Source of the DNA: Myxococcota bacterium
Lineage (GTDB): Bacteria; Myxococcota_A; SURF-8
Direction: 5' to 3'
DNA: 64,000 bases
NCBI GenBank assembly: GCA_965140415.1
Contig: OZ223209.1
Coordinates: 2,560,001-2,624,000 of the forward strand
The notes beneath the pieces were generated by a model that was not told the origin of the DNA, ran no database searches, and worked only from the letters and a program-made list of their open reading frames with translations. The translations under genes were made by a program, and so were the position numbers. This document shows positions 1-64,000 of the stretch, in pieces. Every line of letters begins with the position of its first letter. Within the stretch, counting starts at the first letter, position 1.

Positions 1-1602
1 GTAAGACGAGGTTCTCTGGAGCTGGCAGGAACCAATCTGGATCTGGTCTTTGATTCCGTTGAAATGATGCGAGGAATGCTCGATAAAGTACGCAATGCAA
101 CCGAGCAATCGACTTCTATCCAGCCAACAGAAGAACTTGAAGAACACCTTGTTCGCTTGAATGCCGCAATTGAAGGCGAGGAAATTCCGGAAAAGGACGA
201 AATAAAGGCTGAAGCGGGCGACCGATTGGGTGAAGTGTTGGTCGCAAGCGGAAGAGTAAAGCGGGAAGATGTTGATAGTGCATTAATCGACCAGGTTGGT
301 AGTGGCAAACCGATCGGTGAGCAACTTGTTTCCAAAGGAGTTGTAAAACCCAAAGAAGTTGCAAAGGCGATCCGTGCTCAGAATAAGGCTCAAGCCCAGG
401 CCAAGATTAAAGAAACTGTGAAAGTCGATCTGGAAAAAGTTGACGATCTGGTTGAAATGATCGGTGAGCTGGTGATCGTCGAATCGATGGTGGCCAATCT
501 GCCGGAAATCGCGCGAATCGTCAACCCTGCGGCTCGAAACTATCTTGGTCAACTAACCAAAATTACAAGAGATCTTCAAATCGTCGGCATGGGAATGCGC
601 ATGGTTCCGGTGCGTGGCGTTTTCCAGAAAATGGCTCGTATGGTTCGCGATCTGTCCAGGAAGGGCGGAAAGAAAATCAATTTCGTTCAATCGGGTGAAG
701 GTACGGAAATGGATCGCAGTATGGTTGAACAGATCAGTGATCCACTTGTTCACATGATACGAAACTCCGTCGATCATGGGATCGAGTCCGTTGAAGATCG
801 TTTAAAGGCAGGCAAATCGGAAACCGGGGTGATTCATCTTAGCGCTTACCATGAAGGTGGAAGCATTGTGATTGAGATTGCTGACGACGGTAAAGGGTTG
901 GATCGTGAAGCGATTCTTGCCAAAGCGATTAAAAATCAATTGATCAAAGAAAATGACAATCTATCCGAAGGTGAGATCTTTAATTTGATCTTTGCTCCGG
1001 GTTTTTCAACGGCAAAGAAAGTGACAGAAATCAGCGGGCGTGGAGTTGGCATGGATGTTGTTCGACGCAATATCGAAGCCATGCGAGGGCGGGTAATCAT
1101 CTCTTCCAAAGCTGGGAAGGGGAGTACCTTCAAACTTACACTGCCGCTGACTCTCGCGATCATCGACGGCATGTTGGTTTCATCTGGTGATGAGCGATAC
1201 ATTATACCGACTCTTTCCATCATCGAATCGATCAAGCCGGATGCTTCCATGTTGTCAACTTATGGAGGTAAGGGAGAGCTGATCAATGTTCGAGGTGAAA
1301 TTCTTCAACTCGTGCGTTTGGATCGGTTGTTCAATATTTCCGGAGCGAAACAGGAGCCAACCGATGCGCTGGTTGTGATTCTTGAAAGCTATGGGAAGAA
1401 AATCGGTTTATTGGTTGATGATGTTCTTACCCAGCAGCAGGTGGTTATCAAGAGTCTTGGTGAGGGTATGCAGCAAATGAAGTTCGTTTCCGGTGCGGCG
1501 ATTCTGTCTGATGGTCGCGTTGGCTTGATTTTAAATGTAGAGGAAATCGGTTCGATTATAATGGATGGAAAATTTGGTTCGGCAAAGAAAGATCCGAGTT
1601 GA
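1..1602 (+). CDS. cheA: Chemotaxis histidine kinase CheA (5'-truncated by window edge)
   Basis: Frame open from base 1. Dimerisation region (VKVDLEKVDDLVEMIGELVI), HATPase motifs (HMIRNSVDHGIE, DDGKG, FAPGFST, GRGVGMDVV) and C-terminal CheW domain. Confidence 0.96.
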   Translation, partial: VRRGSLELAGTNLDLVFDSVEMMRGMLDKVRNATEQSTSIQPTEELEEHLVRLNAAIEGEEIPEKDEIKAEAGDRLGEVLVASGRVKREDVDSALIDQVGSGKPIGEQLVSKGVVKPKEVAKAIRAQNKAQAQAKIKETVKVDLEKVDDLVEMIGELVIVESMVANLPEIARIVNPAARNYLGQLTKITRDLQIVGMGMRMVPVRGVFQKMARMVRDLSRKGGKKINFVQSGEGTEMDRSMVEQISDPLVHMIRNSVDHGIESVEDRLKAGKSETGVIHLSAYHEGGSIVIEIADDGKGLDREAILAKAIKNQLIKENDNLSEGEIFNLIFAPGFSTAKKVTEISGRGVGMDVVRRNIEAMRGRVIISSKAGKGSTFKLTLPLTLAIIDGMLVSSGDERYIIPTLSIIESIKPDASMLSTYGGKGELINVRGEILQLVRLDRLFNISGAKQEPTDALVVILESYGKKIGLLVDDVLTQQQVVIKSLGEGMQQMKFVSGAAILSDGRVGLILNVEEIGSIIMDGKFGSAKKDPS

Positions 1603-1657
1603 AGTTGTGGCAATCGGATCGTTGATGTGCTGAGCCGGATGAATCAAGGAGGGCAAA

Positions 1658-2206
1658 ATGGAAAATGACAAAGGAACGGATGTGGGGCGAACGGAGAAGG
1701 ACGCCCAAAACGAAGATGCGCTTTCAACAGGAGTTGGTGAAGCCTTAGCGGGGAAGTATATGACTTTCAAGCTCGCCAAAGAAGAATACGGGCTTGAAAT
1801 TCTGAAGGTTCGTGAAATTATTGGAATGATGGATATTACGCGAGTTCCCAAGACCGATGAGTTTATCCGAGGAGTCATTAACCTGCGGGGAAAAGTGATT
1901 TCCGTTATCGATTTGCGTATGAAATTCGGAATGGACCAGACAGAAGAAACCGATCAGACGGTCATCATTGTCGTTCAGGTGCAACACAATGACATCGAAC
2001 TGACGATGGGAATTCTAGTGGACGAGGTGCTGGAAGTGTTGGATGTCAGTTCCTCTCAGATCGAGCCTCCTCCTACTTTTGGTGGCGGATCGATTAACAC
2101 GGACTTTATTCTTGGTGTAGGAAAGATCGACAAGCGTGTGGTTTTCCTGCTGGATATCAACAAGGTACTTACCGCTGAAGAAACGAAAGCGGTGATGAGC
2201 GTATAA
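1658..2206 (+). CDS. cheW: Chemotaxis coupling protein CheW
   Basis: YMTFKLAKEEYGLEILKVREI and GVINLRGKVISVIDLR motifs; follows cheA. Confidence 0.95.
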   Translation: MENDKGTDVGRTEKDAQNEDALSTGVGEALAGKYMTFKLAKEEYGLEILKVREIIGMMDITRVPKTDEFIRGVINLRGKVISVIDLRMKFGMDQTEETDQTVIIVVQVQHNDIELTMGILVDEVLEVLDVSSSQIEPPPTFGGGSINTDFILGVGKIDKRVVFLLDINKVLTAEETKAVMSV

Positions 2207-2254
2207 GGTGAAAAGCTTGGTGATGTTGAGTGAAAATAATTACGCAGGTTGAAA

Positions 2255-3064
2255 ATGGACGCAAAGCTATTTGATAAATTTCGCGAGATTGCATACTCGA
2301 TGGCAGGGATTGATATCAAGCCGGGTAAAGAAGCCTTGGTTTCTGCGCGTGTGCAAAAACGCTTGCGCGTGTTAAAAATCGATAGTGCCTGGGATTATCT
2401 CGATTTCTTGCAGAATGATGTGACTGGTGAAGAGCTTATCCACTTTCTTGATGCCATCTCAACAAACTTCACAAGCTTTTTCAGGGAATCGGATCATTTC
2501 GATCTGCTAGCGGAATCTGTCAAAGCGCGTTTGGATAAAGGTCAGAAGCGTTTTCGATTCTGGTCTGCGGCATCCTCAAGCGGTGAGGAGCCCTACAGTA
2601 TGGCCATGACGATCGAAGAGGCAATGGATGGAAAGTCGGCAGAATATCGGATTCTGGCAACGGACATTTCTACTCGGATTCTAGCGAGAGCCCAGTCCGG
2701 TCTTTATGATCCCAAAACGGTGGGGAGCATTCCTAAGACTTTGCGTATCAAGCACTTTGAACGTGAAGGCCATGTTGGAAAAGAAGATGAATTGTTTAGG
2801 GTAAAACCGCTGTTGCGCGAGAAAATCGTATTCAAGCGCTTGAACCTTTCTGCTCCGCCTTTTCCAATGACAGGCCCGCTTGATTTCGTGTTTTGCAGAA
2901 ACGTTATGATTTACTTTGACAAGCGAGTACGCCAGAATCTTATCAGTGAAATCGAACGGTTACTCGCTCCGGGTGGTTACTTGGTAATTGGTCACACAGA
3001 AACGCTTACTGGGTTGAAAAACGGATTTAAAGTTATTCGACCTTCAGTCTACAGGAAAAACTGA
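2255..3064 (+). CDS. cheR: Chemotaxis methyltransferase CheR
   Basis: TNFTSFFRE, WSAASSSGEEPYS, ATDIS and FCRNVMIYF motifs. Start could also be TTG 2249. Confidence 0.95.
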   Translation: MDAKLFDKFREIAYSMAGIDIKPGKEALVSARVQKRLRVLKIDSAWDYLDFLQNDVTGEELIHFLDAISTNFTSFFRESDHFDLLAESVKARLDKGQKRFRFWSAASSSGEEPYSMAMTIEEAMDGKSAEYRILATDISTRILARAQSGLYDPKTVGSIPKTLRIKHFEREGHVGKEDELFRVKPLLREKIVFKRLNLSAPPFPMTGPLDFVFCRNVMIYFDKRVRQNLISEIERLLAPGGYLVIGHTETLTGLKNGFKVIRPSVYRKN

Positions 3065-3134
3065 GAAGGTGTTGAACCGTTTGGGAAGATGGTGGCTATC
3101 ATAATAATTCAAATCGTTTAGATAAGGTCTGATC

Positions 3135-3614
3135 ATGAACCTGATAACGGTAGATATTTCAGACATACAGGTAAGCAATGATGCTGATGGGGTGCTGGTA
3201 ACATATGCCTTGGGTTCTTGTATCGCAGTGATGTTGTACGATCCTGTGTTGCATGTCGGAGGTATGATTCACTATATGTTGCCATTGTCTAAAACTTCTC
3301 CGGAAAAAGCGAAGGTAAAACCGGCGATGTTTGCAGATACCGGTGTCCCTCTTCTGTTTAAGAAAATGTATGAGCTTGGATGTAAAAAAGACAATTTGAT
3401 CGTCAAGGTAACAGGTGGCGGAAAAGTCTATGACGACAAGGGTGTCTTTGATATCGGAAAGCGTAACTATACAGTACTGAGAAAAATCTTCTGGAAGAAT
3501 GGTGTGATAATAAAAGCGGAAGATGTGGGGGGGAATCGTTCCCGGACTGCACGATTATTCCTTGGTGATGGTCGTGTGGAAATTCAATCCCAAGGGGAAA
3601 GGTGGGAGCTATGA
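3135..3614 (+). CDS. cheD: Chemoreceptor glutamine deamidase CheD
   Basis: ALGSCIAV (catalytic Cys), GMIHYMLP, IGKRN and EDVGG motifs. Confidence 0.93.
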   Translation: MNLITVDISDIQVSNDADGVLVTYALGSCIAVMLYDPVLHVGGMIHYMLPLSKTSPEKAKVKPAMFADTGVPLLFKKMYELGCKKDNLIVKVTGGGKVYDDKGVFDIGKRNYTVLRKIFWKNGVIIKAEDVGGNRSRTARLFLGDGRVEIQSQGERWEL

Positions 3615-4477
3615 CCTTAAAAGATCAAATCCTCTCACAAGTAGAGCGAATTCCGCCTATTCCGGGTGCGGTGGCGCATCTTTCAACTCTAATCCACTCA
3701 AAGAATGCAGGAGCCGGGGATTTTGAAAAGGTTATCAAACTCGATCCCGCGATGACGGCCAATATTTTACATATTGCCAATTCCAGTTATTTCGGTTGCC
3801 CCAAGGAAGTGACAAGCGTACGCCAAGCGGTTGTTGTGATTGGAGCAAGGCGTGTTTTCGAAGCTGCTTTGGCGACATCCATGTTGGGAGTGTTGCCGGA
3901 TAAGATAGCCGGTTACGACATCAGTTCCGATTCATTTTGGGTTCACTCTATAGCTGTTGCCATGGTTTCAGAGCGGTTGGCGAAAGAGTTGAAGTTGAAT
4001 GTTTCAGACCTTGTCTTCACCGGAGGTTTGTTGCATGATATAGGAAAACTGGCTATCGGTACGTTCCTTTCAAAGCAGCAGCAAGCGGTAAAGGATAATT
4101 TGGATAAGGGAGATGAGGCTTTCGTTTCACTTGAAAGAAAGCTACTTGGCATTGACCACAGTGAGATCGGTATCGATATCGCGAAGCAATGGAATTTCCC
4201 CGATCCGATTGTCTGGGCGGTAGGATGGCATCATCGGCCCAATGAAACGCCAGAAGGTGCGGACCAGAACTTGATTGACTTGGTACATATTGCTGACAGC
4301 TTGGCCCATTCGCTTGGTTTTGGAGCGGATGTCGGTGAGTTGTCCCGTAAAGTCGAGCCGGAAACGATCTCGCGCTTGGGATTAAAAGTTGGCCGACTTG
4401 AGTATGTAGCTAGTGAGATCTTAGATCAAATTAACGAAATTGGACATATTTTCAGGAAGGCTACTGGAGGAGAATGA
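3611..4477 (+). CDS. HDOD domain protein
   Basis: DPAMTANILHIANS, FWVHS, GLLHDIGK, DHSEIG and WHH motifs; ATGA overlap with the cheD stop. Confidence 0.92.
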   Translation: MTLKDQILSQVERIPPIPGAVAHLSTLIHSKNAGAGDFEKVIKLDPAMTANILHIANSSYFGCPKEVTSVRQAVVVIGARRVFEAALATSMLGVLPDKIAGYDISSDSFWVHSIAVAMVSERLAKELKLNVSDLVFTGGLLHDIGKLAIGTFLSKQQQAVKDNLDKGDEAFVSLERKLLGIDHSEIGIDIAKQWNFPDPIVWAVGWHHRPNETPEGADQNLIDLVHIADSLAHSLGFGADVGELSRKVEPETISRLGLKVGRLEYVASEILDQINEIGHIFRKATGGE

Positions 4478-4875
4478 TGGGGTACAATATTTTAGTGGTT
4501 GACGACTCTGACATTATCCGTTCCGTGATCAAGAAATCACTGGATATGTCCGGACTGCAAATCGGTGTTTTGCATGATGCCGCGAACGGGGTAGAAGCCC
4601 TTGAGGTCTTGGACAAAGAATGGGTGGATATCGTTTTCTCCGATATCAATATGCCGGAAATGAACGGGTTGGAACTGGTGGAAAAAATGTCTGCTGATGA
4701 GGCATTTAACCAAATTCCCGTAGTCATCATTTCCACCGAGAGAAGTCAGGCCCGTATCGATTCCCTGATGCGGCGTGGCGTTAGAGGGTATATTAACAAG
4801 CCGTTTACTCCGGAACAACTACGGGATATCGTTCTTGAAGTCCTCAAAGGGGAAGGGGAGGCTAGTCATGAGTGA
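4474..4875 (+). CDS. cheY: Single-domain response regulator (CheY-like)
   Basis: ILVVDD, SDINMPEMNG and NKPFT motifs; inside the che operon. Confidence 0.88.
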   Translation: MMGYNILVVDDSDIIRSVIKKSLDMSGLQIGVLHDAANGVEALEVLDKEWVDIVFSDINMPEMNGLELVEKMSADEAFNQIPVVIISTERSQARIDSLMRRGVRGYINKPFTPEQLRDIVLEVLKGEGEASHE

Positions 4876-5332
4876 ACTGCCTAATCGTGAACAGATAGCC
4901 GAAGTGGCGGGACGTGTATTAGAGGAGGCTGCATTTATATTTACCGAACCCATGGAAGAAGAGGAAGAATGGGACGATGATGTCCTGATGTCTGTTATCT
5001 CTTTCTCTGGTCCGAAAAAAGGTAGAATTGCGCTGGCCTCTTCATTTCAGTTTGGTACGGAACTGGCTGCTAATCTGTTGGGAGTAGAGCCTGATGATGA
5101 ACAGGCTGCCGAGAAAGCAGGTGGAGCATTAAGCGAAATCCTGAATATGCTGGCCGGTTCACTTGTTGCAGAAGTGTTTGGTACCGGTGTCGTTGTCAAT
5201 TTAGGTATTCCTGAAACCAAGCGAATTGATAAAGAAGACTTTTCTTCTCAAAGCGGAGATTATTCGGAATGGCTTCATTTCCAGACGGACGATGATAGCC
5301 GGATCGATTTGGGCATCCAATTTGACGAGTAA
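4868..5332 (+). CDS. cheX: CheX-like phosphatase
   Basis: ISFSGPKKGRI and ALSEILNMLAG (ExxN motif); ATG 4868 overlaps the end of cheY. Confidence 0.8.
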   Translation: MSELPNREQIAEVAGRVLEEAAFIFTEPMEEEEEWDDDVLMSVISFSGPKKGRIALASSFQFGTELAANLLGVEPDDEQAAEKAGGALSEILNMLAGSLVAEVFGTGVVVNLGIPETKRIDKEDFSSQSGDYSEWLHFQTDDDSRIDLGIQFDE

Positions 5333-5337
5333 GCCCA

Positions 5338-6940
<1,603 letters not shown>

Positions 6941-7048
6941 AGAACGCATTAAAAGTATCGTGTTCAAAGTGTAAACGACTTTTCCTTGCATCGTTCCTTG
7001 CAAGCAGGTATCAAAGAAGAGTCTTACTCTATAGGTGATGGCTTTGCG

Positions 7049-8314
7049 ATGGAGCGAAAGTCTGTACTGATCAATAAACAAAATGAAGAAAAGATCAAGC
7101 GGGAGTTGATTCAAGCTCTTGCTGAACGTCCGTTGCATGTCGTATTGCAGGCGGAATCCGAATCGGCAGTGGCAGCCATGATCCGGTTGGCAAGATTGGC
7201 CAAAGTCAATGGTGCTAGTCGTGTTGACATACAGGACGATGGTCGATTGATTTCGCGTGAGTCTGTTCGCAAAGCCTTAAAGTATGTAGGGATTACATCC
7301 GTTATGCCAACTCCTGAATCTGTTCAGGATCCTGTTGGGGCAAAGCGCATTGCCCAGATTGTGCTGAATTACCCCGAGTGGCTGTTGCCATATTACGTAG
7401 TATTCAATCACCGAAATCATGATGGTCAGATGCGTTCGGAAGCCATTTTACGTCCCACCTTCAAATGCAACGAAAACTGCCATTTCTGTTGGCTCAGGCA
7501 GGATCAAATTGATCCCGGCTTTGAATTGAATAAGGCAATGATCGGGTTATTAGCGCAAAAGGGACTTCATTACCTTGCATTCTCCGGGGGAGAGCCAACG
7601 TTGCTAAATGAACTGCCTGAATTGATTAGACTTGCCAAGCAAAAGGGTATTGCGGAAGTTTCATTGCAAACCAATGGTTTTAGCATTCAAAGTAAACGCG
7701 ATGTCAATGCACTGAAAAAAGCAGGTTTGGATTGGGTTTTCCTCGCTTTGCATGGAGCCTCTGCCGATGTGGCTGATTGTATTACTGAAAAGCCGGGAGG
7801 TTTTAGCCGAACGCTTAATGCCTTAAGGAGCTTGCTGGATGGCAATGTGCCTGTCATGTTGAATTTTGTCATGACGGATTTAAACATTGAAACTTTGCCG
7901 GAATACGCTCGTTTTGTGATCGCAGAGCGTGACAGATCGGGTCGGGAGTTGATGATCAATTTCTCATTGGCTGCGCCCATGGGGCGTTATGAAGAGGATT
8001 ACCTCGCACATACTCCACGATTGTCTGCGCTTCGAAAGCCGTTGACGCGCGCATTGCATCTGTTGGCTGATGCTGAAATTGGGTTGGATGGTTTAAGCAG
8101 TGCCTGCGGTCCACCGTTATGTGCCATCGAGGATTTATCTCTATTAAAGGATTTACCCATAATTGCAGAGGATATTTCCGAATCGGATTTTGTGAAGTCG
8201 TCTGACTGTTCCTATTGCGGAATGACTTCGTATTGCCACGGAATACGCAGGATCTATGCCGAGCGGTTCGGTTTAGATGAAGTTCGCCCATTTCCTGTAA
8301 TCACATACTCGTGA
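7049..8314 (+). CDS. Radical SAM protein with C-terminal Cys cluster (resembles HxsC-type peptide maturases)
   Basis: CNENCHFC, FSGGEPT and QTNG motifs; C-terminal CGPPLC...CSYCGMTSYCHG. Start chosen at ATG 7049. Confidence 0.8.
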   Translation: MERKSVLINKQNEEKIKRELIQALAERPLHVVLQAESESAVAAMIRLARLAKVNGASRVDIQDDGRLISRESVRKALKYVGITSVMPTPESVQDPVGAKRIAQIVLNYPEWLLPYYVVFNHRNHDGQMRSEAILRPTFKCNENCHFCWLRQDQIDPGFELNKAMIGLLAQKGLHYLAFSGGEPTLLNELPELIRLAKQKGIAEVSLQTNGFSIQSKRDVNALKKAGLDWVFLALHGASADVADCITEKPGGFSRTLNALRSLLDGNVPVMLNFVMTDLNIETLPEYARFVIAERDRSGRELMINFSLAAPMGRYEEDYLAHTPRLSALRKPLTRALHLLADAEIGLDGLSSACGPPLCAIEDLSLLKDLPIIAEDISESDFVKSSDCSYCGMTSYCHGIRRIYAERFGLDEVRPFPVITYS

Positions 8315-8431
8315 TTGGGTTCGTTTATTGCCCGATTTGTTCAGTGTTGACAGTAATTCTCCATACTGATATCCATTAAATATTGTGCTTTAAGCGCACC
8401 GCCAGAATATCGTGAATGATGGAGGTTTTCG

Positions 8432-10000
8432 ATGCTTCGATATGCATTTGTCGCCGTTGTAACTCTTTGCTGCATCCTTTGGTTGACAAGCGCTTGCTCA
8501 AACTCCGCTGACTGTGACCAGGCATGTGGTGAAAATCAAAGTTGTATAGACGGTTCTTGTGTGGACAACAGAACGGACGCTGATGTGGATCTTGAATGGG
8601 AGGGGGATATCGATTCAAGTATCGAAGCGGAAGCGATTCCATTCATTACGGATGAACAGGGTAGGGTGATGATCCTTCATGGAGTCAACATTGATTATGG
8701 AACGAAATCAAATCCAGAAGTTTTACCAGTCATCCCAAAAGAACAGGCAGAGCGATTGGTAAATAGCTTTGGGTTAAATTTCGTACGTCTCTTGATGGTT
8801 TGGGAGGGAGTGGAACCACAAGCGGGAGTAACTGATCGGAATTATTTGGATATGATCGAACAGCGCGTTGATCTGCTATGGGAAGCTGGCTTGTATGTGG
8901 TGCTTGATATGCATCAGGATGTCTATGCACAGCGGTTTTGCTGTGATGGTGCTCCAGAGTGGGCTATTCGCGATGATGACCTACCTTATGAATTACAGGA
9001 TCAGTGGTTTTTAAACTATTTCCAACCGGCAGTGCAGCGTTCTTTCGACAATTTCTGGGCCTATGATAAAGGCGAGCATGCCGATCTTCAGGACCACTAT
9101 GCTGCAATGTGGGTGGAGGTTGCGAAGCGATTCAAAGATCATCCTGCTGTATTGGGTTATGATCTTATGAACGAGCCGCATCCAGGTTCCGATTTTGATG
9201 CCGCCGAAGCCGTAGGATTGAGCCCTTCACGTGAGAGTCGTTCCGAATCCTTTGATAAAGAAAAACTCACACCGTTTTACCAACGAGTCACGAATGCCAT
9301 TCGAAGTGTCGATACGGAAAATTGGATTTTCTTCGAATCTCGCTATGGCGGTCCTGGTAACGGTAGTGCCAGTTGGATCGAGGGGTTGGATGATCCTCGT
9401 AACGGTTCGCCTCGACTTGCTTATTTTCCGCATCTCTATTCAGTGAGCGTGGAAAACAATCAATCCTATAATCAGGATACAATGACAACAATACCTGACT
9501 GGGAAGCGCACCGCTCTGAAGAAGTAACGAAGGAAGGTTGGCCGTTGTTGATTGGCGAATGGGGACTCGATTCTGCTTGGACGAATGCCGATCTGTTTAT
9601 GAAGCAGGTGTTGGCCATGGCGGATCGTCAAATGGCGGGGTGGGCGTATTGGGCATGGGATCCCGGAGGATGGAGTTTTATCGATTCCGATTTGAACGAG
9701 CGTGAAAGTGCGGACATAATTGTGCGCACTTATCCGCGCCGGATTGCCGGCAAACCGATCTCCTTTGGGTTTGATCCAGATACGAGAGTGTTCGAATTGA
9801 CCTTCGTGGATCGTGCCGGTGTTAGCGGTTCTACAGAAATATATCTGCCTGCTGTTCGCCATTATCCGGATGGTTGGACTGTGACTGTTAGTGATCCAGT
9901 GGATAGCTGGAGCATGGAATGGGATCAGAAGAAAGAATTGTTGACAATTACAACCACTCCCGATGCCGATGGTCACGAGATCCGTATCGAACCGAAATAA
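8432..10000 (+). CDS. GH5 glycoside hydrolase (endoglycoceramidase-like) lipoprotein
   Basis: Lipobox LTSAC, LDMHQD, YDLMNEP (acid/base), IGEWG (nucleophile) and C-terminal beta-sandwich (RTYPRRIAG). Confidence 0.9.
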   Translation: MLRYAFVAVVTLCCILWLTSACSNSADCDQACGENQSCIDGSCVDNRTDADVDLEWEGDIDSSIEAEAIPFITDEQGRVMILHGVNIDYGTKSNPEVLPVIPKEQAERLVNSFGLNFVRLLMVWEGVEPQAGVTDRNYLDMIEQRVDLLWEAGLYVVLDMHQDVYAQRFCCDGAPEWAIRDDDLPYELQDQWFLNYFQPAVQRSFDNFWAYDKGEHADLQDHYAAMWVEVAKRFKDHPAVLGYDLMNEPHPGSDFDAAEAVGLSPSRESRSESFDKEKLTPFYQRVTNAIRSVDTENWIFFESRYGGPGNGSASWIEGLDDPRNGSPRLAYFPHLYSVSVENNQSYNQDTMTTIPDWEAHRSEEVTKEGWPLLIGEWGLDSAWTNADLFMKQVLAMADRQMAGWAYWAWDPGGWSFIDSDLNERESADIIVRTYPRRIAGKPISFGFDPDTRVFELTFVDRAGVSGSTEIYLPAVRHYPDGWTVTVSDPVDSWSMEWDQKKELLTITTTPDADGHEIRIEPK

Positions 10001-10039
10001 AAGGAAGCTCGAACACGAAGAAAGGATTTTATGCGGTTC

Positions 10040-10166
10040 TTGACAGAATACCACGGGCTTGCCCGTGGATGAATGAGCCTTCCCGTCGCTGCGGTTGAGC
10101 AGCGGTGGGTCGGTTCCAACAGAACCGTAACAGTAAGTACCCCGGGTTTACCCGGGGGAATCTATT
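10040..10166. mobile_element. Short non-autonomous IS200/IS605-like remnant (two end-type hairpins, no ORF)
   Basis: CCACGGGC-TT-GCCCGTGG (10051-10068) followed by ATGAATG, and CCCCGGGT-TT-ACCCGGGG (10140-10157); both resemble IS200/IS605 subterminal palindromes. Lies between convergent genes. Confidence 0.5.
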
Positions 10167-11952
10167 CATTGCTGGGATCTGGAGAAGGTGTTTCGGTATC
10201 AAAGCGGGAACAATAACGCTCTTGAAGGTCCATCAGATGGTTCACTTCATTATCTCCACTTAACGCTTTTGCCAGTTCTTCCATTTTCGAGCGATAGTGC
10301 ACACAGGCTTTCTGAGCATAGCTCGTATCAACTCCCCATACTGGTACTGGAGTTGGGTGAGGCGGACGCGGCATAGGAGGCGGCGGAGAAATCAGGCGGT
10401 AGCAGGGCATCGTCCAGCATGGCCAGTTCCGATACGTTGCTGGGCTGGTTTGTGCCAGCAGATCGGTGAAGGTCAGGATCAGCCGAGCTTTTCGGACCGT
10501 TAATGCTGAGTCGGACTGCATCTGAGAGATTTTCCACTTGAAGTTTTCCGTTTTTGCTTCGCCACTTTTCGGATCGAAATACTCGATATCAAGCCCGATT
10601 TCATCTCTGGATGCAGGTTCGCCTTTAAGATCCATAAGGAAAAGTTGGGCCGAATTTGCGAAATAGTGAATGGCCTGAACTTTTTCTTTCTTTTCGCTGC
10701 TTTCTTCTCCGTAGAAAATATCCATTTTCAGAGATTCTGGTAGAGTCAATTTGAAATGAACGTCACGAGCGACTACTTCTAGAAGCGAAATGAATTTATC
10801 TCCGAATACTCGGGAAACGGCATTCTCACTGGATAGAAACAGATAGGCACCTTTTCCTCGTTCGGTCAATGTATTCAGCATACGGTCGTTGAAATCATGG
10901 CCGACCCCAATACCTGAAAGAGCGATATGGCGTTTGTCATAGTATTTCGTGACCGTTGCGGTCAAATCTTCGTTGGTCACACCGGTATTGGCCAGGGCGT
11001 CGGTAATCATGACAACACGATTGTTTTTGGACTTCTCCAAATAGTTTTCGGCGAGTTTGTACCCTTGATTCAAACCGTCGTGAAGGTTGGTTGAACCCCA
11101 GGATTCCAGTCGCTCGATGGCTTGTTCATATAGTTCTCGTTTGTCGCGTCCCACAACAAAGCCTTTCAGTGGGCTACAGATCTCGTGATTGAACTGGACA
11201 AGATTGACGACATCGCCTGTTTTAAACTGATCGTAAACTTGCTTCATCCCTTTTTTCAAGTAGTCCATCTTATTGGAAGAAGCCATGGAACCGGATTGGT
11301 CGAGAACGAAAGAGATAATCGCAGGTCTGCGCTCTTCCTTTGTCAAAGTCTTTCCGCGTACGCTTAACGACAACGTGGTTTGATTGCGCAGCAGTCCTTC
11401 TGTCAATTGCGGCTGCACAGCGAAAACGTAATCGCCTTTGGGGAGGCGACCATCGAAGCGATAGTAGTTAAGAAACTCGTGCGGACGCAGATGATTGACG
11501 GGAATGGGTAGCATATTGTCGATTGCATATTCGATGCGCTGGGCTGAAGACAGGCTCATGGAATCGTCGTTGGAGAGGTAAATAACGGACCCGGTGGTTT
11601 GGGGCGTTGGTGCATCCTGGCACTGTGGTGACTTAACTTGTGAATCTTGCTGCGGTATGGCGGCGGATTCAGCCATCTTGGCTGGCATTGGTGCTTGAAT
11701 TGCGCCCGGTTGTAGTGTTTTCTGAATGCCAATACCGCCGCGACCTCGAGGATTGCCGGTGGATTCGTCATAGCGTGCAGACTGGCGGCAATCGGTCACA
11801 ATTACGGGGCTGCCGACAGCAGATCCGGCAGGAGTAATCCATGAATCGGCAGGTGCTTTTTCTTGAGCTACGGCGAGTGAGTAGAAAACGACAGTAAGCA
11901 ATAGTGCCGTTAATACGAAGAAAAGGCTGAAAGCACGTTGCCTTCTAGACAT
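10162..11952 (-). CDS. Secreted von Willebrand factor A domain protein (YfbK-like)
   Basis: Signal peptide, EFLNYY, MIDAS VLDQSGSM, GSTN and ITDALAN motifs. Confidence 0.88.
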   Translation of the reverse strand: MSRRQRAFSLFFVLTALLLTVVFYSLAVAQEKAPADSWITPAGSAVGSPVIVTDCRQSARYDESTGNPRGRGGIGIQKTLQPGAIQAPMPAKMAESAAIPQQDSQVKSPQCQDAPTPQTTGSVIYLSNDDSMSLSSAQRIEYAIDNMLPIPVNHLRPHEFLNYYRFDGRLPKGDYVFAVQPQLTEGLLRNQTTLSLSVRGKTLTKEERRPAIISFVLDQSGSMASSNKMDYLKKGMKQVYDQFKTGDVVNLVQFNHEICSPLKGFVVGRDKRELYEQAIERLESWGSTNLHDGLNQGYKLAENYLEKSKNNRVVMITDALANTGVTNEDLTATVTKYYDKRHIALSGIGVGHDFNDRMLNTLTERGKGAYLFLSSENAVSRVFGDKFISLLEVVARDVHFKLTLPESLKMDIFYGEESSEKKEKVQAIHYFANSAQLFLMDLKGEPASRDEIGLDIEYFDPKSGEAKTENFKWKISQMQSDSALTVRKARLILTFTDLLAQTSPATYRNWPCWTMPCYRLISPPPPMPRPPHPTPVPVWGVDTSYAQKACVHYRSKMEELAKALSGDNEVNHLMDLQERYCSRFDTETPSPDPSNE

Positions 11953-12031
11953 GTTTACGTCTCCTTAGTATCGAACAGATACTTGTGTTATGCGAAAATC
12001 AGTTTAATCGTTACAAACAATTGAATTGGAC

Positions 12032-13354
12032 TTAAGGCTTTTGGTTGAACGTAGAGAAGACGTCACGTTCAACTTCGTTTTCTTTGCCAACCACAGCGAA
12101 GGAGAAGTCTACCATCGTCGCGCGGGCGGCGTCTCGAACCTGCTCGGGAGTTACCTCGCGAATCGCATCGATAACCGCGTTGCGGTTTTGATAACCACCC
12201 AAATAAACTTCAGCAGCGGAAAGAAAACCGGCTTGTGATTGATTGGCTTCGATGGCCATGTAGAATTTCGTACGATAAACAGCCTTGGCTGCCTTTAAAT
12301 CTTCCGGTGCGATTAGTTCCGTTTTTAATCGCTGCACTTCGTTGTAAATTGCGGGTAGTGCCTCGTTTTCATTCGGAGTGGTGACGTATAGATAGCCGAA
12401 GTTGCCATGATTGGAAGCCAGACCGCTATAGACCGCATAAGATAAGCCTCGCTTCGTTCGGACTTCGTCCCACAGACGCTGCGACAGCAATTCCAAACCG
12501 ATTTTCAAAGCGGCGTAATGTGGTTTCCCTGGAGCGGGTGTCACAAACTTTCCAAGGATATACTGGGTGGGCTGCTCCCGGTCTTGAATCGTGAGCCATT
12601 CGGAAGATGGTGTCAGTCTCGGTGCTACGGCCTTAGACGGTAAATCGCGAGAGGTTTGTCCGAACAGAGAGTCCAGCAAGGGGCGAAGTTCATTAATCGA
12701 TAAATCTCCGACAATGACCAGAAAATGTCCCTGCTCGCGAATAAGATCTTTATGATGTTTTACGAGATCTTCCCGAGTGAAGCTGGTTACACTGGTTTCC
12801 GTGCCGTCGATATCGTTTTTGTAGGGATGGCCTGCATAAAACTGTTCGTTTAAAACAAGTGACAACAATTGATCTGGATCATCCTGTTTTGCTCGAATGC
12901 TGGCTAATTGTTGTTGTCGCTGCAATTCGATTTCATCTTCTTTCAATAAAGGTTGCGCAAGCACATCGGCAAGGATTTTCAGCATCGGTTCGGCAAAAGG
13001 CCGGATGGAGCGGATTTTCAGTAGCGAGTAATCCTTGTCCACGGACGATTGCAAACTGGCGCCCATGCGATCCAGTTCCTGATTCAACGTTAGCTTCGGA
13101 TGGTTGAGACTGCCCTCGATCATTACCTGTAATAAAAGCTCCTCGACGCCAGCAGTAGCCTCCGTTTGGCGCAATGCGGCTCCTGGCATTACCAGTTGCA
13201 CTGCCACCACTTCATTGTTCGGTGTTGGCAGAAAGATTACTTTCAGGCCGTTCTCTAGTGTAAAATCGACGGCGGGATCGTTTGTCTCTGTAGCTTGTAA
13301 ACCAGCGGGAAGCAACCATACAAACAAAAGAAATGTGATGATTTGACGAGTCAT
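12032..13354 (-). CDS. M16 family peptidase, non-catalytic subunit
   Basis: TLENGLKV and EVRTKRGLSY motifs; HxxEH is replaced (EELLLQ). Confidence 0.88.
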   Translation of the reverse strand: MTRQIITFLLFVWLLPAGLQATETNDPAVDFTLENGLKVIFLPTPNNEVVAVQLVMPGAALRQTEATAGVEELLLQVMIEGSLNHPKLTLNQELDRMGASLQSSVDKDYSLLKIRSIRPFAEPMLKILADVLAQPLLKEDEIELQRQQQLASIRAKQDDPDQLLSLVLNEQFYAGHPYKNDIDGTETSVTSFTREDLVKHHKDLIREQGHFLVIVGDLSINELRPLLDSLFGQTSRDLPSKAVAPRLTPSSEWLTIQDREQPTQYILGKFVTPAPGKPHYAALKIGLELLSQRLWDEVRTKRGLSYAVYSGLASNHGNFGYLYVTTPNENEALPAIYNEVQRLKTELIAPEDLKAAKAVYRTKFYMAIEANQSQAGFLSAAEVYLGGYQNRNAVIDAIREVTPEQVRDAARATMVDFSFAVVGKENEVERDVFSTFNQKP

Positions 13355-14790
13355 GGGCGGACCTCCTTTTCATCTTGTGCGGAAGCCATCGCCGCTTCGA
13401 TACTTGCGCGATATTCACTGGCCGTCAATATGCCCAGGATTTTGGGTTGGTCAATCACATAGCGATTTAAATAACGTTCGATATCCGCTATGGTTACGGA
13501 CTCCACATTTTTAATGTAGTTAAGGCGATAGTCAGTGTCGGCAACGCACCACCAAAATCCAAGTTCCTGGGCGATAGTGGAAGAGCGTTCGAAACTGTAC
13601 ACGCTTTCTATGGCCAGCATGCGCTTTGCGTTTTCCAATTCCTGCTCCGAGAAATAGTCTGGTTGCACAAATCGGGGAAATTCCTCGCGGATCGCGGTCA
13701 GTGCCTCGGCGGCTCGCTGGGGAGAGGTGAAGCCCGTCAGGTAAATTGGTCCAACATGGCGTTGGGTGAAATAGCTGAAGGAGGCGCCCAGAAGGAGACC
13801 GGAATCCACCAGTCGTTTTTGAAAACCGGATGCGCGTTGTTGAAGAATGTAGGAAAATACATCTGCGGCATACGTGGCGATCGGGTCTTCCGAAACACTC
13901 GGGCCTTGCCAGCCGAATTGAAGAATCACGTTCTGGAAAGGACGTTCGACAATAAAGCTTCCATCCTTTGTTAATGGGGGATGCGTTGGAACTGGATGCT
14001 TGATGTAAGGATCGTCGGTCTGCGACCATTCTCTAAACAGTGGTTCAACCATTGCTTTGACCTGCGAGGCAGTCACGTCGCCGGAGACGATCAACAGGGA
14101 GTTGTTGGGGACGTAATACCGATTCTTTACGGTTTGCATCTTTTCTCGTGTTACGCTCGAAATCACATCACGTTCGCCTATGACGTTTTTACGAGAAGGA
14201 TATTTCGAAAACAGTGCTTTCGTCATCGCCTGGTGCAAATAAAAAACCGGGCTGGATTCGTTACGGTCGTATTCATTCAGTACTACAGATACTTCTCGTC
14301 GCAATTCGCCTTCTTCGAATATGGGAGAAACCAGCGCGTCACGCATGAAGGTCAGGCCTTCTTGTAGATTCTCTTTTGGCAAGGTGAAGTAATATTGCAC
14401 CGATTCGGTTGAGGTCGAACCGTTGAAAGACATTCCTAACTCACGTGTGCGGCGCATGTAGCTTTGTTGATCGGGCAGCACCGTGTTTCCCTTGAAAAAC
14501 ATGTGCTCGTACAGGTGAGAAAGTCCGTCGTATTCGGGCGATTCGGCCATCGCGCCGTTTTTTACCGCCGTAAGAATCGTGACCAGAGGTACGGTCTTTC
14601 GTTGCACAACGAGTACCTCAAGACCGTTTTCCAACGTAAACCGATCAATCGCTCCGCTAGGATCTTTCAAATTCAAGACTGTCGGAGATTTACCTTCAGG
14701 CTTTGGTTTTGCGCTGGTGCAGGCCATAATCGAAACGGCCAGTAACAGCCATGTAATCATCAGGATCGCGTATCTTCGATTTTTACACAT
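13351..14790 (-). CDS. M16 family zinc peptidase, catalytic subunit (lipoprotein)
   Basis: GLSHLYEHMFFKG (HxxEH), VVLNE, lipobox IMAC; RBS GGAGG before ATG 14790. Confidence 0.92.
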   Translation of the reverse strand: MCKNRRYAILMITWLLLAVSIMACTSAKPKPEGKSPTVLNLKDPSGAIDRFTLENGLEVLVVQRKTVPLVTILTAVKNGAMAESPEYDGLSHLYEHMFFKGNTVLPDQQSYMRRTRELGMSFNGSTSTESVQYYFTLPKENLQEGLTFMRDALVSPIFEEGELRREVSVVLNEYDRNESSPVFYLHQAMTKALFSKYPSRKNVIGERDVISSVTREKMQTVKNRYYVPNNSLLIVSGDVTASQVKAMVEPLFREWSQTDDPYIKHPVPTHPPLTKDGSFIVERPFQNVILQFGWQGPSVSEDPIATYAADVFSYILQQRASGFQKRLVDSGLLLGASFSYFTQRHVGPIYLTGFTSPQRAAEALTAIREEFPRFVQPDYFSEQELENAKRMLAIESVYSFERSSTIAQELGFWWCVADTDYRLNYIKNVESVTIADIERYLNRYVIDQPKILGILTASEYRASIEAAMASAQDEKEVRP

Positions 14791-14897
14791 TGTGCTTCCT
14801 CCACTTCTGCAAAATCGCTCCCACCGTAGCAATCCTGTATTTATTGTGTCAAGGTGAATTGTTGGAACGATTTTCCTGGACGTGATATACTGCTGCC

Positions 14898-15908
14898 ATG
14901 AAGGAAGCGCGTTGGTACAAAAAAGAAGAGGGGGGGCGGGTCCGTTGCGGGCTATGCGCCCATCGATGTTTGATAAAACCGGGAAAAAAGGGCATTTGTG
15001 GCGTGCGGGAAAACCAGGATGGCACGCTATATACTCTGGTGTACGACAAGGTCATCGCAACGCACATCGATCCGATAGAGAAAAAACCTCTTTTTCATGT
15101 AAAACCGGGGTCATTCAGTTTTTCGATGGCTACCGTTGGATGCAACTTCCGCTGCCGTTTCTGCCAGAATCACGATATCAGTCAGTGGCCTCAACAAAAC
15201 GAGGGGCTACTGCCGGGAGAATCAGTGTCTTCTTCACGGTTGGTACAGGCGGCGAAAGACAACGGATGCGAAACGATTTCGTTTACGTATACCGAACCAA
15301 CGATTTTTGCAGAGTTGGCGTATGATGTTGCCGTTGAAGCCAGAAAGCAGGGCATCGACTCCGTTTTTGTAAGTAACGGTTACATGAGCCGCGAAATGAT
15401 AAGCGACTTCGGGGAGCTTATAAAAGCGGCAAATATCGATTTGAAGTGTTTTAGCGACGACAGTTACAGGCGGGTGATCGGTGCTCACTTAAAGCCAGTA
15501 CTAGACTCCATTGCCGCACTGCATGAAAACGGGACGTTTCTTGAAATTACCACGCTTGTGATTCCTGGTTTCAATGATTCGGAAGCGGAACTAGAGCAAA
15601 TTGCCGGATTCATCGCTGAACTGGATGATAATATTCCCTGGCATATCTCTGCTTTTCATCCCGATTATCACATGCTGGATCGTGCGCGAACCGAAACTGA
15701 AAGTTTACATCGCGCTTATCGTATTGGTAAAAACAAAGGTTTGAAGTATGTCTATACAGGCAACCTGCCTGGGGATCGACACGAATCCACCTACTGTCCT
15801 TCTTGTAATGCTTGCGTAATTGAGCGCATGGGATTTCGAGTGTTGGCGACTCGGATGGTGGCTGGGAGCTGTGCTTCGTGTGGGGAGGTTATTGCAGGGA
15901 TTTATTGA
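14898..15908 (+). CDS. amrS: AmmeMemoRadiSam system radical SAM enzyme
   Basis: N-terminal CGLCAHRC...GICGVR, DPIEKKPLFH, GCNFRCRFCQN, FTYTEP and HISAFHPDY motifs. Confidence 0.9.
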   Translation: MKEARWYKKEEGGRVRCGLCAHRCLIKPGKKGICGVRENQDGTLYTLVYDKVIATHIDPIEKKPLFHVKPGSFSFSMATVGCNFRCRFCQNHDISQWPQQNEGLLPGESVSSSRLVQAAKDNGCETISFTYTEPTIFAELAYDVAVEARKQGIDSVFVSNGYMSREMISDFGELIKAANIDLKCFSDDSYRRVIGAHLKPVLDSIAALHENGTFLEITTLVIPGFNDSEAELEQIAGFIAELDDNIPWHISAFHPDYHMLDRARTETESLHRAYRIGKNKGLKYVYTGNLPGDRHESTYCPSCNACVIERMGFRVLATRMVAGSCASCGEVIAGIY

Positions 15909-15933
15909 CGCCAAGTACATCCGCAATTATAAT
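15905..15933 (+). promoter_or_regulatory. sigma70-type promoter
   Basis: TTGACG-N17-TATAAT upstream of ORF 15986. Confidence 0.65.
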
Positions 15934-15985
15934 AAATGCATTGGATCACCTTGGATGTCCATCCCATTGATGGGGAGTCTGCTTC

Positions 15986-16372
15986 ATGAAGAAATTGTTA
16001 ATTGGGGTCGTTCTGCTCGCCATACTAGTGTGGGCGGTTTGTTCCATACCGGCAGTGCGTAACTTTGTCAGTGCTCCGGCAGACATGGTGGACGCTGTGT
16101 CTACAGGTATGGAGATAAAGCAGATCCAATCGTTGATTGCAGGGTTCCAGAAAAAGAGTAAGCGCTGGCCTACCGAGGAAGAATTTCAACAGTTGATCGA
16201 GCAGGCGTTTCCCAAAGATCGCACCGATTCGCTTGGCTCCGACAGTCTGGTTGATCTTTGGGGTGAGCCATATAATTATTTCCGTAAGGGATCCGGGTTC
16301 GCTCTGGTGAGCATGGGACCGGATCGCAAACCCGGCACGCAGGACGATATAATTCTGCTTCAAAGGAACTGA
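15986..16372 (+). CDS. T2SS GspG-like C-terminal domain membrane protein
   Basis: DLWGEPYNY...LVSMGPDRKPGTQDDI resembles the GspG C-terminus; no prepilin GFxLxE motif. Confidence 0.7.
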   Translation: MKKLLIGVVLLAILVWAVCSIPAVRNFVSAPADMVDAVSTGMEIKQIQSLIAGFQKKSKRWPTEEEFQQLIEQAFPKDRTDSLGSDSLVDLWGEPYNYFRKGSGFALVSMGPDRKPGTQDDIILLQRN

Positions 16373-16373
16373 C

Positions 16374-16937
16374 ATGGCCCAGAGTAAACCGTTTAAACGT
16401 AAGCGTTATCTGATTCAAAAAAACTTTCAGTTTTCGTATATCGGGAAAATCTTGGCCTTGGAACTGCTCGCGGTCGGGGCCACGGCTTTGTTGATGAGCT
16501 ATATGTTTCTCTACGTCTTTAACGATGCTGCGATGGTTTCAAGTGGTCCGTGGGGAAAGGGCATCTTCTGGTCCACCATTGTGCTGGGAATAGTTCTGAT
16601 GCTTATTTTAGGCTATCTTGGCGTCTTGGTTTCTCATCGCATCGCAGGTCCGATGTTTCGATTTGAAAAGACATTTCGCGAGGTGCAAGACGGCAATCTG
16701 AAAGTGCGTGTGTATCTGCGCGGCAAAGATGAAATGAAACCCTTGGCGCAAGCTTTCAACTCCATGCTTGATACGTTGGTGGAACGTATTCAACCAGCGT
16801 CCGTAGAGCCAAACCAAATAAATAGTCCCAAAAATCAGATACAGAGTATTTTAGTTGCTGTGGCCAATTCCGATCTGCCTGCAAACGAAAAAGACCAATA
16901 TCGTAAAACGCTGGAAGGACTTAAAGCCAAACTATAA
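16374..16937 (+). CDS. Two-TM HAMP domain protein
   Basis: KRKRYLIQKNFQ, two hydrophobic helices, SHRIAGP...GNL...LRGKDEM...FNSM. Confidence 0.8.
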   Translation: MAQSKPFKRKRYLIQKNFQFSYIGKILALELLAVGATALLMSYMFLYVFNDAAMVSSGPWGKGIFWSTIVLGIVLMLILGYLGVLVSHRIAGPMFRFEKTFREVQDGNLKVRVYLRGKDEMKPLAQAFNSMLDTLVERIQPASVEPNQINSPKNQIQSILVAVANSDLPANEKDQYRKTLEGLKAKL

Positions 16938-17084
16938 CGGAAGGGGTTTGCGTTAAGCCGCTTATTGTTGGAGCGGCAACAGCTGTAGAGGGGCGAACTG
17001 TTTTCTCCAGAGGTCTGGTTGGTACTTGTGGTTTGTGGTCGGGTGCCTTTATCGTTTGATACGTGTGAACCAATCCAACAAAGA

Positions 17085-17197
17085 ATAGAAAAAGCGGACG
17101 GCGAAGTCCTGACCTCGAAAGCAACCACTCTGCCACTTGGGGGGGACGGTGGGACTCTAAAGCGGTCGTCTCAAGGTCAGGACTTCGCCGCCCGCTA
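17085..17197 (-). ncRNA. Candidate small RNA: long hairpin with C-rich loop and U tail
   Basis: ~26 bp outer stem plus ~10 bp inner stem whose mismatches are G.U only on the minus strand; CCCCCCC loop; ends in TTTTTCT; TTGACA (17233-17228)-N17-AATCAT upstream. Confidence 0.6.
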
Positions 17198-17311
17198 ACT
17201 ATATATGATTACCAAACTTTGCCCCGATGTCAAGAGGAGACGACAGAAATTTACACCACAGTTTAATGTGAAACTTGGCAGACAGTAAATACTACTTGTA
17301 ATATCAAATGA

Positions 17312-17857
17312 TTACCAGACCCACTCGGTTTTCCCCAATTCAGATAAAAGATTTTTTGGAACCCAGCCTTGCACGGATTGTCCAGTTTTTAATGCTTCTC
17401 GTAGCTTTGTACTGGATAAGTCAGGTAGTACCAGCCGATCCTGCGATTCCAGAAAATGATTTTGCCGACCGATCCAAATAATGGGAAACTGTGTTTGCAG
17501 ATCGTCGAAACGCTTCCAACGATCCTTCTCTCCACGAATGTCTGAGCCGAGAATCAGAGAGAAGTGAATGTCCGGGTGGCGTGATGCAAGGGATTCCATG
17601 GTGTCGATAGTACGGTTTTCATTCGGTAGTGTTCGTTCGATATCATTGACTTGGCAGGAGTCGCCGAAAGGCTCTGCCAGCAGTTCACACAGTCGATGGC
17701 GAAGTCCATAAGGGGCAAGTGCCTTTCCGAATGCGTGTTGGTTACAAGGGACCAGCCACACCTGATCGATGTTGCAGCTTTGCAGTGCATAAAAAATGGT
17801 TAGTTGGTGGCAGATGTGAGGGGGATTGAAACTGCCACCATAAACTGCAACTTGCAT
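17312..17857 (-). CDS. nadD: Nicotinate-nucleotide adenylyltransferase
   Basis: YGGSFNPPHICH, TIDT, ILGSD and LSSTKLR motifs; downstream of nadE. Confidence 0.9.
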   Translation of the reverse strand: MQVAVYGGSFNPPHICHQLTIFYALQSCNIDQVWLVPCNQHAFGKALAPYGLRHRLCELLAEPFGDSCQVNDIERTLPNENRTIDTMESLASRHPDIHFSLILGSDIRGEKDRWKRFDDLQTQFPIIWIGRQNHFLESQDRLVLPDLSSTKLREALKTGQSVQGWVPKNLLSELGKTEWVW

Positions 17858-17861
17858 GGTT

Positions 17862-18716
17862 TTAGAATCCCCAGTCTCGAGCATAATTGAAATCCCTGTC
17901 GATCGTGCGCGGACTGACCTTGGCAATAACAGGCAGGCGACGCTTGAATTGAGAGGAACGAATCATCTCCTGAATGCGCTGGATGAAGGTCGTATCGAAG
18001 CCAGCTTCAATCAATTCATCAACCGAGCGACGACGGTCGATCATGGCAATTAACAGCCGATCGACTTCGGCATAGGTGAATCCCAGTTGTCCTTCATCTG
18101 TCTGTCCGGACCATAAATCGGCGCTAGGTGGTTTGTTGAGGATAGCTTCCGGAACACCTAAATGTGCGGCCAACTGGAAAATCTGCATTTTGTACAGATC
18201 GCCGATCGGATTGATGGCGCTGGCCAAATCACCGTGCAGGGTGCCGTAACCTAATAGCAGTTCCGTTTTATTACTGGTGCCCAATACCAGTGCGCGTTCG
18301 ATTACCGAGAAATCGTACAGGATCGTCATACGTTCCCGGGCCATTTTGTTACCGATGCGGTTTCTCATCACCGCTTCATCATTGCTGGTAGGAATTTCCG
18401 GCTTATCAAAGTAAGTTTCAACTTGTGGAGAAACGGACACGACGTGATGCCTGGGTAGTTGCAGATCTTCAACACAGGCCAGCGCATCTTTCAGGCTGTT
18501 CGGGTTGGAAACACCAGATGGCATGATCACCGGAATGACATTTTCCTTGCCTAAAGCCCGGGCTGCCAAATAGCAAACTACGGCGGAATCAATGCCTCCG
18601 GAAAGTCCCAGCACCACGCGATTCACGCCCACCTTGGTAACTTCATCCATCAGAAAGGCCGACAATATCCGTTCAACTAGAACCGGTGAAATTTCAAGTT
18701 CTTTTGCTGCATTCAT
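17862..18716 (-). CDS. nadE: NAD+ synthetase (synthetase domain only)
   Basis: LGLSGGIDS, GNKMARERM, GTSNKTE, PIGDLYK and KPPSADLWSGQTDE motifs. Confidence 0.95.
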   Translation of the reverse strand: MNAAKELEISPVLVERILSAFLMDEVTKVGVNRVVLGLSGGIDSAVVCYLAARALGKENVIPVIMPSGVSNPNSLKDALACVEDLQLPRHHVVSVSPQVETYFDKPEIPTSNDEAVMRNRIGNKMARERMTILYDFSVIERALVLGTSNKTELLLGYGTLHGDLASAINPIGDLYKMQIFQLAAHLGVPEAILNKPPSADLWSGQTDEGQLGFTYAEVDRLLIAMIDRRRSVDELIEAGFDTTFIQRIQEMIRSSQFKRRLPVIAKVSPRTIDRDFNYARDWGF

Positions 18717-18719
18717 AGT

Positions 18720-19622
18720 CTATTCTCCGTCCAGATGCTGTCGCCCGATACGTTTCAACTCGCGCGTGAGCAACTCGTAGTCGTCCATCGCTCCACCGGG
18801 CAGCATGATGCGTTGCTCACGGATCAAAGCACCTGGATCGACATCCGCCACCAACATGTCCTCGTCGAACAGTTTCGCACGGGCGATTTCTATGCCTCCT
18901 GGGCCGACTATTGCTGATCCGCCTGTGTAGACGAAGCCGTCTTCTACACCCACGCGCTGGCAGACCAACACCAGGGCGTTGTTCGTCAATGCGGCTGATT
19001 GTGCCAATACACGCCAGCGATCGGCGTTGGCGGGTTCTTCTCGTCCGCTTTCCACTCCTCGTGCAGGAGAGTTGGCGCCCACGATCATTACTCCAACGCC
19101 TTCCAGTTTGGGACCGTCGAGGGCAAGCATCAATGTGTTGGCCGGATGCCAGAGATCTTCGCATATCAGCAGACCACAGCGGCCCAGCAGCGGCGAATCG
19201 TAGGCTCGCAGGCTGTTGCCACGGCTGAAATAGCGTTCTTCTTCGAACATGCCATAGGTCGGCAGGTTGATTTTGCGGTGATTGTGCAGCAACTGCGCCT
19301 TGCCTGCTTTGTCGATATGGAGATGTGCCATGGCATTGTAGTATTGATAACCGGCAGACTGTTCCAGGTAGCCACAGACAATTTCGATTTCGCGTCCCAC
19401 GCCTAACCCGCTCCAAAGATCGAGGAGGCGATCCGGTGTCAATGCCACATCAGAAGTCAGGTCTTTTAGTTGATAGCCGGTTAGCGACAATTCGGGAAAC
19501 ACCACCAGATCTGCGCCTTGAGTGCGTTGATCGGCGACGATGCGTGCTTGTCGCTGGAAATTATATTCAACCTGTCCAAGTTTACTGGATACTTGCACCA
19601 ATGCCAGTTTGATCGTCGGCAT
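18720..19622 (-). CDS. Nitrilase-family amidase, probable glutaminase subunit for NadE
   Basis: Catalytic E-K-C in VFPEL, HRKINLPTYGMFEEERYF and ICEDLW; immediately upstream of nadE. Confidence 0.88.
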   Translation of the reverse strand: MPTIKLALVQVSSKLGQVEYNFQRQARIVADQRTQGADLVVFPELSLTGYQLKDLTSDVALTPDRLLDLWSGLGVGREIEIVCGYLEQSAGYQYYNAMAHLHIDKAGKAQLLHNHRKINLPTYGMFEEERYFSRGNSLRAYDSPLLGRCGLLICEDLWHPANTLMLALDGPKLEGVGVMIVGANSPARGVESGREEPANADRWRVLAQSAALTNNALVLVCQRVGVEDGFVYTGGSAIVGPGGIEIARAKLFDEDMLVADVDPGALIREQRIMLPGGAMDDYELLTRELKRIGRQHLDGE

Positions 19623-19963
19623 ACCTTTTCCTCTAATCATCAAAACGAGTTCGTCTTAGTGGTTCAATAAGTTTTACCAACAACGAGTCATTAAGGTCGA
19701 TTTCTAGGTAAGCTGAACTTACTACCACAGAAATTACTGCCAGTGTAGTCGTCTTGTTGATGTATTTACAAGTTTTTCATGTGCAGTTGTGCAAACTTTC
19801 TTGCAATTGCGATCAATTCGAGTTGATCTGACCACAATGCCTTTTTCGTTGCAACCCAGCGGTAACTCACGTATAAACCTAGTGGCGTTTTTACTGAAAA
19901 ATGTTGAAGATGTAAACGGGCATAGATACTGTTAATAAATCATGGATTGAATGACGGAGCATT

Positions 19964-21550
19964 ATGGGACAACGAGGTAATATTCCAAGGAAAATCAAGG
20001 GATTTCGTGATGTCGAGCCTGAGGCGGCAGACTTTCGCCAGTGGATGGTCGAAACGATTTGCAACGTGTACCGGTCTTACGGTTTCGAACACTGGGATAC
20101 TCCGGCATTGGAATACGCGGATTGCCTGGGTAAATATTTACCCGACGCCGATAGCGTGGCGCAGGGCGTCTTTTCTTTCCGCAACCCAGAAGAGGAACCG
20201 ATTCTCGATACCTTGGGCAAGCCGCTGCGCGATGAGAAGAACAACGTATTGATGGAGAATCATTTCACCACGCTGCGTTATGATTTAACGGCTCCTCTTG
20301 CACGGTTGTATGCAGAAATGCTCTGGAACAAGGGCATGAAGAAAATCGATCCGAACACGTTCAAGCCGCCGCTATTACGTCGCTATCAATATGGACCGGT
20401 ATATCGTTTCGAAGCGAAACTGGATCCCGGTCGTTATCGAGAATTCTGGCAACTTGATTTCGATACCGTAGGCGTGGCCGATAGCGCTTGCGATGCGGAA
20501 GCCTGTTGTATTCTCTGTGATGCGCTGGAAGCGCTTGGCATCGAACGCGGCATGTATGAGGCGCGCATCAATAACCGCAAATTGCATCGTGGACTGTTTG
20601 AGAAGGTCGGGATTGCCGGACAGGAACAACTGGAACAGGATGTGATGCGGGTGATCGACAAGGTCGACAAAATCGGTGCAGACGGCGTGGTGGCCGAGTT
20701 GGGGAAGGGGCGCAAGGATCAGGAGTCCGGTGCGTTCATCGATGGTCTTGGCTTGTCTACCGAAAAGATCGATCCGATCCTTGGTTTCTTGCAATCCTGC
20801 ATCGGTCAGCAGAATCGCGAAGTGGTATTGGAGAATTTAACTTCGATGCTTGGCGATACTCCTTCGGGACGAGAAGGCATTGAGGAATTACAACAGATTC
20901 ATTCCCTGTTGCAGGATCTTGGTTATCAGGATGACCGGGTGGTGTTCGATCCTTCCGTTGCACGTGGCATGGCTTATTACACGGGACCGGTATTCGAAGT
21001 CGTTTCCAAGATGGAGTACAAAGACGAAAAGGGCAGGGTACGTCCTTTTGGCTCAATAAGCGGTGGTGGTCGATATGACGGGCTGGTCAAGCGTCTGTTA
21101 AACATCGAAATTCCAGCGACCGGAGCCTCTATCGGCGTGGATCGATTGATGGAACTGTTGCGCCAGATGCAAGCCCCGCGCAAAGGAAAAGGACCGGTGC
21201 TGATCGTCATGTTCGACGAGCATTTGAAAAACGAATATCACCGAATGGCCATGGAATTGCGCAGGGCAGGAATCGCTGCCGAGGTTTATTACGGCATTCA
21301 GCGGAAAATGAAGGCGCAGATGTCCTATGCGGACAGTAAAGACGCCCCGATCGCGGTATTGGCTGGAGAAGACGAGATGCGCAATGGAACGGTTTCGCTC
21401 AAAGATCTGACGCTTGGCAAGCGTTTGGCCGAGAAAGTCAAGGAACGTTCCGAGTGGCAAAAGGCACGACCGGCCCAGCAGGAAGTCGCTAGGGATAAAC
21501 TGGTTGAGAGTGTGGCGGACATTCTAAAGGCCCAGCAGAACGGGGAATAG
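19964..21550 (+). CDS. hisS: Histidine--tRNA ligase
   Basis: KGFRD, LRYDLT, GRYREFWQLDFD, RGMAYYTG and GGGRYD motifs; C-terminal anticodon-binding domain. Confidence 0.96.
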   Translation: MGQRGNIPRKIKGFRDVEPEAADFRQWMVETICNVYRSYGFEHWDTPALEYADCLGKYLPDADSVAQGVFSFRNPEEEPILDTLGKPLRDEKNNVLMENHFTTLRYDLTAPLARLYAEMLWNKGMKKIDPNTFKPPLLRRYQYGPVYRFEAKLDPGRYREFWQLDFDTVGVADSACDAEACCILCDALEALGIERGMYEARINNRKLHRGLFEKVGIAGQEQLEQDVMRVIDKVDKIGADGVVAELGKGRKDQESGAFIDGLGLSTEKIDPILGFLQSCIGQQNREVVLENLTSMLGDTPSGREGIEELQQIHSLLQDLGYQDDRVVFDPSVARGMAYYTGPVFEVVSKMEYKDEKGRVRPFGSISGGGRYDGLVKRLLNIEIPATGASIGVDRLMELLRQMQAPRKGKGPVLIVMFDEHLKNEYHRMAMELRRAGIAAEVYYGIQRKMKAQMSYADSKDAPIAVLAGEDEMRNGTVSLKDLTLGKRLAEKVKERSEWQKARPAQQEVARDKLVESVADILKAQQNGE

Positions 21551-21607
21551 CCGATTTCATAATGGAAAAGGCATCGTTCGTTTCCAATCTTTCTTATTCT
21601 TTTAAGG

Positions 21608-23359
21608 ATGCAACGGATGATTACGATTGGAAAAGAGATTAAGTTGACGATGGCGGAAGTGGTATGTGTCGCCCATGGTGAGACGGTCTGTCTGGACCGT
21701 AAAACATCGAAAATTCTCGATGAACGTCGCCGCCAGATCGAAACGTTTATCAGTGCTTCTAAACGGCCTTCTTACGGTTTCAATCGAGGTTTCGGGCACA
21801 ACGTAGATAAAGCTGTGGAACCGCATCGGCTTAAAGATCTACAAGCTAACCTGATCCGCTCTCACGCTTCAGGTGTAGGCGATCCGGTTCCGGTGGAGGT
21901 CGTGAGAGCCACTATCTTTTTGCGTGCCCAGTCTTTGGCGCAAGGGCATAGCGGCGTACGCGCTTTGATAATTGAGCGATTGCTGGATTTGATCAACCTG
22001 AATATCATTCCCGTCGTGCCGAAGTATGGTTCGGTGGGAGCCAGCGGTGATCTTGCCCCATTGTCTCATATTGCGTTGAGCTTGCTGGGTGAAGGGGAAG
22101 TCTATTATGGAAGCGAACGATGGGTGACGCCTGCTGCCGAAGCTCTTGAAGCGGAAGGACTGGAACCGCTTGAATTGCAAATGAAGGAAGGTCTGGCGCT
22201 TAGCAATGGGTTGCAATTCTCTACTGCGCTTGGCATCTTATCGCTAGACAAATTGCAGACGCTCTTGCGCACGGCAGCCGTTACGACGGCGGTTTCCGCC
22301 CAGGTTATGCTAGGGAGCGATGAGGCGTTTCGGCCCGACCTGCATGCACTGCGTCCCCACCCGGGAGCGTTGCAGGTGGCGCATTGGATCTGGAACTTGA
22401 TGCAGGATTCTCCATTGCGTCGTTCGCATGAATCTTATGAAACGGATGGCGAAATTCAGGATCCCTATTCCATTCGATGTGCCGGGCAGGTGCTTGGAAG
22501 CTGCTATGACCTTTTAGACGAAGCCAAACGTACCTTCGAAATTGAAATCAATAGTGTAACCGATAATCCTCTTGTGTTGGAAGATCCGCAGACATTGGAC
22601 AGTTACACGTCCATCGTTTCCGGTGGACATTTTCACGGGATGCCGGTGGCAGTCAAACTGTATAACTTGATGCAGGCCATGGGCATCATGGCAAGGCTGT
22701 CCAATATGCGCTGTGCACGATACGTTGACGAGGGCCGTAACAAGGGGTTGGGCAGCGATCTCGTTTGTCCTTGGCTGGACCCGGAATCACAGGCAACCAG
22801 CAGTGGCATGATGATCCCAGAATATGTCACGGCGGCTTTAACCAACCATATCTGGGGTGCATGTTCTCCAAGCCATCTGTATTCCCTCTCGACAGATGCT
22901 GGACAGGAAGATCACGTCAGCATGAGTGCAGGTCTGGCCGTAAGGGTGTGGGAGACGATTCCTCGTTTGGCGGAAGTATTGGGAATTGAGTTGGCTTTCG
23001 GTGCGCAGGCAGCAGCCATCAGGCGGCAGATGGAGCATTTTCCTACAAAGAGGATTTTGTCCGAAGAAGCGCGAACGAAAGTCCAGGACGCACGCGATGA
23101 GTATGAGGCGGCGCTTCGCAGAGAGTTGGAAGATGGCGATTTCGACATCCGTTTGAGCTTACGTCTGGAACATCACTGGCCACCCGAACAACGCAGGTTA
23201 AGCGAAGTCTGTGAGAAAATTGTCGAGCGGGTAGAAGAATACTTCCCAACAGTGACGCTGGATCGTTCCATGTCCAATCAGTTACGGGCGCTGGCCGATG
23301 CCGTATTGGCTGGCGAGTTTTCAGAGATTGCACAGTCATGTTTGACGGATTTGCCGTGA
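21608..23359 (+). CDS. hutH: Histidine ammonia-lyase (MIO family)
   Basis: GSVGASGDLAPL (ASG of MIO), NLIRSH, KEGLAL, QDPYSIRC, DNP and QEDHVSM motifs. Confidence 0.88.
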   Translation: MQRMITIGKEIKLTMAEVVCVAHGETVCLDRKTSKILDERRRQIETFISASKRPSYGFNRGFGHNVDKAVEPHRLKDLQANLIRSHASGVGDPVPVEVVRATIFLRAQSLAQGHSGVRALIIERLLDLINLNIIPVVPKYGSVGASGDLAPLSHIALSLLGEGEVYYGSERWVTPAAEALEAEGLEPLELQMKEGLALSNGLQFSTALGILSLDKLQTLLRTAAVTTAVSAQVMLGSDEAFRPDLHALRPHPGALQVAHWIWNLMQDSPLRRSHESYETDGEIQDPYSIRCAGQVLGSCYDLLDEAKRTFEIEINSVTDNPLVLEDPQTLDSYTSIVSGGHFHGMPVAVKLYNLMQAMGIMARLSNMRCARYVDEGRNKGLGSDLVCPWLDPESQATSSGMMIPEYVTAALTNHIWGACSPSHLYSLSTDAGQEDHVSMSAGLAVRVWETIPRLAEVLGIELAFGAQAAAIRRQMEHFPTKRILSEEARTKVQDARDEYEAALRRELEDGDFDIRLSLRLEHHWPPEQRRLSEVCEKIVERVEEYFPTVTLDRSMSNQLRALADAVLAGEFSEIAQSCLTDLP

Positions 23360-23488
23360 TCTCGAAAGATGTTAAGAGCCAGTATTCGATATGGCGCTGC
23401 CGTTCGAATTGCGATTTGTCATTAATGTGCTACTATACTACGGTCCAAAGAGGGAAATTGTTTTTCTTGGAAAGGAGGCGGCGTTTCG

Positions 23489-23947
23489 ATGCTGTCTACC
23501 GTTGAAAAAGTGTTGTTCTTGAAGCAGATCGAACTGTTTCAGCGCATTCCTGGTGAAGAATTGGCGCGGATCGCGCGCATCACACGCGAAGTGGTGTTCG
23601 GAGAAGGTGAGCATTTGATCTTCGAGGGTGATATCGGCGACGCGCTGTATCTGATCATCGAAGGCGAGGTGCGCGTGCAGGTGCGCGGACGTGATATTGC
23701 GAGCCTGGGTAATAATCAGTGTGTTGGGGAAATGGCTATTTTAGATAGCGAACCGCGCTCTGCAACCGTATTGGCTTCCACTTCGGTGCATGCTCTGAAA
23801 ATCGAGCGTGATGATTTTCATGATATTCTGAACGAGCGCAACGAGATTGCGCTGGGGATCATTCAGGTGTTGACCTGGCGCTTTCGAAACGAATTGCAGA
23901 AAACCGCCGAGCAGAACCCGGAGGATCTAACCCACCTTAAAGCTTGA
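23489..23947 (+). CDS. Stand-alone cyclic nucleotide-binding domain protein
   Basis: EGDIGDALYLIIEGEV and VGEMAILDSEPRSATV motifs. Confidence 0.9.
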   Translation: MLSTVEKVLFLKQIELFQRIPGEELARIARITREVVFGEGEHLIFEGDIGDALYLIIEGEVRVQVRGRDIASLGNNQCVGEMAILDSEPRSATVLASTSVHALKIERDDFHDILNERNEIALGIIQVLTWRFRNELQKTAEQNPEDLTHLKA

Positions 23948-23955
23948 GTCCGTGA

Positions 23956-24684
23956 TTAGGCTTTGCTGTAATCTTTATTTTCTTCGTATCGTTTCATCAT
24001 GTCAGAGATGACACGTTTCTCATCTAACCCCAGAAAACGCGAATATTGCTGGATGAAGCCTTTGACATACACAATGGCTGGCAGCTTTTCCCAATCTTCC
24101 TGTTCGAGCATTTGCAGATTGCTTACGGATAGTTTTGTATAGTCTGATACCAGGCGCAAATCTACATTGGCTTGTTCTCGCAGTTCCTTGAGGTATTCTC
24201 CAGAAAATACGGCATCTTCAGGAATTTCCAGTTCGCGACGCATGTTAGCTAGATCGAATTCCTTTTCGATTTCCTTTTCCGAATTCTTGTTCTCTTTAGA
24301 ATTTGGTGGAGCCTCCATCTCACTTGAAGTAGTGTGTGTTTGGTCGTTTTCAACGTTGTAAGAATCGCTGATATCGTCGTTTGATGTGGAACTGATGGTG
24401 AGATGCAAATGCTTTTTTCGTTTAAGCGGTTCCGCAATCAGGGTTTTGTCGTATTCCCGTCGGTTCTCCGGGTCAATTAGAACCCGGTATACCTGCTCGA
24501 CCTGTTCGAGAAAGGAATTCAATTCCTCCTGTGAGTAAAGCCCGTATGTGGCCAGCGAGTCGCCGGAATAGATTTTTTTTATACGATCGTAGGCTCTGCG
24601 GATTTCCTCCTCATCTGCTCCCGGACTAATTTCCAGGATATCATAGTAGCTTTGAGAGAATGGTTGTCGCGTGTTCTCGCTCAT
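23956..24684 (-). CDS. DnaJ-like N-terminal domain plus RodZ-type HTH protein
   Basis: YYDILEISPGA...IRRAY (no HPD) and GEYLKELREQ...LPAIVYVKGFIQQY. Confidence 0.8.
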   Translation of the reverse strand: MSENTRQPFSQSYYDILEISPGADEEEIRRAYDRIKKIYSGDSLATYGLYSQEELNSFLEQVEQVYRVLIDPENRREYDKTLIAEPLKRKKHLHLTISSTSNDDISDSYNVENDQTHTTSSEMEAPPNSKENKNSEKEIEKEFDLANMRRELEIPEDAVFSGEYLKELREQANVDLRLVSDYTKLSVSNLQMLEQEDWEKLPAIVYVKGFIQQYSRFLGLDEKRVISDMMKRYEENKDYSKA

Positions 24685-25772
24685 GCCTGTTTTTCGTCCT
24701 GTTTATCCTTGATTTCCTGAGAAAGGAGTTTGTGCGAAATATATTCGATCTGCTCGGTAGCTTTAGAGTCTTTTGAAACGATATGCAATGGTTTTCGCTG
24801 GCGAACCGATGCGAAAACGGAGCTGTCATGATCCACTGTGCCCAGGTATTCAGGAGCCATACCGAAATAGCGTTTACAGGCGCTGATGATACCTGATCCT
24901 AACTCGGCTTCCGCGCTGGATCGAGATTGATTGAGTAACAGTCTTAGTTTCATGCGTTCAACTTCGTTGAACAGCAGATCTCCGGCTGCGGGATCGAAAA
25001 AGCGGACTGCCGAGACAAGGTCGCGTGGAGTTTTGATTCCAAGCTCACGCCGGTTCATCATGGCTTTTTCCACAACGTCTTCAATCTGAAGCTTGGTTTC
25101 GATGGTCTTGAACAAGCGGAAGAAGAGGCTGCGGAGCAATTCGTACGTGCGTTCAATGGCCGTTGGCTCCGGTACGGCAGTGATTACTGCGTAGTCGGCC
25201 CAGATGGCGTGATCGAACAGATTGAAGCAAAGGTGGCTGCCCAAGTCCATGATGACTAGATCGAAGGGGAGTCCACGGGTTTTACGAATTAAATAGGGGC
25301 ACTGGATGGCAGAATTATGGGTGGATGATTCTCGCATGCCGCTGATCAACTTCAGCTTGACAAACGGTGTTTCCACAATCAGATCTTCCAGATGTTCGGA
25401 TTCTTCCTCTAGAAAGTCTACTGTTTTTCTAGGTGGGGAGATTCCAAGCAGCGTATGCAGGTTTTGTCCCCAGCGGACGCCGTCCACCAGCAGAACGCGT
25501 TTTCCCATTTGCGCGAGGTACACTCCGATATTCGCGCATAACATGGAATTCCCTACGCCGCCTTTTCCGGAGAAAAACGCTAAAATTCTTGGCGTATTGG
25601 ATTCGTAGGAGGAATGCCGTTCAATGATCGGTTCCTGTGCATATGGACCGGCATGGTCCACTGAATCGCTGGTTTGCTCCTCAACTGCCACTGTTACCTT
25701 CCTGTTTCTGATAGATCGAACAGAATCTCTTGTATCATCCGGGAGTGTACCCGAGCGTTGGCATGAAGCCAA
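24681..25772 (-). CDS. MinD/FlhG-like P-loop protein with degenerate Walker A
   Basis: FFSGKGGVGNSM, ANIGVYLAQMGKRVLLVD and PEPTAIERTY motifs. Start uncertain. Confidence 0.85.
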   Translation of the reverse strand: MASCQRSGTLPDDTRDSVRSIRNRKVTVAVEEQTSDSVDHAGPYAQEPIIERHSSYESNTPRILAFFSGKGGVGNSMLCANIGVYLAQMGKRVLLVDGVRWGQNLHTLLGISPPRKTVDFLEEESEHLEDLIVETPFVKLKLISGMRESSTHNSAIQCPYLIRKTRGLPFDLVIMDLGSHLCFNLFDHAIWADYAVITAVPEPTAIERTYELLRSLFFRLFKTIETKLQIEDVVEKAMMNRRELGIKTPRDLVSAVRFFDPAAGDLLFNEVERMKLRLLLNQSRSSAEAELGSGIISACKRYFGMAPEYLGTVDHDSSVFASVRQRKPLHIVSKDSKATEQIEYISHKLLSQEIKDKQDEKQA

Positions 25773-25842
25773 CTCTTTTCTTGCCCGTGCTTATCCTAGT
25801 GCTAAATGCGCGTCCGACCTAGTGTGCATGGTGATTAGATGA

Positions 25843-28452
25843 TCAAGGTTTAGGATTGATCGTTTTCAAATCTAGTCCACCTGTATAGGCATAAGAGACG
25901 AACGCCGAATAGCCGTAAAGGTATACTCCTACAGGCTTGGTTGCAACCAGATGATGGGGGCCGTCTGCCAGACTCATGCGATGGCGGCGGTATTCGCCCG
26001 AAACAGCTGTAAAGGTGTTGGAGTCCAGGGTCATCACATCGTCCAGTGTGATTTGAGTGTCCAAGGGGGCAATGATCGTTGCGTTGTCATACTTGTAGTT
26101 TGGTGGCACCAAGAAAATGTATTCCTTGCGGAATTGCTCGTTGGGTGCCAATAGCATCATTGCCGGATCACCTGCTTCCGGGGTGCAGACATAGCCGCAC
26201 TCATAGCAACAGGTGTAGCCTTCTGCACAATCGGAATCGTAGTTACAATCATTGGCGAATTCCAACCCGGTGGCATCCTGGCCCGCCAGGAAATGACCGA
26301 CCATAATCGGTTTTTCCGCTGCAATCGTGAAGTCGTTGCGCGTGTTGAATTCCCATTTCTCACCGATTCCCAATGTACGTGGGCTTTGTCCGGTTGGATC
26401 GGGTGTGATTGTCACGCGCGTGTCGGCTTCGGAGGCAACGATTTTATAGTAGTCCGATTCCTGGCTGCGTGGTTCTGTACGGACAGCACAATAATTCTCA
26501 CCCCAGGTTTCTACTGGGAAGAGCTGGTGCTCCATGTGATCGCAAGCGTAGAGGTTTTCCGGGATGAACGTGCATCCATGACCGCCGTATACGGCGATCG
26601 GCTGGCTTGCCTCAATAACGCTTCCCGTCAAATCGTTATTTGCACAGAACGTGTAGGTGTCATCGTCTACATCAGGACAGTTCGTTTTGGCCGATTGCAA
26701 ACTGAGTACTTCGAATTGGTTCAGCGTGTAACTACGGGTCGCACCTGCTGTTTCGGCAGAGACGCCGCTCCCGCTTCTTGATGCGGTCGAATACTTGACC
26801 GTTACCGTTGTCGTACCTGGTTTGGTTGCTGCAATACTTAAGTAGCCGGGGGTGTCCCAGCGCTCGTCGCAATCATAACCTCCGATGCAGGTGATCAGCC
26901 AGAAGGTGCATTCGCAGATTTCAGAGCGATGTGTTGGCCAGGTTAGGCCGATGTAGTCGGATCCCATCGCTCCTTCCGGTAATAGCAACGAGGCGTCGTT
27001 ACTGTAAATAAGTACATCACCATAAGGATTCATCTGGCTGGCGATGATAGGTGCATCGCTGTGCAGGTGATAGGCTTTGGCGCTGATTCCCGCCGCGGTG
27101 ATATGATTGGCGGATCCTAAAAGAAACACCTCGACAGCACCGGGTTGAATGGTTTTGCTTTGCAATTGACCGCTTTGATTGCTGATACTGGCGTTGACGG
27201 GGAACGTTTGCGGGTTGGAAACCACCACCGCGAATTCGCCTTCGTCACCTTCTGCGCGACTTTCATTGTATAAATCCACCGGCCAATAATCGCAACCGAC
27301 ATAGCTCTTATCGAATGCGGCCATTTCACACAGGCTCATGCATTCGCCATCACGGCATTCATCGGTACCAAGGCAGGTTTCGCTTTCTTCCCACGTGGTG
27401 CCTGATTCATTGCATTGCTTAACAAGCTGAGCATCCGTTTCGTCGCAAGCCAATACTCCCGGCTCGCAGATTTGCGCCATGCACGCACCTTCGGTGCAGA
27501 CCGAATCCGATTCGGTGCAGTCCATAATCTCATCCCAATCCGTTCCAAGGGCGTTGCAGTAAAACAGAACGTCATCTTCACATTGCCAATCGCCCGCTTC
27601 ACAGATGATTTCCACACAACCGGTTCCGCGACAAATGGTGTCTTCCGGGCATTCTTCGGTGTACCAGTCGTTTCCTTCCGGCGTACACTTTTTGACAGTG
27701 TTTTCGTCCACACATTCCAGTTCGGCGTTGGGGTCGCATTCAATCGCCAAACATCCTTGATTGGCTTCACAATACGTGTGCTCGGAGCAAAGAACTTCCT
27801 CTAGTCCGGTGCCGTGACTGTTGCACTGATAGATCATGATTTCGCTGACGCATTCCCCATAGACTCCAGGTTCACAGACCTGGGTAATACATGTATCGAC
27901 GATGCAGGACTGACCCTGGGAACAATCTACCGGATCGGACCAGGCATCTCCAGTTGCATTACAAGTGATGATGCCGTTACCCAAGCACGCTTTTTCTCCC
28001 GGATTACAGGATACTTGAGGAATGTCCGGCTCCTGATCTCCATCCGGTTGTAGATCGCTGTCGGCGGGAGGAAGTTCCGTATCGCCATCAGATATTTCGA
28101 TTTCTTGATCACCATCGGGTGATGGTTGTTCTATTTCGTCATCACCGTCTGTTGTAACGGGAGATTCCGGTAAGCAGATATGATCTTGGCAGAAATATCC
28201 TGTCGTACAGTCCGTATCCTCAAAGCAGTCTGCTTCACGGCATTGTCCATCGTCGCAATAGTATGAATCCTGACAATCTAGATCGGTTGTGCAGGCTGTT
28301 ACAATGGGCGTCCAGTCGCTGTCTCCGTCGCTATAGCCGGTATCCTCGTCGGAAGATGGGGGCGTGTTTGTGGCTGAGGATGAATCACAACCATTTAATC
28401 CAATCAAAAGAAAACAAAACGACAACGAGAACAGTATTCCCAGGCGTGACAT
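25843..28452 (-). CDS. Cys-rich lipoprotein with C-terminal IgGFc-binding-like domain
   Basis: Lipobox LNGC, ~45-aa Cys repeats (CxPG...CN..GT.W), SYVGCDYW, NDASLLLP, GDPAMML and SYAYTGG motifs. Confidence 0.8.
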   Translation of the reverse strand: MSRLGILFSLSFCFLLIGLNGCDSSSATNTPPSSDEDTGYSDGDSDWTPIVTACTTDLDCQDSYYCDDGQCREADCFEDTDCTTGYFCQDHICLPESPVTTDGDDEIEQPSPDGDQEIEISDGDTELPPADSDLQPDGDQEPDIPQVSCNPGEKACLGNGIITCNATGDAWSDPVDCSQGQSCIVDTCITQVCEPGVYGECVSEIMIYQCNSHGTGLEEVLCSEHTYCEANQGCLAIECDPNAELECVDENTVKKCTPEGNDWYTEECPEDTICRGTGCVEIICEAGDWQCEDDVLFYCNALGTDWDEIMDCTESDSVCTEGACMAQICEPGVLACDETDAQLVKQCNESGTTWEESETCLGTDECRDGECMSLCEMAAFDKSYVGCDYWPVDLYNESRAEGDEGEFAVVVSNPQTFPVNASISNQSGQLQSKTIQPGAVEVFLLGSANHITAAGISAKAYHLHSDAPIIASQMNPYGDVLIYSNDASLLLPEGAMGSDYIGLTWPTHRSEICECTFWLITCIGGYDCDERWDTPGYLSIAATKPGTTTVTVKYSTASRSGSGVSAETAGATRSYTLNQFEVLSLQSAKTNCPDVDDDTYTFCANNDLTGSVIEASQPIAVYGGHGCTFIPENLYACDHMEHQLFPVETWGENYCAVRTEPRSQESDYYKIVASEADTRVTITPDPTGQSPRTLGIGEKWEFNTRNDFTIAAEKPIMVGHFLAGQDATGLEFANDCNYDSDCAEGYTCCYECGYVCTPEAGDPAMMLLAPNEQFRKEYIFLVPPNYKYDNATIIAPLDTQITLDDVMTLDSNTFTAVSGEYRRHRMSLADGPHHLVATKPVGVYLYGYSAFVSYAYTGGLDLKTINPKP

Positions 28453-28884
28453 GTTCTTACCTCATCATTCTTTGTAATTCCGGGCAAGTCTCTATAGATC
28501 ATGTTACCTTAGAGTCTGGTATGCAATCAATAAAAATTGCCGGTGATTTTGGATTTGGGAAATCAAGTGACTCGTATTTAAATAAGAGAGTAGAATCGCA
28601 AAGGTCATCGGTTTTTCTTTAGAAAGCGTTTCCACTTGATGAGAGAGCAGTATTCACTGGTGCAAGCTCTCCTTCGCTAAACGGGGATAAGTCAATTTAA
28701 TTTTATATGTGCCCCACTTGTTCCTGTTAAAATAGTGCTTGTTCCCTTTATTTGATTGAGAAATCTGATATAATGGCAGAGTACACTGATAAATGGCAGT
28801 TGCTGCCAGAATGGCCGAGTACAACAGGTTCATGGAAACCATCTGCTTTATGGCTTGTATGTGTTTATTAAGCAAGGAGTATGG

Positions 28885-29490
28885 ATGCCAAGACTTTCTC
28901 TTCGTGAACTGAAAAAAAGAAAAACGCGCGAAAAGCTAATTGAAATCGCCAATCGAAGGTTTCTTGAAAAAGGATTCGAGAAAACGACAATTGATGAAAT
29001 CGTTCTTGAAGCGGAATTGTCCCAGCGAACGTTTTTCAGGTATTTCGCAACGAAAGAGGCTGTTGTTTTCTGGGATTTTGATCGGCGAATTGATCAATTG
29101 CAGCAACTCCTCGCTGAGGAAGGAATCTATTCTTCCCCGTTTGATCGCATCAACAGAGTTTTCCGCTTGATGGCTGAGGAGTACCACGAAAATCGGGTGC
29201 AACTTTTTCAAGAATACAAGATTGTGATGTCCTCCAAATTTCTGACTGCAATGGATATCGAACAAGACTTGGCCTATGAGCGCCTGTTCGCAACGAGTTT
29301 ACAGTATTGGAAACAAGCTCCCTGTCTGTCTTCAAGCAAAGCTAATCTCATTGCTGCTGCGCTTTTTGGCGCGATTCGTTCCGTAATGGGAACCTGGTTT
29401 GAAGATGAATGCAGGCAAAACCTAGTCGAACTTAGCGAAGACCTATTTCTGCTCAGTGATGTTTTGGAAAAGGGTATTGCAAACAGATGA
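28885..29490 (+). CDS. TetR family transcriptional regulator
   Basis: LRELKKRKTR...GFEKTTIDEI...SQRTFFRYFATKE. Confidence 0.93.
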   Translation: MPRLSLRELKKRKTREKLIEIANRRFLEKGFEKTTIDEIVLEAELSQRTFFRYFATKEAVVFWDFDRRIDQLQQLLAEEGIYSSPFDRINRVFRLMAEEYHENRVQLFQEYKIVMSSKFLTAMDIEQDLAYERLFATSLQYWKQAPCLSSSKANLIAAALFGAIRSVMGTWFEDECRQNLVELSEDLFLLSDVLEKGIANR

Positions 29491-29767
29491 TGATGAGGGA
29501 TCGCACGGATTATGTGCTGTAAACATGATAGATTGTATTCTTGAATCAGGGTGATTGGGTCAAATAAAGAAACGTGGTAAGTATTCCGGGATTGTCGTTC
29601 TTTCTGAATCCAATTCATTGCAGCTTAAAAAGGTTGTGTTTTGGTGTGGGGGTGCACCTAAACAAACCTTGCTTTATCATACCGGCTATGCTAACCCAAT
29701 CAATAATATATCTTGGAAAGTCCAGTGACTTCCTGTCCAATGTCATTTCCCATACTTGGAGGAGCCA

Positions 29768-30973
29768 ATGACCCGACATCGCTTTTTGTTGATGTTTACC
29801 TTGATTCTGCTTGCCTTGGCGTTTTTCGTCGGTTGCGAGAAGAAGTCGGATGATTCTTCTGCGGTAGATAAAGCCGAAAAAGCTTCGAAACAGGAAACCG
29901 CAAATCCGGAAGGTACTGCAAAACCTGAAGAAATCAAAATCGAGGAAGACGCTGCTAAAGGCAAAGATCAATCCTACGCGGCCTCGCACATTCTGATCGC
30001 GTATAAGGGCGCCACAAGGGCTGCTGAAACGGTAGTGCGTAGCAAAGAAGAAGCTGAAAAGCTGGCGAAGGAACTGGCGGCAAAGCTTGCCAAGGATCCT
30101 GCCCAGTTCGAAACTCTGGCGAAAGAGAATTCAGATTGCCCAAGCGCTCCCAACGGAGGCGATTTGGGTTCCTGGCAGAGTGGCATGATGGTGCCGGAAT
30201 TTGAAAAAGCGGTGCAGGGGATGGAGATTGGACAGATTACGGCGGCTCCCGTTGAGACTCCGTTTGGTTTTCACGTGATTCGCCGCAATAAAACCCTCAA
30301 GCAGGAAGAAGTGGCTGCCGAGCATATTCTGATCGCTCATAAAGACAGTTCCCGAGTGCCTGAAGGTGTCACTCGCACTGTGGAAGAAGCGGAGAAACGT
30401 GCGCAGGAAATCGTCAAAAAAGCGAAAGCCAAGCCGGAAGCGTTTTTAGAGTTGGCTAAAGAAGTTTCCGACGATAATTTCAACTCGCTGCCCGCATGGA
30501 AAACCGGCACCAATCGTATGCCGCCGGAATTCGATATGGCGCTGTTGGAATTGGAAATGAACGCCGTGTCCGAGCCGATTAAAACCCAATATGGTTTCCA
30601 TATTTTCCATCGTATTCCGCTGCCCCCCAAAATGTCGGCTTCTCACATCCTCGTTCAATACAAAGGCGCGCAAAGTGCGCCGCTATCGATTACTCGCAGC
30701 AAGGAAGAAGCTTTAAAGCGTGCAGAAGAAGCATTGGCGAAAGTTAAGGCCGATCCTGCAAAATTCGGTGAAAACGTAAAAGAATACAGTGACGATCCCA
30801 GTGCCGTGATGAATCAGGGAAACCTGGGAATTTGGAACAAAGGTTCGATGGTTCCGGAATTTGAAGAAGCTCTGGGAAAACTGAAAGTAGACGAAATCGG
30901 TGGTCCGGTGGAAAGTCCTTTCGGTTATCACATCATTTTGCGTCAGGATCCGGCAAAACAAAGCGGCAAATAA
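29768..30973 (+). CDS. Parvulin-type peptidyl-prolyl isomerase lipoprotein with three PPIase domains
   Basis: Lipobox FVGC; three repeats of A(S/E)HIL...F...SD...EF...(T/S)xxGxHI. Confidence 0.92.
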   Translation: MTRHRFLLMFTLILLALAFFVGCEKKSDDSSAVDKAEKASKQETANPEGTAKPEEIKIEEDAAKGKDQSYAASHILIAYKGATRAAETVVRSKEEAEKLAKELAAKLAKDPAQFETLAKENSDCPSAPNGGDLGSWQSGMMVPEFEKAVQGMEIGQITAAPVETPFGFHVIRRNKTLKQEEVAAEHILIAHKDSSRVPEGVTRTVEEAEKRAQEIVKKAKAKPEAFLELAKEVSDDNFNSLPAWKTGTNRMPPEFDMALLELEMNAVSEPIKTQYGFHIFHRIPLPPKMSASHILVQYKGAQSAPLSITRSKEEALKRAEEALAKVKADPAKFGENVKEYSDDPSAVMNQGNLGIWNKGSMVPEFEEALGKLKVDEIGGPVESPFGYHIILRQDPAKQSGK

Positions 30974-31039
30974 CGGCTGCTCGATTTTAGCTCTTTTAAC
31001 GGCCACCAGCGATTGCAGGTGGCCGTTTCCCTTGGGGAA

Positions 31040-31390
31040 ATGATTGTGGATTCGAACTGGTTTGTTTACATTCTTCTGTGTGCTGATAACACCTTGTATA
31101 CAGGATGTACAACCGATCCGAAACGAAGGGAATCAACACATAATCGTGGAAAAGGAGCTCGCTATACGGCTGCACGGCGTCCTGTCAAATTGGTCTGGAT
31201 TCAGTGTTGTCCGAATCACTCGGAAGCACTGAAGAAAGAGGCGGCTATCAAGAAGTTATCTCGAAAAGAGAAGCTGCGAAGCATTTTACTGGCACCTTAT
31301 TGTACGATTATTGAAAGTGTGGATCGGTGGATGCCTGGAGTGCAGATTCGCCTGGTTCGAAAATCGGAGCCATTTTTAAATAAACGGTAG
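31040..31390 (+). CDS. GIY-YIG nuclease (UPF0213-like)
   Basis: FVYILLCADNTLYTGCT...HNRGKGARYT...ALKKEAAIK. Confidence 0.9.
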   Translation: MIVDSNWFVYILLCADNTLYTGCTTDPKRRESTHNRGKGARYTAARRPVKLVWIQCCPNHSEALKKEAAIKKLSRKEKLRSILLAPYCTIIESVDRWMPGVQIRLVRKSEPFLNKR

Positions 31391-31402
31391 CAGAATGGGA
31401 TT

Positions 31403-32617
31403 ATGGTAAACTTACCTTTACAAAAAGAATCGAACAGCCTGCTTCCGTTTTTCGGTCTGTATGGTTTCTTCTTTTGTGCATGGGGAATCATGTTGCCGTT
31501 CTTCACGTTGTATCTGGTGGAAGAAGGCAACTCCAGGCGATTCGTCAACTGGGTGTTCGCCTGCTTCCCTCTGATGAGCATCATCGCCCCACCTTTTTGG
31601 GGATACATGATGGACAGAGTGTTGAACCGGCGCTGGACCATGATGGCATTGTTGGCGATTTCCGGTTCGGTATACACGCTGTTCATGTACATTTCCAAAG
31701 GACCTGAACTGATTCCGATCATGCTGGTGTTTTCCTTTTTCGGTGCGTCCATGATTCCAACTATGGATGCGCTTACTTTACGCAATATTCGGGAACAGTT
31801 TGCAACGGTTCGTTCTGCTGGAACATTGACTTTTTTGATCACCAGTCTAGCCGGTGGCATTCTGCTGGATTGGATCTCGATGCGTACATTGCTATGGGTG
31901 GTCCCGATTTGTTTATGGTTGACGATCATTCCCGTATGGTTCGTAAAGGATCGTTCGGCTCTGGATCGGACAACGGGGCAGCGGGCGGTTACATTGCCGC
32001 AAGTACTGAGCAACATGCAAAGCCAAGGATTACTCGTTTTTCTGCTATTCGGTTTTTTATACTGGTTGGGGATGGTCCCATACATGAACTTGTTCAGCAT
32101 TTTTCTTCACGAGCAACTGCAACAACAGGGATTCACTGATGCTGGAGTTTGGATCGGAATTGCATGGGCGATCAGCACAATTACCGAATTTGTTTTTTTT
32201 GTCATTTCGAACCGGGTGATTCGTCGACTTAGTGTAGAGGTTCTTTTTGCCAGCCTTATTCTTGCTTCATTGCTGCGTTATGGCATCTATGCGATAGCGG
32301 CTCCAGTGTGGTTGATACTGATCGGACAGGCATTGCATTGTCTGGGATTCGCATTGTTTTATCTATTGGGTACCCGACTGATTGCCAGCAAGGCTCCCGC
32401 GCAGATGCGAAACAGCTATCAGACGCTTTGGGCGAGTAGTGTGATTGGAGGTGCGGGATTCTTCGGAGGTGTTATAGCCGGATTTCTAGCAGGCATCATG
32501 TCCGTTGAACGGATTTACTGGTTTTCTTTTTTCTCGGTCCTTGTAAGCGTCCTTCCATTGATTGTCTACCTGAAGAGTCACCCAATAGACAAAGAACGAC
32601 TGATTATTGGGGAGTAG
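31403..32617 (+). CDS. MFS transporter
   Basis: About 12 hydrophobic segments; PPFWGYMMDR and FATVRSAGT motifs. Confidence 0.88.
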   Translation: MVNLPLQKESNSLLPFFGLYGFFFCAWGIMLPFFTLYLVEEGNSRRFVNWVFACFPLMSIIAPPFWGYMMDRVLNRRWTMMALLAISGSVYTLFMYISKGPELIPIMLVFSFFGASMIPTMDALTLRNIREQFATVRSAGTLTFLITSLAGGILLDWISMRTLLWVVPICLWLTIIPVWFVKDRSALDRTTGQRAVTLPQVLSNMQSQGLLVFLLFGFLYWLGMVPYMNLFSIFLHEQLQQQGFTDAGVWIGIAWAISTITEFVFFVISNRVIRRLSVEVLFASLILASLLRYGIYAIAAPVWLILIGQALHCLGFALFYLLGTRLIASKAPAQMRNSYQTLWASSVIGGAGFFGGVIAGFLAGIMSVERIYWFSFFSVLVSVLPLIVYLKSHPIDKERLIIGE

Positions 32618-32691
32618 CTGTCTGAATTGGTCAACATTACTATTGCCCTGTTGTACTTTCCATCGATTTACCTTCTGTACACCACAGTGCA

Positions 32692-32734
32692 CCAAAAACA
32701 AATGGGCTAGAGGCATTTCTTCCTCTAACCCATT
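32692..32734 (-). terminator. Intrinsic terminator downstream of tRNA-Arg
   Basis: Minus strand AATGGGTTAGAGG-N8-CCTCTAGCCCATT then TGTTTTTG; the one mismatch is G.U on the minus strand. Confidence 0.7.
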
Positions 32735-32742
32735 GTTATGTC

Positions 32743-32819
32743 TGGTACGCCTACCCAGATTCGAACTGGGAACCAACGGGTTCGAAGCCCGGTACTCTAT
32801 CCAGTTGAGCTATAGGCGC
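32743..32819 (-). tRNA. tRNA-Arg(UCG)
   Basis: Minus strand folds as a cloverleaf: GCGCCTA/TAGGCGT acceptor, GCTC/GAGT D-arm, CTTCGAA anticodon loop, TTCGAAT T-loop, encoded CCA. Confidence 0.95.
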
Positions 32820-32820
32820 A
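32781..32820. repeat. att core, left copy (tRNA 5' half through anticodon loop)
   Basis: TTCGAAGCCCGGTACTCTATCCAGTTGAGCTATAGGCGCA, identical to 46875-46914. Confidence 0.95.
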
Positions 32821-32843
32821 CATGCTCACGACGAACGACGCGA

Positions 32844-32872
32844 ACTATATGGCACGACGAAGGAATTGTCAA
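32844..32872 (-). promoter_or_regulatory. Element-borne sigma70 promoter driving the restored tRNA
   Basis: Minus strand TTGACA-N17-TATAGT ending 24 bp before tRNA G1. Confidence 0.75.
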
Positions 32873-32920
32873 TTCTTTCCGATGTCGAAAAGCGTCTGAT
32901 TCACCCGCTACATAGCAATA

Positions 32921-32939
32921 TTGGACCAGAATTGGACCA
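32921..32939 (+). promoter_or_regulatory. Candidate integrase arm-type sites (left)
   Basis: TTGGACCA twice at 11-bp period; matched by (C/T)TGGACCA twice at 46751-46769. Confidence 0.6.
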
Positions 32940-33064
32940 AAACCAGAACGCACCTTGAACATTCCTACCACCTACATCCGTCATCCTGCAAATTATTCCC
33001 TGTTTTCTTGCATTTCTTTTTTTCGCTTCCATGCCTGTAGAATGGGGACAAGAAAGGAGCGGTT

Positions 33065-34192
33065 ATGTCCAAACCGACAAGGCACGGAAACAGATTGAGG
33101 ATAAGGTGGATGGATGAGAACGGGAAAAGGCATTATGAAAGCTTCCCCTTGGACCAGTATGATCTCGCGGCTCTCATGCTGAAGCGCCATAAACAAGCGG
33201 TAGAGGAAATCAAGATGTGTCTTTGTACCGGCAGCGTGCCTAAGAGAACCTTCAGTCAGTTGGCCGATTACTGGCTTGAAGTCTACGCGCCAACAAAACG
33301 CTCGTATCGTGACGATAAGAGCATAATCGACGCGCACCTTCGCCCCACCTTCGGTAAGATGCAGCTTTCCGACATAGGTGTCCAACACGTGGACAGATAT
33401 CGCGCTGCACGGTCCCATCTGGCGGTTAAAACCCTAAGAAATCACATCGTTTTGTTCAAGTCGATGCTGAAAAGAGCTTTTGAAATAGGGTGGCTACGAT
33501 CAGTACCACCTATCAAGCCGCCGAAAGTGCCCAAAAACGGTCAGGATTTCAACTATCTCAAATCGAAGGATGAAATCCGCAGATTCCTTGTAGCGGCTGA
33601 AGAAGAAGGACAGCTTATCTATACTCTCTACAAGACCGCTGTTTTCACGGGAATGCGCGTGGGAGAACTTACGGGTCTGCGATGGGATGATATTGATTTC
33701 GCAAGACGAATTATTACCGTTCAACGTAGTTTCAACAAGCCAACGAAGAACAGTGAGATTCGCCATGTTCCTATCGTTGATGTTTTCTTAGATGATCTGC
33801 ATAAACTGGCCTTGAATCGCCCCCATCCCATGATCGTATTTCCGAATCAGAGAAACAATATGCAGTGCCAGAAGGCGCGAGCCTTCAATGAGATTTTCCA
33901 CAGAGTTTTGAAAAGAGCCGAATTTCCGGAAGTGGAGAGAAACGGAAAGATGCGTCCATACATCCGTTTCCATGACCTACGCCATACATTTGCCAGCCAT
34001 TGGTTGATGGAAGGCGGCGATATTTTCAAGCTACAACGCATTCTGGGTCACAAGTCGCAGGAAATGACACAGCGATACGCACATCTTTCCCCGGATGCAT
34101 TTTCAAAGGATTTTGGGCTGTTTGGCGGCAGGGGAGACATGGACACAGGGAAAGTCTTGGACTTAGCAAAAACGGGGACCAACAGCAACTAA
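33065..34192 (+). CDS. Tyrosine integrase
   Basis: TGMRVGEL, PTKN, FHDLRHTFAS, LGHKS and QRYAHL (R-K-H-R-H-Y); N-terminal arm-binding-like segment. Confidence 0.95.
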   Translation: MSKPTRHGNRLRIRWMDENGKRHYESFPLDQYDLAALMLKRHKQAVEEIKMCLCTGSVPKRTFSQLADYWLEVYAPTKRSYRDDKSIIDAHLRPTFGKMQLSDIGVQHVDRYRAARSHLAVKTLRNHIVLFKSMLKRAFEIGWLRSVPPIKPPKVPKNGQDFNYLKSKDEIRRFLVAAEEEGQLIYTLYKTAVFTGMRVGELTGLRWDDIDFARRIITVQRSFNKPTKNSEIRHVPIVDVFLDDLHKLALNRPHPMIVFPNQRNNMQCQKARAFNEIFHRVLKRAEFPEVERNGKMRPYIRFHDLRHTFASHWLMEGGDIFKLQRILGHKSQEMTQRYAHLSPDAFSKDFGLFGGRGDMDTGKVLDLAKTGTNSN

Positions 34193-34230
34193 AACCGCGC
34201 AATCGATTGCGCAAGCGAAGGAGGTAAGCA

Positions 34231-34437
34231 ATGCAAATTGAAAACAGTATTTTAACGTACAAGGAAGCCAGTGAGTATCTAAACATCAAGCTCGCGACCC
34301 TTTATGGTCTCGTTCACGAGAAACGTATTCCCCATTTTCGGCTTGGGGCGCGCATGGTTCGGTTTCGCCAATCCGAATTGGATCGATGGATGGAGGAAAA
34401 GTATGTCGAAGCGAAGGCGATGGAAAGCCATGCCTGA
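34231..34437 (+). CDS. Excisionase/HTH_17 family protein
   Basis: LTYKEASEYLNIKLATLYGLV...IPHFRLG...RFRQSELDRW; RBS GGAGG. Confidence 0.9.
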   Translation: MQIENSILTYKEASEYLNIKLATLYGLVHEKRIPHFRLGARMVRFRQSELDRWMEEKYVEAKAMESHA

Positions 34438-34464
34438 GGACGCAAACAGCGGCATGGCCAATGC

Positions 34465-34537
34465 CGAAAAGAGAACCGCCCCTGGCGGGGGGCGGCTCTT
34501 CTAAAACTTGGCGTGATGGGATATCACGCGCTCAGCA
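34465..34537 (-). ncRNA. Candidate counter-transcribed RNA between xis and rep
   Basis: Minus strand TTGGCA-N18-TATAGT (34572-34543), hairpin GCGTGAT/ATCACGC, then an 11-bp GC-rich hairpin with one G.U followed by CTTTT. Confidence 0.45.
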
Positions 34538-34643
34538 CCCTCACTATAGCGGAATATCCCCTCTCATGCCAACTGAAATCGAAAGGAAAATGCTCAGATG
34601 AGCGAGGTCTACAAGTATCAATTTCAAACGAGAGGAGTGAGCT

Positions 34644-35444
34644 ATGGCCAGCAGACACCTTTTAGTTCTCGGAGGAGTACAGAAACATCTGTACAAATTG
34701 ATCGAACGCTGGATAAACGGGGAGGATATCGAGTCATTCGATAAATACGAACGAAGAGCGATAACTCTCTACCAAATTGGTGAGGAGAAACAAGCAGGAA
34801 GGCTTTATGCCTGTGCGAACAATAAAGATCATCCTCTCAGTCGATTTGGTTATTACTGTCGCAACAGATTATGTCCGGGATGTGGAAGTTACATTTCCAG
34901 ACAGTATTTCTACAAGCAGCAAAAAGCTATCAAGAAAATGAGGAATCCCAAAGCAATTCTTTTCACGATCTATTCTTTTGGTATGAACGATCTCGTAGAA
35001 ACCATCGATCTCTTCAATGAGGCAAAGCGGAAGATCAGTCGACGGATAGCTTTCAAGCAAGCCGTTCGCGCCATGTCAGGTGTGATAGAGCCGAAACTAT
35101 CCGAGGATGGTCAACGATTCGCGGTCCATTCGCATGCAGCAGTGGATGTGGATGAGGACTATTTCGATATCGATGAATTGAACGCCATATGGAAGAAGTA
35201 TACCCATGGACGAGGAAAGATCGAGTTTCAGTGGGATGAGGACATTAGAGAAGGGGACGAAGAAAAATTCGCGTGGTATGGAAGCAAAGAACACACTTGG
35301 TCGCCGGAACCGAATTTTCTGAATGACGACTGGATCGAATATCTCCGGAAGGGAATCAAATCAAAACGCCTGTACTTCCATTACTCTCCAGGAAGCTCCA
35401 AAAAAAAGGGCGTGGAATTGAAGGGTGAAAGACGATGCGCTTGA
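34644..35444 (+). CDS. Rolling-circle replication initiator (Rep_1-like HUH endonuclease)
   Basis: CRNRLCPGC zinc motif, ILFTI (motif 1), VHSHAAV (HUH), AWYGSK (YxxK). Confidence 0.8.
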   Translation: MASRHLLVLGGVQKHLYKLIERWINGEDIESFDKYERRAITLYQIGEEKQAGRLYACANNKDHPLSRFGYYCRNRLCPGCGSYISRQYFYKQQKAIKKMRNPKAILFTIYSFGMNDLVETIDLFNEAKRKISRRIAFKQAVRAMSGVIEPKLSEDGQRFAVHSHAAVDVDEDYFDIDELNAIWKKYTHGRGKIEFQWDEDIREGDEEKFAWYGSKEHTWSPEPNFLNDDWIEYLRKGIKSKRLYFHYSPGSSKKKGVELKGERRCA

Positions 35445-35469
35445 CAGCAATAGTCTTTAATATTATAAT
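35441..35469 (+). promoter_or_regulatory. Perfect consensus sigma70 promoter
   Basis: TTGACA (35441-35446)-N17-TATAAT (35464-35469). Confidence 0.8.
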
Positions 35470-35539
35470 GAATACAGGTAGTTACGATATTTTGCCCTGC
35501 GCAATCGATTGCGCGGACACAACATCAAACGATGGCCAG

Positions 35540-36637
35540 ATGAAAAGGAATCCTTTCCAACTCAGCCTTTTCGATAGAAATCAAAACGACATTAGAGTTG
35601 AGAATAGCGATGGTTCAATCAGTAGGGTGAAACAAGGCTCCCGCTGTTCCTGCGGTTCGAATCAATCCTGCGAACACTTCAGGCAAGCCCGTCTCTACCT
35701 CGATATGGATCGGGGGCTTTTCTATGACGGCAAAAGCGGATTTCACAAGTCAATTCGTCTCGCGGAGGTTGAGCGCTCCCTTGCTTATGCCCGCATACTT
35801 GATCGCTACAAGAAAGGCACGGCTCGTTCCTATCTTCGAGGTATCTGGGCCGAGGAAACCAGAAATCTCGATCTTCTTGCTCGTTTCTACGATGGAACGC
35901 CAACAGAAGAACTCATTGAACTGTTCTGCCGTAGCTGTAAAGATTGGCAGTGCCCTGAAGACGTAGGGATATTTTCTCGTCGCTGGCTTGAGATTCATCT
36001 TCGTTTCGGTTGCAATCCAAGTGCTGATTGGGAAGTAAGCTATCCTTGGCCAAACGAGGAGAACATCAAGCTAACCATCGCCCAGATGATTGAGGCGGAT
36101 GATTTCGATTCGCTTCTGGAAATGGTTGTCTGTGCAACGAGTTTCGGGCCAACTTCGACTCGATATCGAAAGGCTGTCCGATTTGCGCTTGTTGAAGAAG
36201 TAATGAAGCGCGCAAAGTTGCTGAACGTCCCGCCTGTGGTCGAAAAGCTGAAGGCAACATCATATCACAGTGAGGAATTGGTGGCCCTCTGGCGCATCCT
36301 GGCGGGCAAACGGAACAGTGGGGATGACGAGTACTGTAACAAACCAGTTCAAGGTCGAGAACAAATGGATGTGCCTTTCGTTGAAGACTACGTTTTCGAT
36401 ATGCACACCCGCGAAGGTAAACGACGCCTGAGAAAAGCTGGTCATTTGCTCGCTTGGGAAAAGCCTATGGCGGCAGGAATCGACCTTCGGTATTCGGGGG
36501 CGGAGGCTGGAACTCTTTGGAGATACCTTGCATGGGAGCAACATGGGAGAATCGATGTCCCGTGGGAAGCTGTCAAACTTGATGAAGAACTTTCACTGGT
36601 ATGGAAAAGCCTCATTGGAGGGAGGTTGACGACATGA
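35540..36637 (+). CDS. Hypothetical protein: SWIM-type zinc finger plus RarA/MgsA C-terminal-like helical region
   Basis: CSCGSNQSCEH (CxC..CxH); KSGFHKSIRLAEVERSLAY resembles RarA SAxxKSIR; DYVFDMHTREG near the end. Start placed downstream of the promoter at 35441. Confidence 0.6.
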   Translation: MKRNPFQLSLFDRNQNDIRVENSDGSISRVKQGSRCSCGSNQSCEHFRQARLYLDMDRGLFYDGKSGFHKSIRLAEVERSLAYARILDRYKKGTARSYLRGIWAEETRNLDLLARFYDGTPTEELIELFCRSCKDWQCPEDVGIFSRRWLEIHLRFGCNPSADWEVSYPWPNEENIKLTIAQMIEADDFDSLLEMVVCATSFGPTSTRYRKAVRFALVEEVMKRAKLLNVPPVVEKLKATSYHSEELVALWRILAGKRNSGDDEYCNKPVQGREQMDVPFVEDYVFDMHTREGKRRLRKAGHLLAWEKPMAAGIDLRYSGAEAGTLWRYLAWEQHGRIDVPWEAVKLDEELSLVWKSLIGGRLTT

Positions 36638-37683
36638 AACCGGAACAGGCGGAAAAGCCGATACAAACCCAAAATCTGTATTCTCGGCCCCAAAAACAGG
36701 AGGCTATTCCAGACAATCTTCGCTTCCTTTGGCGGGACGGAATCATTGAAAGCGAGAGCGAAAAGGAACGTCAGGCAAACGAGGAATACCTGAAGCACTC
36801 CCATGCCGAAAGCACTCTCGAAATCTACGGATACGATTGGCGAGAGTTTCTGGCTTTCTGTTCTAAAAGCGACCCTCCCGTTGCATCGCTTCCAGCCGAA
36901 CCGGAAACGATCCTGAGCTTTCTTCGCTGTCAGGCTGAACAGAATCACAAGCCTTCAACAATCACTCGGAAACTGTCGGCCATCCGGTGCTACCATCTGG
37001 AGGCAGAAGTTGAAACGATTCCGACCGACAATCCCAAGGTCAAGCGGATGATGGCGGCGATCCGGCGATTGAAAGGCGTTATGCCGGAACAGAAGAAACC
37101 GCTAACCATTCAACGCCTGAATGCGATCATCGAGAAATGCCCCCCGACCTTGTGCGGCTGTCGGGATAAAGCCATGTTGCGGCTCGGCTTTGCCGGTGGC
37201 TTTCGCAGATCGGAACTGCTTGCCTTGCGGATGGAGGATATCGATCTTTCTGAGGTCGGGGTTGAGATTTTAATAAGACGTTCGAAAACCGATCAAGAAG
37301 GTTATGGAAGGCTGTTGTCCATACCCAGGAAGGACGTTCCCTTGACCTGTCCTGTCGCTGCATTGGAAGAATGGATCGAACGGGGAATGATCCGAGAAGG
37401 CCCCATCTTTCGACGGCTGTATAAAGGCGACAAAGTAGGCGAAACGGCGATCACGGGGCGTTCGTTCGCGAAAATCATCGACAAGTATGTGGAGCAGGTT
37501 GGACTCGATCAGGAGGACTTTAGCCCCCACGCCTTGCGCGCGGGATTTGTTACGAGCGCATACAGAAGCGGAGCCTCCATCGCTCAAATTCAGGGCGTTA
37601 CCGGACACAGAAGCGCGCAATCCGTTCATCGCTACGTTCGCGGCATCGATGGCTTTCGAGAGTACCCGAATATCGAGGAATAA
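36634..37683 (+). CDS. Second tyrosine recombinase (Cre-like, with SAM-like N-terminal domain)
   Basis: GFAGGFRRSEL, RRSKTDQEG, TCPVAAL, FSPHALRAGF, TGHRS and HRYVR motifs; ATGA coupling with the upstream gene. Confidence 0.92.
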   Translation: MKPEQAEKPIQTQNLYSRPQKQEAIPDNLRFLWRDGIIESESEKERQANEEYLKHSHAESTLEIYGYDWREFLAFCSKSDPPVASLPAEPETILSFLRCQAEQNHKPSTITRKLSAIRCYHLEAEVETIPTDNPKVKRMMAAIRRLKGVMPEQKKPLTIQRLNAIIEKCPPTLCGCRDKAMLRLGFAGGFRRSELLALRMEDIDLSEVGVEILIRRSKTDQEGYGRLLSIPRKDVPLTCPVAALEEWIERGMIREGPIFRRLYKGDKVGETAITGRSFAKIIDKYVEQVGLDQEDFSPHALRAGFVTSAYRSGASIAQIQGVTGHRSAQSVHRYVRGIDGFREYPNIEE

Positions 37684-38147
37684 TGAGCGAGGACTTTTCC
37701 CTCATTCGCCAACTGGCCGCAGAGATGGCAAGCAATCTCTTCTACGATGAAATCGAGGGGATCACCCGCTACCATGAAGAAATCGGTTGGCATCTGGCTG
37801 CGCTCTACGAGGTTCATAGGGCGGTGATGGGCTGTGAGTATCCGCTTGCAAACGAAGCAATTTTAGCTGAAGTTCGCGAACGGCTGAACGATGTTATCGA
37901 GGCAAAAAGCTACGAGGACGCGAGAGACGTCATCCTGTTGATCGATGGGGAGGAAAACATATCTGTTCTGCTTCGCTGGTTGGCTGAAACTCCGAATTTC
38001 GTATCCTTCGTGGAAGAAGCGATTGAGGATAAACTTGACGGCGACCGCCCAAGATTTTCCCGGCTTCTCTATTGGGGGAACATGCGGTTCAGGCAGGAAG
38101 TAGGACTTAGCTTGTTGGATGCGTTGCGGGGAATAAATCAGGGGTAA
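37683..38147 (+). CDS. Small acidic helical hypothetical protein
   Basis: TAATG coupling to the recombinase; about 30 D/E against 15 K/R by my count. Confidence 0.7.
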   Translation: MSEDFSLIRQLAAEMASNLFYDEIEGITRYHEEIGWHLAALYEVHRAVMGCEYPLANEAILAEVRERLNDVIEAKSYEDARDVILLIDGEENISVLLRWLAETPNFVSFVEEAIEDKLDGDRPRFSRLLYWGNMRFRQEVGLSLLDALRGINQG

Positions 38148-38328
38148 TTGGTGTACGATAGGCTCAGAGTTTACCCGAAAACAAGATCAAGGTTGCATTT
38201 AAAAGTCCCGTCATTCATTTCGCAGAAACAAAATTTATCATCATGATATTGCAGAGGAATCATTTGATATTTGTGTGTTGCTTGTTCGTAGAAAGCATAT
38301 GATGTTTGCGCCAAAATCCCAACCTGTC

Positions 38329-38784
38329 TCAAAAATCAATGTCTTCAAGTTTTAGGTCTTCTCCCCGACGCGGTAGCCATAATGGCGCAAGTTCCCATTC
38401 AGGTAATTTTGCCCCCGGAATAGCTTGAGATCGGATAATGGCCTCCAGAACACCATTTACACGCCATTCCTCCATGCGACGAGATATGGTTTGAAAAGGA
38501 GGGTAGCCCATCAAAGAGATATCTCTAAGCGACAGCTGCGTCTTTGCCCTAAGAAGGATGGCTTCTGCCATAATTCGATCTGGTACGCGAGGTCTTCCCC
38601 TTCGGCATCGTCTTTCGGGAATATGGGGCTTGATCTTGGCCCATGCTTCATCAGAAAGAATCTCTTTATGTGCAGCTTCGGGCAATTTGTATTTACCTTT
38701 GATGGTTGATGGCAACATGATTGGCTCCCTGATACAATGACGGATAACTTTCTTCATTTTAACTGGGTGTTTGGTGCACATCAA
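38329..38784 (-). CDS. IS5-family transposase N-terminal (DUF4096-like) domain without DDE core
   Basis: LSDEAWAKIKPHIP...GRPRVPDR...EAIL...YPPFQTISRRMEEWRVNGV. Start uncertain. Confidence 0.7.
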   Translation of the reverse strand: MMCTKHPVKMKKVIRHCIREPIMLPSTIKGKYKLPEAAHKEILSDEAWAKIKPHIPERRCRRGRPRVPDRIMAEAILLRAKTQLSLRDISLMGYPPFQTISRRMEEWRVNGVLEAIIRSQAIPGAKLPEWELAPLWLPRRGEDLKLEDIDF

Positions 38785-38896
38785 GGGATTCTATTAAAAG
38801 TATTCGACACGTTAGGCATGGTCTGGTAGACTCTAAGGCGGAGTGTAAAGGTCGAAATATTCGGCTGATACGTTGCTTATCGCAAAGTAGGAGACA

Positions 38897-41800
38897 ATGG
38901 GAAAGTCGTTGGAATTAAACGAGTTATTGGAAGGACTCGGTTACTTGGGGTCGGACTATTTCCTCAAGGGGGCAGAGCTTCAGCGTCACCCGGCCTACGC
39001 CCATTTTTTCCGAAAAGCCAGCGAAGACCTTCATCTTAAAGGCGTGTACTGCCTTAGAGCGAGACCTGAATGTAAAATAGATCAGGATACCGTTGTTCCT
39101 GTCGTTTATGTGGTCGAGCTAGATTCGGATGATCCTGAATCAATTCAAAAGTGGCACCGAAAGGTTTGGAATCAGAGCATCGTTCCTTTTGTTTTACTGG
39201 CCACGCCGTCAAGTTTCAGAGTGTATCGTGGCTTCAGGCATTCGGACGATATAAAAAAAGATACAGTTCTTGATGATCTTCGAGATGCCGCAGAAATACT
39301 GGAGCGTTTCAAGGATTTTTCGGCAAGGTCGATAGATTCCGGTGCAATTTGGGAGCGTATGCAGAAGCATCTTGACCTTGATGCAAGGGTTGACAACCGA
39401 CTCCTTAAAAACCTTGAAGATCTTGGCAACAAACTTATTAAGGAGCAAGGTTTAAACAGAAGGGTTGCCCACACTCTCATTGGGAAATATGTCTTCCTCA
39501 GATATTTAAGAGACCGAAAGCACCTATCGGATAAAAAGTTCCAAGATTTTGGAATCAGTCCTAATGATGTATTCGATTCCCAGGCAAAAATCAGTTCCCT
39601 GTACGAATTGGACGAAAAGCTAAACAACTGGCTCAATGGTGCAATTTTTCCTCTCCCAAAGAGAAGTGGTGAAATCAAAGAGGAGCATGTTAAGGAAGTT
39701 GCGAGAGCTTTTCGAGGGGAAAACCCTAAACACAAACAGACAGAAATGTTTGATGTATTCAATTTTGAGTACGTTCCGGTCGAAACTCTTTCCGCTGTTT
39801 ACGAGCAATTCCTTCATTTCGATGGCAAGGGGAAAGAGCAGGGTGCTTTCTATACCCCTGTCCATCTGGTCAATTTCGTTCTTGAAGAGCTTGATACTAA
39901 ACGGCCATTAAGAGACGGTATGAAAGTACTTGATCCCTCTTGTGGGTCAGGAGCTTTTCTTGTTCAATGTTACCGACTATTGATCGAACGCGAAGTACAG
40001 CCAAGCCCCGAAAAAAAGATCCTTCCCTCCAGATTGCGAGAACTACTGGAAAGGAACATCTTTGGACTGGATATTGATGGAGATGCTTGTAGTGTTACTG
40101 AATTGAGTTTGGCACTTACTTTACTTGATTATGTAGATCCGCCGGATTTGAAACGCTATCCAACCTTTAAACTGCCTGCATTACGAAACAGAAACATTTT
40201 TCATTGCGAAGGCGGTTTTTTCGATGAGTCCTCTGCCTGGAATCAATCTGAATCTGCGATAAATGGATATGATTGGATTGTTGGGAATCCCCCGTGGATA
40301 AAACTCAATTCCTCCATGAAAGGTAAAAGTGCAATATCTGCTCTGGAGTGGATGCGTGAGAAGCAGGAGGATTGCCCTACGGGTGATAATCAGATTGCAC
40401 AAGCATTTGCATGGAAAACCTCTTTGCATCTTTCACCGGAAGGTCTGGCTGGATTGGTAATGCCAGCAATGACGCTCTTTATGCCCAAGGCTAAGCGTTT
40501 CCGCCATCATTTTTTCGAGAATAATGATGTGTGGGCTATTGCCAATTTAGCAAACTTCACCTATCGGCTTTTTGCGGGTAGAGGAAGACTGCCAACAATG
40601 TTGCTGTTTTTCAACAACTCAGTTCCTGATGCAAGTGAAGAACAGTTTTTGACTGTATTTTCCCCTTTCATAGCGGAACAAGAAGCCAGTCGAGATTACA
40701 ATAATGGAGCTTGGAGCATAACAGTTGAACAAAACGCAATCAAACAAATTCCAAGAGACAAAGTAGCATCAGGCGACAGTTTGCCTTGGAAAGCTGCTAT
40801 GTGGGGGTCTTGGAGAGATTTGAATCTATTAAAAAGGATCGAAAGTCGATTCCCCTCCTTTTTAGATTTTGCTTCACAAAAAGAATTATCTATTCATCAG
40901 GGTATAGAGCTTAGAGAATGCGGCTCGTCGCAGGCAGTAGAACCAATGCCAGAATTGGCGGGTCAACCCATTATTGATATGGGAAAAATTAAGAAGAACA
41001 CTCGTAATCTATTTCATCTGCCGGATAATATACTATTTCCAATACCTCCAGAAAAAGCTAATATCAGAATTAGAGGAGGGAAAAGGGCACTCAGAACGAG
41101 TATACCACCGCATATTTTTGTTGATGCCTCACGTAATTATTCAATTTATTCAGACAGTCTTGTCCATATCCCAGCCCGCCAAATCGGAATTGCTGGACAT
41201 GATGAGAAATTACTAAAAGCACTTTCATTGTACTTGTCGTCAGATTTTGCAAAATACCATCAGTTTCTTTTCTCCGCGCAGTGGGGCATTCAAAAATCCA
41301 TTTCCAATCTTGAGACGTTACTAAAATTGCCCATACCTTTTTCCATAATCAATACATCACATATCAATTCATGGGCAAAGCTGCACAATGAATTTGTAAA
41401 AGCGTCGAAGCACATACATGGTGATTTGTTTGTCCAGAATTCATCGAAAAAGAATTATTCAGAGATATTGGATGATTTGAGGAAATCTCTGAATAATCGT
41501 GTATACGAATTGTTAGGATTGAATAACAGTGACCGTAACCTTGTTAAAGATCTCGTGAATGTTCGTATGCATCTTGTACAGGGCAAAGTGCCCAAAGCTG
41601 CAACACGGAGTGCAACCAAGTCTGAGATGGTGGAATACTGCCAGATTCTTGCAAAGGAGCTTGATGAATTTTTAGGCGTAAAGAAGCGTCATGATGTGAA
41701 TGTGTATGCAGGAACTAATAAGGCACTTTTGGTTGTGAGGAATCAGCGTGAACCTCGACCGAACGCAATAATCGATGTAACGCAGGATGAGCATTCATTC

Positions 41801-41995
41801 AATGCCGCTCTAGAAAAACTTGGAAATCTGGTTTCAAAAAGAAAGCAGTGGATGTACTTTGACAGAGGCTTACGGATATATAGCGGTGACCGCATTTGCT
41901 TGTTCAAACCGAAAAGCCGTTTGCATTGGCTTAAAAGCCAGGCGCTTCTCGATGCAGATGCAATTATTTCTGATCTCGTATCCCAGAAAGCTTGA
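38897..41995 (+). CDS. Large amino-(N6)-DNA methyltransferase (Type IIG/Eco57I-like architecture)
   Basis: GAFYTP, VLDPSCGSGAFL (motif I), FGLDID, WIVGNPPW (motif IV), long C-terminal specificity region. Confidence 0.9.
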   Translation: MGKSLELNELLEGLGYLGSDYFLKGAELQRHPAYAHFFRKASEDLHLKGVYCLRARPECKIDQDTVVPVVYVVELDSDDPESIQKWHRKVWNQSIVPFVLLATPSSFRVYRGFRHSDDIKKDTVLDDLRDAAEILERFKDFSARSIDSGAIWERMQKHLDLDARVDNRLLKNLEDLGNKLIKEQGLNRRVAHTLIGKYVFLRYLRDRKHLSDKKFQDFGISPNDVFDSQAKISSLYELDEKLNNWLNGAIFPLPKRSGEIKEEHVKEVARAFRGENPKHKQTEMFDVFNFEYVPVETLSAVYEQFLHFDGKGKEQGAFYTPVHLVNFVLEELDTKRPLRDGMKVLDPSCGSGAFLVQCYRLLIEREVQPSPEKKILPSRLRELLERNIFGLDIDGDACSVTELSLALTLLDYVDPPDLKRYPTFKLPALRNRNIFHCEGGFFDESSAWNQSESAINGYDWIVGNPPWIKLNSSMKGKSAISALEWMREKQEDCPTGDNQIAQAFAWKTSLHLSPEGLAGLVMPAMTLFMPKAKRFRHHFFENNDVWAIANLANFTYRLFAGRGRLPTMLLFFNNSVPDASEEQFLTVFSPFIAEQEASRDYNNGAWSITVEQNAIKQIPRDKVASGDSLPWKAAMWGSWRDLNLLKRIESRFPSFLDFASQKELSIHQGIELRECGSSQAVEPMPELAGQPIIDMGKIKKNTRNLFHLPDNILFPIPPEKANIRIRGGKRALRTSIPPHIFVDASRNYSIYSDSLVHIPARQIGIAGHDEKLLKALSLYLSSDFAKYHQFLFSAQWGIQKSISNLETLLKLPIPFSIINTSHINSWAKLHNEFVKASKHIHGDLFVQNSSKKNYSEILDDLRKSLNNRVYELLGLNNSDRNLVKDLVNVRMHLVQGKVPKAATRSATKSEMVEYCQILAKELDEFLGVKKRHDVNVYAGTNKALLVVRNQREPRPNAIIDVTQDEHSFNAALEKLGNLVSKRKQWMYFDRGLRIYSGDRICLFKPKSRLHWLKSQALLDADAIISDLVSQKA

Positions 41996-42687
41996 TTGAG
42001 GCCGTAACGCTTATGGCAGGTATATCCAGACACAAAATCAACCAAATCGGCAAATCTGCCCTTGCAGATGAATTTCAAACCTCTTTCCTGCGAAATGCCT
42101 TGGAATTGTTATTAATCGGCTATGAAAACCTACCAACCAGTGATAGATCGAAGTGGCAGGAGGAAGAAATTACCGGCGAACTATGCAGAGAGATTCAGGA
42201 ATATCTAGATATGCCGGATTCCCCTGGTTGGACTAGACGCTATTCGCTTCATGAAGATCCGCCTGTTCATTCATCCTACAGAAAAGGAAAGAAGCGCAGG
42301 CGAATTGATTTTCGGATTGAGGAAACCCACCGACGGCCTCGCCACAAGTTCGGAGTAGAAGCAAAAAGGCTCCGTTCCGATTCCCACAATGTTGGGAAAT
42401 ACTGCGGACAAGATGGGATGGGGTGCTTTGTTTCAGGAGAATATTCGTCTCAGCAAAATATCGGCGGAATGCTTGGCTACGTTCAAAGCGGAACAGTCGA
42501 TCAGTGGGAATCCAAGGTGGGAGCAAAGATTAAGAAAGATGCAAAAACCTTGCATGTAAGGAACGGACGAACTTGGGAAAATGCTTCCGGCGCAAACCCC
42601 ATAAATCAATGCCACCTTTCCGAGCACGATAGACCGAGTTTAAATAAACCAATACTAATTTATCATCTGATGCTGAATTTCAGCTGA
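41992..42687 (+). CDS. Putative PD-(D/E)XK nuclease-like protein
   Basis: EEEITGEL...RRIDFRI...FGVEAKRL pattern; overlaps the MTase stop. Alternative start ATG 42013. Confidence 0.6.
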   Translation: MIEAVTLMAGISRHKINQIGKSALADEFQTSFLRNALELLLIGYENLPTSDRSKWQEEEITGELCREIQEYLDMPDSPGWTRRYSLHEDPPVHSSYRKGKKRRRIDFRIEETHRRPRHKFGVEAKRLRSDSHNVGKYCGQDGMGCFVSGEYSSQQNIGGMLGYVQSGTVDQWESKVGAKIKKDAKTLHVRNGRTWENASGANPINQCHLSEHDRPSLNKPILIYHLMLNFS

Positions 42688-43090
42688 CTGAAAAACTTTC
42701 ACTTCTTCAACAACCGCCTCCCATCATCCACGGTCATCATGAGTCGCTTGGGAATTCGTTTTCCCCAGTAATAAGGTGATTCCATAGCCGATATTGCAAC
42801 CCCCTCTAAAAACATTTGCCTCAAAGTTATCATAAGTTTATACTCTTATCGTTCGATGAAATTCCCTTGCGTTCTGCCTTTTGGCTGACGGCCTGACTAC
42901 CCGTGATCGAATGCATGGCTTTGCCATTGAACGAACAAAGTGGCTCACACGACGCGCGCCTATCACGCGCCGTGCTAGTCACACGTGCGCCTCTGATGGG
43001 AGGGGCGCATGTGATGGTGTGAGCCATGTTGCATGTCGCCCCTTTCTTTTAGGGGCAGATTGACGATTCTTGAAGCAAGGCGGTGCGCAT

Positions 43091-44161
43091 ATGAAACGAA
43101 TGTTTCTTTCGATTGTTCTCGTTATTCTTCTTCTGGCATGTGGCAACGATCAGACGACAAATTCACCAGATAACACGGATGGGGACGCCCCATTGACGGA
43201 CGGAGACATGGAGGACTGCCCGCCGGGGACGCATCTCTGCCCATGCTACGGCAATGATACCTGCAATGCGGGTCTTGATTGCCGCGATAGTATTTGCGTC
43301 GAAAGCGATGATACGACGGACGGAGACGGGGAGCGTGAAGTTGATGAGCCCCTTGATTCAGATGGCGATCTGCTCCCGGATGGAGATGATACAGATGGCG
43401 ATGCTTTCGATGCCGATTTTGATGAAGACTTACTCGAAAACTCTGACGGTTCGGACGGTGATTTCGAGCTTGATATAGAGCCAGATGATGAGATCGAACT
43501 TGATGACGATTTCGAGTCTGAAAGCGATCCAGAGCTTGATGAGGAAGTATCAGACGATGAAAACGGTGTCGAATACGAGCCGGATGATGAGATGGAACCA
43601 GAAGTTGATGTAGAGATTGAAACCGAGCTTGAAGCAGAACAGGAAGAAGAACCTCCATACGAACCTATCTGGAGAGATCCTGATACTCTTTTGTATTGGC
43701 CGTTGACGCGAGATGCTGGTACTTGGTCAGAGTCCGAGCAGTATTGCGAGGATCTTGAATGGGGAGGGCATTCGGACTGGCGCTTGCCGACTGTAACTGA
43801 GTTGCGCTCGCTTATTCGAGGATGCGGTGCAGACCTTGATAGCGATTGCATGGTTTTTGAGGATGATCGTGATCTTGGAGTTAACAGCCAGTGTATCTAT
43901 GAGACTTGTGACAGCATGTATTGCGTTGGAATGCAGGAGCCGTGCGAGATTGAAGAGTGTGAGAAGTGCCCTTTTGTTTATAACCAGTGCTACTGGCCGG
44001 AGGTGTTTGGTACATGTCCATCGTCGGCAGATTATTGGTCCTCGACTGCGGAGCGATGGGGCATGGAAGAGGAACACTGGTATGTAGGGTTTAAGCATGG
44101 CTCTGTCATTTGGGGACGTGACAGTTACGTTAAGGGTGCAAGATGTGTACGCAGGAGGTGA
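43091..44161 (+). CDS. Lipoprotein with acidic linker and DUF1566-like domain
   Basis: Lipobox LLAC, D/E-rich DGD linker, YCEDLEWGGHSDWRLPTVTELRSL, YWSST and ARCVR motifs. Confidence 0.82.
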   Translation: MKRMFLSIVLVILLLACGNDQTTNSPDNTDGDAPLTDGDMEDCPPGTHLCPCYGNDTCNAGLDCRDSICVESDDTTDGDGEREVDEPLDSDGDLLPDGDDTDGDAFDADFDEDLLENSDGSDGDFELDIEPDDEIELDDDFESESDPELDEEVSDDENGVEYEPDDEMEPEVDVEIETELEAEQEEEPPYEPIWRDPDTLLYWPLTRDAGTWSESEQYCEDLEWGGHSDWRLPTVTELRSLIRGCGADLDSDCMVFEDDRDLGVNSQCIYETCDSMYCVGMQEPCEIEECEKCPFVYNQCYWPEVFGTCPSSADYWSSTAERWGMEEEHWYVGFKHGSVIWGRDSYVKGARCVRRR

Positions 44162-44304
44162 CTTCAATGCGTGTAAGTGTGAGAAGTCAGGATGCGAAAA
44201 ATGATTGAGCAATCGATTGCGTGTCTTCAAACAAGAATTCGTTCTGGACGACAGGTGCAATTGTTCGGAGATTCGATACTGGTTTAGCCTTGAAGGAGGT
44301 AGGG

Positions 44305-45762
44305 ATGCTCGAACGCTTGTCTTCACTGGTCGCAATTGCGTTGCTGTCCGCTCTGGTCGCCGCGTGCAGTATCTTGGGATGGGAATACAGTTACTCTGGC
44401 CGAAAATATACGATGAGCCAAGATCACATTGACTATCACCGGGAAGTTATGGCTGATTACGAGCGAAAAACGAATTCTGCCAAGCGCGCAGGCAAGAGTG
44501 AGGCGAATATCCTGACTATGCAATGCAAGCTGCTTGAGCGTGGGTTATCAGGCGCTCCGAAGTCCTCGAATTTCACTTCTGCGACCCAGTTGCTTCAGAA
44601 GGATCGAGATAGTATTTGTCCCCAGGCACAGCAGGCGCGAAGCTCGGCTAGTGGTATTGGCGGGCCTTGCCCTGAGGGAACACATGTCATGCGAAAGCCC
44701 GATCACGAATATTGCGCAGACTCAAACCAATTTCCGAATGGGTGGTATATCGCTTGGCATGGAAAGCGTCGTATCAAGAAAAGAACCGGCAACCCTGCCA
44801 CTGACCTTTACTATCCACCGGAAGGGCTTGTGAAACGCGAGGCTGGTCAAATTGTCGGAGGCAAGAGAGGTGGTGAGTGGACGTTCTGGTATGCTAGCGG
44901 AAAGAAGAAAGCTCAGGGACGTTATGATAGTGGCAATAAAGTGGGTACCTGGAATTATTGGCGAGAAGATGGTACCCCATTAACCCCTCAAGAACTTTTC
45001 CAGTTAGCGACTGACCTGTTGGCAAACAATGGTAGAGAAAAGGCCTTGGAGCTTGCGGAAACATGCTATGGGTATTGGCCGGAGAATGGCAAATGCCAAT
45101 CGATACTTGCTCAGGCTACATGCGATGCAGATGATTTAAGTGGTTGTTATGTAGCGGCCTCAAAACTACGACAATCTGATGTCAGGGGCTTTTTGGCAAT
45201 ACATGAAACCCTCTGTCGAAACTTTCAGGCATCGTCATGCGAAGCACTCGCAATATTTTTCAAAATTGGCAGTGGACCAGCGAAGTACAACAACGGAGTA
45301 GAAATCCCGGCGAACGCATCGAAATCCAAATCGCTCTATAAGAAGGCAATGACTTATTACAAATCCGCCTGTGATTTAGGAGATGGTGCAAGTTGTGATG
45401 GATTAGCGAATGGTTACGCATCAGGCAACGGAGTCTCTAAAAACCTGCCAAAGGCAAAGATGTACTTCAGGAAAGGCTGTGAATTGAACCATTGGGCATC
45501 ATGCCGGTCTTATTCCACTCGGTTTAACTACGATGATCCTGTAGGTGCATTTGCTATGTTGACCAAAGCCTGTGAAAACGGAGATGAACTAGCGTGCAAA
45601 GACCGCGTCTATCAATTGAATGAGTCTAAACAGCTTTGTAAGCAGGGCAACAAAGATGCTTGTTTCTATCTTGGCTTAACTGTCGAAGATAAATCCAAAG
45701 CTAGAACCTACCTGAAACGATCCTGCGATCTTGGACACTCCGGAGCATGCAGCGAGTTGTAG
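44305..45762 (+). CDS. Lipoprotein with MORN-variant and Sel1-like repeats
   Basis: Lipobox VAAC, GEWTFWYASGKKKAQGRY...GTWNYW, repeated KACxxGxxxxC; RBS GGAGG before ATG 44305. Confidence 0.8.
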   Translation: MLERLSSLVAIALLSALVAACSILGWEYSYSGRKYTMSQDHIDYHREVMADYERKTNSAKRAGKSEANILTMQCKLLERGLSGAPKSSNFTSATQLLQKDRDSICPQAQQARSSASGIGGPCPEGTHVMRKPDHEYCADSNQFPNGWYIAWHGKRRIKKRTGNPATDLYYPPEGLVKREAGQIVGGKRGGEWTFWYASGKKKAQGRYDSGNKVGTWNYWREDGTPLTPQELFQLATDLLANNGREKALELAETCYGYWPENGKCQSILAQATCDADDLSGCYVAASKLRQSDVRGFLAIHETLCRNFQASSCEALAIFFKIGSGPAKYNNGVEIPANASKSKSLYKKAMTYYKSACDLGDGASCDGLANGYASGNGVSKNLPKAKMYFRKGCELNHWASCRSYSTRFNYDDPVGAFAMLTKACENGDELACKDRVYQLNESKQLCKQGNKDACFYLGLTVEDKSKARTYLKRSCDLGHSGACSEL

Positions 45763-45973
45763 GGACTGAGACATCTCTCATTCGGTTGAACAAAGAAGTT
45801 CTAAGGAATCAACTGGCTCTATAAAGCTGACATACAGCCTGACTTGACCTCATACCCGAATATAGACCGAAAGCCGCTCACAAAGCCATTACGGAGTCCT
45901 ACGGAATAATTATGAGGGTGTTGTTACTTACAATCTTGAGCCATCGATTTCGTGAAAGTAGGAGCAGGGTTGC

Positions 45974-46759
45974 TCAGGACTCAGAACCATCTTCTGAGGT
46001 GTCATCAATCGCGGATTCTTCATCCATATCTTGGTTGTAGTCAGGATCGTAATCAAGATCGCATTCAGAATCTACCTTATCGATTGCTTCAATCGCAGCG
46101 TTGGTTTGCTGCCTGTTGTATCCAAGACAACTCAAAGTGAAACGCAGAAGCTGTCTCTTGTTGACCAGTTTGCCAAAGTAGACAGGAAACGGGGAAAGGG
46201 ATGGTTCATTTCTGAAGTTGTAAATCGTCCGTGCACCCATCTGGAGGTATTCTGCAACATTTTTTTGAGCGATTTCCACCTTTCCTTTTTTTCTGCCGTC
46301 AACATTTGGTGGCTTCAGTTCTTTGAGGGACTCTACAATGATGGAATCAACTGTGTCTGGATCGTTATCCAAAGAAAGCTCCTCATCATTGAGAGAGACC
46401 CATAGTGGTTTTGCAGTACGAACAAGCTCAATCGTTAATTCCTCGTGCCGCTCGGGTGGAATGGGTCTTTTTTTTCTCCAAGTTCCCCAGTATAGTTGAG
46501 CTATGGTTTCACTAAGTTTCACGATACGCCAGTGGCGGAGACGCTCGGAATCAATTGCATCAAGGTGATCTTTTTTGAGGACATAGAGTAATTTGAGGAT
46601 GCGTTTTTCCTTCGCGTTTGCTTTACCAATATCAGAGAGGCGCAATGAGGCACAGAATCGAAGGAGCCTTGCAAGGAACTTATCAAGCTCGACTATGAAC
46701 GTATGGTAATCTTCTTCGTCGATCTCTTTCATTTTTTTGTCATCCGTTTTCTGGACCAT
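45974..46759 (-). CDS. Hypothetical protein with HTH-like segment and acidic tail
   Basis: NVAEYLQMGARTIYNFRN resembles a helix-turn-helix; 261-aa ORF at the element's right end. Confidence 0.55.
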   Translation of the reverse strand: MVQKTDDKKMKEIDEEDYHTFIVELDKFLARLLRFCASLRLSDIGKANAKEKRILKLLYVLKKDHLDAIDSERLRHWRIVKLSETIAQLYWGTWRKKRPIPPERHEELTIELVRTAKPLWVSLNDEELSLDNDPDTVDSIIVESLKELKPPNVDGRKKGKVEIAQKNVAEYLQMGARTIYNFRNEPSLSPFPVYFGKLVNKRQLLRFTLSCLGYNRQQTNAAIEAIDKVDSECDLDYDPDYNQDMDEESAIDDTSEDGSES

Positions 46760-46769
46760 CGTTGGACCA
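46751..46769 (+). promoter_or_regulatory. Candidate integrase arm-type sites (right)
   Basis: CTGGACCA and TTGGACCA at 11-bp period, ~105 bp inside the right att. Confidence 0.6.
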
Positions 46770-46801
46770 AATCCCAGGCAAAGGTGGAAAGAATGCCATG
46801 C

Positions 46802-46830
46802 TTGACAAGGAAGTATACTGGGAATACTAT
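46802..46830 (+). promoter_or_regulatory. Outward-facing sigma70 promoter at the element's right end
   Basis: TTGACA-N17-TACTAT pointing at the right att. Confidence 0.65.
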
Positions 46831-46874
46831 GAATATGGAAGCGTGAAAAGGCGGAAAAGGGCTAGGTAGGAATT

Positions 46875-46914
46875 TTCGAAGCCCGGTACTCTATCCAGTT
46901 GAGCTATAGGCGCA
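46875..46914. repeat. att core, right copy (orphaned host tRNA 5' half)
   Basis: Identical to 32781-32820; no tRNA 3' half follows on the minus strand. Confidence 0.95.
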
Positions 46915-47223
46915 AAACAACTTGCCAGTATGTACGTCAGATTTCGATCCTTGTCAAATTTTAGTGCTAATCCGACCTGAACAATTTTTCCGCGTTGGGC
47001 CACAAACTGTTTCAGTTTAAGGGTAAGCATTGCAGATCTTCTAAAAAATCAGCATGTTAGCTCGCTCTTCAATGTTGTGCGTATGCTTTCTTCACATCAC
47101 TGCTTCAATAAAGCCTTAACATTTTCTTAACGCGGTGCTAATATTCCTATTCTTTTCCGCCAACGTACAGAAAATTAACCTGTTGTCCAAAGTGACTTTG
47201 TTTACTGGCAAGCGAGGATAATC

Positions 47224-50025
47224 ATGAGCAAGTACTTATCGATAGCGTTGTTCACCATGCTCCTGCTATTCACGATTGGGTTGCAAGCCTGCGATTCCGG
47301 CAGCGAAACCGAACCGGATGGAGACTGGCTGGATGGCGATCAAACGGATGGCGATGACGAAAACTCCGAGGCGGATCTGGAAGAAGCTCCACAGGATGTG
47401 GCCCCTATCTTCAGCGAAGGCTGCCCGGTTCCGGGAAAAGCTTCTGTCGTTCTGTTGACAACCGAAGAACAAAAAATGCAAGGACCGGATGTCATCGGCA
47501 CGATTGGGGATGTGATGTTGATGAACGAAAAGGCGGCGTTTGTTATTTCCTCACCGGAAAACATCAATGCCTACTACTTGTATGGTGGCATCCTGGTTGA
47601 TGCTGTCGCGGTGGATGGCTGCCGGCAGGCGTCGCAGGAACGTTTTGAGGAGCTGGGGATTTTGTTCGGGATCTTGAAACTCAACGATTTCTCAAGTTCT
47701 ATATTGAGGGCGTTTAAAGGTGAGTCGGTTGAAATCATAAACGATGGTTCCGACGGAGAAGCTGCCATCGTGCGTGTCCATGGCAGCGACGATTTCTTCT
47801 GGCTTGTGGAAGACGAGTTGATTATTACTTCACTCAGTGAAGGAAAAACAAAGGGATTGAGTTCTCCTTTTGGTATGAATGTGACAGTAGATTATATTCT
47901 TCCTCCAGATTCCAACGTGTTGCAAATCGATCTTACCTTGGCTAATCAAAATAATGAGAGGTTGTCGTTATTGGCTGCAACGGAATTGATGTTTGGTGAT
48001 ACGACTCCGGTTCGTTTTTATTCGGATTCTGATATCAGCGCAGGAGGCTTCACGCTACAGCAGGGGGTTCCATGGCTTGCCGCAAGTGGTGGAGATGGAG
48101 CTTGGGCTTTTGCAATGAAAGATGCCAGTATGGCCACCACCAATATTTCCGGTGTGACGGTGCTTCTCGACCTTAACCAGGCACTGTCTTCTTCGCTGAA
48201 TCTGGCTCCTGCTGGGGATGAGAAAGATACGGCGACGGTAACCTACTATTTCAGTGTCGGTCCGACCGACGCCAACAGCGCAACGAAAGATCTAGCCAAC
48301 TACAATTCCGAACCGATCCCCGATATGCCCTACACCTTGGTTGCAATCGAGGGAAGCGTTGTCGATAAAGACAGTGGAGATCCCCTAGGGGATGTGCTTG
48401 TAGAAGTCCAGGCGCAAAATGGAAATGATGTGTGGTATCCGTTGGATAGTTTCTATACCGATGAGAATGGACTTTTTAGAGGCGAAATCCCTGATTTCGG
48501 CGAAAAAAGAATGCCCTTGCGTTTGCAAGCTTCTTCACTGGGGCGTCCTGATCCAGATGCGATGACGATCGATCTTGATAGCGTATCTTCCTATAACATC
48601 GAAATGGGAGATGGCGGTACGTTGAAGCTTGACCTGAAGAACGAATCCGGTTCTTCGATTCCGGCCAAGGTGTTGCTGTGGCAGGATGATAAAAACGTCC
48701 GGCGCATTTTCTCCGTTACGGGTGATGAATCAATTCTTGTAGAACCTGGAGAGTATCAGGCTTCGGTTTCTCGCGGTCCCGAATATTCCTATTACGAAAC
48801 GACGTTGAGTATCGATGCCAATGACACCACCACATTGAGTGTCACGGTGGAGCATCTTATCAATACCGATGGTTTTATGTCCGCAGATGCGCACTGTCAT
48901 GCTGGTCCTAGTCCGGACAATACCATTTCCATTCCGGAACGGATTCGAACCGTTGCGGCCGAAGGTTTGGAAGTGGTTGTTGCCACCGATCATGAATACG
49001 TGAACGACTGGTACTGGGGGGTAGAAGAGAACTATCTGTCCGACTGGGTTGCCACTGTTGTGGGTCAGGAAGTGACGGCCAGTTTGCCCAATCATACCAA
49101 CATGTACCCTGTCGAGCCGGATTATACCGTCAATGCGCGAGGTGGATTTGTTGAATGGTATGGACTGGATATTGCGGAAATTTACGCAGCGGAACGTGCT
49201 AGGGGAGCGGAAATTGTAGGATTGAATCATCCTCGCAAAGGAAACTATATGAGTTTGATCGAGTACAACTATGAGACCGGCGAACCGGATATGACCGATC
49301 CAACTCGGCTTGGTTTCGAATCGGACGCCACTGTCTGGAGTTGGGATTTCGATACGGTCGAATTGATGAATGGACCCGATTATATTTTTCGGAATGAACA
49401 GAATCCGCACAAATACGGAACCTTCAACGACTGGATGAGCTTTATCAACTTCGGTCATTCCATCACGGCAGTTGGCGTTTCCGATGCTCATAATTACGGT
49501 ATGCCGGGGTATCCGCGCAGCTATTTCGTTTCATCCACGGACAATCCCTCTCAATTTGACGAAGCGGAACTGGTCAGCGCCATGAAAGAGGGGCGAATTC
49601 TGGTGTCCAATGGCGCATTTGCTCGCGTGCTGATCGATGGCGAGGCGGAGATGGGGGATACGATTATGGACACCGATGGTGAAATCGACTTGTACCTGCA
49701 TATCGAGGCGATTCCCGAGATCGATGTCGATTACTTCAAGGTGTATGTCAATTGCGATCAAGTGCTCAATCTGGCGACGACCGCACCGGACGAAGTCATT
49801 AAATACGATGACACGATTAAGGTGACAATTGATCAGGACAGTCACATCGTCGTGCTTGGTTTTGGCGATGGGGAGATTCCGAAGGCACTGAAAGATTACG
49901 ATCCCGTTGGCAGACCGCGCTTCGTCACAAACCCGATTTTCATCGATTACGATGGAAACGGTGCTTTCGATGCACCGGGTGGGAAAACCTGCACCTACGA
50001 TTTGCAGGGGCCAGAAGGATTGTAA
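47224..50025 (+). CDS. CehA/McbA-family (PHP-like) metallohydrolase lipoprotein
   Basis: Lipobox LQAC; DAHCH, ATDHE, NHPR, GVSDAH and TNPIFID motifs. Confidence 0.85.
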   Translation: MSKYLSIALFTMLLLFTIGLQACDSGSETEPDGDWLDGDQTDGDDENSEADLEEAPQDVAPIFSEGCPVPGKASVVLLTTEEQKMQGPDVIGTIGDVMLMNEKAAFVISSPENINAYYLYGGILVDAVAVDGCRQASQERFEELGILFGILKLNDFSSSILRAFKGESVEIINDGSDGEAAIVRVHGSDDFFWLVEDELIITSLSEGKTKGLSSPFGMNVTVDYILPPDSNVLQIDLTLANQNNERLSLLAATELMFGDTTPVRFYSDSDISAGGFTLQQGVPWLAASGGDGAWAFAMKDASMATTNISGVTVLLDLNQALSSSLNLAPAGDEKDTATVTYYFSVGPTDANSATKDLANYNSEPIPDMPYTLVAIEGSVVDKDSGDPLGDVLVEVQAQNGNDVWYPLDSFYTDENGLFRGEIPDFGEKRMPLRLQASSLGRPDPDAMTIDLDSVSSYNIEMGDGGTLKLDLKNESGSSIPAKVLLWQDDKNVRRIFSVTGDESILVEPGEYQASVSRGPEYSYYETTLSIDANDTTTLSVTVEHLINTDGFMSADAHCHAGPSPDNTISIPERIRTVAAEGLEVVVATDHEYVNDWYWGVEENYLSDWVATVVGQEVTASLPNHTNMYPVEPDYTVNARGGFVEWYGLDIAEIYAAERARGAEIVGLNHPRKGNYMSLIEYNYETGEPDMTDPTRLGFESDATVWSWDFDTVELMNGPDYIFRNEQNPHKYGTFNDWMSFINFGHSITAVGVSDAHNYGMPGYPRSYFVSSTDNPSQFDEAELVSAMKEGRILVSNGAFARVLIDGEAEMGDTIMDTDGEIDLYLHIEAIPEIDVDYFKVYVNCDQVLNLATTAPDEVIKYDDTIKVTIDQDSHIVVLGFGDGEIPKALKDYDPVGRPRFVTNPIFIDYDGNGAFDAPGGKTCTYDLQGPEGL

Positions 50026-50175
50026 AATACGGTGGGCAGAACTCTTTCTGCATACTTTGTTCATATTCCGTCACAATACTACAAAATCCTTGAAGGGGGA
50101 GGCGGGTTGTATTACACTCCCGGCTTATTGGTTGTGTCCCAATCCTATGTTTGCGGGTGAGGAAAAGAGGCTTAA

Positions 50176-52326
50176 ATGGCATCGAAGCTTGAAGATAAAG
50201 ATATCGTGAAAACGGAAAATCGTGTGGATTCTTCGACAGCGACGGAATCTGGTGTGCCGCCCAATTTCATTAAAGAAATCATCCAGGAAGATCTGGTGAG
50301 CGGAAAAAATAAAGGGCGAGTCGCCACGCGTTTTCCTCCCGAACCGAATGGCTATCTGCATATTGGCCATGCGAAAAGCATCTGCTTGAATTTCGGTCTG
50401 GCCAAGGAATTCAATGGCACCTGTAATCTGCGTTTCGACGATACCAATCCCGTTAAAGAGGATGTGGAGTACGTGGATTCAATCATGGAAGATATCCACT
50501 GGCTGGGCTTTGACTGGGAAGATCGCCAGTATTATGCCTCAGATTACTTCGAGCAACTCTATGAAATGGCTGTAAAGCTTATCAAAGACGGCAAGGCCTA
50601 TGTCGACGATCTGAGTGATGAAGAAATCAAGGAATACCGGGGTAATTATTACAAAAAAGGGAAGCCCAGTCCGAACCGGGATCGTTCGGTCGAGGAAAAT
50701 CTGGATCTGTTCCAGCGCATGCGCGCTGGAGAATTCAAAGATGGCGAAATGGTTCTGCGCGCCAAGATCGATGTCAATGCTTCGAACATGAACATGCGCG
50801 ATCCGCTTATGTACCGTATCCGGCATGCAAGCCATCACAGGACCGGCGAAAAGTGGTGCATTTATCCGATCTACGATTTCGCTCACGGCCAGTCGGATGC
50901 CTTGGAAAAAATCACGTATTCGCTGTGTTCGTTGGAGTTTCAGAATCATCGGCCATTGTACGACTGGTTCGTCGAAACGATTGGCGGATTCGATCCGCCG
51001 CCGCGCCAAATTGAATTTGCTCGGCTGAATCTGAACTACACGGTGCTAAGCAAACGAAAACTGCTGGAACTGGTACAGGGAGGTCATGTTTCCGGCTGGG
51101 ACGATCCCCGAATGCCTACCATTTGCGGTCTTCGTCGACGCGGATACACGCCAGAGTCGATTCGCGAATTTGCGGAGCGGATCGGTGTGGCCAAGGCGGA
51201 CAGCATGGTGGATATGGCCTTATTGGAGCACTGCCTGCGCGAAGATCTTAACGATCATGCCCCGCGCGTCATGGGTGTGCTGAATCCGTTGAAGGTCACT
51301 ATCACCAATTACCCTGAAGGTCAGGTCGAAGAGTTCGATGCTCCCTATCATCCTGAAGCGCCGGAGATGGGCTCTCGCAAAGTGCCGTTCAGTCGGGTTC
51401 TGTATGTCGAACGGGATGACTTCAAAGAAGAGGCTCCGAGAAAATGGTTCCGCCTGGCTCCTGGTAAGGAAGTACGCTTGCGCTATGCCTGTCTGATCAC
51501 TTGCAACGAAGTGATTAAAGACGAGCAGGGCGAAGTCGTGGAATTGCGTTGCACCTGGGATCCGGAAAGCCGGGGAGGAACGTCGCCAGATGGGCGCAAA
51601 GTAAAAGGTACCTTGCACTGGGTAAGCGCCGAACATGCGATTGAGGCGGAAGTCCGTTTGTATGATCGCTTGTTCTCCAACCCGAATCCGATGGATTCCC
51701 CTGAAGGGGAGGATTGGAAACAGGGTTTGAATCCCGATTCGCTGACCGTGCTGAACGGTTGTAGGCTTGAACCGAGTTTAGCTACGGCAAAGCCGGGCGA
51801 GCGGATGCAGTTCGAGCGCTTGGGCTATTTCTGTGTGGATTCAAAAGATTCGAGCGAGGAACATCTGGTGTTCAACCGAGCGGTCACACTTCGTGACAGT
51901 TGGGCGAAAATCGCGGAGAAATCAAGTAAAAGCAAAAACCCACCAAAGGCGAAAGAGAAATCAACATCGAAAAAGGCGCAGGACGCTCAAGCAACGGAAA
52001 TCATTACCATTGATGATTTCAGCAAATTGGATTTGCGGGTAGGGCAGATTGTCGAAGCCGGTTTGGTGGAGGGCGCAGATAAATTGCTGCGCTTGATGGT
52101 GGACCTTGGGGAAGCCGCGCCACGGCAGATTTTCTCTGGAATTCGCGCGAGTTATCCTCAACCGGAGGTGCTTGTCGGCAAACAGGTTATCGTGGTGGCG
52201 AACCTGAAGCCGCGCAAAATGAAGTTCGGCGTAAGCGAAGGCATGGTGTTGGGTGGTGGCAAAGGGGATCGTTTCTTCGTAACCCGTTTCGATGGTGAAT
52301 TGATACCCGGAGATAAAGTATCCTGA
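50176..52326 (+). CDS. glnS: Glutamine--tRNA ligase with C-terminal Trbp111-like tRNA-binding domain
   Basis: [37 protein letters not shown] and QFERLGYF; C-terminal [10 protein letters not shown]...ADKLL...VANLKPRKM...SEGMVL. Confidence 0.95.
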
Positions 52327-53327
52327 CCGGTTGAAAGCGACTTGTATTCATAAGTTAAATCAGCATCATTAACTCCTGAAGAATCGGTTAGGGGTGGGGA
52401 ACTGGAATTGTCCCATGAAACAGGACATTTCCGAGGTGTGGGATATCTCCAATCCTATACTTTTCCTCCGGAAGATTATACCTGGCAAACAATTGAAAGT
52501 AATAGAAAAAACAGAAGCATATGGCGACTCAAAAATCGCTTCCTGTCGTTCTGTCCAATTATTGTGGACAGGACAGGCTCCAATCTCGATGAAAGATTCC
52601 ACTTTTTTAAGACTCGTTGCGTTTGAACAAAAATCATAAATTCTTTCACTATCGTCTTGAAAAATGACCACTCCTTTGTAACTGTTTGTAAATATAGGAT
52701 AAAAACAGGAAATGTTAGTTGTTCTGTGAAATCGTCTGCGTCTTTGTGCTATTTGGCATCGTTGTTGCAATGTTAAGAAAGCGTTGTGTTTGAGATGGCT
52801 TCGGGCCTCGGATCTTTTCAAGTTATGGTTCTTGTTGGTGTGCTTCTGCCGGATAGAAGATGAATGTGAACAAGTGGAAGTGGCTATCCGAGGTAATTCC
52901 GGAGGAGCAAGACCGTTTGTTATTTGAAAATCAATGCAACCCATGCCGCCGATTTCTCATCCTTGATCTGCAATGGCGGCTTCCGGCAACCGGTTGAAAC
53001 GGCGTTTTAACCTGGGACAAGTTCCCGCCAGCCATCCTCGATGCAGGATAGTGGCGGGAACGATCGCCGGTGGTAAGGGTATCCACTGCCCTAGAGTTTT
53101 CATCTGAGCTCGAACATCAGGCAGTGGATTGCCTTTCATCATCATCAAAGAGCCGGGTTTCCCGGAGGCGTAATCCGCCAGGATGCGTCTACACCACACT
53201 CTTAATCATATCAATTTTCATTTCGGATTTTTTTCATCTCCCATCCTCCTCCTTGCGACGGGCTTTAACCCGTCGCCATTTCTATTTTATGTACGAAAAC
53301 GAAAGCAGAAGATGAGAGCTTGATTGG

Positions 53328-54599
53328 CTACTTAAGCAGATACCAGAGAAAGGCGGAGACGATTGCAAGCCCTGCTAGATATAGCAGATGTTTTAGAGTT
53401 GCATTCTTGTTCGCACTAGGATTGCTATCGAATTCGCTGCTTTGCGGTTCTTGGGAGTTCGTATGAGGTTCAACTTCGTGAGAACTACTATTTGTACTCA
53501 TTTCCTTGTTGGACTTTTGGTCTTTTGCAAGATTCGCATTCAATGTCATGCGCCAGATTTCCCCATTTCCAATATACTGGATTTCATTTGAACTGGATAA
53601 TACCAGCGGCCAGAAGGGTTTACCTGGTGTTGTCATCAGCTTGGCGGCTTGCGCGGGAAAGGAACTGAAGATTGCGGCATGTCCATTTGCATCGCCGAAA
53701 AAGACAAACTTGCTATCTTCGCTCCATAGCGCATGCGGGGAGAGAAAAGGCAACTCTTCTCCTAGATGTGGAGGGAGATTTTTAAAAAAACTCCAACCGG
53801 CTGGTTTATCCGCCGCTATTTGGATGACCGATCCTTCCAGCAATACACGTAGTGGTTGATCTTCATTTTGATCGATCTGTATGAGGCTGACTCGCGTGGC
53901 TCCCTCTCCACTGATGAGCAGGCTCCTTCCATCAGGCGAGGGCCACATGCGTTTCATTGCAGAGTCAAGGGAAAGTGTGTGCGTGTAAGATTGTGCTTCC
54001 GTATTTGTTAGCAGTGTCAAACGGTCGCCATCCAAGATTACAATACGATCTCGCAACTGTACCAGATCCGCCAACGAGGGGGATTTGTATTCTATCGGTG
54101 ATGTGACATTGCCGCTTTCATCGCAGGTCAAAATCGTGGTTTTACCGTTTGGATCGTTGGGGTTTGCACAAGCCAATAAAATACGATTCTGTTGCGCCAA
54201 ACCCAACGAAAGGATTGATGCATTAGGTAAGTCTTTAAGAAGATCCTGTGATTTAAAACGCCGAAATTCTTCAAGGTTGATGCTGTATAACCAGATCAAG
54301 TCTCCGTTTTCCGGATCGAGTGCGGCGACTCGTTCTTTTAAGAAAACGGGCAGTGGAATGTCATGTGAGTCGTGAGCAAGTGAACCCTTGGGCCAGGCGG
54401 CTAGCAAGTTGCCATTTGTTGCATCATGAAGTGTAATGCTGCTTTGCCAGGCCGTAAGTAAGCCGTGCGGAGAGAGGTGTTGGTGGCGAGGGGCAGGGGA
54501 CTGGCTCAGTCGGTCCGATAACTGCAAGCTTGCTTGCAACTGCGGCTGACCGCGCATGGCGGGTTTGAGTTCAATCGACTGGTTTTGCTCCGATGACAC
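53328..54599 (-). CDS. Hypothetical beta-propeller-like protein with C-terminal membrane anchor
   Basis: 423-aa ORF with WPSPDGRSLLIS and WSEDSKFVFFGD WD-like strands; hydrophobic C-terminus; in operon with neighbours. Confidence 0.6.
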   Translation of the reverse strand: MSSEQNQSIELKPAMRGQPQLQASLQLSDRLSQSPAPRHQHLSPHGLLTAWQSSITLHDATNGNLLAAWPKGSLAHDSHDIPLPVFLKERVAALDPENGDLIWLYSINLEEFRRFKSQDLLKDLPNASILSLGLAQQNRILLACANPNDPNGKTTILTCDESGNVTSPIEYKSPSLADLVQLRDRIVILDGDRLTLLTNTEAQSYTHTLSLDSAMKRMWPSPDGRSLLISGEGATRVSLIQIDQNEDQPLRVLLEGSVIQIAADKPAGWSFFKNLPPHLGEELPFLSPHALWSEDSKFVFFGDANGHAAIFSSFPAQAAKLMTTPGKPFWPLVLSSSNEIQYIGNGEIWRMTLNANLAKDQKSNKEMSTNSSSHEVEPHTNSQEPQSSEFDSNPSANKNATLKHLLYLAGLAIVSAFLWYLLK

Positions 54600-54607
54600 G
54601 CCAACTC

Positions 54608-55942
54608 CTAACGCTTTAACAGAGTATCGATCAATTGCTTGTGATTTTTAGGGAAAGCGCTGCCGGAATAGGCGATTTTTCCATCCGGTCCCACAATCAG
54701 GTTCAATGGCATTGCCACCGCGCCCAGCCGTTCCACCAGGCTTTCTTCCACGTCCATTACAACCGGGTAGTTTAACTTCTTTTCAGAAACGAAGGAAGCC
54801 ACGCGCTCGGGAGTATCCAGCACATTGATGGAAAGCAAAACGACTTGATCGTCATTACCGTATTGCGCTTCGAACTGTTTGACCAAAGGAATTTCCTGTA
54901 CACATTCTTTGCACCAGACTCCCCAGAATGGCAGATAAACGACCTTGCCGCGCAAGTCTTTCAAGTTAAAAACTTTGGGCTTGTTTTCTGGTGTAGTCGT
55001 TTCCGCTTCGGATTCCGCTCGATAGCTGAAATCAGGTAAAGTCTGACCGACTTCAAGTGTTTTTACGGCGGGTGCGCCTGTGTCTGAAACGGATATGATG
55101 CGGTAAAGTTGGGCCTCTTTGCCTGCCTGTGTTGTCCCTAGAATACCGCCGAAATAGGCTGCTTGATACATGTAGTAACCGAACATGCCGACGATAACCG
55201 CCAAAAACACCAGTTTGACCGCTTGAGCTACATTTCCTTTGGTGCGCAATCGAGTCGCCATTGTTGCCGAAGCTCCAGCAACGACCATCAAAGTGGCCAG
55301 TCCCATGGCGTATACGAACATCAATGCCACACCATAGCCGACAGCTCCGACTTTGGCGACGTACGTCAGCACCAAAGCGATTACAGGAGCAGTACAGGGA
55401 CCTGCTAAGATACCGGAAATAAAGCCGAAAGCGAAGGTCGTGGCTCCGCCGCCTCCTTGGGTGCTGCTGTACCAGCGCACTGCACGACGCAGAATTCCGG
55501 GTTGTTCTCCGCCTTGGAAAGCCCAGTTCTGAATCGAAGCTCCAGGATCGACTCGGTCGCCTTTCCATAGCCACAGCGCCAATAAAGCCATCAGGGCGGC
55601 TAATACGATGTATGCAATGGGAGAACTTGCCAGAGTGCCGAAAACCGCTTTGCCGGAAAGGGCGGCGACCAGTCCTAAAATTGAAAACATGCTCGCCAGA
55701 CCGAGAGCATAGAATAAGCCCATCAGCAAGGCACGCCCTTTACTGGTAACGGTTTCAATCATTTTGCCATCGACGAATTCCCGTTTGCGGGCGGAGGCGG
55801 TAATCGTTCCAACTGCAACGGGAAATAGTGGCAGGACGCAAGGCGTAAAACTGGTCATGATTCCGGCAAGATAAACAAGAATAAATGCCAATGCCGGAGA
55901 TCCGGCCAGAGCTGCCTCGAATTGTTGAGTGATGGCTTCCAT
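54608..55942 (-). CDS. CcdA/DsbD transmembrane domain fused to TlpA-like thioredoxin
   Basis: SFTPCVLP and AGPCTAP (redox Cys pair); C-terminal WGVWCKEC and MP cis-Pro. Confidence 0.9.
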   Translation of the reverse strand: MEAITQQFEAALAGSPALAFILVYLAGIMTSFTPCVLPLFPVAVGTITASARKREFVDGKMIETVTSKGRALLMGLFYALGLASMFSILGLVAALSGKAVFGTLASSPIAYIVLAALMALLALWLWKGDRVDPGASIQNWAFQGGEQPGILRRAVRWYSSTQGGGGATTFAFGFISGILAGPCTAPVIALVLTYVAKVGAVGYGVALMFVYAMGLATLMVVAGASATMATRLRTKGNVAQAVKLVFLAVIVGMFGYYMYQAAYFGGILGTTQAGKEAQLYRIISVSDTGAPAVKTLEVGQTLPDFSYRAESEAETTTPENKPKVFNLKDLRGKVVYLPFWGVWCKECVQEIPLVKQFEAQYGNDDQVVLLSINVLDTPERVASFVSEKKLNYPVVMDVEESLVERLGAVAMPLNLIVGPDGKIAYSGSAFPKNHKQLIDTLLKR

Positions 55943-55972
55943 TGATGCGAATCCTCGTATTTGATTACGGAC

Positions 55973-56911
55973 TTAACTCCAAATGATCACTTCACGCTGC
56001 AATTCAATTCCAAATTGCTTGAAAACAGCGGATTTCATTTGTTCGGACAGCGTTACAATATCGTCGAAACTGGCATTACCTCGGTTAATGATAATATTGG
56101 CGTGACCGGCAAAAACGCCTGCCTGGCCGACTGTCATCTGCTTCGCTCCAACTTGATCCAGAAAAGCTCCCGCAGCTTGCCTGCGAGTGGCATTGGAGGT
56201 CGGTTCGATATTGCGGAAAAAGGAGCCTGCACAGGGCGTGCGTCGCCAGTCGGGGTGTTTGGATCTTCGCAGCGCCATGATATCGTCGATACGTTGCTGA
56301 GAGACAGACCGGTTGCCGGGTTTGAGCTTCAAGGTGGCTTCCAATATGATTTCGCCACTGCTTTTGAACCGACTTTCCCTGTAAGCGAAGCCACATTCCG
56401 CTTGGCTGAGCTGTTGAGTTTCACCGTTGGGAGCCAGAACGCGAAGTGATTCGATGACATCTCCCACCTGCTCGCCGAATGCTCCCGCGTTGCCGTAAAT
56501 TGCGCCACCGAAGGTTCCTGGAATTCCGGCTGCAAACTCGAAGCCTGTCAAGCTTGCTTGAACGGAGGTCAAAGCTAAGGCATGAAAATCAACTCCGGCT
56601 GGTGCAGTGATCTGATTTTCATCGATTTTGATCGCGTTCTCGGGTGAATGGAAGACGATAACCAGACCATCATACCCTTTGTCAGCAACCAGCACATTGC
56701 TGCCGCCTCCCAATAATTTCCATGGGATGGACGCTTTTCTTAGAATCTCGGCAAGTTCAAGCAGAACCTCCGGGTTGGCCACTTCGATCAAGGCGCTGGC
56801 AGGGCCACCGATTTTGAACGTGGTATAGCTTGAAAGGGGAACGTCGTATTGAATTTTCGACTGCAATTCCGCTGGAATTGCTTGCTGCAACTGTTCGTTT
56901 AACCGGCTCAC
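55973..56911 (-). CDS. murB: UDP-N-acetylenolpyruvoylglucosamine reductase
   Basis: TTFKIGGPA, LGGGSNVL, GIPGTFGGAIYGNAGAFG, FAYRES, AGSFFRN and HAN motifs. Confidence 0.95.
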   Translation of the reverse strand: MSRLNEQLQQAIPAELQSKIQYDVPLSSYTTFKIGGPASALIEVANPEVLLELAEILRKASIPWKLLGGGSNVLVADKGYDGLVIVFHSPENAIKIDENQITAPAGVDFHALALTSVQASLTGFEFAAGIPGTFGGAIYGNAGAFGEQVGDVIESLRVLAPNGETQQLSQAECGFAYRESRFKSSGEIILEATLKLKPGNRSVSQQRIDDIMALRRSKHPDWRRTPCAGSFFRNIEPTSNATRRQAAGAFLDQVGAKQMTVGQAGVFAGHANIIINRGNASFDDIVTLSEQMKSAVFKQFGIELQREVIIWS

Positions 56912-57139
56912 GTCGTCTCCTGATAGTCGTTCTCATCCGCTCGGAAATATAATTCGCACAGTGTAGAGCAAGCGTGGCGAAATCGCAAGAGCATCTGGTT
57001 GGAATGGTTGGACAAGTGCGGAAACGACGAACCGATTTTAAGTTCGCAAATGCCCCTTGGTCTTGAATGCAAGCAAGGCTTGATATGTCTTTAAATTACA
57101 AGTCGTTAACGACTGTTACAAGCAGGTTATGCGGGTTGC

Positions 57140-57466
57140 TTATTGATTGATCGAAAACAGATAGCCCACTCCACGTACCGATTTGATGCGTCGTGGATTG
57201 CGGCCATTGTCGTTCATTTTTTTTCGCAGTTGGGAAACACGCAGATCGATGGATCTGTCAAACCCGTTATATGGGATACCTCGCAGTTCTTCGCAGAGTT
57301 GATCGCGGCTTAGAATTTCTCCTGCGTGCAGCGCCATGAACTCCAACAGGTCGAATTCGGCGCTGGTGAGGGGAATCGGATTGCCGCCCAAGGTGGCTGC
57401 ACGGCTTTGAGGCGTAATATGGAGGGCTCCAATTGAAATGCTGTCCCGTTGTGCTTGATTCTGCAT
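57140..57466 (-). CDS. Stand-alone OmpR/RstA-type winged-helix DNA-binding protein (no receiver)
   Basis: LTSAEFDLL...AGEILSRDQL...DRSIDLRVSQLRKK...IKSVRGVGYLF; own RBS (GAGG) before ATG. Confidence 0.85.
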   Translation of the reverse strand: MQNQAQRDSISIGALHITPQSRAATLGGNPIPLTSAEFDLLEFMALHAGEILSRDQLCEELRGIPYNGFDRSIDLRVSQLRKKMNDNGRNPRRIKSVRGVGYLFSINQ

Positions 57467-57772
57467 GTTTTTTCCTCGTTACGCTTGACGGTCAATTCTT
57501 TATTATCCGGATACTTGCCTGGCGTGCCGTGCAGTCCGGATACACTTCCTATACAAAACAAGACAATTCAGTTCGCGGATTGTTACAATTGTCACAATAT
57601 TTTTATTGAACTTTTTTATCGCTGTTAGGCACTAAGTAATGTAAGTCCTACAATTCATTACAGAATCGATACAAACATCCATAAAAAAAGGTCGAATTCC
57701 TCTATGAGCAGGGAAGTGCACCCGGCGCAGGGACGGGCGCGTGATTTCGTTTCGTAATGAAGGAGGTGTTCG

Positions 57773-58291
57773 ATGACAATCAGTGGAATTGACAGTGGCA
57801 TGTCAGGCATCGCGCAGATGATGCAGATGCAGCGGCCAAGTCAAACCGAGCGTTTCCAAATGGCGGACAGCAATGATGATGGAAGCATCGATAAAGTCGA
57901 GCTTTCGGATATCACCGCCAGAATGGAAGAAATGTCCGGAAAGGAGATCGACGAGGAGGCGTTGATCGCTCAGTTTGACTCCGACAGCGATGGTGCGTTG
58001 AATGAAGATGAAATGGAAGCGGCAATGAACAGCCTGAGAGACAGCATGCCACCGCCTCCGATGGGTGGCCAGCCTCCGATGGGCGGACCGCCTCCAGCAG
58101 GCGGTGCGGAAGAATCCGAGGAGGAGGAAGCGTCTACTCTTTTGGAAATGCTCAACAGCTTGACTGAAGAGGATGACGAGGAGAGCAGCTTGTTGGAATC
58201 GTGGTTAACGACCAATGCCACCAATACTTATGCGAGCATTCAGTCTTCCCTGTACGGAAATGGGGGAGCAGCCGTGGATGTTGAAAGCTGA
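57773..58291 (+). CDS. EF-hand domain protein with Pro-rich and acidic tail
   Basis: DSNDDGSIDKVE and DSDSDGALNEDE loops; RBS AAGGAGG. Confidence 0.85.
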   Translation: MTISGIDSGMSGIAQMMQMQRPSQTERFQMADSNDDGSIDKVELSDITARMEEMSGKEIDEEALIAQFDSDSDGALNEDEMEAAMNSLRDSMPPPPMGGQPPMGGPPPAGGAEESEEEEASTLLEMLNSLTEEDDEESSLLESWLTTNATNTYASIQSSLYGNGGAAVDVES

Positions 58292-58322
58292 GAACGTCGA
58301 AAATCAGGAAATGCCACAAAGC

Positions 58323-58354
58323 AACACTCCCCGACCGGTTGGCCGGGGAGCGTT
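58323..58354 (-). terminator. Hairpin between convergent genes (probable terminator)
   Basis: Minus strand AACGCTCCCCGGCC-AACC-GGTCGGGGAGTGTT with G.U pairs, then GCTTT. Confidence 0.55.
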
Positions 58355-58385
58355 CGTTTATGCATGATTTAAGGGGGCGTATTTC

Positions 58386-61300
58386 TTACTTGGAGAACAT
58401 GAACTGGCGACGAAGCCCGATTAGCATCAAACCGAGCATGAACAACCAAGCCGGGTTGGATGTTGTGTGCTGACAACCGCCGCCACTGCCATCATCGGTT
58501 TGATCGCCATCCACCGTGCTGTCTCCATCTGTGGACTGGTCGCCATCCGTAACGATTTCGTCTCCATCGATAATGTTGTCTCCATCAACGGTGGTATCTC
58601 CGTCAATCAGGCTGTCACCGTCCGCTATTGTATCTCCGTCTGTATGGTCGCCATCGATCGAATCGCCGTCAATGCTGTCCCCATCAATGGTATCACCATC
58701 GACAGAATCACCGTCAATGCTGTCTCCATCAACGGCATCGCCATCTACAGAATCACCGTCAATGCTATCTCCATCAACGACATCGCCATCTACAGAATCA
58801 CCATCAATGCTGTCCCCATCCGCCAGGTCACCATCGACTGGACCATCGTTTAGGGTTACAAGCAGGCTGAACTGATCCGCCGAGGCCGAAGCGGCGAGAT
58901 CGGCTGTAACTTGTAGAATTATAAATCCGTTTTCGGAGGTGGAGAAACCGATGATTTCCTGATCTCCAGAACCGCCGTTGGCGGAACCGACCAGGCATTC
59001 GCCTTCACAGCCCTGCCACAGAATCAAACCGTAAAATGCATAGTCTTCCTCCGGTTCCAAGAACGCGGAGTAGTGTTTTCCTGCCTCAAGCTCTACCTTA
59101 AGGAAAAGATCCCGATGTTCCGATGCCGTGCTGCCGGGAGCCAGGCAGGTTCCCGGAACATCCTTGAATCCATGATGCCCTGTGATACTCAGGTCCGTTT
59201 TTTCACCGACGCTTATCTCCAGTGCATTCTCGCAGCTATCCATGTCGCCCAGCACTTCGCACTGGCCACTGAAGCAGGCATAACTGTCTTCTCTGGAAGC
59301 TGTTGCACACGTCGTCCAGTCGGAAACGGGGGTGAATACACATCCCGCCGCTCCCTGACAGGCTGCGGTGAGACATTCGTTGTCATTGTCACATAACGGT
59401 TCTTGCTCGTCTTCTTCGTCTGTGTTGCCATCACAATCGTTGTCAATGTCATCACAGATTTCAGTTGCAGGTGTGCCTTCTGTGGCGTTACAGACGAGCA
59501 GCATTCCGCCTGACGAGCAGACCAGCTGCCCGGTGGCTTCACACGCGCCTGTACCGACAGTACAGGTTTGACCTGCATCGCCAAAACCTTCGTCGGTGAT
59601 GCCGTCGCAGTCGTTATCGATGGCGTCGCACAGTTCAACCGCATTGTCCGGGGATTCCTGACAGGAACGTATTCCACCTCGGGCGCAGATGTAGGTTCCT
59701 TCTTTACAGAGATCCGTATCCGCGCCATCACAAGCCAATCCGACCCAGCTTTCGTCGCTTCCATCGATCGTAATGGGATTGCAGTCGTTATCCACGCCAT
59801 CACAGGTTTCAGGAATATTAGTTTGGCTTTCCGAGCCACACTCGATTTCCAATCCGTTGGCGGCACACTGATATTCTCCATTGGCACACAGGTCCGTGTC
59901 GGGACCGTCACAGGCACTATGAAGCAGCGGGAAGATTTCATCCGTTTCATCATCGCAATCGTTGTCGATGCCGTCACAAAGTTCTCGTGCGCCATGGAAG
60001 ATATCCGAGTTGTTGGGCGCACAATCGCTATAGTCCGGGTCGCCGTCGTCGTCACTGTCAACCGGCGGCTGATCCGAAACGTGCAATGTGGCTGGGATCA
60101 TGCTGGTCGGGTTTTCCAGATCGCTACTGGTTACGCGAATATAACCCTGGTGTTCACCCAACGCAAAGCCTTGACCGTTTGCCGTGACCTCTACAGCATG
60201 TTGCCCTGATGGTGCAACTATGCCGCTGCCATCGGTGATCGTCAGCCAACTGGTGGCGGTGGCAATGGCGATGGAAAGATCATCGTGCATGAAACTCTGG
60301 CCTGTATGAGACAGGCTCATGCCACTGGTCGAATTTGCGTTTTGAATGCCGATGTTGGCGTTTGTGCCTTGGGCGGATTGATAGTTGATGTGGATATCGC
60401 CGGTTGAATACAGCACGAATTGGAAGGTGTAGCTATTAGTGCTGTACCAGCCATATTCCGGCACGTTATTGAAAGTAACCACGAATGCGCCATCCACGCT
60501 ACCATAATAAACGGAACCACCGCTGCCGGGGTCCAAATCGTCGTATAGAGCCGCGATGACCGGGCGGGGTTCATCCGAATCGGGGAACGTGATGGCAGAA
60601 CCGGATCTGTCGTCGAAACCATTTCCGAAGGTCAGATAACCATTGCTGCCGATATAAAGCGTTTGATACGAGTGCCCATAGAACGAAAAGGCGAATGGGA
60701 TCGACGCGGAAGAGTAGTCATCATCATCGAGATTTACACTACGTCGTGCTTGGGCGGGAATCTCCAACCATTGAACGGGAGTTTCTCCGTAATCCGAGCT
60801 CCCCCAACGGTAGCCGTAACTGTCATTTCCTCGTCCATAGCCAGTAGAGGTTTGGAATTCCAGGGGTTTGTCTCCGGTATTTGAAATCAGCACCTGACGA
60901 GCGTTTGTCGGTTGTGAAGATGTTACGTAAAAATGCAGTTGCTCAGGTGTGATAAGCGCTTCCGGGCATCCTAATTCGAAGTTCTTTTCGGTGTTTAGCG
61001 GGATGGAAATCATAGCGGTTTCGGACAAATACGAAGGGTGGGTTACGGTCAGGTCGTAGCGGCCAGCATCCAACCCATGGATGAGGTAATAGCCGTTGGC
61101 ATCGGCTTCAACCGAACCGTTCATCACACCGGAATAGCTGACGGTCGCTCCACTTATGGCTTGCCCGTTAGAAAGGCGAGTTATGTGACCGGACAGCGCA
61201 TTGCCCACCGTAAAGCTGAACTGTTCGCTCCACGAATCCTCATCGGAAGTGATATTAAGTGAAAAGTCCACACGATGATTGTTGTCGCAGGCGTTGATCT

Positions 61301-63692
61301 GCACGAGGAAAGGCTGTCCGCCATCCGATTGTTCACCGGAGGCAAGATCGCCAAAGGAAAGCTGGCTACGAGTAATACTGACACAGGTGTCATCTGCAAC
61401 CAGGGTGGCCGTTACGTTGTGAGTGTCTTCATTTCCAAAGTTTTTAAGTATCGTAGACAAGGTCAGTACTTCGCCGGGACTTGGCAGACCGTTGCCGTTA
61501 CCATTGGCTTCACCGGTTGTGCTGTCATCCCACTGTTTTTCCAGCAGTCCAATGTAAGCGCCATCCGGTGGTATGACCACCAGTGAATTGATATAGGGAT
61601 TCAGATTGTGACCGGTAATGACCACATTCAACTCGCCCGGAGTCAACAGACCTGCAAGCGATAAAGTCACTTCGCCTTGTACATCCGTGTAGGCGGTGGT
61701 TCTGAGCTGATCGTCTTTTGAAATTGCAACCAGGGCATTTTTTACAGGTTGTCCGCTGATCGATACGGTCAATGTGATTTGGCTTTGACCGATGACGATG
61801 GCACTCGGACCGGCGAGATCTATTGTTCTGGGATTTTTCGTCCAGATGTCCACGGAAGGATCACCCAGTAAGTTATATTCCTCGATCGCGTACTGTACGC
61901 TCCAGCTACTTGGGGCACGTTCGTAGAACAGTTGTAGCGACATGTCGGTGGCTGCACCCAAGGTCGTGTAACCATCGCTTGTATCCCAGGGGTAATTTGC
62001 CATCTGGGGATCGTCCGTGCGGCTGCGCAGCGAAGGCAGGAAGGCGGCCCATATCGCTTTTTCGATCAAATCATCTTCGTCCCAAAGCGAGTTGTTACTC
62101 GCTGCCCAGGAAGCGACCGCACCACCCGGCGATTTAAGCCAGGCTTCACTGAAGCAGTCGCCCTGGCTGTTGTATTGGAACTGACCGGTCTGGCAGGCAT
62201 TCGTAATGGTGAAGGGATAGGCACCGGTGTCGGTCAAGCCCATTATGAAATCGTTATCGACCGGCACGCAGGCCCAACCGCTGTGAGAACCATGGCCGGA
62301 ATAGTTGATGATCGACTGTCCGGCCTGAATGGCAGCTTTAGCTGTCGACTCGGCAGCGCTTTCTCCTACTTCGGCTTTGTAGGCGGTTGTGTGAGTCATG
62401 CCCTCGGTAAGGAATCCCGGTTTAACCCATTCATGTGTGACTTGACCCATGGCGTCGTGATCATCGGAGGCAACCCATAAACTATTGGTGTACCAGGATG
62501 AACTCGGGGCCGTCGGCTTTTCGTGAGCCAGGATCTTATTGACAACCACTGCCAGTTCTGTTGCGTTATGAACCGAAAGGCGACCTACGTGGAAATCCGG
62601 CACCTGATCGGCAGTGTAATTGCTGTCGGAAGCATCCATGGTGGCGTAATACATATCCGCTGCCTGTTCATCGCCGTCGCCGGTTCCTTCCCAATACGGA
62701 ATATGTTCGACGTCACCTACCAACGCGAGATAAGCAGGAGCGCCCATTTCGGAAGACGGATTGGTATAAAGATCCCGCAACGCAGCTTTGATCTGTTCTT
62801 TGCTGCTTCCGGTCTGGCTGGTGTACAGTGTCGTTACCTGGAATCCTTTCTGGATTTTCCAGTCGATCAGGGGTTGTAAGGTAGAGAGAAAATTTACGCC
62901 GGAACTATGATCCGGGACAACAAAAACATAATGAATCGGAGCGTTTGGCAAGGCGTCTTTGGTGTCCAGTAAGTTTGAAACACCCATGATCATGGCATCG
63001 CCTACCTGCCGCAAGCCCGGCAGGGTGCGTCGCAAAACCTGCCGTGTGCGTTGCCATTCCGGTTCTGCCGTTGTCAGTGTCGCTTGGATACTGCGGTATA
63101 CGATTAATTGACCATTTTCGGCATCATACACAACGGGGGAAAATTCCACGATGGCATGGCGGATTCCACGAAATGTCTCTACTGCCAGAATACGCGCCCT
63201 GACCGACTCTCCGATTAGCCCTTGATACGTATCGGCATCGAATGAAAAATCACGGTTTTCCCATGCTTCAGGAACTTTCAACATAGGGGGCTGCATGGGG
63301 TACAGAGGAGCAGACAATGGGAGATAAAATGGATTCTTCCCGGTTGCAGTAATACTTACATTCTTGCCCTGCGGAACGGCGATGCGCCGCCGCATAACCG
63401 GTAAAGCTGGCGAACCGACTTCGCCGGTGGACGCTCCTCCCGTAATTTCAGCAGACGTAAACAGCCCCGCTTCGGTTTCAATATTTTCCAGCCACAACCC
63501 GGATGTCGCCAGGCTTACATCCATTGAGCCGTTATCTTTCAATTCCGCAAGCTGAGTCACACTACCTTGTGTGGAATCGACTGCTTTTTCGAAAGGAGTC
63601 CATTGTGTTTGCGCAAAAGCAGGTATCGATAAAATCAGGAAAAAGATCAGTGGGAGAATCAGCTTTTGGTGAAAATGGAGAGTGCTGCTCAT
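58386..63692 (-). CDS. Gingipain-like C25 cysteine peptidase, multidomain surface protein with MYXO-CTERM-like tail
   Basis: Signal peptide, propeptide (GSPALP), LVGD, YSGHG and NACQTG (His/Cys dyad), YNLLGDP, MopE-type ExCDGIDNDC repeats, DGD repeats, GGGC...WL...GLRR terminus. Confidence 0.9.
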   Translation of the reverse strand: MSSTLHFHQKLILPLIFFLILSIPAFAQTQWTPFEKAVDSTQGSVTQLAELKDNGSMDVSLATSGLWLENIETEAGLFTSAEITGGASTGEVGSPALPVMRRRIAVPQGKNVSITATGKNPFYLPLSAPLYPMQPPMLKVPEAWENRDFSFDADTYQGLIGESVRARILAVETFRGIRHAIVEFSPVVYDAENGQLIVYRSIQATLTTAEPEWQRTRQVLRRTLPGLRQVGDAMIMGVSNLLDTKDALPNAPIHYVFVVPDHSSGVNFLSTLQPLIDWKIQKGFQVTTLYTSQTGSSKEQIKAALRDLYTNPSSEMGAPAYLALVGDVEHIPYWEGTGDGDEQAADMYYATMDASDSNYTADQVPDFHVGRLSVHNATELAVVVNKILAHEKPTAPSSSWYTNSLWVASDDHDAMGQVTHEWVKPGFLTEGMTHTTAYKAEVGESAAESTAKAAIQAGQSIINYSGHGSHSGWACVPVDNDFIMGLTDTGAYPFTITNACQTGQFQYNSQGDCFSEAWLKSPGGAVASWAASNNSLWDEDDLIEKAIWAAFLPSLRSRTDDPQMANYPWDTSDGYTTLGAATDMSLQLFYERAPSSWSVQYAIEEYNLLGDPSVDIWTKNPRTIDLAGPSAIVIGQSQITLTVSISGQPVKNALVAISKDDQLRTTAYTDVQGEVTLSLAGLLTPGELNVVITGHNLNPYINSLVVIPPDGAYIGLLEKQWDDSTTGEANGNGNGLPSPGEVLTLSTILKNFGNEDTHNVTATLVADDTCVSITRSQLSFGDLASGEQSDGGQPFLVQINACDNNHRVDFSLNITSDEDSWSEQFSFTVGNALSGHITRLSNGQAISGATVSYSGVMNGSVEADANGYYLIHGLDAGRYDLTVTHPSYLSETAMISIPLNTEKNFELGCPEALITPEQLHFYVTSSQPTNARQVLISNTGDKPLEFQTSTGYGRGNDSYGYRWGSSDYGETPVQWLEIPAQARRSVNLDDDDYSSASIPFAFSFYGHSYQTLYIGSNGYLTFGNGFDDRSGSAITFPDSDEPRPVIAALYDDLDPGSGGSVYYGSVDGAFVVTFNNVPEYGWYSTNSYTFQFVLYSTGDIHINYQSAQGTNANIGIQNANSTSGMSLSHTGQSFMHDDLSIAIATATSWLTITDGSGIVAPSGQHAVEVTANGQGFALGEHQGYIRVTSSDLENPTSMIPATLHVSDQPPVDSDDDGDPDYSDCAPNNSDIFHGARELCDGIDNDCDDETDEIFPLLHSACDGPDTDLCANGEYQCAANGLEIECGSESQTNIPETCDGVDNDCNPITIDGSDESWVGLACDGADTDLCKEGTYICARGGIRSCQESPDNAVELCDAIDNDCDGITDEGFGDAGQTCTVGTGACEATGQLVCSSGGMLLVCNATEGTPATEICDDIDNDCDGNTDEEDEQEPLCDNDNECLTAACQGAAGCVFTPVSDWTTCATASREDSYACFSGQCEVLGDMDSCENALEISVGEKTDLSITGHHGFKDVPGTCLAPGSTASEHRDLFLKVELEAGKHYSAFLEPEEDYAFYGLILWQGCEGECLVGSANGGSGDQEIIGFSTSENGFIILQVTADLAASASADQFSLLVTLNDGPVDGDLADGDSIDGDSVDGDVVDGDSIDGDSVDGDAVDGDSIDGDSVDGDTIDGDSIDGDSIDGDHTDGDTIADGDSLIDGDTTVDGDNIIDGDEIVTDGDQSTDGDSTVDGDQTDDGSGGGCQHTTSNPAWLFMLGLMLIGLRRQFMFSK
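58490..58838 (-). repeat. In-frame 15/18-bp tandem repeat encoding DGDxx units
   Basis: DGDSI/DGDSV/DGDVV/DGDAV/DGDTI run near the C-terminus of the C25 peptidase. Confidence 0.85.
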
Positions 63693-64000
63693 TACGACTC
63701 CTTGTGCATAGTTGCGGTTGTCACTGGAATTTATCGCTAAAGTAAAAACTTCCTAATGGAGATTGAAACTTCATCTGTCAACAAGAATGGACGGTGTGAA
63801 TCCTGGAATGTGACACACCGAGAAAACCGTGGCGATTGGAGAAACGGTTCTTCTCCAGAAATGCTTAAATATATATGTTTTGAATAGGGAAATCAATCAA
63901 GATTGACGGAAAGATTCAAATAAATTCCTTGATGGGTGATCGCCGAAAATTTTATATTGAATTACACTTTGGCTTGGCAAATTTCTATATTTTCTGTTAT

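Follow-up and report, generated by a model that had tools for sequence, protein, structure and literature searches.

An integrative element in the sole tRNA-Arg(UCG) gene of a Myxococcota genome that appears to restore its target from the 5′ side and to bring a predicted tRNA promoter

Integrases that target tRNA genes are known mostly from islands in which the 3′ part of the gene is restored. Table 1 of the Islander catalogue (Hudson et al. 2015, PMC4383910), with 3919 tRNA/tmRNA-gene (tDNA) islands, lists 3760 with a 3′ fragment and 159 with a 5′ fragment, in line with what a first-pass annotation of the DNA described here had taken as established, and the same paper counts 2083 anticodon-centred islands. 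The title of Zhao and Williams 2002, a work known to us from its citation, describes exactly such a reversal. Archaeal elements, as told in section 7 of PMC6563490, recombine with the 5′-distal regions of tRNA genes (Krupovic and Bamford 2008; Krupovic 2010; Gaudin 2014; Cossu 2017; CalSub-E1). The 5′-restoring orientation is a known minority, about 4% in Islander, and its existence at the present locus is not new.

The window, by which we mean the whole 64,000-nt stretch analyzed, contains a single tRNA gene according to ARAGORN, tRNA-Arg(tcg) on the minus strand (32743..32819). The first-pass annotation had proposed a search for further copies, and none turned up: Arg-tcg occurs once among the 47 tRNA genes of the genome. 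A repeat search returned an exact 40-nt direct repeat at 32781..32820 and 46875..46914, 100% identical and spaced by 14,094 bp, which comprises tRNA positions 1-39 plus one upstream base (-1) and thus covers the 5′ end through the anticodon loop as the first-pass annotation had described. When the tRNA was compared with the whole 5.98-Mb genome by BLAST, the two repeat copies alone were found, the other two matches being 14-15 nt long with E >1. The intact gene has its 5′ end towards the island; the host contributes positions 40-77, and positions 1-39 belong to the left repeat copy (attL), which runs from tRNA position 39 to position 1 and on to base -1. The right copy (attR) is the stranded host 5′ half, with its tRNA fragment at 46875..46913 on the minus strand. 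The anticodon loop (32781..32787; TTCGAAG on the plus strand, with the 6-bp palindrome TTCGAA) lies at the edge of the identity block and would be the crossover or overlap region. Just past the tRNA 3′ end, on the host side, the minus strand has an intrinsic-terminator-like hairpin (32701..32734), of whose 13 pairs 6 are G-C, with a T-rich tail behind it.

Between the repeat copies we find an integrative element of 14.1 kb (about 32821..46914), whose genes include those for an integrase, an excisionase, and a type IIG restriction enzyme along with a Rep-like gene. The locus has what Islander looks for: a full tRNA gene and, co-oriented with it on one replicon, a cognate fragment, this being an end fragment (positions 1-39) on the 5′ side and upstream of the tDNA, a tyrosine integrase inside, and a length within 2-200 kb. 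The tyrosine integrase (33065..34192, plus strand; PF00589 at 107.9 bits, above the curated cut-off) is likely the cognate enzyme. A distance of 245 bp separates its gene from the 5′ end of the tRNA, from which it diverges, and the protein has a SAM-like domain in its N-terminal part preceded by about 60 further residues. We found 6206 homologues of it; in a 26-sequence alignment, residues R183, H288, R291, H314, and Y323 are invariant, which we take to be the R-H-R-H-Y catalytic set of tyrosine recombinases. The excisionase-family HTH protein follows (34231..34437, plus; HTH_17, TIGR01764 at 58.9 bits), and its homologues lie directly downstream of int in relatives as well. Near this int-xis pair is a marginal Rep_1-like (rolling-circle replication) protein (34644..35444, plus; PF01446 at 34.6 bits, cut-off 33.2); the closest in-phylum integrase (L194) has a weak homologue of it as a neighbor.

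The remainder of the island contains a second tyrosine recombinase (36601..37683, plus) with Xer-like scores that fall under the cut-offs, the N-terminal fragment of an IS5-family transposase (DUF4096; 38329..38784, minus) that spans only profile positions 3-82 of 258, and, as cargo, the type IIG restriction enzyme-methyltransferase (38897..41995, plus; PDLC03603 at 211 bits), where G+C is the lowest of the island at 0.41-0.45. An Lcl C-terminal domain protein (43070..44161, plus) and a Sel1-repeat protein (44221..45762, plus) were recognized by domain matches. No profile matched the proteins of 400 aa (35435..36637, plus; best Atlas score 0.86, a lead only), 154 aa (37683..38147, plus), 231 aa (41992..42687, plus), and 261 aa (45974..46759, minus), and a divergent transfer gene could hide among these four. 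The gene for the 261-aa protein lies downstream of the stranded tRNA half and the displaced promoter and shares their strand, and the terminator scan predicted no terminator in between. Housekeeping genes flank the island, namely HisRS, NAD synthase, PPIase, and MFS on the left and a CehA-like hydrolase, a GlnRS-type synthetase, DsbD, and MurB on the right. PHROGs matches in the island are confined to integrase, excisionase/HTH, transposase, and methyltransferase families or families of unknown function; virion structural and packaging genes were not among them, which sets the island apart from a prophage. Among viral contigs we found no close relative of the integrase (best 32% over most of the protein). 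Pfam and NCBIfam revealed no relaxase, coupling protein, T4SS, or FtsK-like Tra gene in the island, unlike what defines an ICE or AICE.

Upstream of the intact tRNA, within the island, lies a predicted sigma-70-type promoter, TTGACA-N17-TATAGT (32844..32872, minus), with 11/12 matches and a -10 element ending 24 nt before the mature tRNA 5′ end. Sites with at least 11/12 matches and a spacer of 16-18 number only 130 genome-wide on both strands, and the chance expectation of such a promoter in the 36-nt placement window upstream of a tRNA is about 0.0004. The host tRNA genes share this pattern, and an exact TTGACA falls between -75 and -31 in 10 of the 47, with ~0.008 expected per tRNA. The displaced host-side promoter predicted at the other end, TTGACA-N17-TACATA (46929..46957, minus), is weaker at 9/12 matches, with 14 nt between the end of its -10 element and the stranded half. 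It is absent from our promoter-scan list since the scan demands T at the last -10 position; -10 variants like TACATA do occur at the host tRNA-Pro(cgg) and tRNA-Arg(ccg). Both sites, and the terminator beyond the tRNA, are as the first-pass annotation had reported them. A third promoter-like site, TTGACA-N17-TACTAT (46802..46830, plus; 10/12), points out of the right end and, in a circular form, would read over attP towards int. Given the repeat topology, with int, xis, and the arm sites between the repeats, island DNA is predicted to supply the 5′ part of the tRNA and the host its 3′ half, again as first proposed, and the island-side site would presumably act as the promoter of the joined gene.

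To place this geometry, we compared the locus with those of related integrases. At 22 of 29 loci of in-phylum relatives (42-51% identity), a tRNA lies 98-241 bp upstream of int, in every case on the strand of int; at the other 7 no tRNA was in view, and at none was it reversed. Named and metagenomic loci with at least 42% identity (n = 13) gave 6 of the same geometry and 7 without a tRNA in view. In a FastTree of 182 integrases, with SH-like support only, the window's protein falls in a fully supported set of 40 rows that holds 28 3′-facing members, 11 unlabelled ones, and itself. At the locus of its sister (L034), a tRNA-like element with CAU scores below threshold (19.4 bits) on the strand of int. 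As all 28 clade members with a tRNA in view are oriented to the 3′ side and the arm sites are shared, we read the window's island as the lone orientation flip in an otherwise 3′-type clade. The first-pass annotation had asked whether homologous integrases also duplicate tRNA 5′ halves; no close-clade member with a tRNA in view has that geometry, and among distant relatives we confirmed 5′-half repeats at tRNA-Arg(UCG) (L051, positions -2..43) and at tRNA-Gln (L067, positions -2..38). In the nine confirmed islands of relatives, the anticodon loop is inside every block but one (L100, positions 52..74), with 3′-type blocks starting at 29-33 and 5′-type blocks ending at 38-43. The clade inserts mostly at tRNA-Met(CAU), and its commonest target, found at 17 of 36 3′-facing loci, reads TCGGG CTCATAA CCCGA. 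The window's anticodon stem-loop reads CCGGG CTTCGAA CCCGT, and its CGGG-N7-CCCG stems match the tRNA-Met target.

Both arms of the attachment site carry tandem arm-type candidates. On the P′ arm, TTGGACCA-gaa-TTGGACCA (32921..32939, plus) has a spacing of 11 bp (32921/32932), and on the P arm, CTGGACCA-tcg-TTGGACCA (46751..46769, plus; 46751/46762) lies 106-124 bp left of the core. The exact TTGGACCA motif occurs 5 times in the window with 2.24 expected, a count that 6 of 100 shuffles reach and that alone is not significant; it is the placement and tandem spacing that are striking. Of the 36 relatives checked, 6 have a tandem TTGGGCCA (YTGGRCCA) pair upstream of int, and 30 are without the exact pattern. 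In one relative of 42% identity (L040) the 3′ block measures 47 nt (positions 29-75), and each arm has a tandem YTGGRCCA pair, CTGGGGCCA-cga-TTGGGCCA on the P arm, at distances similar to those of the window's TTGGACCA pairs. Repeated arm-type motifs thus flank the core in attP, a heterobivalent (lambda-type) feature, and the integrase may bind them.

The segment from -13 to -78 upstream of the intact tRNA (32832..32897, minus) shows homology to the sequence that precedes the native tRNA-Arg(UCG) gene in a relative from the nearest genus (G004). The local score was 50, with shuffles averaging 17.1 and reaching at most 24 (z 14.8), and 51 of 78 positions are identical without gaps and in register. 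Further upstream than -78 no homology to G004 was detected (388 of 500 shuffles reach the score), and this end lies about 22 nt before the first arm-type repeat. The tRNA-Arg(UCG) locus of G004 is unoccupied, surrounded by housekeeping genes, namely those for an S41 peptidase, MscS, a permease, a carboxyl transferase, and MoxR with no integrase near it. A second relative (G006) matched the island side at 35/78 and G004 at 39/78, and all other upstream pairs, including the attR side against everything, gave 14-29/78; of the other five members of the family, four (G001, G002, G003, and G005) are without this promoter type. The similarity between the island and G004 thus exceeds that of G004 to G006 and of the island to G006, which are about equal, and the order tracks the species relationships, as GlnRS identities of 74, 72, and 69% (window-G004, G004-G006, and window-G006) follow the same sequence. 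Such grading is also the pattern expected of a native promoter in place. The window's genus is represented by this genome alone, and its flanking genes, compared over 20 kb with the tRNA-Arg(UCG) loci in G004, G006, and G001, showed no synteny. The first-pass annotation had held that relatives with this promoter as native host sequence would speak against its reading. Formally, the unoccupied G004 locus provides such a homologue, which we interpret as the mark of capture into attP and not as host DNA in place. Most likely, to judge from these alignments, the element acquired the 5′ half of the tRNA together with its promoter in a related host. Had the donor been of the same lineage, the repeat should run into the promoter; it does not, and a different donor with an identical 5′ half must therefore be assumed.

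We consider it probable that these features have a common explanation in a reversed-target insertion by a tyrosine integrase, with a 5′ rebuild and a captured promoter. Recombination would have taken place in the anticodon loop of the sole tRNA-Arg(UCG) with the target reversed relative to the usual orientation. The attP would be ordered as P-arm tandem sites, ~105 bp, the anticodon-loop core, and tRNA positions 32 to 1, and then on the promoter side a 78-nt tRNA promoter and leader, the P′-arm tandem sites, and int. Integration would rebuild the tRNA from its 5′ side with the element-borne sigma-70-type promoter in front, stranding the host 5′ half with its own promoter 14 kb off. The element descends from a clade whose other members use the 3′ side, mostly at tRNA-Met(CAU), and its new attP most likely arose in two steps. 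In the first, an ancestor would have inserted the opposite way round into the anticodon stem-loop of tRNA-Arg(UCG), which served as a secondary site; this stem-loop shares its CGGG-N7-CCCG stems with the tRNA-Met target and has a palindromic TTCGAA in the loop. In the second, imprecise excision would have carried off the tRNA 5′ half and the native promoter of the related host. A bolder version, possible but in our view doubtful, is that the island has been caught in the act of acquiring a new site, backward use of the stem-loop and imprecise excision having fixed the 5′ half and ~78 nt of promoter between the core and the P′-arm sites. On this version the palindrome in the loop would mean that the orientation cue of the overlap region is gone.

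Were the site at 32844..32872 instead the host's own promoter in its native position, a non-canonical event would have put the island upstream of it, and the right 5′ half with its TACATA promoter would be part of the element's attP or an unrelated partial duplication rather than the displaced host copy. The native unoccupied loci of relatives do have a homologous promoter in the same register and graded like the species tree, the end of the G004 homology at -78 could mark an insertion junction, and the attR-side upstream region (16-23/78) is like no relative's promoter. Yet an insertion that makes flanking direct repeats places all that lies between them on the insert. Moreover, the boundaries of the repeat fall exactly on the 5′ end of the tRNA and on the anticodon loop's 3′ edge, mirroring the blocks of 3′-type relatives, and the 245-bp spacing from block to int and the arm-site layout match the attP of the clade. 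A divergent native promoter in this host is not unusual either, given the four family members without this promoter type. Since an illegitimate insertion and an unexplained exact copy of a 40-nt tRNA half would both be needed, we regard this alternative as unlikely. That the repeat copies mark no real insertion, being an assembly artefact or a chance repeat, is very improbable. Short-read contigs (three runs of one study) do end at the repeat, leaving the flanks unlinked. However, the exact 40-nt repeat is the only second copy in 5.98 Mb, and integrase, excisionase, and arm-site pairs lie just inside both ends. The repeat unitig has a depth of 75, about twice that of the flanks (37.8 and 27.6; island 44), in agreement with two copies, although depth alone would fit an integrated form as well as a circular form beside an empty site. 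In the finished genome, a single contig, the island is integrated.

What the element would gain from the reversed-target insertion is a separate matter. The first-pass annotation had suggested control of a CGA-decoding tRNA and, through the dependence of its expression on element DNA, protection of the left end from deletion; a dependence of this kind would amount to addiction. In favor of this, the tRNA is single-copy and the island-side promoter is the sole plausible one on that strand within the 245-bp spacer. But TadA (161 bits, cut-off 150) is present along with tRNA-Arg(ACG) and tRNA-Arg(CCG). By the wobble rules, TadA and these two tRNAs cover CGA and CGG, and control of CGA decoding accordingly has little leverage. 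In addition, the island-side promoter is a near copy of the native tRNA promoter type rather than a regulated element promoter, and after precise excision the identical host half would again complete the gene behind a promoter of the host tRNA pattern, such that loss of the element should not cripple it. We consider a benefit of this kind quite unlikely, and the homology of the promoter to the native type, as judged by alignment, removes the idea of an element-specific regulatory takeover. The geometry first described was right and its interpretation is partly supported.

The locus provides an intact-looking example whose close relatives, with the same arm layout, are all in the opposite orientation, which makes a natural pair for tests of what sets target orientation in anticodon-loop integrases. 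The sequence evidence for a tRNA promoter copied from a relative supports a capture model, by imprecise excision, for new attP sites, and for annotation it implies that tRNA promoters beside integrases may be mobile DNA. If the bolder version above holds, tRNA promoters would travel from one lineage to another on elements of this kind, a possible reason for the patchy occurrence of the promoter type among relatives, and the palindromic overlap should let the present element integrate both ways. For integrase engineering, a palindromic overlap that permits either orientation would be a practical concern.

Among described systems, the island is like the 5′-fragment class of Islander in having a co-oriented 5′ fragment upstream of an intact tRNA, an integrase between them, and an anticodon-centred att site. 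It differs in that its promoter is traceable to a relative's native locus and its clade is otherwise of the 3′ type, matters on which the passages of that catalogue we draw on, silent on promoters and on the origin of the element-borne half, offer no counterpart. The archaeal 5′-distal elements, as far as the cited section describes them, likewise use the 5′ side of the tRNA and differ by their archaeal hosts and promoters. Distant integrase relatives (about 26-34% identity) have int followed within at most 60 bp by a co-oriented intact tRNA at 33 of 159 loci, the tRNA 5′ end facing the element as in the window. Unlike in the window, their int reads towards the tRNA, any promoter must sit in the last codons of int, and they occupy separate parts of the tree, whereas the window's int diverges from the tRNA across a 245-bp spacer. 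With the usual anticodon-loop elements (the ‘A’ sublocation, represented by L040 and the 2083 Islander islands), the present island shares a block edge at the loop, int within ~250 bp, arm repeats on both arms, and an int-xis pair. Their blocks span the loop through the 3′ end and leave the host promoter in charge, whereas the present one extends from the loop in the other direction, as far as the 5′ end, and appears to bring a promoter with it.

ARAGORN identified one tRNA gene in the window, a tRNA-Arg(tcg) at 32743-32819 (-), and a terminator of 13 pairs lies 3' of the tRNA end. An exact direct repeat of 40 nt (32781-32820 and 46875-46914) covers tRNA positions 1-39, 39 being the final base of the anticodon loop, and one base 5' of position 1. 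A search of the single-contig genome (5,975,757 bp) with the tRNA sequence gave just two matches, both of them repeat copies, and a check for further tRNA-Arg(UCG) genes confirmed a single one among the genome's 47 tRNA genes. Upon re-locating the tRNA, the repeat and the promoters in the sequence, we found every coordinate of the first-pass annotation to be correct. A tandem array with a third copy of a tRNA half was rejected since the genome contains none, as was a 3'-type island left of the tRNA, since the genome holds no copy of the 3' half. The locus was found in three DNA-contig runs from one study, with unitigs ending at the repeat, and in none of the RNA runs. In run X1 (window 31000-48500), k-mer depth was 44 for the island unitig, 37.8 for the left flank and 27.6 for the right; the higher island depth may be noise or a slight surplus of island copies.

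The repeat-bounded segment is a mobile element. Its tyrosine integrase (33065-34192; PF00589, 107.9 bits) reads away from the tRNA, with 245 bp between the gene start and the tRNA 5' end. The island also encodes an excisionase-family HTH protein, a Rep_1-like protein (a marginal assignment), a second tyrosine recombinase, an IS5 fragment, a type IIG restriction enzyme-methyltransferase (PADLOC, 211 bits), an Lcl_C-domain protein, a Sel1-repeat protein and four proteins without family. Protein family searches revealed no phage structural or conjugation genes among the island proteins, and Atlas comparison of the 261-aa and 400-aa proteins yielded only leads scoring <0.9. Both flanks are ordinary chromosome, with HisRS, NAD synthase, PPIase and an MFS transporter on the left and a CehA-like hydrolase, a GlnRS-type synthetase, DsbD and MurB on the right. 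At 36601-38784, the int-xis-rep module is separated from the restriction gene by the second tyrosine recombinase, a 154-aa ORF and a truncated IS5 transposase. This stretch hints at a second element, either nested or decayed, for which a repeat search of the window found no additional att-like repeat. We also observed a perfect 16-nt palindrome, GCGCAATCGATTGCGC, with two copies genome-wide, both in the island, where a third copy is a 14/16 variant (34197-34212, 35499-35514 and 44207-44222 together). Its 12-nt core occurs five times genome-wide, three of them in the island. Two of the positions are intergenic (after the integrase gene and before the Sel1 gene), and the copy at 35499 lies past the Rep-like gene's stop, within the beginning of the 400-aa ORF. 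These palindromes are candidate operator or origin sites.

Our search returned 6206 integrase homologues with E <=0.001 among 8000 scored, and the loci compared were the best 80 from species-representative genomes, the best 80 from metagenomes and 29 from the window's phylum. The geometry counts take in relatives up to 48-51% identity among the matches listed and leave out the closest homologues, which have 53-60% identity and lie on metagenome contigs. The best integrase relative on viral contigs reached 32% across most of the protein's length. In the phylum set (42-51% identity), an upstream tRNA lies 98-241 bp before the integrase start in 22 of 29 loci, always on the integrase's strand and therefore with its 3' end towards the element; no tRNA was in view in seven, and none of the 29 was reversed. 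The same 3'-facing geometry was found in six of the other 13 loci with at least 42% identity among the matches listed, the remaining seven being without a tRNA. A FastTree phylogeny of 182 integrases placed the window's protein in a fully supported 40-row group (SH-like support only) made up of 28 3'-facing loci, 11 unlabelled ones and the window's integrase itself. In its sister, L034, a tRNA-like element that falls below threshold (19.4 bits, E 0.49) and has the anticodon CAU lies on the integrase's strand. L040, a clade member with both ends visible, carries a 47-nt repeat corresponding to tRNA-Ala positions 29-75. The att identity block has one edge at the anticodon loop in either case, the other edge being the tRNA 3' end in the usual clade members and the 5' end in the window's island. 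The island is a lone orientation flip inside a 3'-type clade.

Just inside each island end, an 8-nt motif occurs as a tandem pair with 11-bp spacing on the integrase's strand: TTGGACCA-gaa-TTGGACCA at 32921-32939 and CTGGACCA-tcg-TTGGACCA at 46751-46769, which we consider candidate arm-type pairs. The window holds five exact copies of the motif versus 2.24 expected, and since at least five occurred in 6 of 100 shuffles, the count alone is not significant; four of the five are no more than 330 bp from a junction. L040 carries tandem CTGGGCCA/TTGGGCCA pairs on each of its two arms, about as far from the anticodon loop as the window's pairs are, a tandem pair of such a motif precedes the integrase in 6 of 36 relatives, and excisionase homologues follow it in many. 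The window's element has the clade's arrangement of attP, arms and integrase gene, and thus its recombination layout, with the target gene alone reversed.

A possible reason for the flip lies in the target. The clade's commonest target is tRNA-Met(CAU), with the stem-loop TCGGG CTCATAA CCCGA (17 of 36 3'-facing loci), and the anticodon stem-loop of the window's tRNA reads CCGGG CTTCGAA CCCGT. The CGGG and CCCG stems are identical in either orientation, and the loop holds the 6-bp palindrome TTCGAA. Tyrosine recombinases have their orientation set by asymmetry of the overlap, so that a palindromic overlap would lose this cue. Judging from this one case, the TTCGAA overlap may have removed it and allowed the flip.

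On the tRNA's strand, TTGACA-N17-TATAGT (32872-32844) has 11 of 12 matches, stops 24 nt short of the tRNA and is among the genome's 130 best consensus matches; the promoter scan found no other promoter-like site on this strand in the 245-bp spacer. Upstream of the stranded half, TTGACA-N17-TACATA (46957-46929) has 9 of 12 matches and ends 14 nt before that half; the final A of its -10 element kept it off the scan's list. Exact TTGACA occurs at -75 to -31 in 10 of the 47 host tRNAs versus ~0.008 expected per gene, and several have cTTGACA-N17-TAnnnT/A ending 12-24 nt ahead of the mature 5' end. Judged by sequence pattern, host tRNA genes use sigma-70-type promoters, the stranded promoter also matches their pattern, and the island-side site is a putative active promoter.

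We compared these upstream regions with those of native tRNA-Arg(UCG) genes in related genomes. The island-side region from -78 to -13 gave a local score of 50 with that of G004, of the same family and the nearest relative genus (shuffles: mean 17.1, maximum 24; z 14.8), and 51 of 78 positions were identical in the same register. Identity was 35/78 between the island side and G006, from the same order, and 39/78 between G004 and G006. All remaining pairs fell within 14-29/78, whether the stranded host-side region was compared with any of the relatives or G001, G002, G003 and G005 with any other region. Beyond -78, no similarity between the island side and G004 was seen (388 of 500 shuffles reached the score). 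A match of the attR-side flank (-75..-55) to the distal upstream region of G004 (-229..-208), 20/22 with two gaps, was rejected because the best of 200 shuffles tied its score. The G004 gene is surrounded by an S41 peptidase, MscS, a permease, a carboxyl transferase and MoxR with no related integrase, and so is an ordinary unoccupied locus. The origin of the promoter is, by sequence comparison, traceable. The window's genus is represented by this genome alone and its class by 10; within 20 kb, the tRNA-Arg(UCG) loci of G004, G006 and G001 have no flanking genes in common with window 24-56 kb. The sole link to the G004 locus is the orthologue of its carboxyl transferase, 42 kb left of the tRNA in the window's genome. 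Within the tRNA itself, the host-side 3' half (32743-32780 (-)) has the T stem CCCAG/CTGGG; a GCAGG/CCTGC-like stem was found in 13/13 relatives' tRNA-Arg(UCG) genes compared, and the 5' half differs from theirs at only 1-4 positions.

The first-pass annotation took the promoter to be element DNA, a reading that native host copies in relatives would contradict, and formally the native upstream region of G004 is just such a homologue. The island-side promoter could accordingly be this host's own, still in place, and graded similarity among relatives is also what vertical descent would produce. We regard this as improbable, since all DNA between flanking direct repeats is insert, the repeat ends are the mirror image of those of 3'-type relatives, and the block-to-integrase and arm-site distances agree with the clade's attP. 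The simplest reconciliation of the G004 homology with this insert topology is a model of promoter capture. An ancestor would have inserted backwards in the tRNA-Arg(UCG) gene of a related host, and imprecise excision would then have taken the 5' half together with ~78 nt of native promoter, a segment that would now separate the core from the P' arm sites. Capture has two weak points, the graded similarity just mentioned and the need for a donor other than the present host, since with the same host as donor the repeat would run on into the promoter.

A further promoter-like sequence, TTGACA-N17-TACTAT (46802-46830 (+)), is directed out of the island's right end and has the hexamers of the host tRNA-Met promoter. 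The promoter scan found no promoter-like site upstream of the integrase gene in the integrated state, and in a circular form 46802-46830 would read over attP towards that gene. An outward site combined with an integrase gene that has none of its own suggests that circularisation turns on integrase expression. On the same strand as the stranded tRNA half and its promoter, a 261-aa ORF without family (45974-46759 (-)) begins 115 nt downstream, with no terminator predicted in between. In the circle it would lie downstream of the captured promoter instead, which would place a tRNA-type promoter ahead of it in either state.

Among the matches listed, distant integrase relatives (about 26-34% identity) have an intact same-strand tRNA after the integrase stop in 33 of 159 loci, starting at most 58 bp past the stop codon (113 bp in one), so that the tRNA 5' end faces the element. 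An upstream 5'-half repeat was found in two of the 17 such loci with at least 1.5 kb of flank: L051, whose tRNA-Arg(tcg) (10916-10992) has positions -2..43 repeated 10 kb away, and L067, whose tRNA-Gln (10903-10977) has positions -2..38 repeated 4.2 kb away. L085 has a downstream 3' repeat instead. Homologous integrases that duplicate tRNA 5' halves, which the first-pass annotation proposed looking for, were found among these distant relatives. The integrase-then-tRNA geometry clusters on the tree (7 changes vs 24 in shuffles); from this clustering and the 5'-half repeats, 5'-side use looks like a trait of entire integrase clades, with any tRNA promoter lying within the integrase gene's end.

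TadA is present (161 bits, cut-off 150), encoded beside tRNA-Arg(ACG), and the genome also has tRNA-Arg(CCG); therefore tRNA-Arg(UCG) is probably dispensable for decoding. Outside the window (G000:C1:4678172-4678726, in the same genome), tadA lies directly downstream of its substrate tRNA-Arg(ACG), and two tRNA-Ser genes come next. After precise excision, the tRNA-Arg(UCG) gene would again have a host-type promoter joined to a host half of identical sequence. For these reasons, we found no support for element control of a CGA-decoding tRNA, or for addiction. What had been observed at the locus holds, and its interpretation does so in part.

A word search of the literature, supplementary files being outside its scope, found no explicit report of an element supplying a tRNA promoter. 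The usual 3' case is described for Phage_Finder (PMC1635311), and PMC6563490 cites Zhao and Williams 2002 and four archaeal studies. In Table 1 of Islander, the tDNA fragment is a 3' one for 3760 islands and a 5' one for 159, in agreement with the view that integrases usually restore the 3' part, and Islander counts 2083 islands with anticodon-centred sites (PMC4383910). The window's island belongs to this known minority 5'-fragment class, an arrangement that is known but uncommon, to which it adds a lone flip within a 3'-type clade and a promoter of apparently traceable origin.

Follow-up and report, generated by a model that had tools for sequence, protein, structure and literature searches.

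A three-gene operon in a small integrated element

The window analysed here is a 64,000-nt stretch of a Myxococcota genome (contig OZ223209.1, positions 2,560,001 to 2,624,000). It contains a three-gene operon, g1-g2-g3, inside a small integrated element of about 14.1 kb. The features that define the locus are as follows, in window coordinates.

32743-32819, minus strand: tRNA-Arg(tcg)
32781-32820, no strand: attL, direct repeat of 40 bp that spans the 5' half of tRNA-Arg(tcg)
33065-34192, plus strand: element integrase (int)
34197-34212 (19-mer, 34195-34213), no strand: second exact copy of the palindrome, between int and xis
34231-34437, plus strand: excisionase-like HTH_17/AlpA protein (xis)
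34644-35444, plus strand: Rep_1-type HUH replication protein, a marginal assignment (PF01446)
35441-35469, plus strand: consensus sigma-70-type promoter, TTGACA-N17-TATAAT, exact sequence match
35499-35514 (19-bp site with flanks, 35498-35516), no strand: 16-bp perfect palindrome GCGCAATCGATTGCGC, in the g1 leader
35540-36637, plus strand: g1, 365 aa, with a SWIM-like zinc finger, a RarA/MgsA C-terminal-like domain and two further regions
36634-37683, plus strand: g2, 349 aa, Xer/Cre-like tyrosine recombinase (SAM_1 and Phage_integrase domains; R-K-H-R-H-Y)
37683-38147, plus strand: g3, 154 aa, acidic orphan protein (pI 4.5)
46875-46914, no strand: attR, a 40-bp repeat identical to attL

The pSAM2-type elements of actinomycetes are integrative elements with an Int-Xis-RCR Rep core. 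The present element resembles them in being tRNA-flanked and in carrying an integrase, an excisionase and a Rep_1-type Rep. It differs in that no transfer genes were seen, in that its 40-bp repeat corresponds to the 5' half of the tRNA, and in its cargo, which consists of the trio, a Type IIG restriction-modification (R-M) gene, and Lcl_C and Sel1 proteins. The translation of the Rep-like gene contains an HSH motif, although the gene exceeds the PF01446 cut-off only barely (34.6 vs 33.2 bits), so that replication of the excised element is itself something that we infer. Directly after the trio lie an insertion sequence (IS) remnant (DUF4096, 38329-38784) and the low-GC Type IIG restriction gene. 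In public sequencing runs (contigs from two DNA-type data sets of one study, which rare variants could escape) the element assembled as a single 14,114-bp piece with no alternative joints.

A unique consensus promoter and a shared palindrome

An earlier note on this DNA had described a perfect TTGACA-N17-TATAAT, then a 16-bp palindrome, then three genes joined by ATGA and TAATG overlaps, and each of these features was found. The -35 hexamer (35441-35446) overlaps the stop codon of the Rep-like gene and is separated by 17 nt from the -10 hexamer (35464-35469). Nowhere else in the window is this pattern matched exactly, none of 100 shuffled sequences gave a match, and a promoter scan of the window returned it as the only 12/12 site. 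Promoter-like sites as a class were not enriched in the window (15 observed vs 17.8 ± 4.4 in shuffles). This promoter would drive expression of g1-g3.

The start of g1 is best placed at ATG 35540, from which its relatives align; the start given in the open reading frame list (35435) lies upstream of the -10 hexamer. No Shine-Dalgarno sequence is visible for g1. Its stop codon (TGA, 36635-36637) overlaps the g2 ATG at 36634, with GGAGGGAGG 8 nt upstream of that ATG. Likewise, the g2 stop codon (TAA, 37681-37683) overlaps the g3 ATG at 37683, upstream of which stands GAGG.

The second copy of the palindrome, which the earlier note had missed together with the genome-wide count, lies within the 38 nt that separate the stop codon of int from the start of xis. 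The sequence GCGCAATCGATTGCGC occurs exactly twice in the 5.98-Mb genome, both times within the element, against about 0.001 copies expected of a random 16-mer by our own arithmetic. It is probably an operator or another protein-binding site, and its presence in both the g1 leader and ahead of xis suggests joint control of the two. Since it recurs exactly once, ahead of xis, a single DNA-binding protein probably controls excision and the operon together. Equally, the palindrome could be a Rep-related hairpin, because two cousin elements have a hairpin just 3' of rep. RNA folding of three palindrome-bearing leaders gave z-scores of -1.58, 0.12 and 0.88, and therefore no sign of special RNA structure beyond the hairpin itself. 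Viral contigs held 21 single occurrences of the palindrome, approximately the number we estimate by chance, and 0/21 adjoined relatives of the element's proteins.

The g1 family appears to resemble the C-terminal domain of RarA

The g1 protein had no family match in Pfam, NCBIfam, PHROGs or PADLOC, and no match by tblastn among 72,556 plasmid records. Seven close relatives were found nevertheless, and a profile search then defined a family of 303 clusters (155 at E ≤ 1e-30), with lengths of 300-476 aa among the 150 clusters listed, a few short fragments aside. No printed description of this family was found in the full-text literature covered by our search, an absence that is not proof. In a structural model with a pLDDT of 92, a zinc finger is followed by all-helical domains: a RarA/MgsA C-terminal-like helical domain (residues ~57-145) and a second helical bundle (~166-258). 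Further on lies a conserved C-terminal region (D287, H289, D315, R317, W327 and R328). No AAA family was detected in Pfam, NCBIfam or PHROGs, and the protein has no P-loop or ATPase domain.

The finger (C36-x-C38-x5-C44-x-H46) is comparable to the SWIM zinc finger PF04434, in that C-x-C-x5-C-x-H follows short beta strands and sits where a helix begins, and a SWIM-like CxC..CxH finger is present in 85 of 130 family members. Its spacer is 4-5 residues (5 in g1), whereas the SWIM finger is defined by a spacer of 6-25 residues. PF04434 itself did not match g1, and 2 of 42 relatives gave sub-threshold matches (E 0.012 and 0.041).

For the helical domain behind the finger, several searches pointed to the replication-associated recombination protein RarA/MgsA (WRNIP1/Mgs1). 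The top two matches of the g1 profile among PDB sequences were E. coli MgsA and an H. influenzae C-terminal fragment (E 0.2 and 0.5), both falling on the HK..R motif, which in g1 is part of K65-S-G-F-H-K-S-I-R73. Alignment to 20 RarA C-termini by hhalign gave a probability of 72.7% (E 3.2e-5, 55 columns). A structure search of 48,161 chains returned the same top five for both g1 models, namely the five RarA/MgsA C-terminal structures (PDB 3pvs, 3bge, 2r9g, 8g28 and 2qw6). Across the two models residues ~57-145 superposed with Z 5.3-7.1 (rmsd 2.0-3.0 Å over 72-88 residues), a likeness of about 80 residues for which, according to the tool's notes, such Z can reflect a common helical arrangement. 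For the pLDDT-92 model these were the sole chains with Z ≥ 5 (Z 5.3-6.6). Matches in BFVD included an Orpheovirus protein named RarA (E 0.014). Foldseek against the PDB found nothing at E ≤ 0.001 with either model, and MgsA_C (PF12002) did not match g1 at E ≤ 0.01; across the whole genome PF12002 recovered only the true RarA, at 4.84 Mb. The fold and motif signals agree, although each is below its conventional threshold.

RarA tetramerises through its C-terminal domain and binds SSB, and its mechanism in replication-fork rescue is still debated. The g1 protein appears to share with RarA/MgsA an acidic EE(T)/SED helix as well as the motif S..HK..R. It differs in the lack of the AAA+ ATPase and P-loop, in the SWIM-like finger in front, and in regions 166-258 and 260-362, which are absent from RarA. 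The family looks like the tail end of RarA without the ATPase.

A common tyrosine recombinase is coupled to an acidic orphan

On sequence grounds, g2 is an ordinary Xer/Cre-like tyrosine recombinase of the plasmid and mobile-element type, with Pfam matches to Phage_integrase (PF00589, 72.4 bits vs a cut-off of 27.1) and SAM_1 (23.9 bits). R191, K218, H299, R302, H325 and Y334 were invariant in an alignment of 44 sequences, and we take them to fill the canonical catalytic R-K-H-R-H/W-Y roles. The protein is distinct from the element's own integrase (23% identity over 154 aa), and its best solved relatives are XerD (4e-13) and Cre (~1e-4). Its family comprises at least 6774 clusters at E ≤ 1e-30 and is represented in 1313 plasmid records at E ≤ 1e-20. 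These include 4.6-kb and 9-kb plasmids, on which the g2 relative stands alone beside toxin-antitoxin or ParA genes.

Tyrosine recombinases of plasmids and phages such as XerC/XerD, Cre and ResD resolve multimers. Like XerC/XerD, P1 Cre and F ResD, g2 combines the two domains of the Xer/Cre architecture with a complete set of catalytic residues, and its relatives occur singly on small plasmids, next to genes for partition or toxin-antitoxin functions. It is not an orthologue of XerC/XerD, scoring well below the equivalog cut-offs (TIGR02225, 91.8 vs 329.6 bits; TIGR02224, 84.8 vs 335.15 bits), and unlike these recombinases it has its translation coupled to that of two unrelated genes. No target site resembling dif, lox or rfsF was identified for it, and neither a multimer nor an excised circle of the element was observed.

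The product of g3 is acidic, with 30 D+E against 15 K+R. A search of 5.8 billion proteins returned only itself, no relative was found in 400 genomes of the phylum, and there was no match in Pfam, NCBIfam, PHROGs or PADLOC. Judged by these searches, g3 is a lineage-specific protein.

The trio was not found together elsewhere

Neighbourhoods of g1 relatives were read at 22 loci elsewhere, out of roughly 300 clusters. A g2-like gene was present at 1/22 of them and a g3-like gene at 0/22; at 5/22 loci less than 0.5 kb of sequence follows the g1 relative, too little to judge. At the one positive locus (L001), the g1 relative and the g2-like recombinase are 1.7 kb apart with an opposite-strand gene between them. 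PADLOC-DB 2.0 returned no family at E ≤ 1 for g1, g2 or g3. A complex prediction for g2 with g1 (alignments of 44 and 130 rows) scored 0.00, 'no answer', which is evidence neither way.

The earlier note had put the trio forward as its best candidate for a new system and had named beforehand the lack of co-location in other genomes as grounds against it; the three genes were not together at any of the 22 loci. Much of its description nevertheless stood: a coupled unit behind a promoter and palindrome, a recombinase with a full catalytic set that is distinct from the integrase, an acidic third protein, and in g1 a SWIM-like finger and RarA/MgsA C-terminal-like segment without AAA+, the last checked by profile, profile-profile and two structure searches. 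The proposal of a new recurring three-gene system was not supported at these loci. On this evidence the trio is a one-off arrangement in one integrative element, made up of a rare gene, a recombinase of a common kind and an orphan.

A phrog_17202-type gene was found upstream of the g1 relative in 9/9 distinct viral loci and was itself preceded by genes for a Cas4-like exonuclease (7/9), a RuvC-like resolvase (6/9) and a UvsX-like recombinase (5/9). Distant g1 relatives are fixed members of phage recombination modules with UvsX/RecA-like, Cas4-like exonuclease and RuvC-like genes in 7/9 viral loci. These relatives share 25-28% identity with g1, except for one (L034) at 35%. The closest relatives (35-38% identity) have mixed, mostly unannotated neighbourhoods that are not recombination modules. 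In the window there were no UvsX, exonuclease or RuvC partners and no phrog_17202-type gene.

Alternative explanations for the operon

Were g1-g3 a novel self-contained system for recombination control, resolution or counter-defence, g1 and g3 would be dedicated partners of g2. The gene overlaps, the single promoter and the proximity of g1 and g2 relatives at the distant L001 locus fit this reading, but one nearby g2-like copy in a mobile context is expected because the g2 family is so common. With 21/22 loci devoid of a g2-like gene (the five short loci notwithstanding), g3 without a homologue, no PADLOC model matched and cousin elements that lack the trio, this reading appears largely refuted by the lack of co-occurrence, and we regard it as extremely improbable. 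Those cousins, which retain int-xis-rep without g1, g2 or g3, are instead compatible with a second mobile element having landed in the first and left the trio as its remnant or cargo; g2 would be the integrase of that second element, and g1 and g3 its passengers. The IS remnant and low-GC restriction gene that follow the trio agree with this, as do large serine recombinases, an IS630 transposase and another tyrosine recombinase near g1 relatives elsewhere. However, the region around 35445-38800 showed no further pair of flanking repeats, the control region of the operon is linked to the host element by having its palindrome in common with xis, and the GC content of g1-g3 resembles that of the element core and the host, not that of the R-M block. 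We consider a second element unlikely, though not far-fetched.

The two palindrome copies invite another explanation. Their 19-mers are exact reverse complements and bound a 1284-bp segment holding xis, rep and the promoter, which lies just inside one boundary. If g2 were a DNA invertase acting on them, a flip would cut g1-g3 off from the promoter, which would then be directed against int; the element would thereby possess a phase switch. The weak matches of g2 to models of tyrosine-type invertases (E 4e-6 and 4.5e-5) are far below their cut-offs, however (NF007371, 26.5 vs 222 bits; NF007370, 23.2 vs 221 bits), and Xer models score much better. By our arithmetic the three extra matching bases would arise by accident about once in 30 cases. 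Tyrosine-recombinase core sites are, to our knowledge, longer than a 16-bp palindrome with 6-7-bp arms, and its symmetric spacer confers no directionality. The assembled contigs cross both sites as one piece without an alternative joint, within the limits given above for rare variants. Such a switch, together with the role it assigns to g2, seems very unlikely. A role of g1 and/or g3 in defence or counter-defence, for example with g3 as an acidic DNA mimic that shields the incoming element from restriction and g2 playing no part in this, would suit the small, acidic g3, the Type IIG R-M gene on the element and the Fic, GmrSD and AAA genes that adjoin some g1 relatives. Acidity alone is weak evidence, though, no PADLOC or PHROG family matched, and what consistently accompanies g1 relatives is recombination genes rather than defence genes, which leaves this role improbable.

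A putative accessory maintenance operon

The explanation that we favour, with not quite an even chance of being right, is that g1-g3 form a coupled accessory maintenance operon peculiar to this copy of the element, combining a resolvase with a replication/recombination accessory protein. Given its family and setting, g2 would most likely resolve multimers of the excised circle that Rep replicates, acting at a specific site, or carry out another recombination step there. Since the phage relatives of g1 belong to UvsX/exonuclease/RuvC recombination modules, g1 may be an oligomeric accessory factor on replication or recombination intermediates, possibly acting through SSB-coated single-stranded DNA. 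The consensus promoter would drive the operon, and one protein bound at the palindrome would couple it to excision.

A more specific proposal, which we consider unlikely, is that RarA has in the g1 family a widespread offshoot without the ATPase, serving as a recombination/replication mediator for phages and small replicating mobile elements. The protein would oligomerise via its RarA-like domain, dock its zinc finger on SSB-coated or branched DNA and hand the substrate to the element's recombination enzyme, which would be UvsX or RuvC in phages and the coupled Xer/Cre-like recombinase here. This would link multimer resolution to rolling-circle replication, and the shared palindrome would make excision and the g1-g3 machinery a single regulon.

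As a candidate new system the trio carries little weight, and g1 is its most interesting part, since it defines an unnamed family of ~300 clusters resembling the non-catalytic end of RarA. An ATPase-less RarA-like protein fixed in phage recombination modules would be a handle on that domain alone. An exact 16-bp palindrome common to xis and the operon is a clean, testable candidate for a small element-wide regulon. The phrog_17202-type gene and the g1 family together make up a reproducible phage gene pair without an assigned function. A link between the phrog_17202 type and DUF3102 was dropped at an hhalign probability of only 2.7%. One phrog_17202-type member gave a sub-threshold DUF3102 match (E 0.008), and a Methylobacterium plasmid carries a DUF3102 gene ahead of its g2 relative.

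Organisation of the three-gene operon

The genes g1, g2 and g3 (35540-38147, window coordinates) form a coupled unit behind a consensus promoter, within an integrative element that carries integrase, excisionase-like and Rep-like genes (int, xis and rep). A perfect 40-bp direct repeat, with one copy at 32781-32820 over the 5' half of a tRNA-Arg gene and the other at 46875-46914, delimits this 14.1-kb element. The integrase lies inside it, and the earlier note was right to call it the element's own. The repeat unit is the 5' half of tRNA-Arg(tcg) rather than the customary 3' end. In assembly contigs from one public run, one piece of 14,114 bp spans the element from repeat to repeat. Contig-level depth in one run was 44 for the element piece and 37.8 and 27.6 for the flanks, values that are not interpretable from contigs alone.

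Features of the element and its insertion site
32743-32819, minus strand: tRNA-Arg(tcg)
33065-34192: integrase (int)
34231-34437: excisionase-like gene, HTH_17/AlpA (xis)
34644-35444: Rep_1-type replication protein with an IS91-like zinc ribbon (rep; 34.6 bits against a cut-off of 33.2)
35540 (ATG) to 36637 (TGA), plus strand: g1, 365 aa
36634 (ATG) to 37683 (TAA), plus strand: g2, 349 aa; ATGA overlap with the g1 stop, GGAGGGAGG just before the start
37683 (ATG) to 38147, plus strand: g3, 154 aa; TAATG overlap with g2, GAGG just before the start
38329-38784, minus strand: IS remnant, DUF4096 only
38897-41995: Type IIG restriction-methylase, 1032 aa
next, within the block 38329-42687: 231-aa ORF of no known family, overlapping the Type IIG gene
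43070-44161: Lcl_C protein
further element genes: Sel1 protein and a 261-aa ORF

The promoter consists of TTGACA (35441-35446) and TATAAT (35464-35469) at a spacing of 17 nt. The exact TTGACA-N17-TATAAT arrangement occurs once within the 64-kb window and in none of 100 shuffles, and 35441-35469 was the sole 12/12 site in our promoter scan of the window, whose sites overall were not enriched (15 compared with 17.8 ± 4.4 in shuffles). The start of g1 was set at 35540 because the ATG given by the ORF lister (35435) is upstream of the -10 box and the relatives all align from 35540; no Shine-Dalgarno sequence is visible ahead of it. GC1 exceeds GC2 in all three ORFs, like real coding frames. The consensus promoter, the palindrome and the ATGA/TAATG-coupled row had thus been described accurately in the earlier note. 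Downstream of the operon, the block 38329-42687 has a GC content of 40-43% against 46-53% around it, and therefore looks like separately acquired defence cargo.

A palindrome shared with the excisionase gene

A 16-bp palindrome, GCGCAATCGATTGCGC, is located at 35499-35514. This exact 16-mer has two copies in the 5.98-Mb genome, both inside the element, compared with approximately 0.001 copies expected for a random 16-mer by our own arithmetic. The second copy (34197-34212) lies in the 38 nt that separate the stop codon of int from the start codon of xis. When the flanking bases are included, each copy becomes a 19-bp site that is the exact reverse complement of the other; the two sites are 1284 nt apart, and this inverted pair encloses xis, rep and the consensus promoter. 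A copy with two mismatches (44207-44222) is found upstream of the Sel1 gene, and allowing up to two mismatches gave eight sites genome-wide against one for the reversed control. The simplest reading is that the palindrome is a putative shared binding site through which a single regulator would act on both excision and the g1-g3 operon; the copies ahead of xis, g1 and the Sel1 gene may represent an element-wide regulon.

Three other roles for the palindrome are possible. It could act as an RNA hairpin, but the three leaders carrying it fold without anything unusual (z = -1.58, 0.12 and 0.88). A Rep-related hairpin would agree with the presence of a hairpin 50-130 nt downstream of two cousin rep genes as well, these being relatives of rep at other loci. 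We also considered a recombination site for g2, and regard it as very improbable that the xis-rep-promoter segment enclosed by the inverted pair is an invertible switch.

The three genes were not found together at 22 other loci

The earlier note had proposed the trio as a candidate new recombination, resolution or counter-defence system. We read 22 loci elsewhere that carry a g1 relative, 20 of them distinct (L002/L003 and L035/L036 are near-duplicates), drawn from eight genome or metagenome contigs, five other genomes of the phylum and ten viral contigs, one of these being identical with the L008 contig. In the phylum, g1 relatives were found in 6 of 401 genomes, including that of the window. 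Searching these loci with the window proteins (tblastn) recovered a g2-like gene in only one of the 22 (L001, 37% identity), where 1.7 kb and a 578-aa ORF on the opposite strand separate it from the g1 relative, and g3 in none; in five loci (L002, L003, L006, L007 and L024) the sequence stops within 0.5 kb downstream of the g1 relative, too short a stretch to judge. By these 22 loci, the trio is not a new system as proposed, and a true three-protein system is hardly credible.

No family was found for g3 in Pfam, NCBIfam, PHROGs or PADLOC, and a word-indexed search of 5.8 billion proteins returned g3 itself as the sole match. When 400 further genomes of the phylum were searched in six frames, two matches (E 0.007-0.009) turned up inside large unrelated ORFs, and we take these as chance. 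This acidic protein (pI 4.5) is an orphan, so no statement on a conserved partnership is possible for it.

Close g1 relatives are neighbours of unannotated genes, large serine recombinases, a Fic protein, GmrSD and AAA genes. A role of g1 or g3 in defence or counter-defence seems to us decidedly improbable. In the same-family genome G024, a truncated g1 relative (L026 6882-7541; 219 aa, C-terminal half only) adjoins an IS630-type transposase, a Fic protein, a tyrosine recombinase and a large serine recombinase; it has the look of a degraded copy within a different mobile region.

We found four cousins of the Rep gene: a second copy in this same genome, two in a same-family genome and one in a same-order genome. 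In the 18-kb regions around them, tblastn found Rep again in three, with the xis-rep pair kept in one of those, and found g1, g2 and g3 in none of the four; the trio is accordingly a block of accessory genes carried by this one element. Lcl_C cargo is present in two of the four regions. Lcl_C-domain proteins lie a few kb from Rep-like genes in two other genomes (L095 5358-7817 and L097 13425-15668) and may be shared surface or adhesin-type cargo. The second Rep-like gene of the window's genome (G000:C1:4481848-4482405; L094 8738-9433; 35% identity) is followed after approximately 50 nt by a hairpin with 28-nt arms, and within 8 kb of the gene no relative of the integrase, of xis or of the trio was detected.

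g1 represents an apparently new family with a possible RarA-C-terminal-like domain

The novel part is the g1 family, comprising about 300 clusters of proteins with a SWIM-like finger, a domain that appears RarA-C-terminal-like and no ATPase, which falls outside all four libraries searched and has a reproducible phage partner, phrog_17202. No match to g1 was obtained in Pfam, NCBIfam, PHROGs or PADLOC. From seven initial relatives (25-56% identity) the family was extended with a 13-sequence profile against 1.84 billion representatives, giving 303 clusters at E ≤ 0.001, 234 at 1e-10 and 155 at 1e-30. Nearly all of the 150 matches listed are stand-alone proteins of 300-476 aa, with a few short fragments. 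None of 42 members scanned reached a Pfam cut-off; below threshold, SWIM appeared in two and the C-terminal end of AAA_assoc_2 (the RarA lid) in one. Across 130 sequences S66, H69, K70, R73, Y98, E105, E106, K134 and W136 are invariant or nearly so, as are D287, H289, G293, D315, R317, G320, W327, R328 and W342 in the C-terminal part, and the complete CxC..CxH finger is present in 85.

The likeness to RarA comes from four independent results, each individually modest. The top two PDB sequence matches of the g1 profile were E. coli MgsA (E 0.2) and an H. influenzae C-terminal fragment (E 0.5), in each case through the HK..R motif. Profile alignment by hhalign with 20 RarA C-termini from related genomes gave 72.7% probability (E 3.2e-5, 55 columns). 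For a first AlphaFold model (pLDDT 70), the top five of 48,161 chains were five RarA/MgsA C-terminal structures (Z 6.2-7.1). A second model, built from a 130-row alignment (pLDDT 92, pTM 0.90), reached Z ≥ 5 only with the same five chains (Z 5.3-6.6; rmsd 2.0-3.0 Å over 72-88 residues, model residues ~57-145). Residues 166-257 bear a weak likeness to clamp-loader collar domains (2gno, Z 4.9; a Rad24-RFC subunit, Z 4.2). In BFVD, one viral protein has an overall fold similar to g1 (E 5.8e-6, TM 0.53/0.66) and an Orpheovirus protein named RarA matches at E 0.014. These results agree with the suggestion that g1 resembles the C-terminal region of RarA/MgsA and lacks a visible AAA+ P-loop. Unlike RarA, g1 has no ATPase domain; because, in addition, Pfam MgsA_C does not detect it and a normal RarA is present elsewhere in the genome, we call it RarA-C-terminal-like and do not file it as RarA.

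In all nine distinct viral loci, a phrog_17202-type gene lies upstream of the g1 relative. In seven (L037, L038, L040, L042, L043, L008/L041 and L039) the gene row is UvsX-like recombinase, Holliday-junction resolvase, Cas4-like exonuclease, RuvC-like resolvase, phrog_17202, one or two small genes and the g1 relative, with the UvsX-like gene seen in five viral loci, the Cas4-like gene in seven and the RuvC-like gene in six. Between phrog_17202 and the g1-family gene of this row are a small ORF and then a ~181-aa ORF with a weak HTH signal. The pairing of phrog_17202 with the g1 family is reproducible in phages and has no assigned function. Around the g1 relative in the other two loci (L034 1726-7262 and L035 3868-12688) are WbqC-like, glycosyltransferase, ParB-like, aminotransferase and radical-SAM genes, which may form a sugar or DNA-modification cluster.

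g2 is an ordinary tyrosine recombinase

The recombinase g2 belongs to a known kind, of which it is an ordinary representative. It matches Phage_integrase (72.4 bits) and SAM_1 (23.9 bits) in Pfam, and R191, K218, H299, R302, H325 and Y334 are invariant across 44 relatives. The nearest solved structures are XerD (4e-13) and then Cre (~1e-4), with the Xer equivalog cut-offs far from reached. Its family includes at least 6774 clusters at E ≤ 1e-30 among 8000 candidates scored, and the best relatives (40-45% identity, ~320 aa) are named 'site-specific integrase' or 'XerD' at source. The two proteins g2 and int are 23% identical across 154 aa, which makes g2 a second recombinase, distinct from the element's integrase as the earlier reading had it. 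That the trio is an independent second mobile unit, against which the palindrome shared with xis speaks, we consider unlikely.

Matches to g2 at E ≤ 1e-20 occur in 1313 plasmid records. In three plasmids examined, a lone relative neighbours toxin-antitoxin genes on a 4.6-kb plasmid, another adjoins a PIN/AbrB pair and the third lies downstream of a ParA/RHH partition pair, two genes away. Multimer-resolution recombinases are usually placed in this way on plasmids; this placement, together with the element's own Rep, therefore leads to our guess that g2 may be a resolvase.

On Methylobacterium plasmid pD (L033 3220-5154), a g2 relative is translationally coupled both to the DUF3102 gene ahead of it and to the 78-aa ORF that follows, a layout that echoes the three-gene row of the window with unrelated partners. 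A relationship between DUF3102 and phrog_17202 was unsupported (hhalign 2.7%).

A possible role in the excised element

We tentatively put forward a composite reading, the likeliest of those weighed though short of probable, in which g2 resolves multimers of an excised, Rep-driven circle, g1 acts on replication or recombination intermediates and g3 is left unassigned. The element would excise, and the circle driven by Rep would then need multimer resolution, which g2 could provide by analogy with recombinases of its kind on plasmids. Using its RarA-like oligomerisation domain and zinc finger, g1 would act on the intermediates, a role suggested because of its phage context and because RarA is a tetramer that binds SSB.

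Elsewhere in the window, twelve or more tandem 15-nt units at 58508-58827 lie inside a 1768-aa ORF (58386-63692, minus strand); read in frame, they are a short aspartate-rich peptide repeat of this very large protein.
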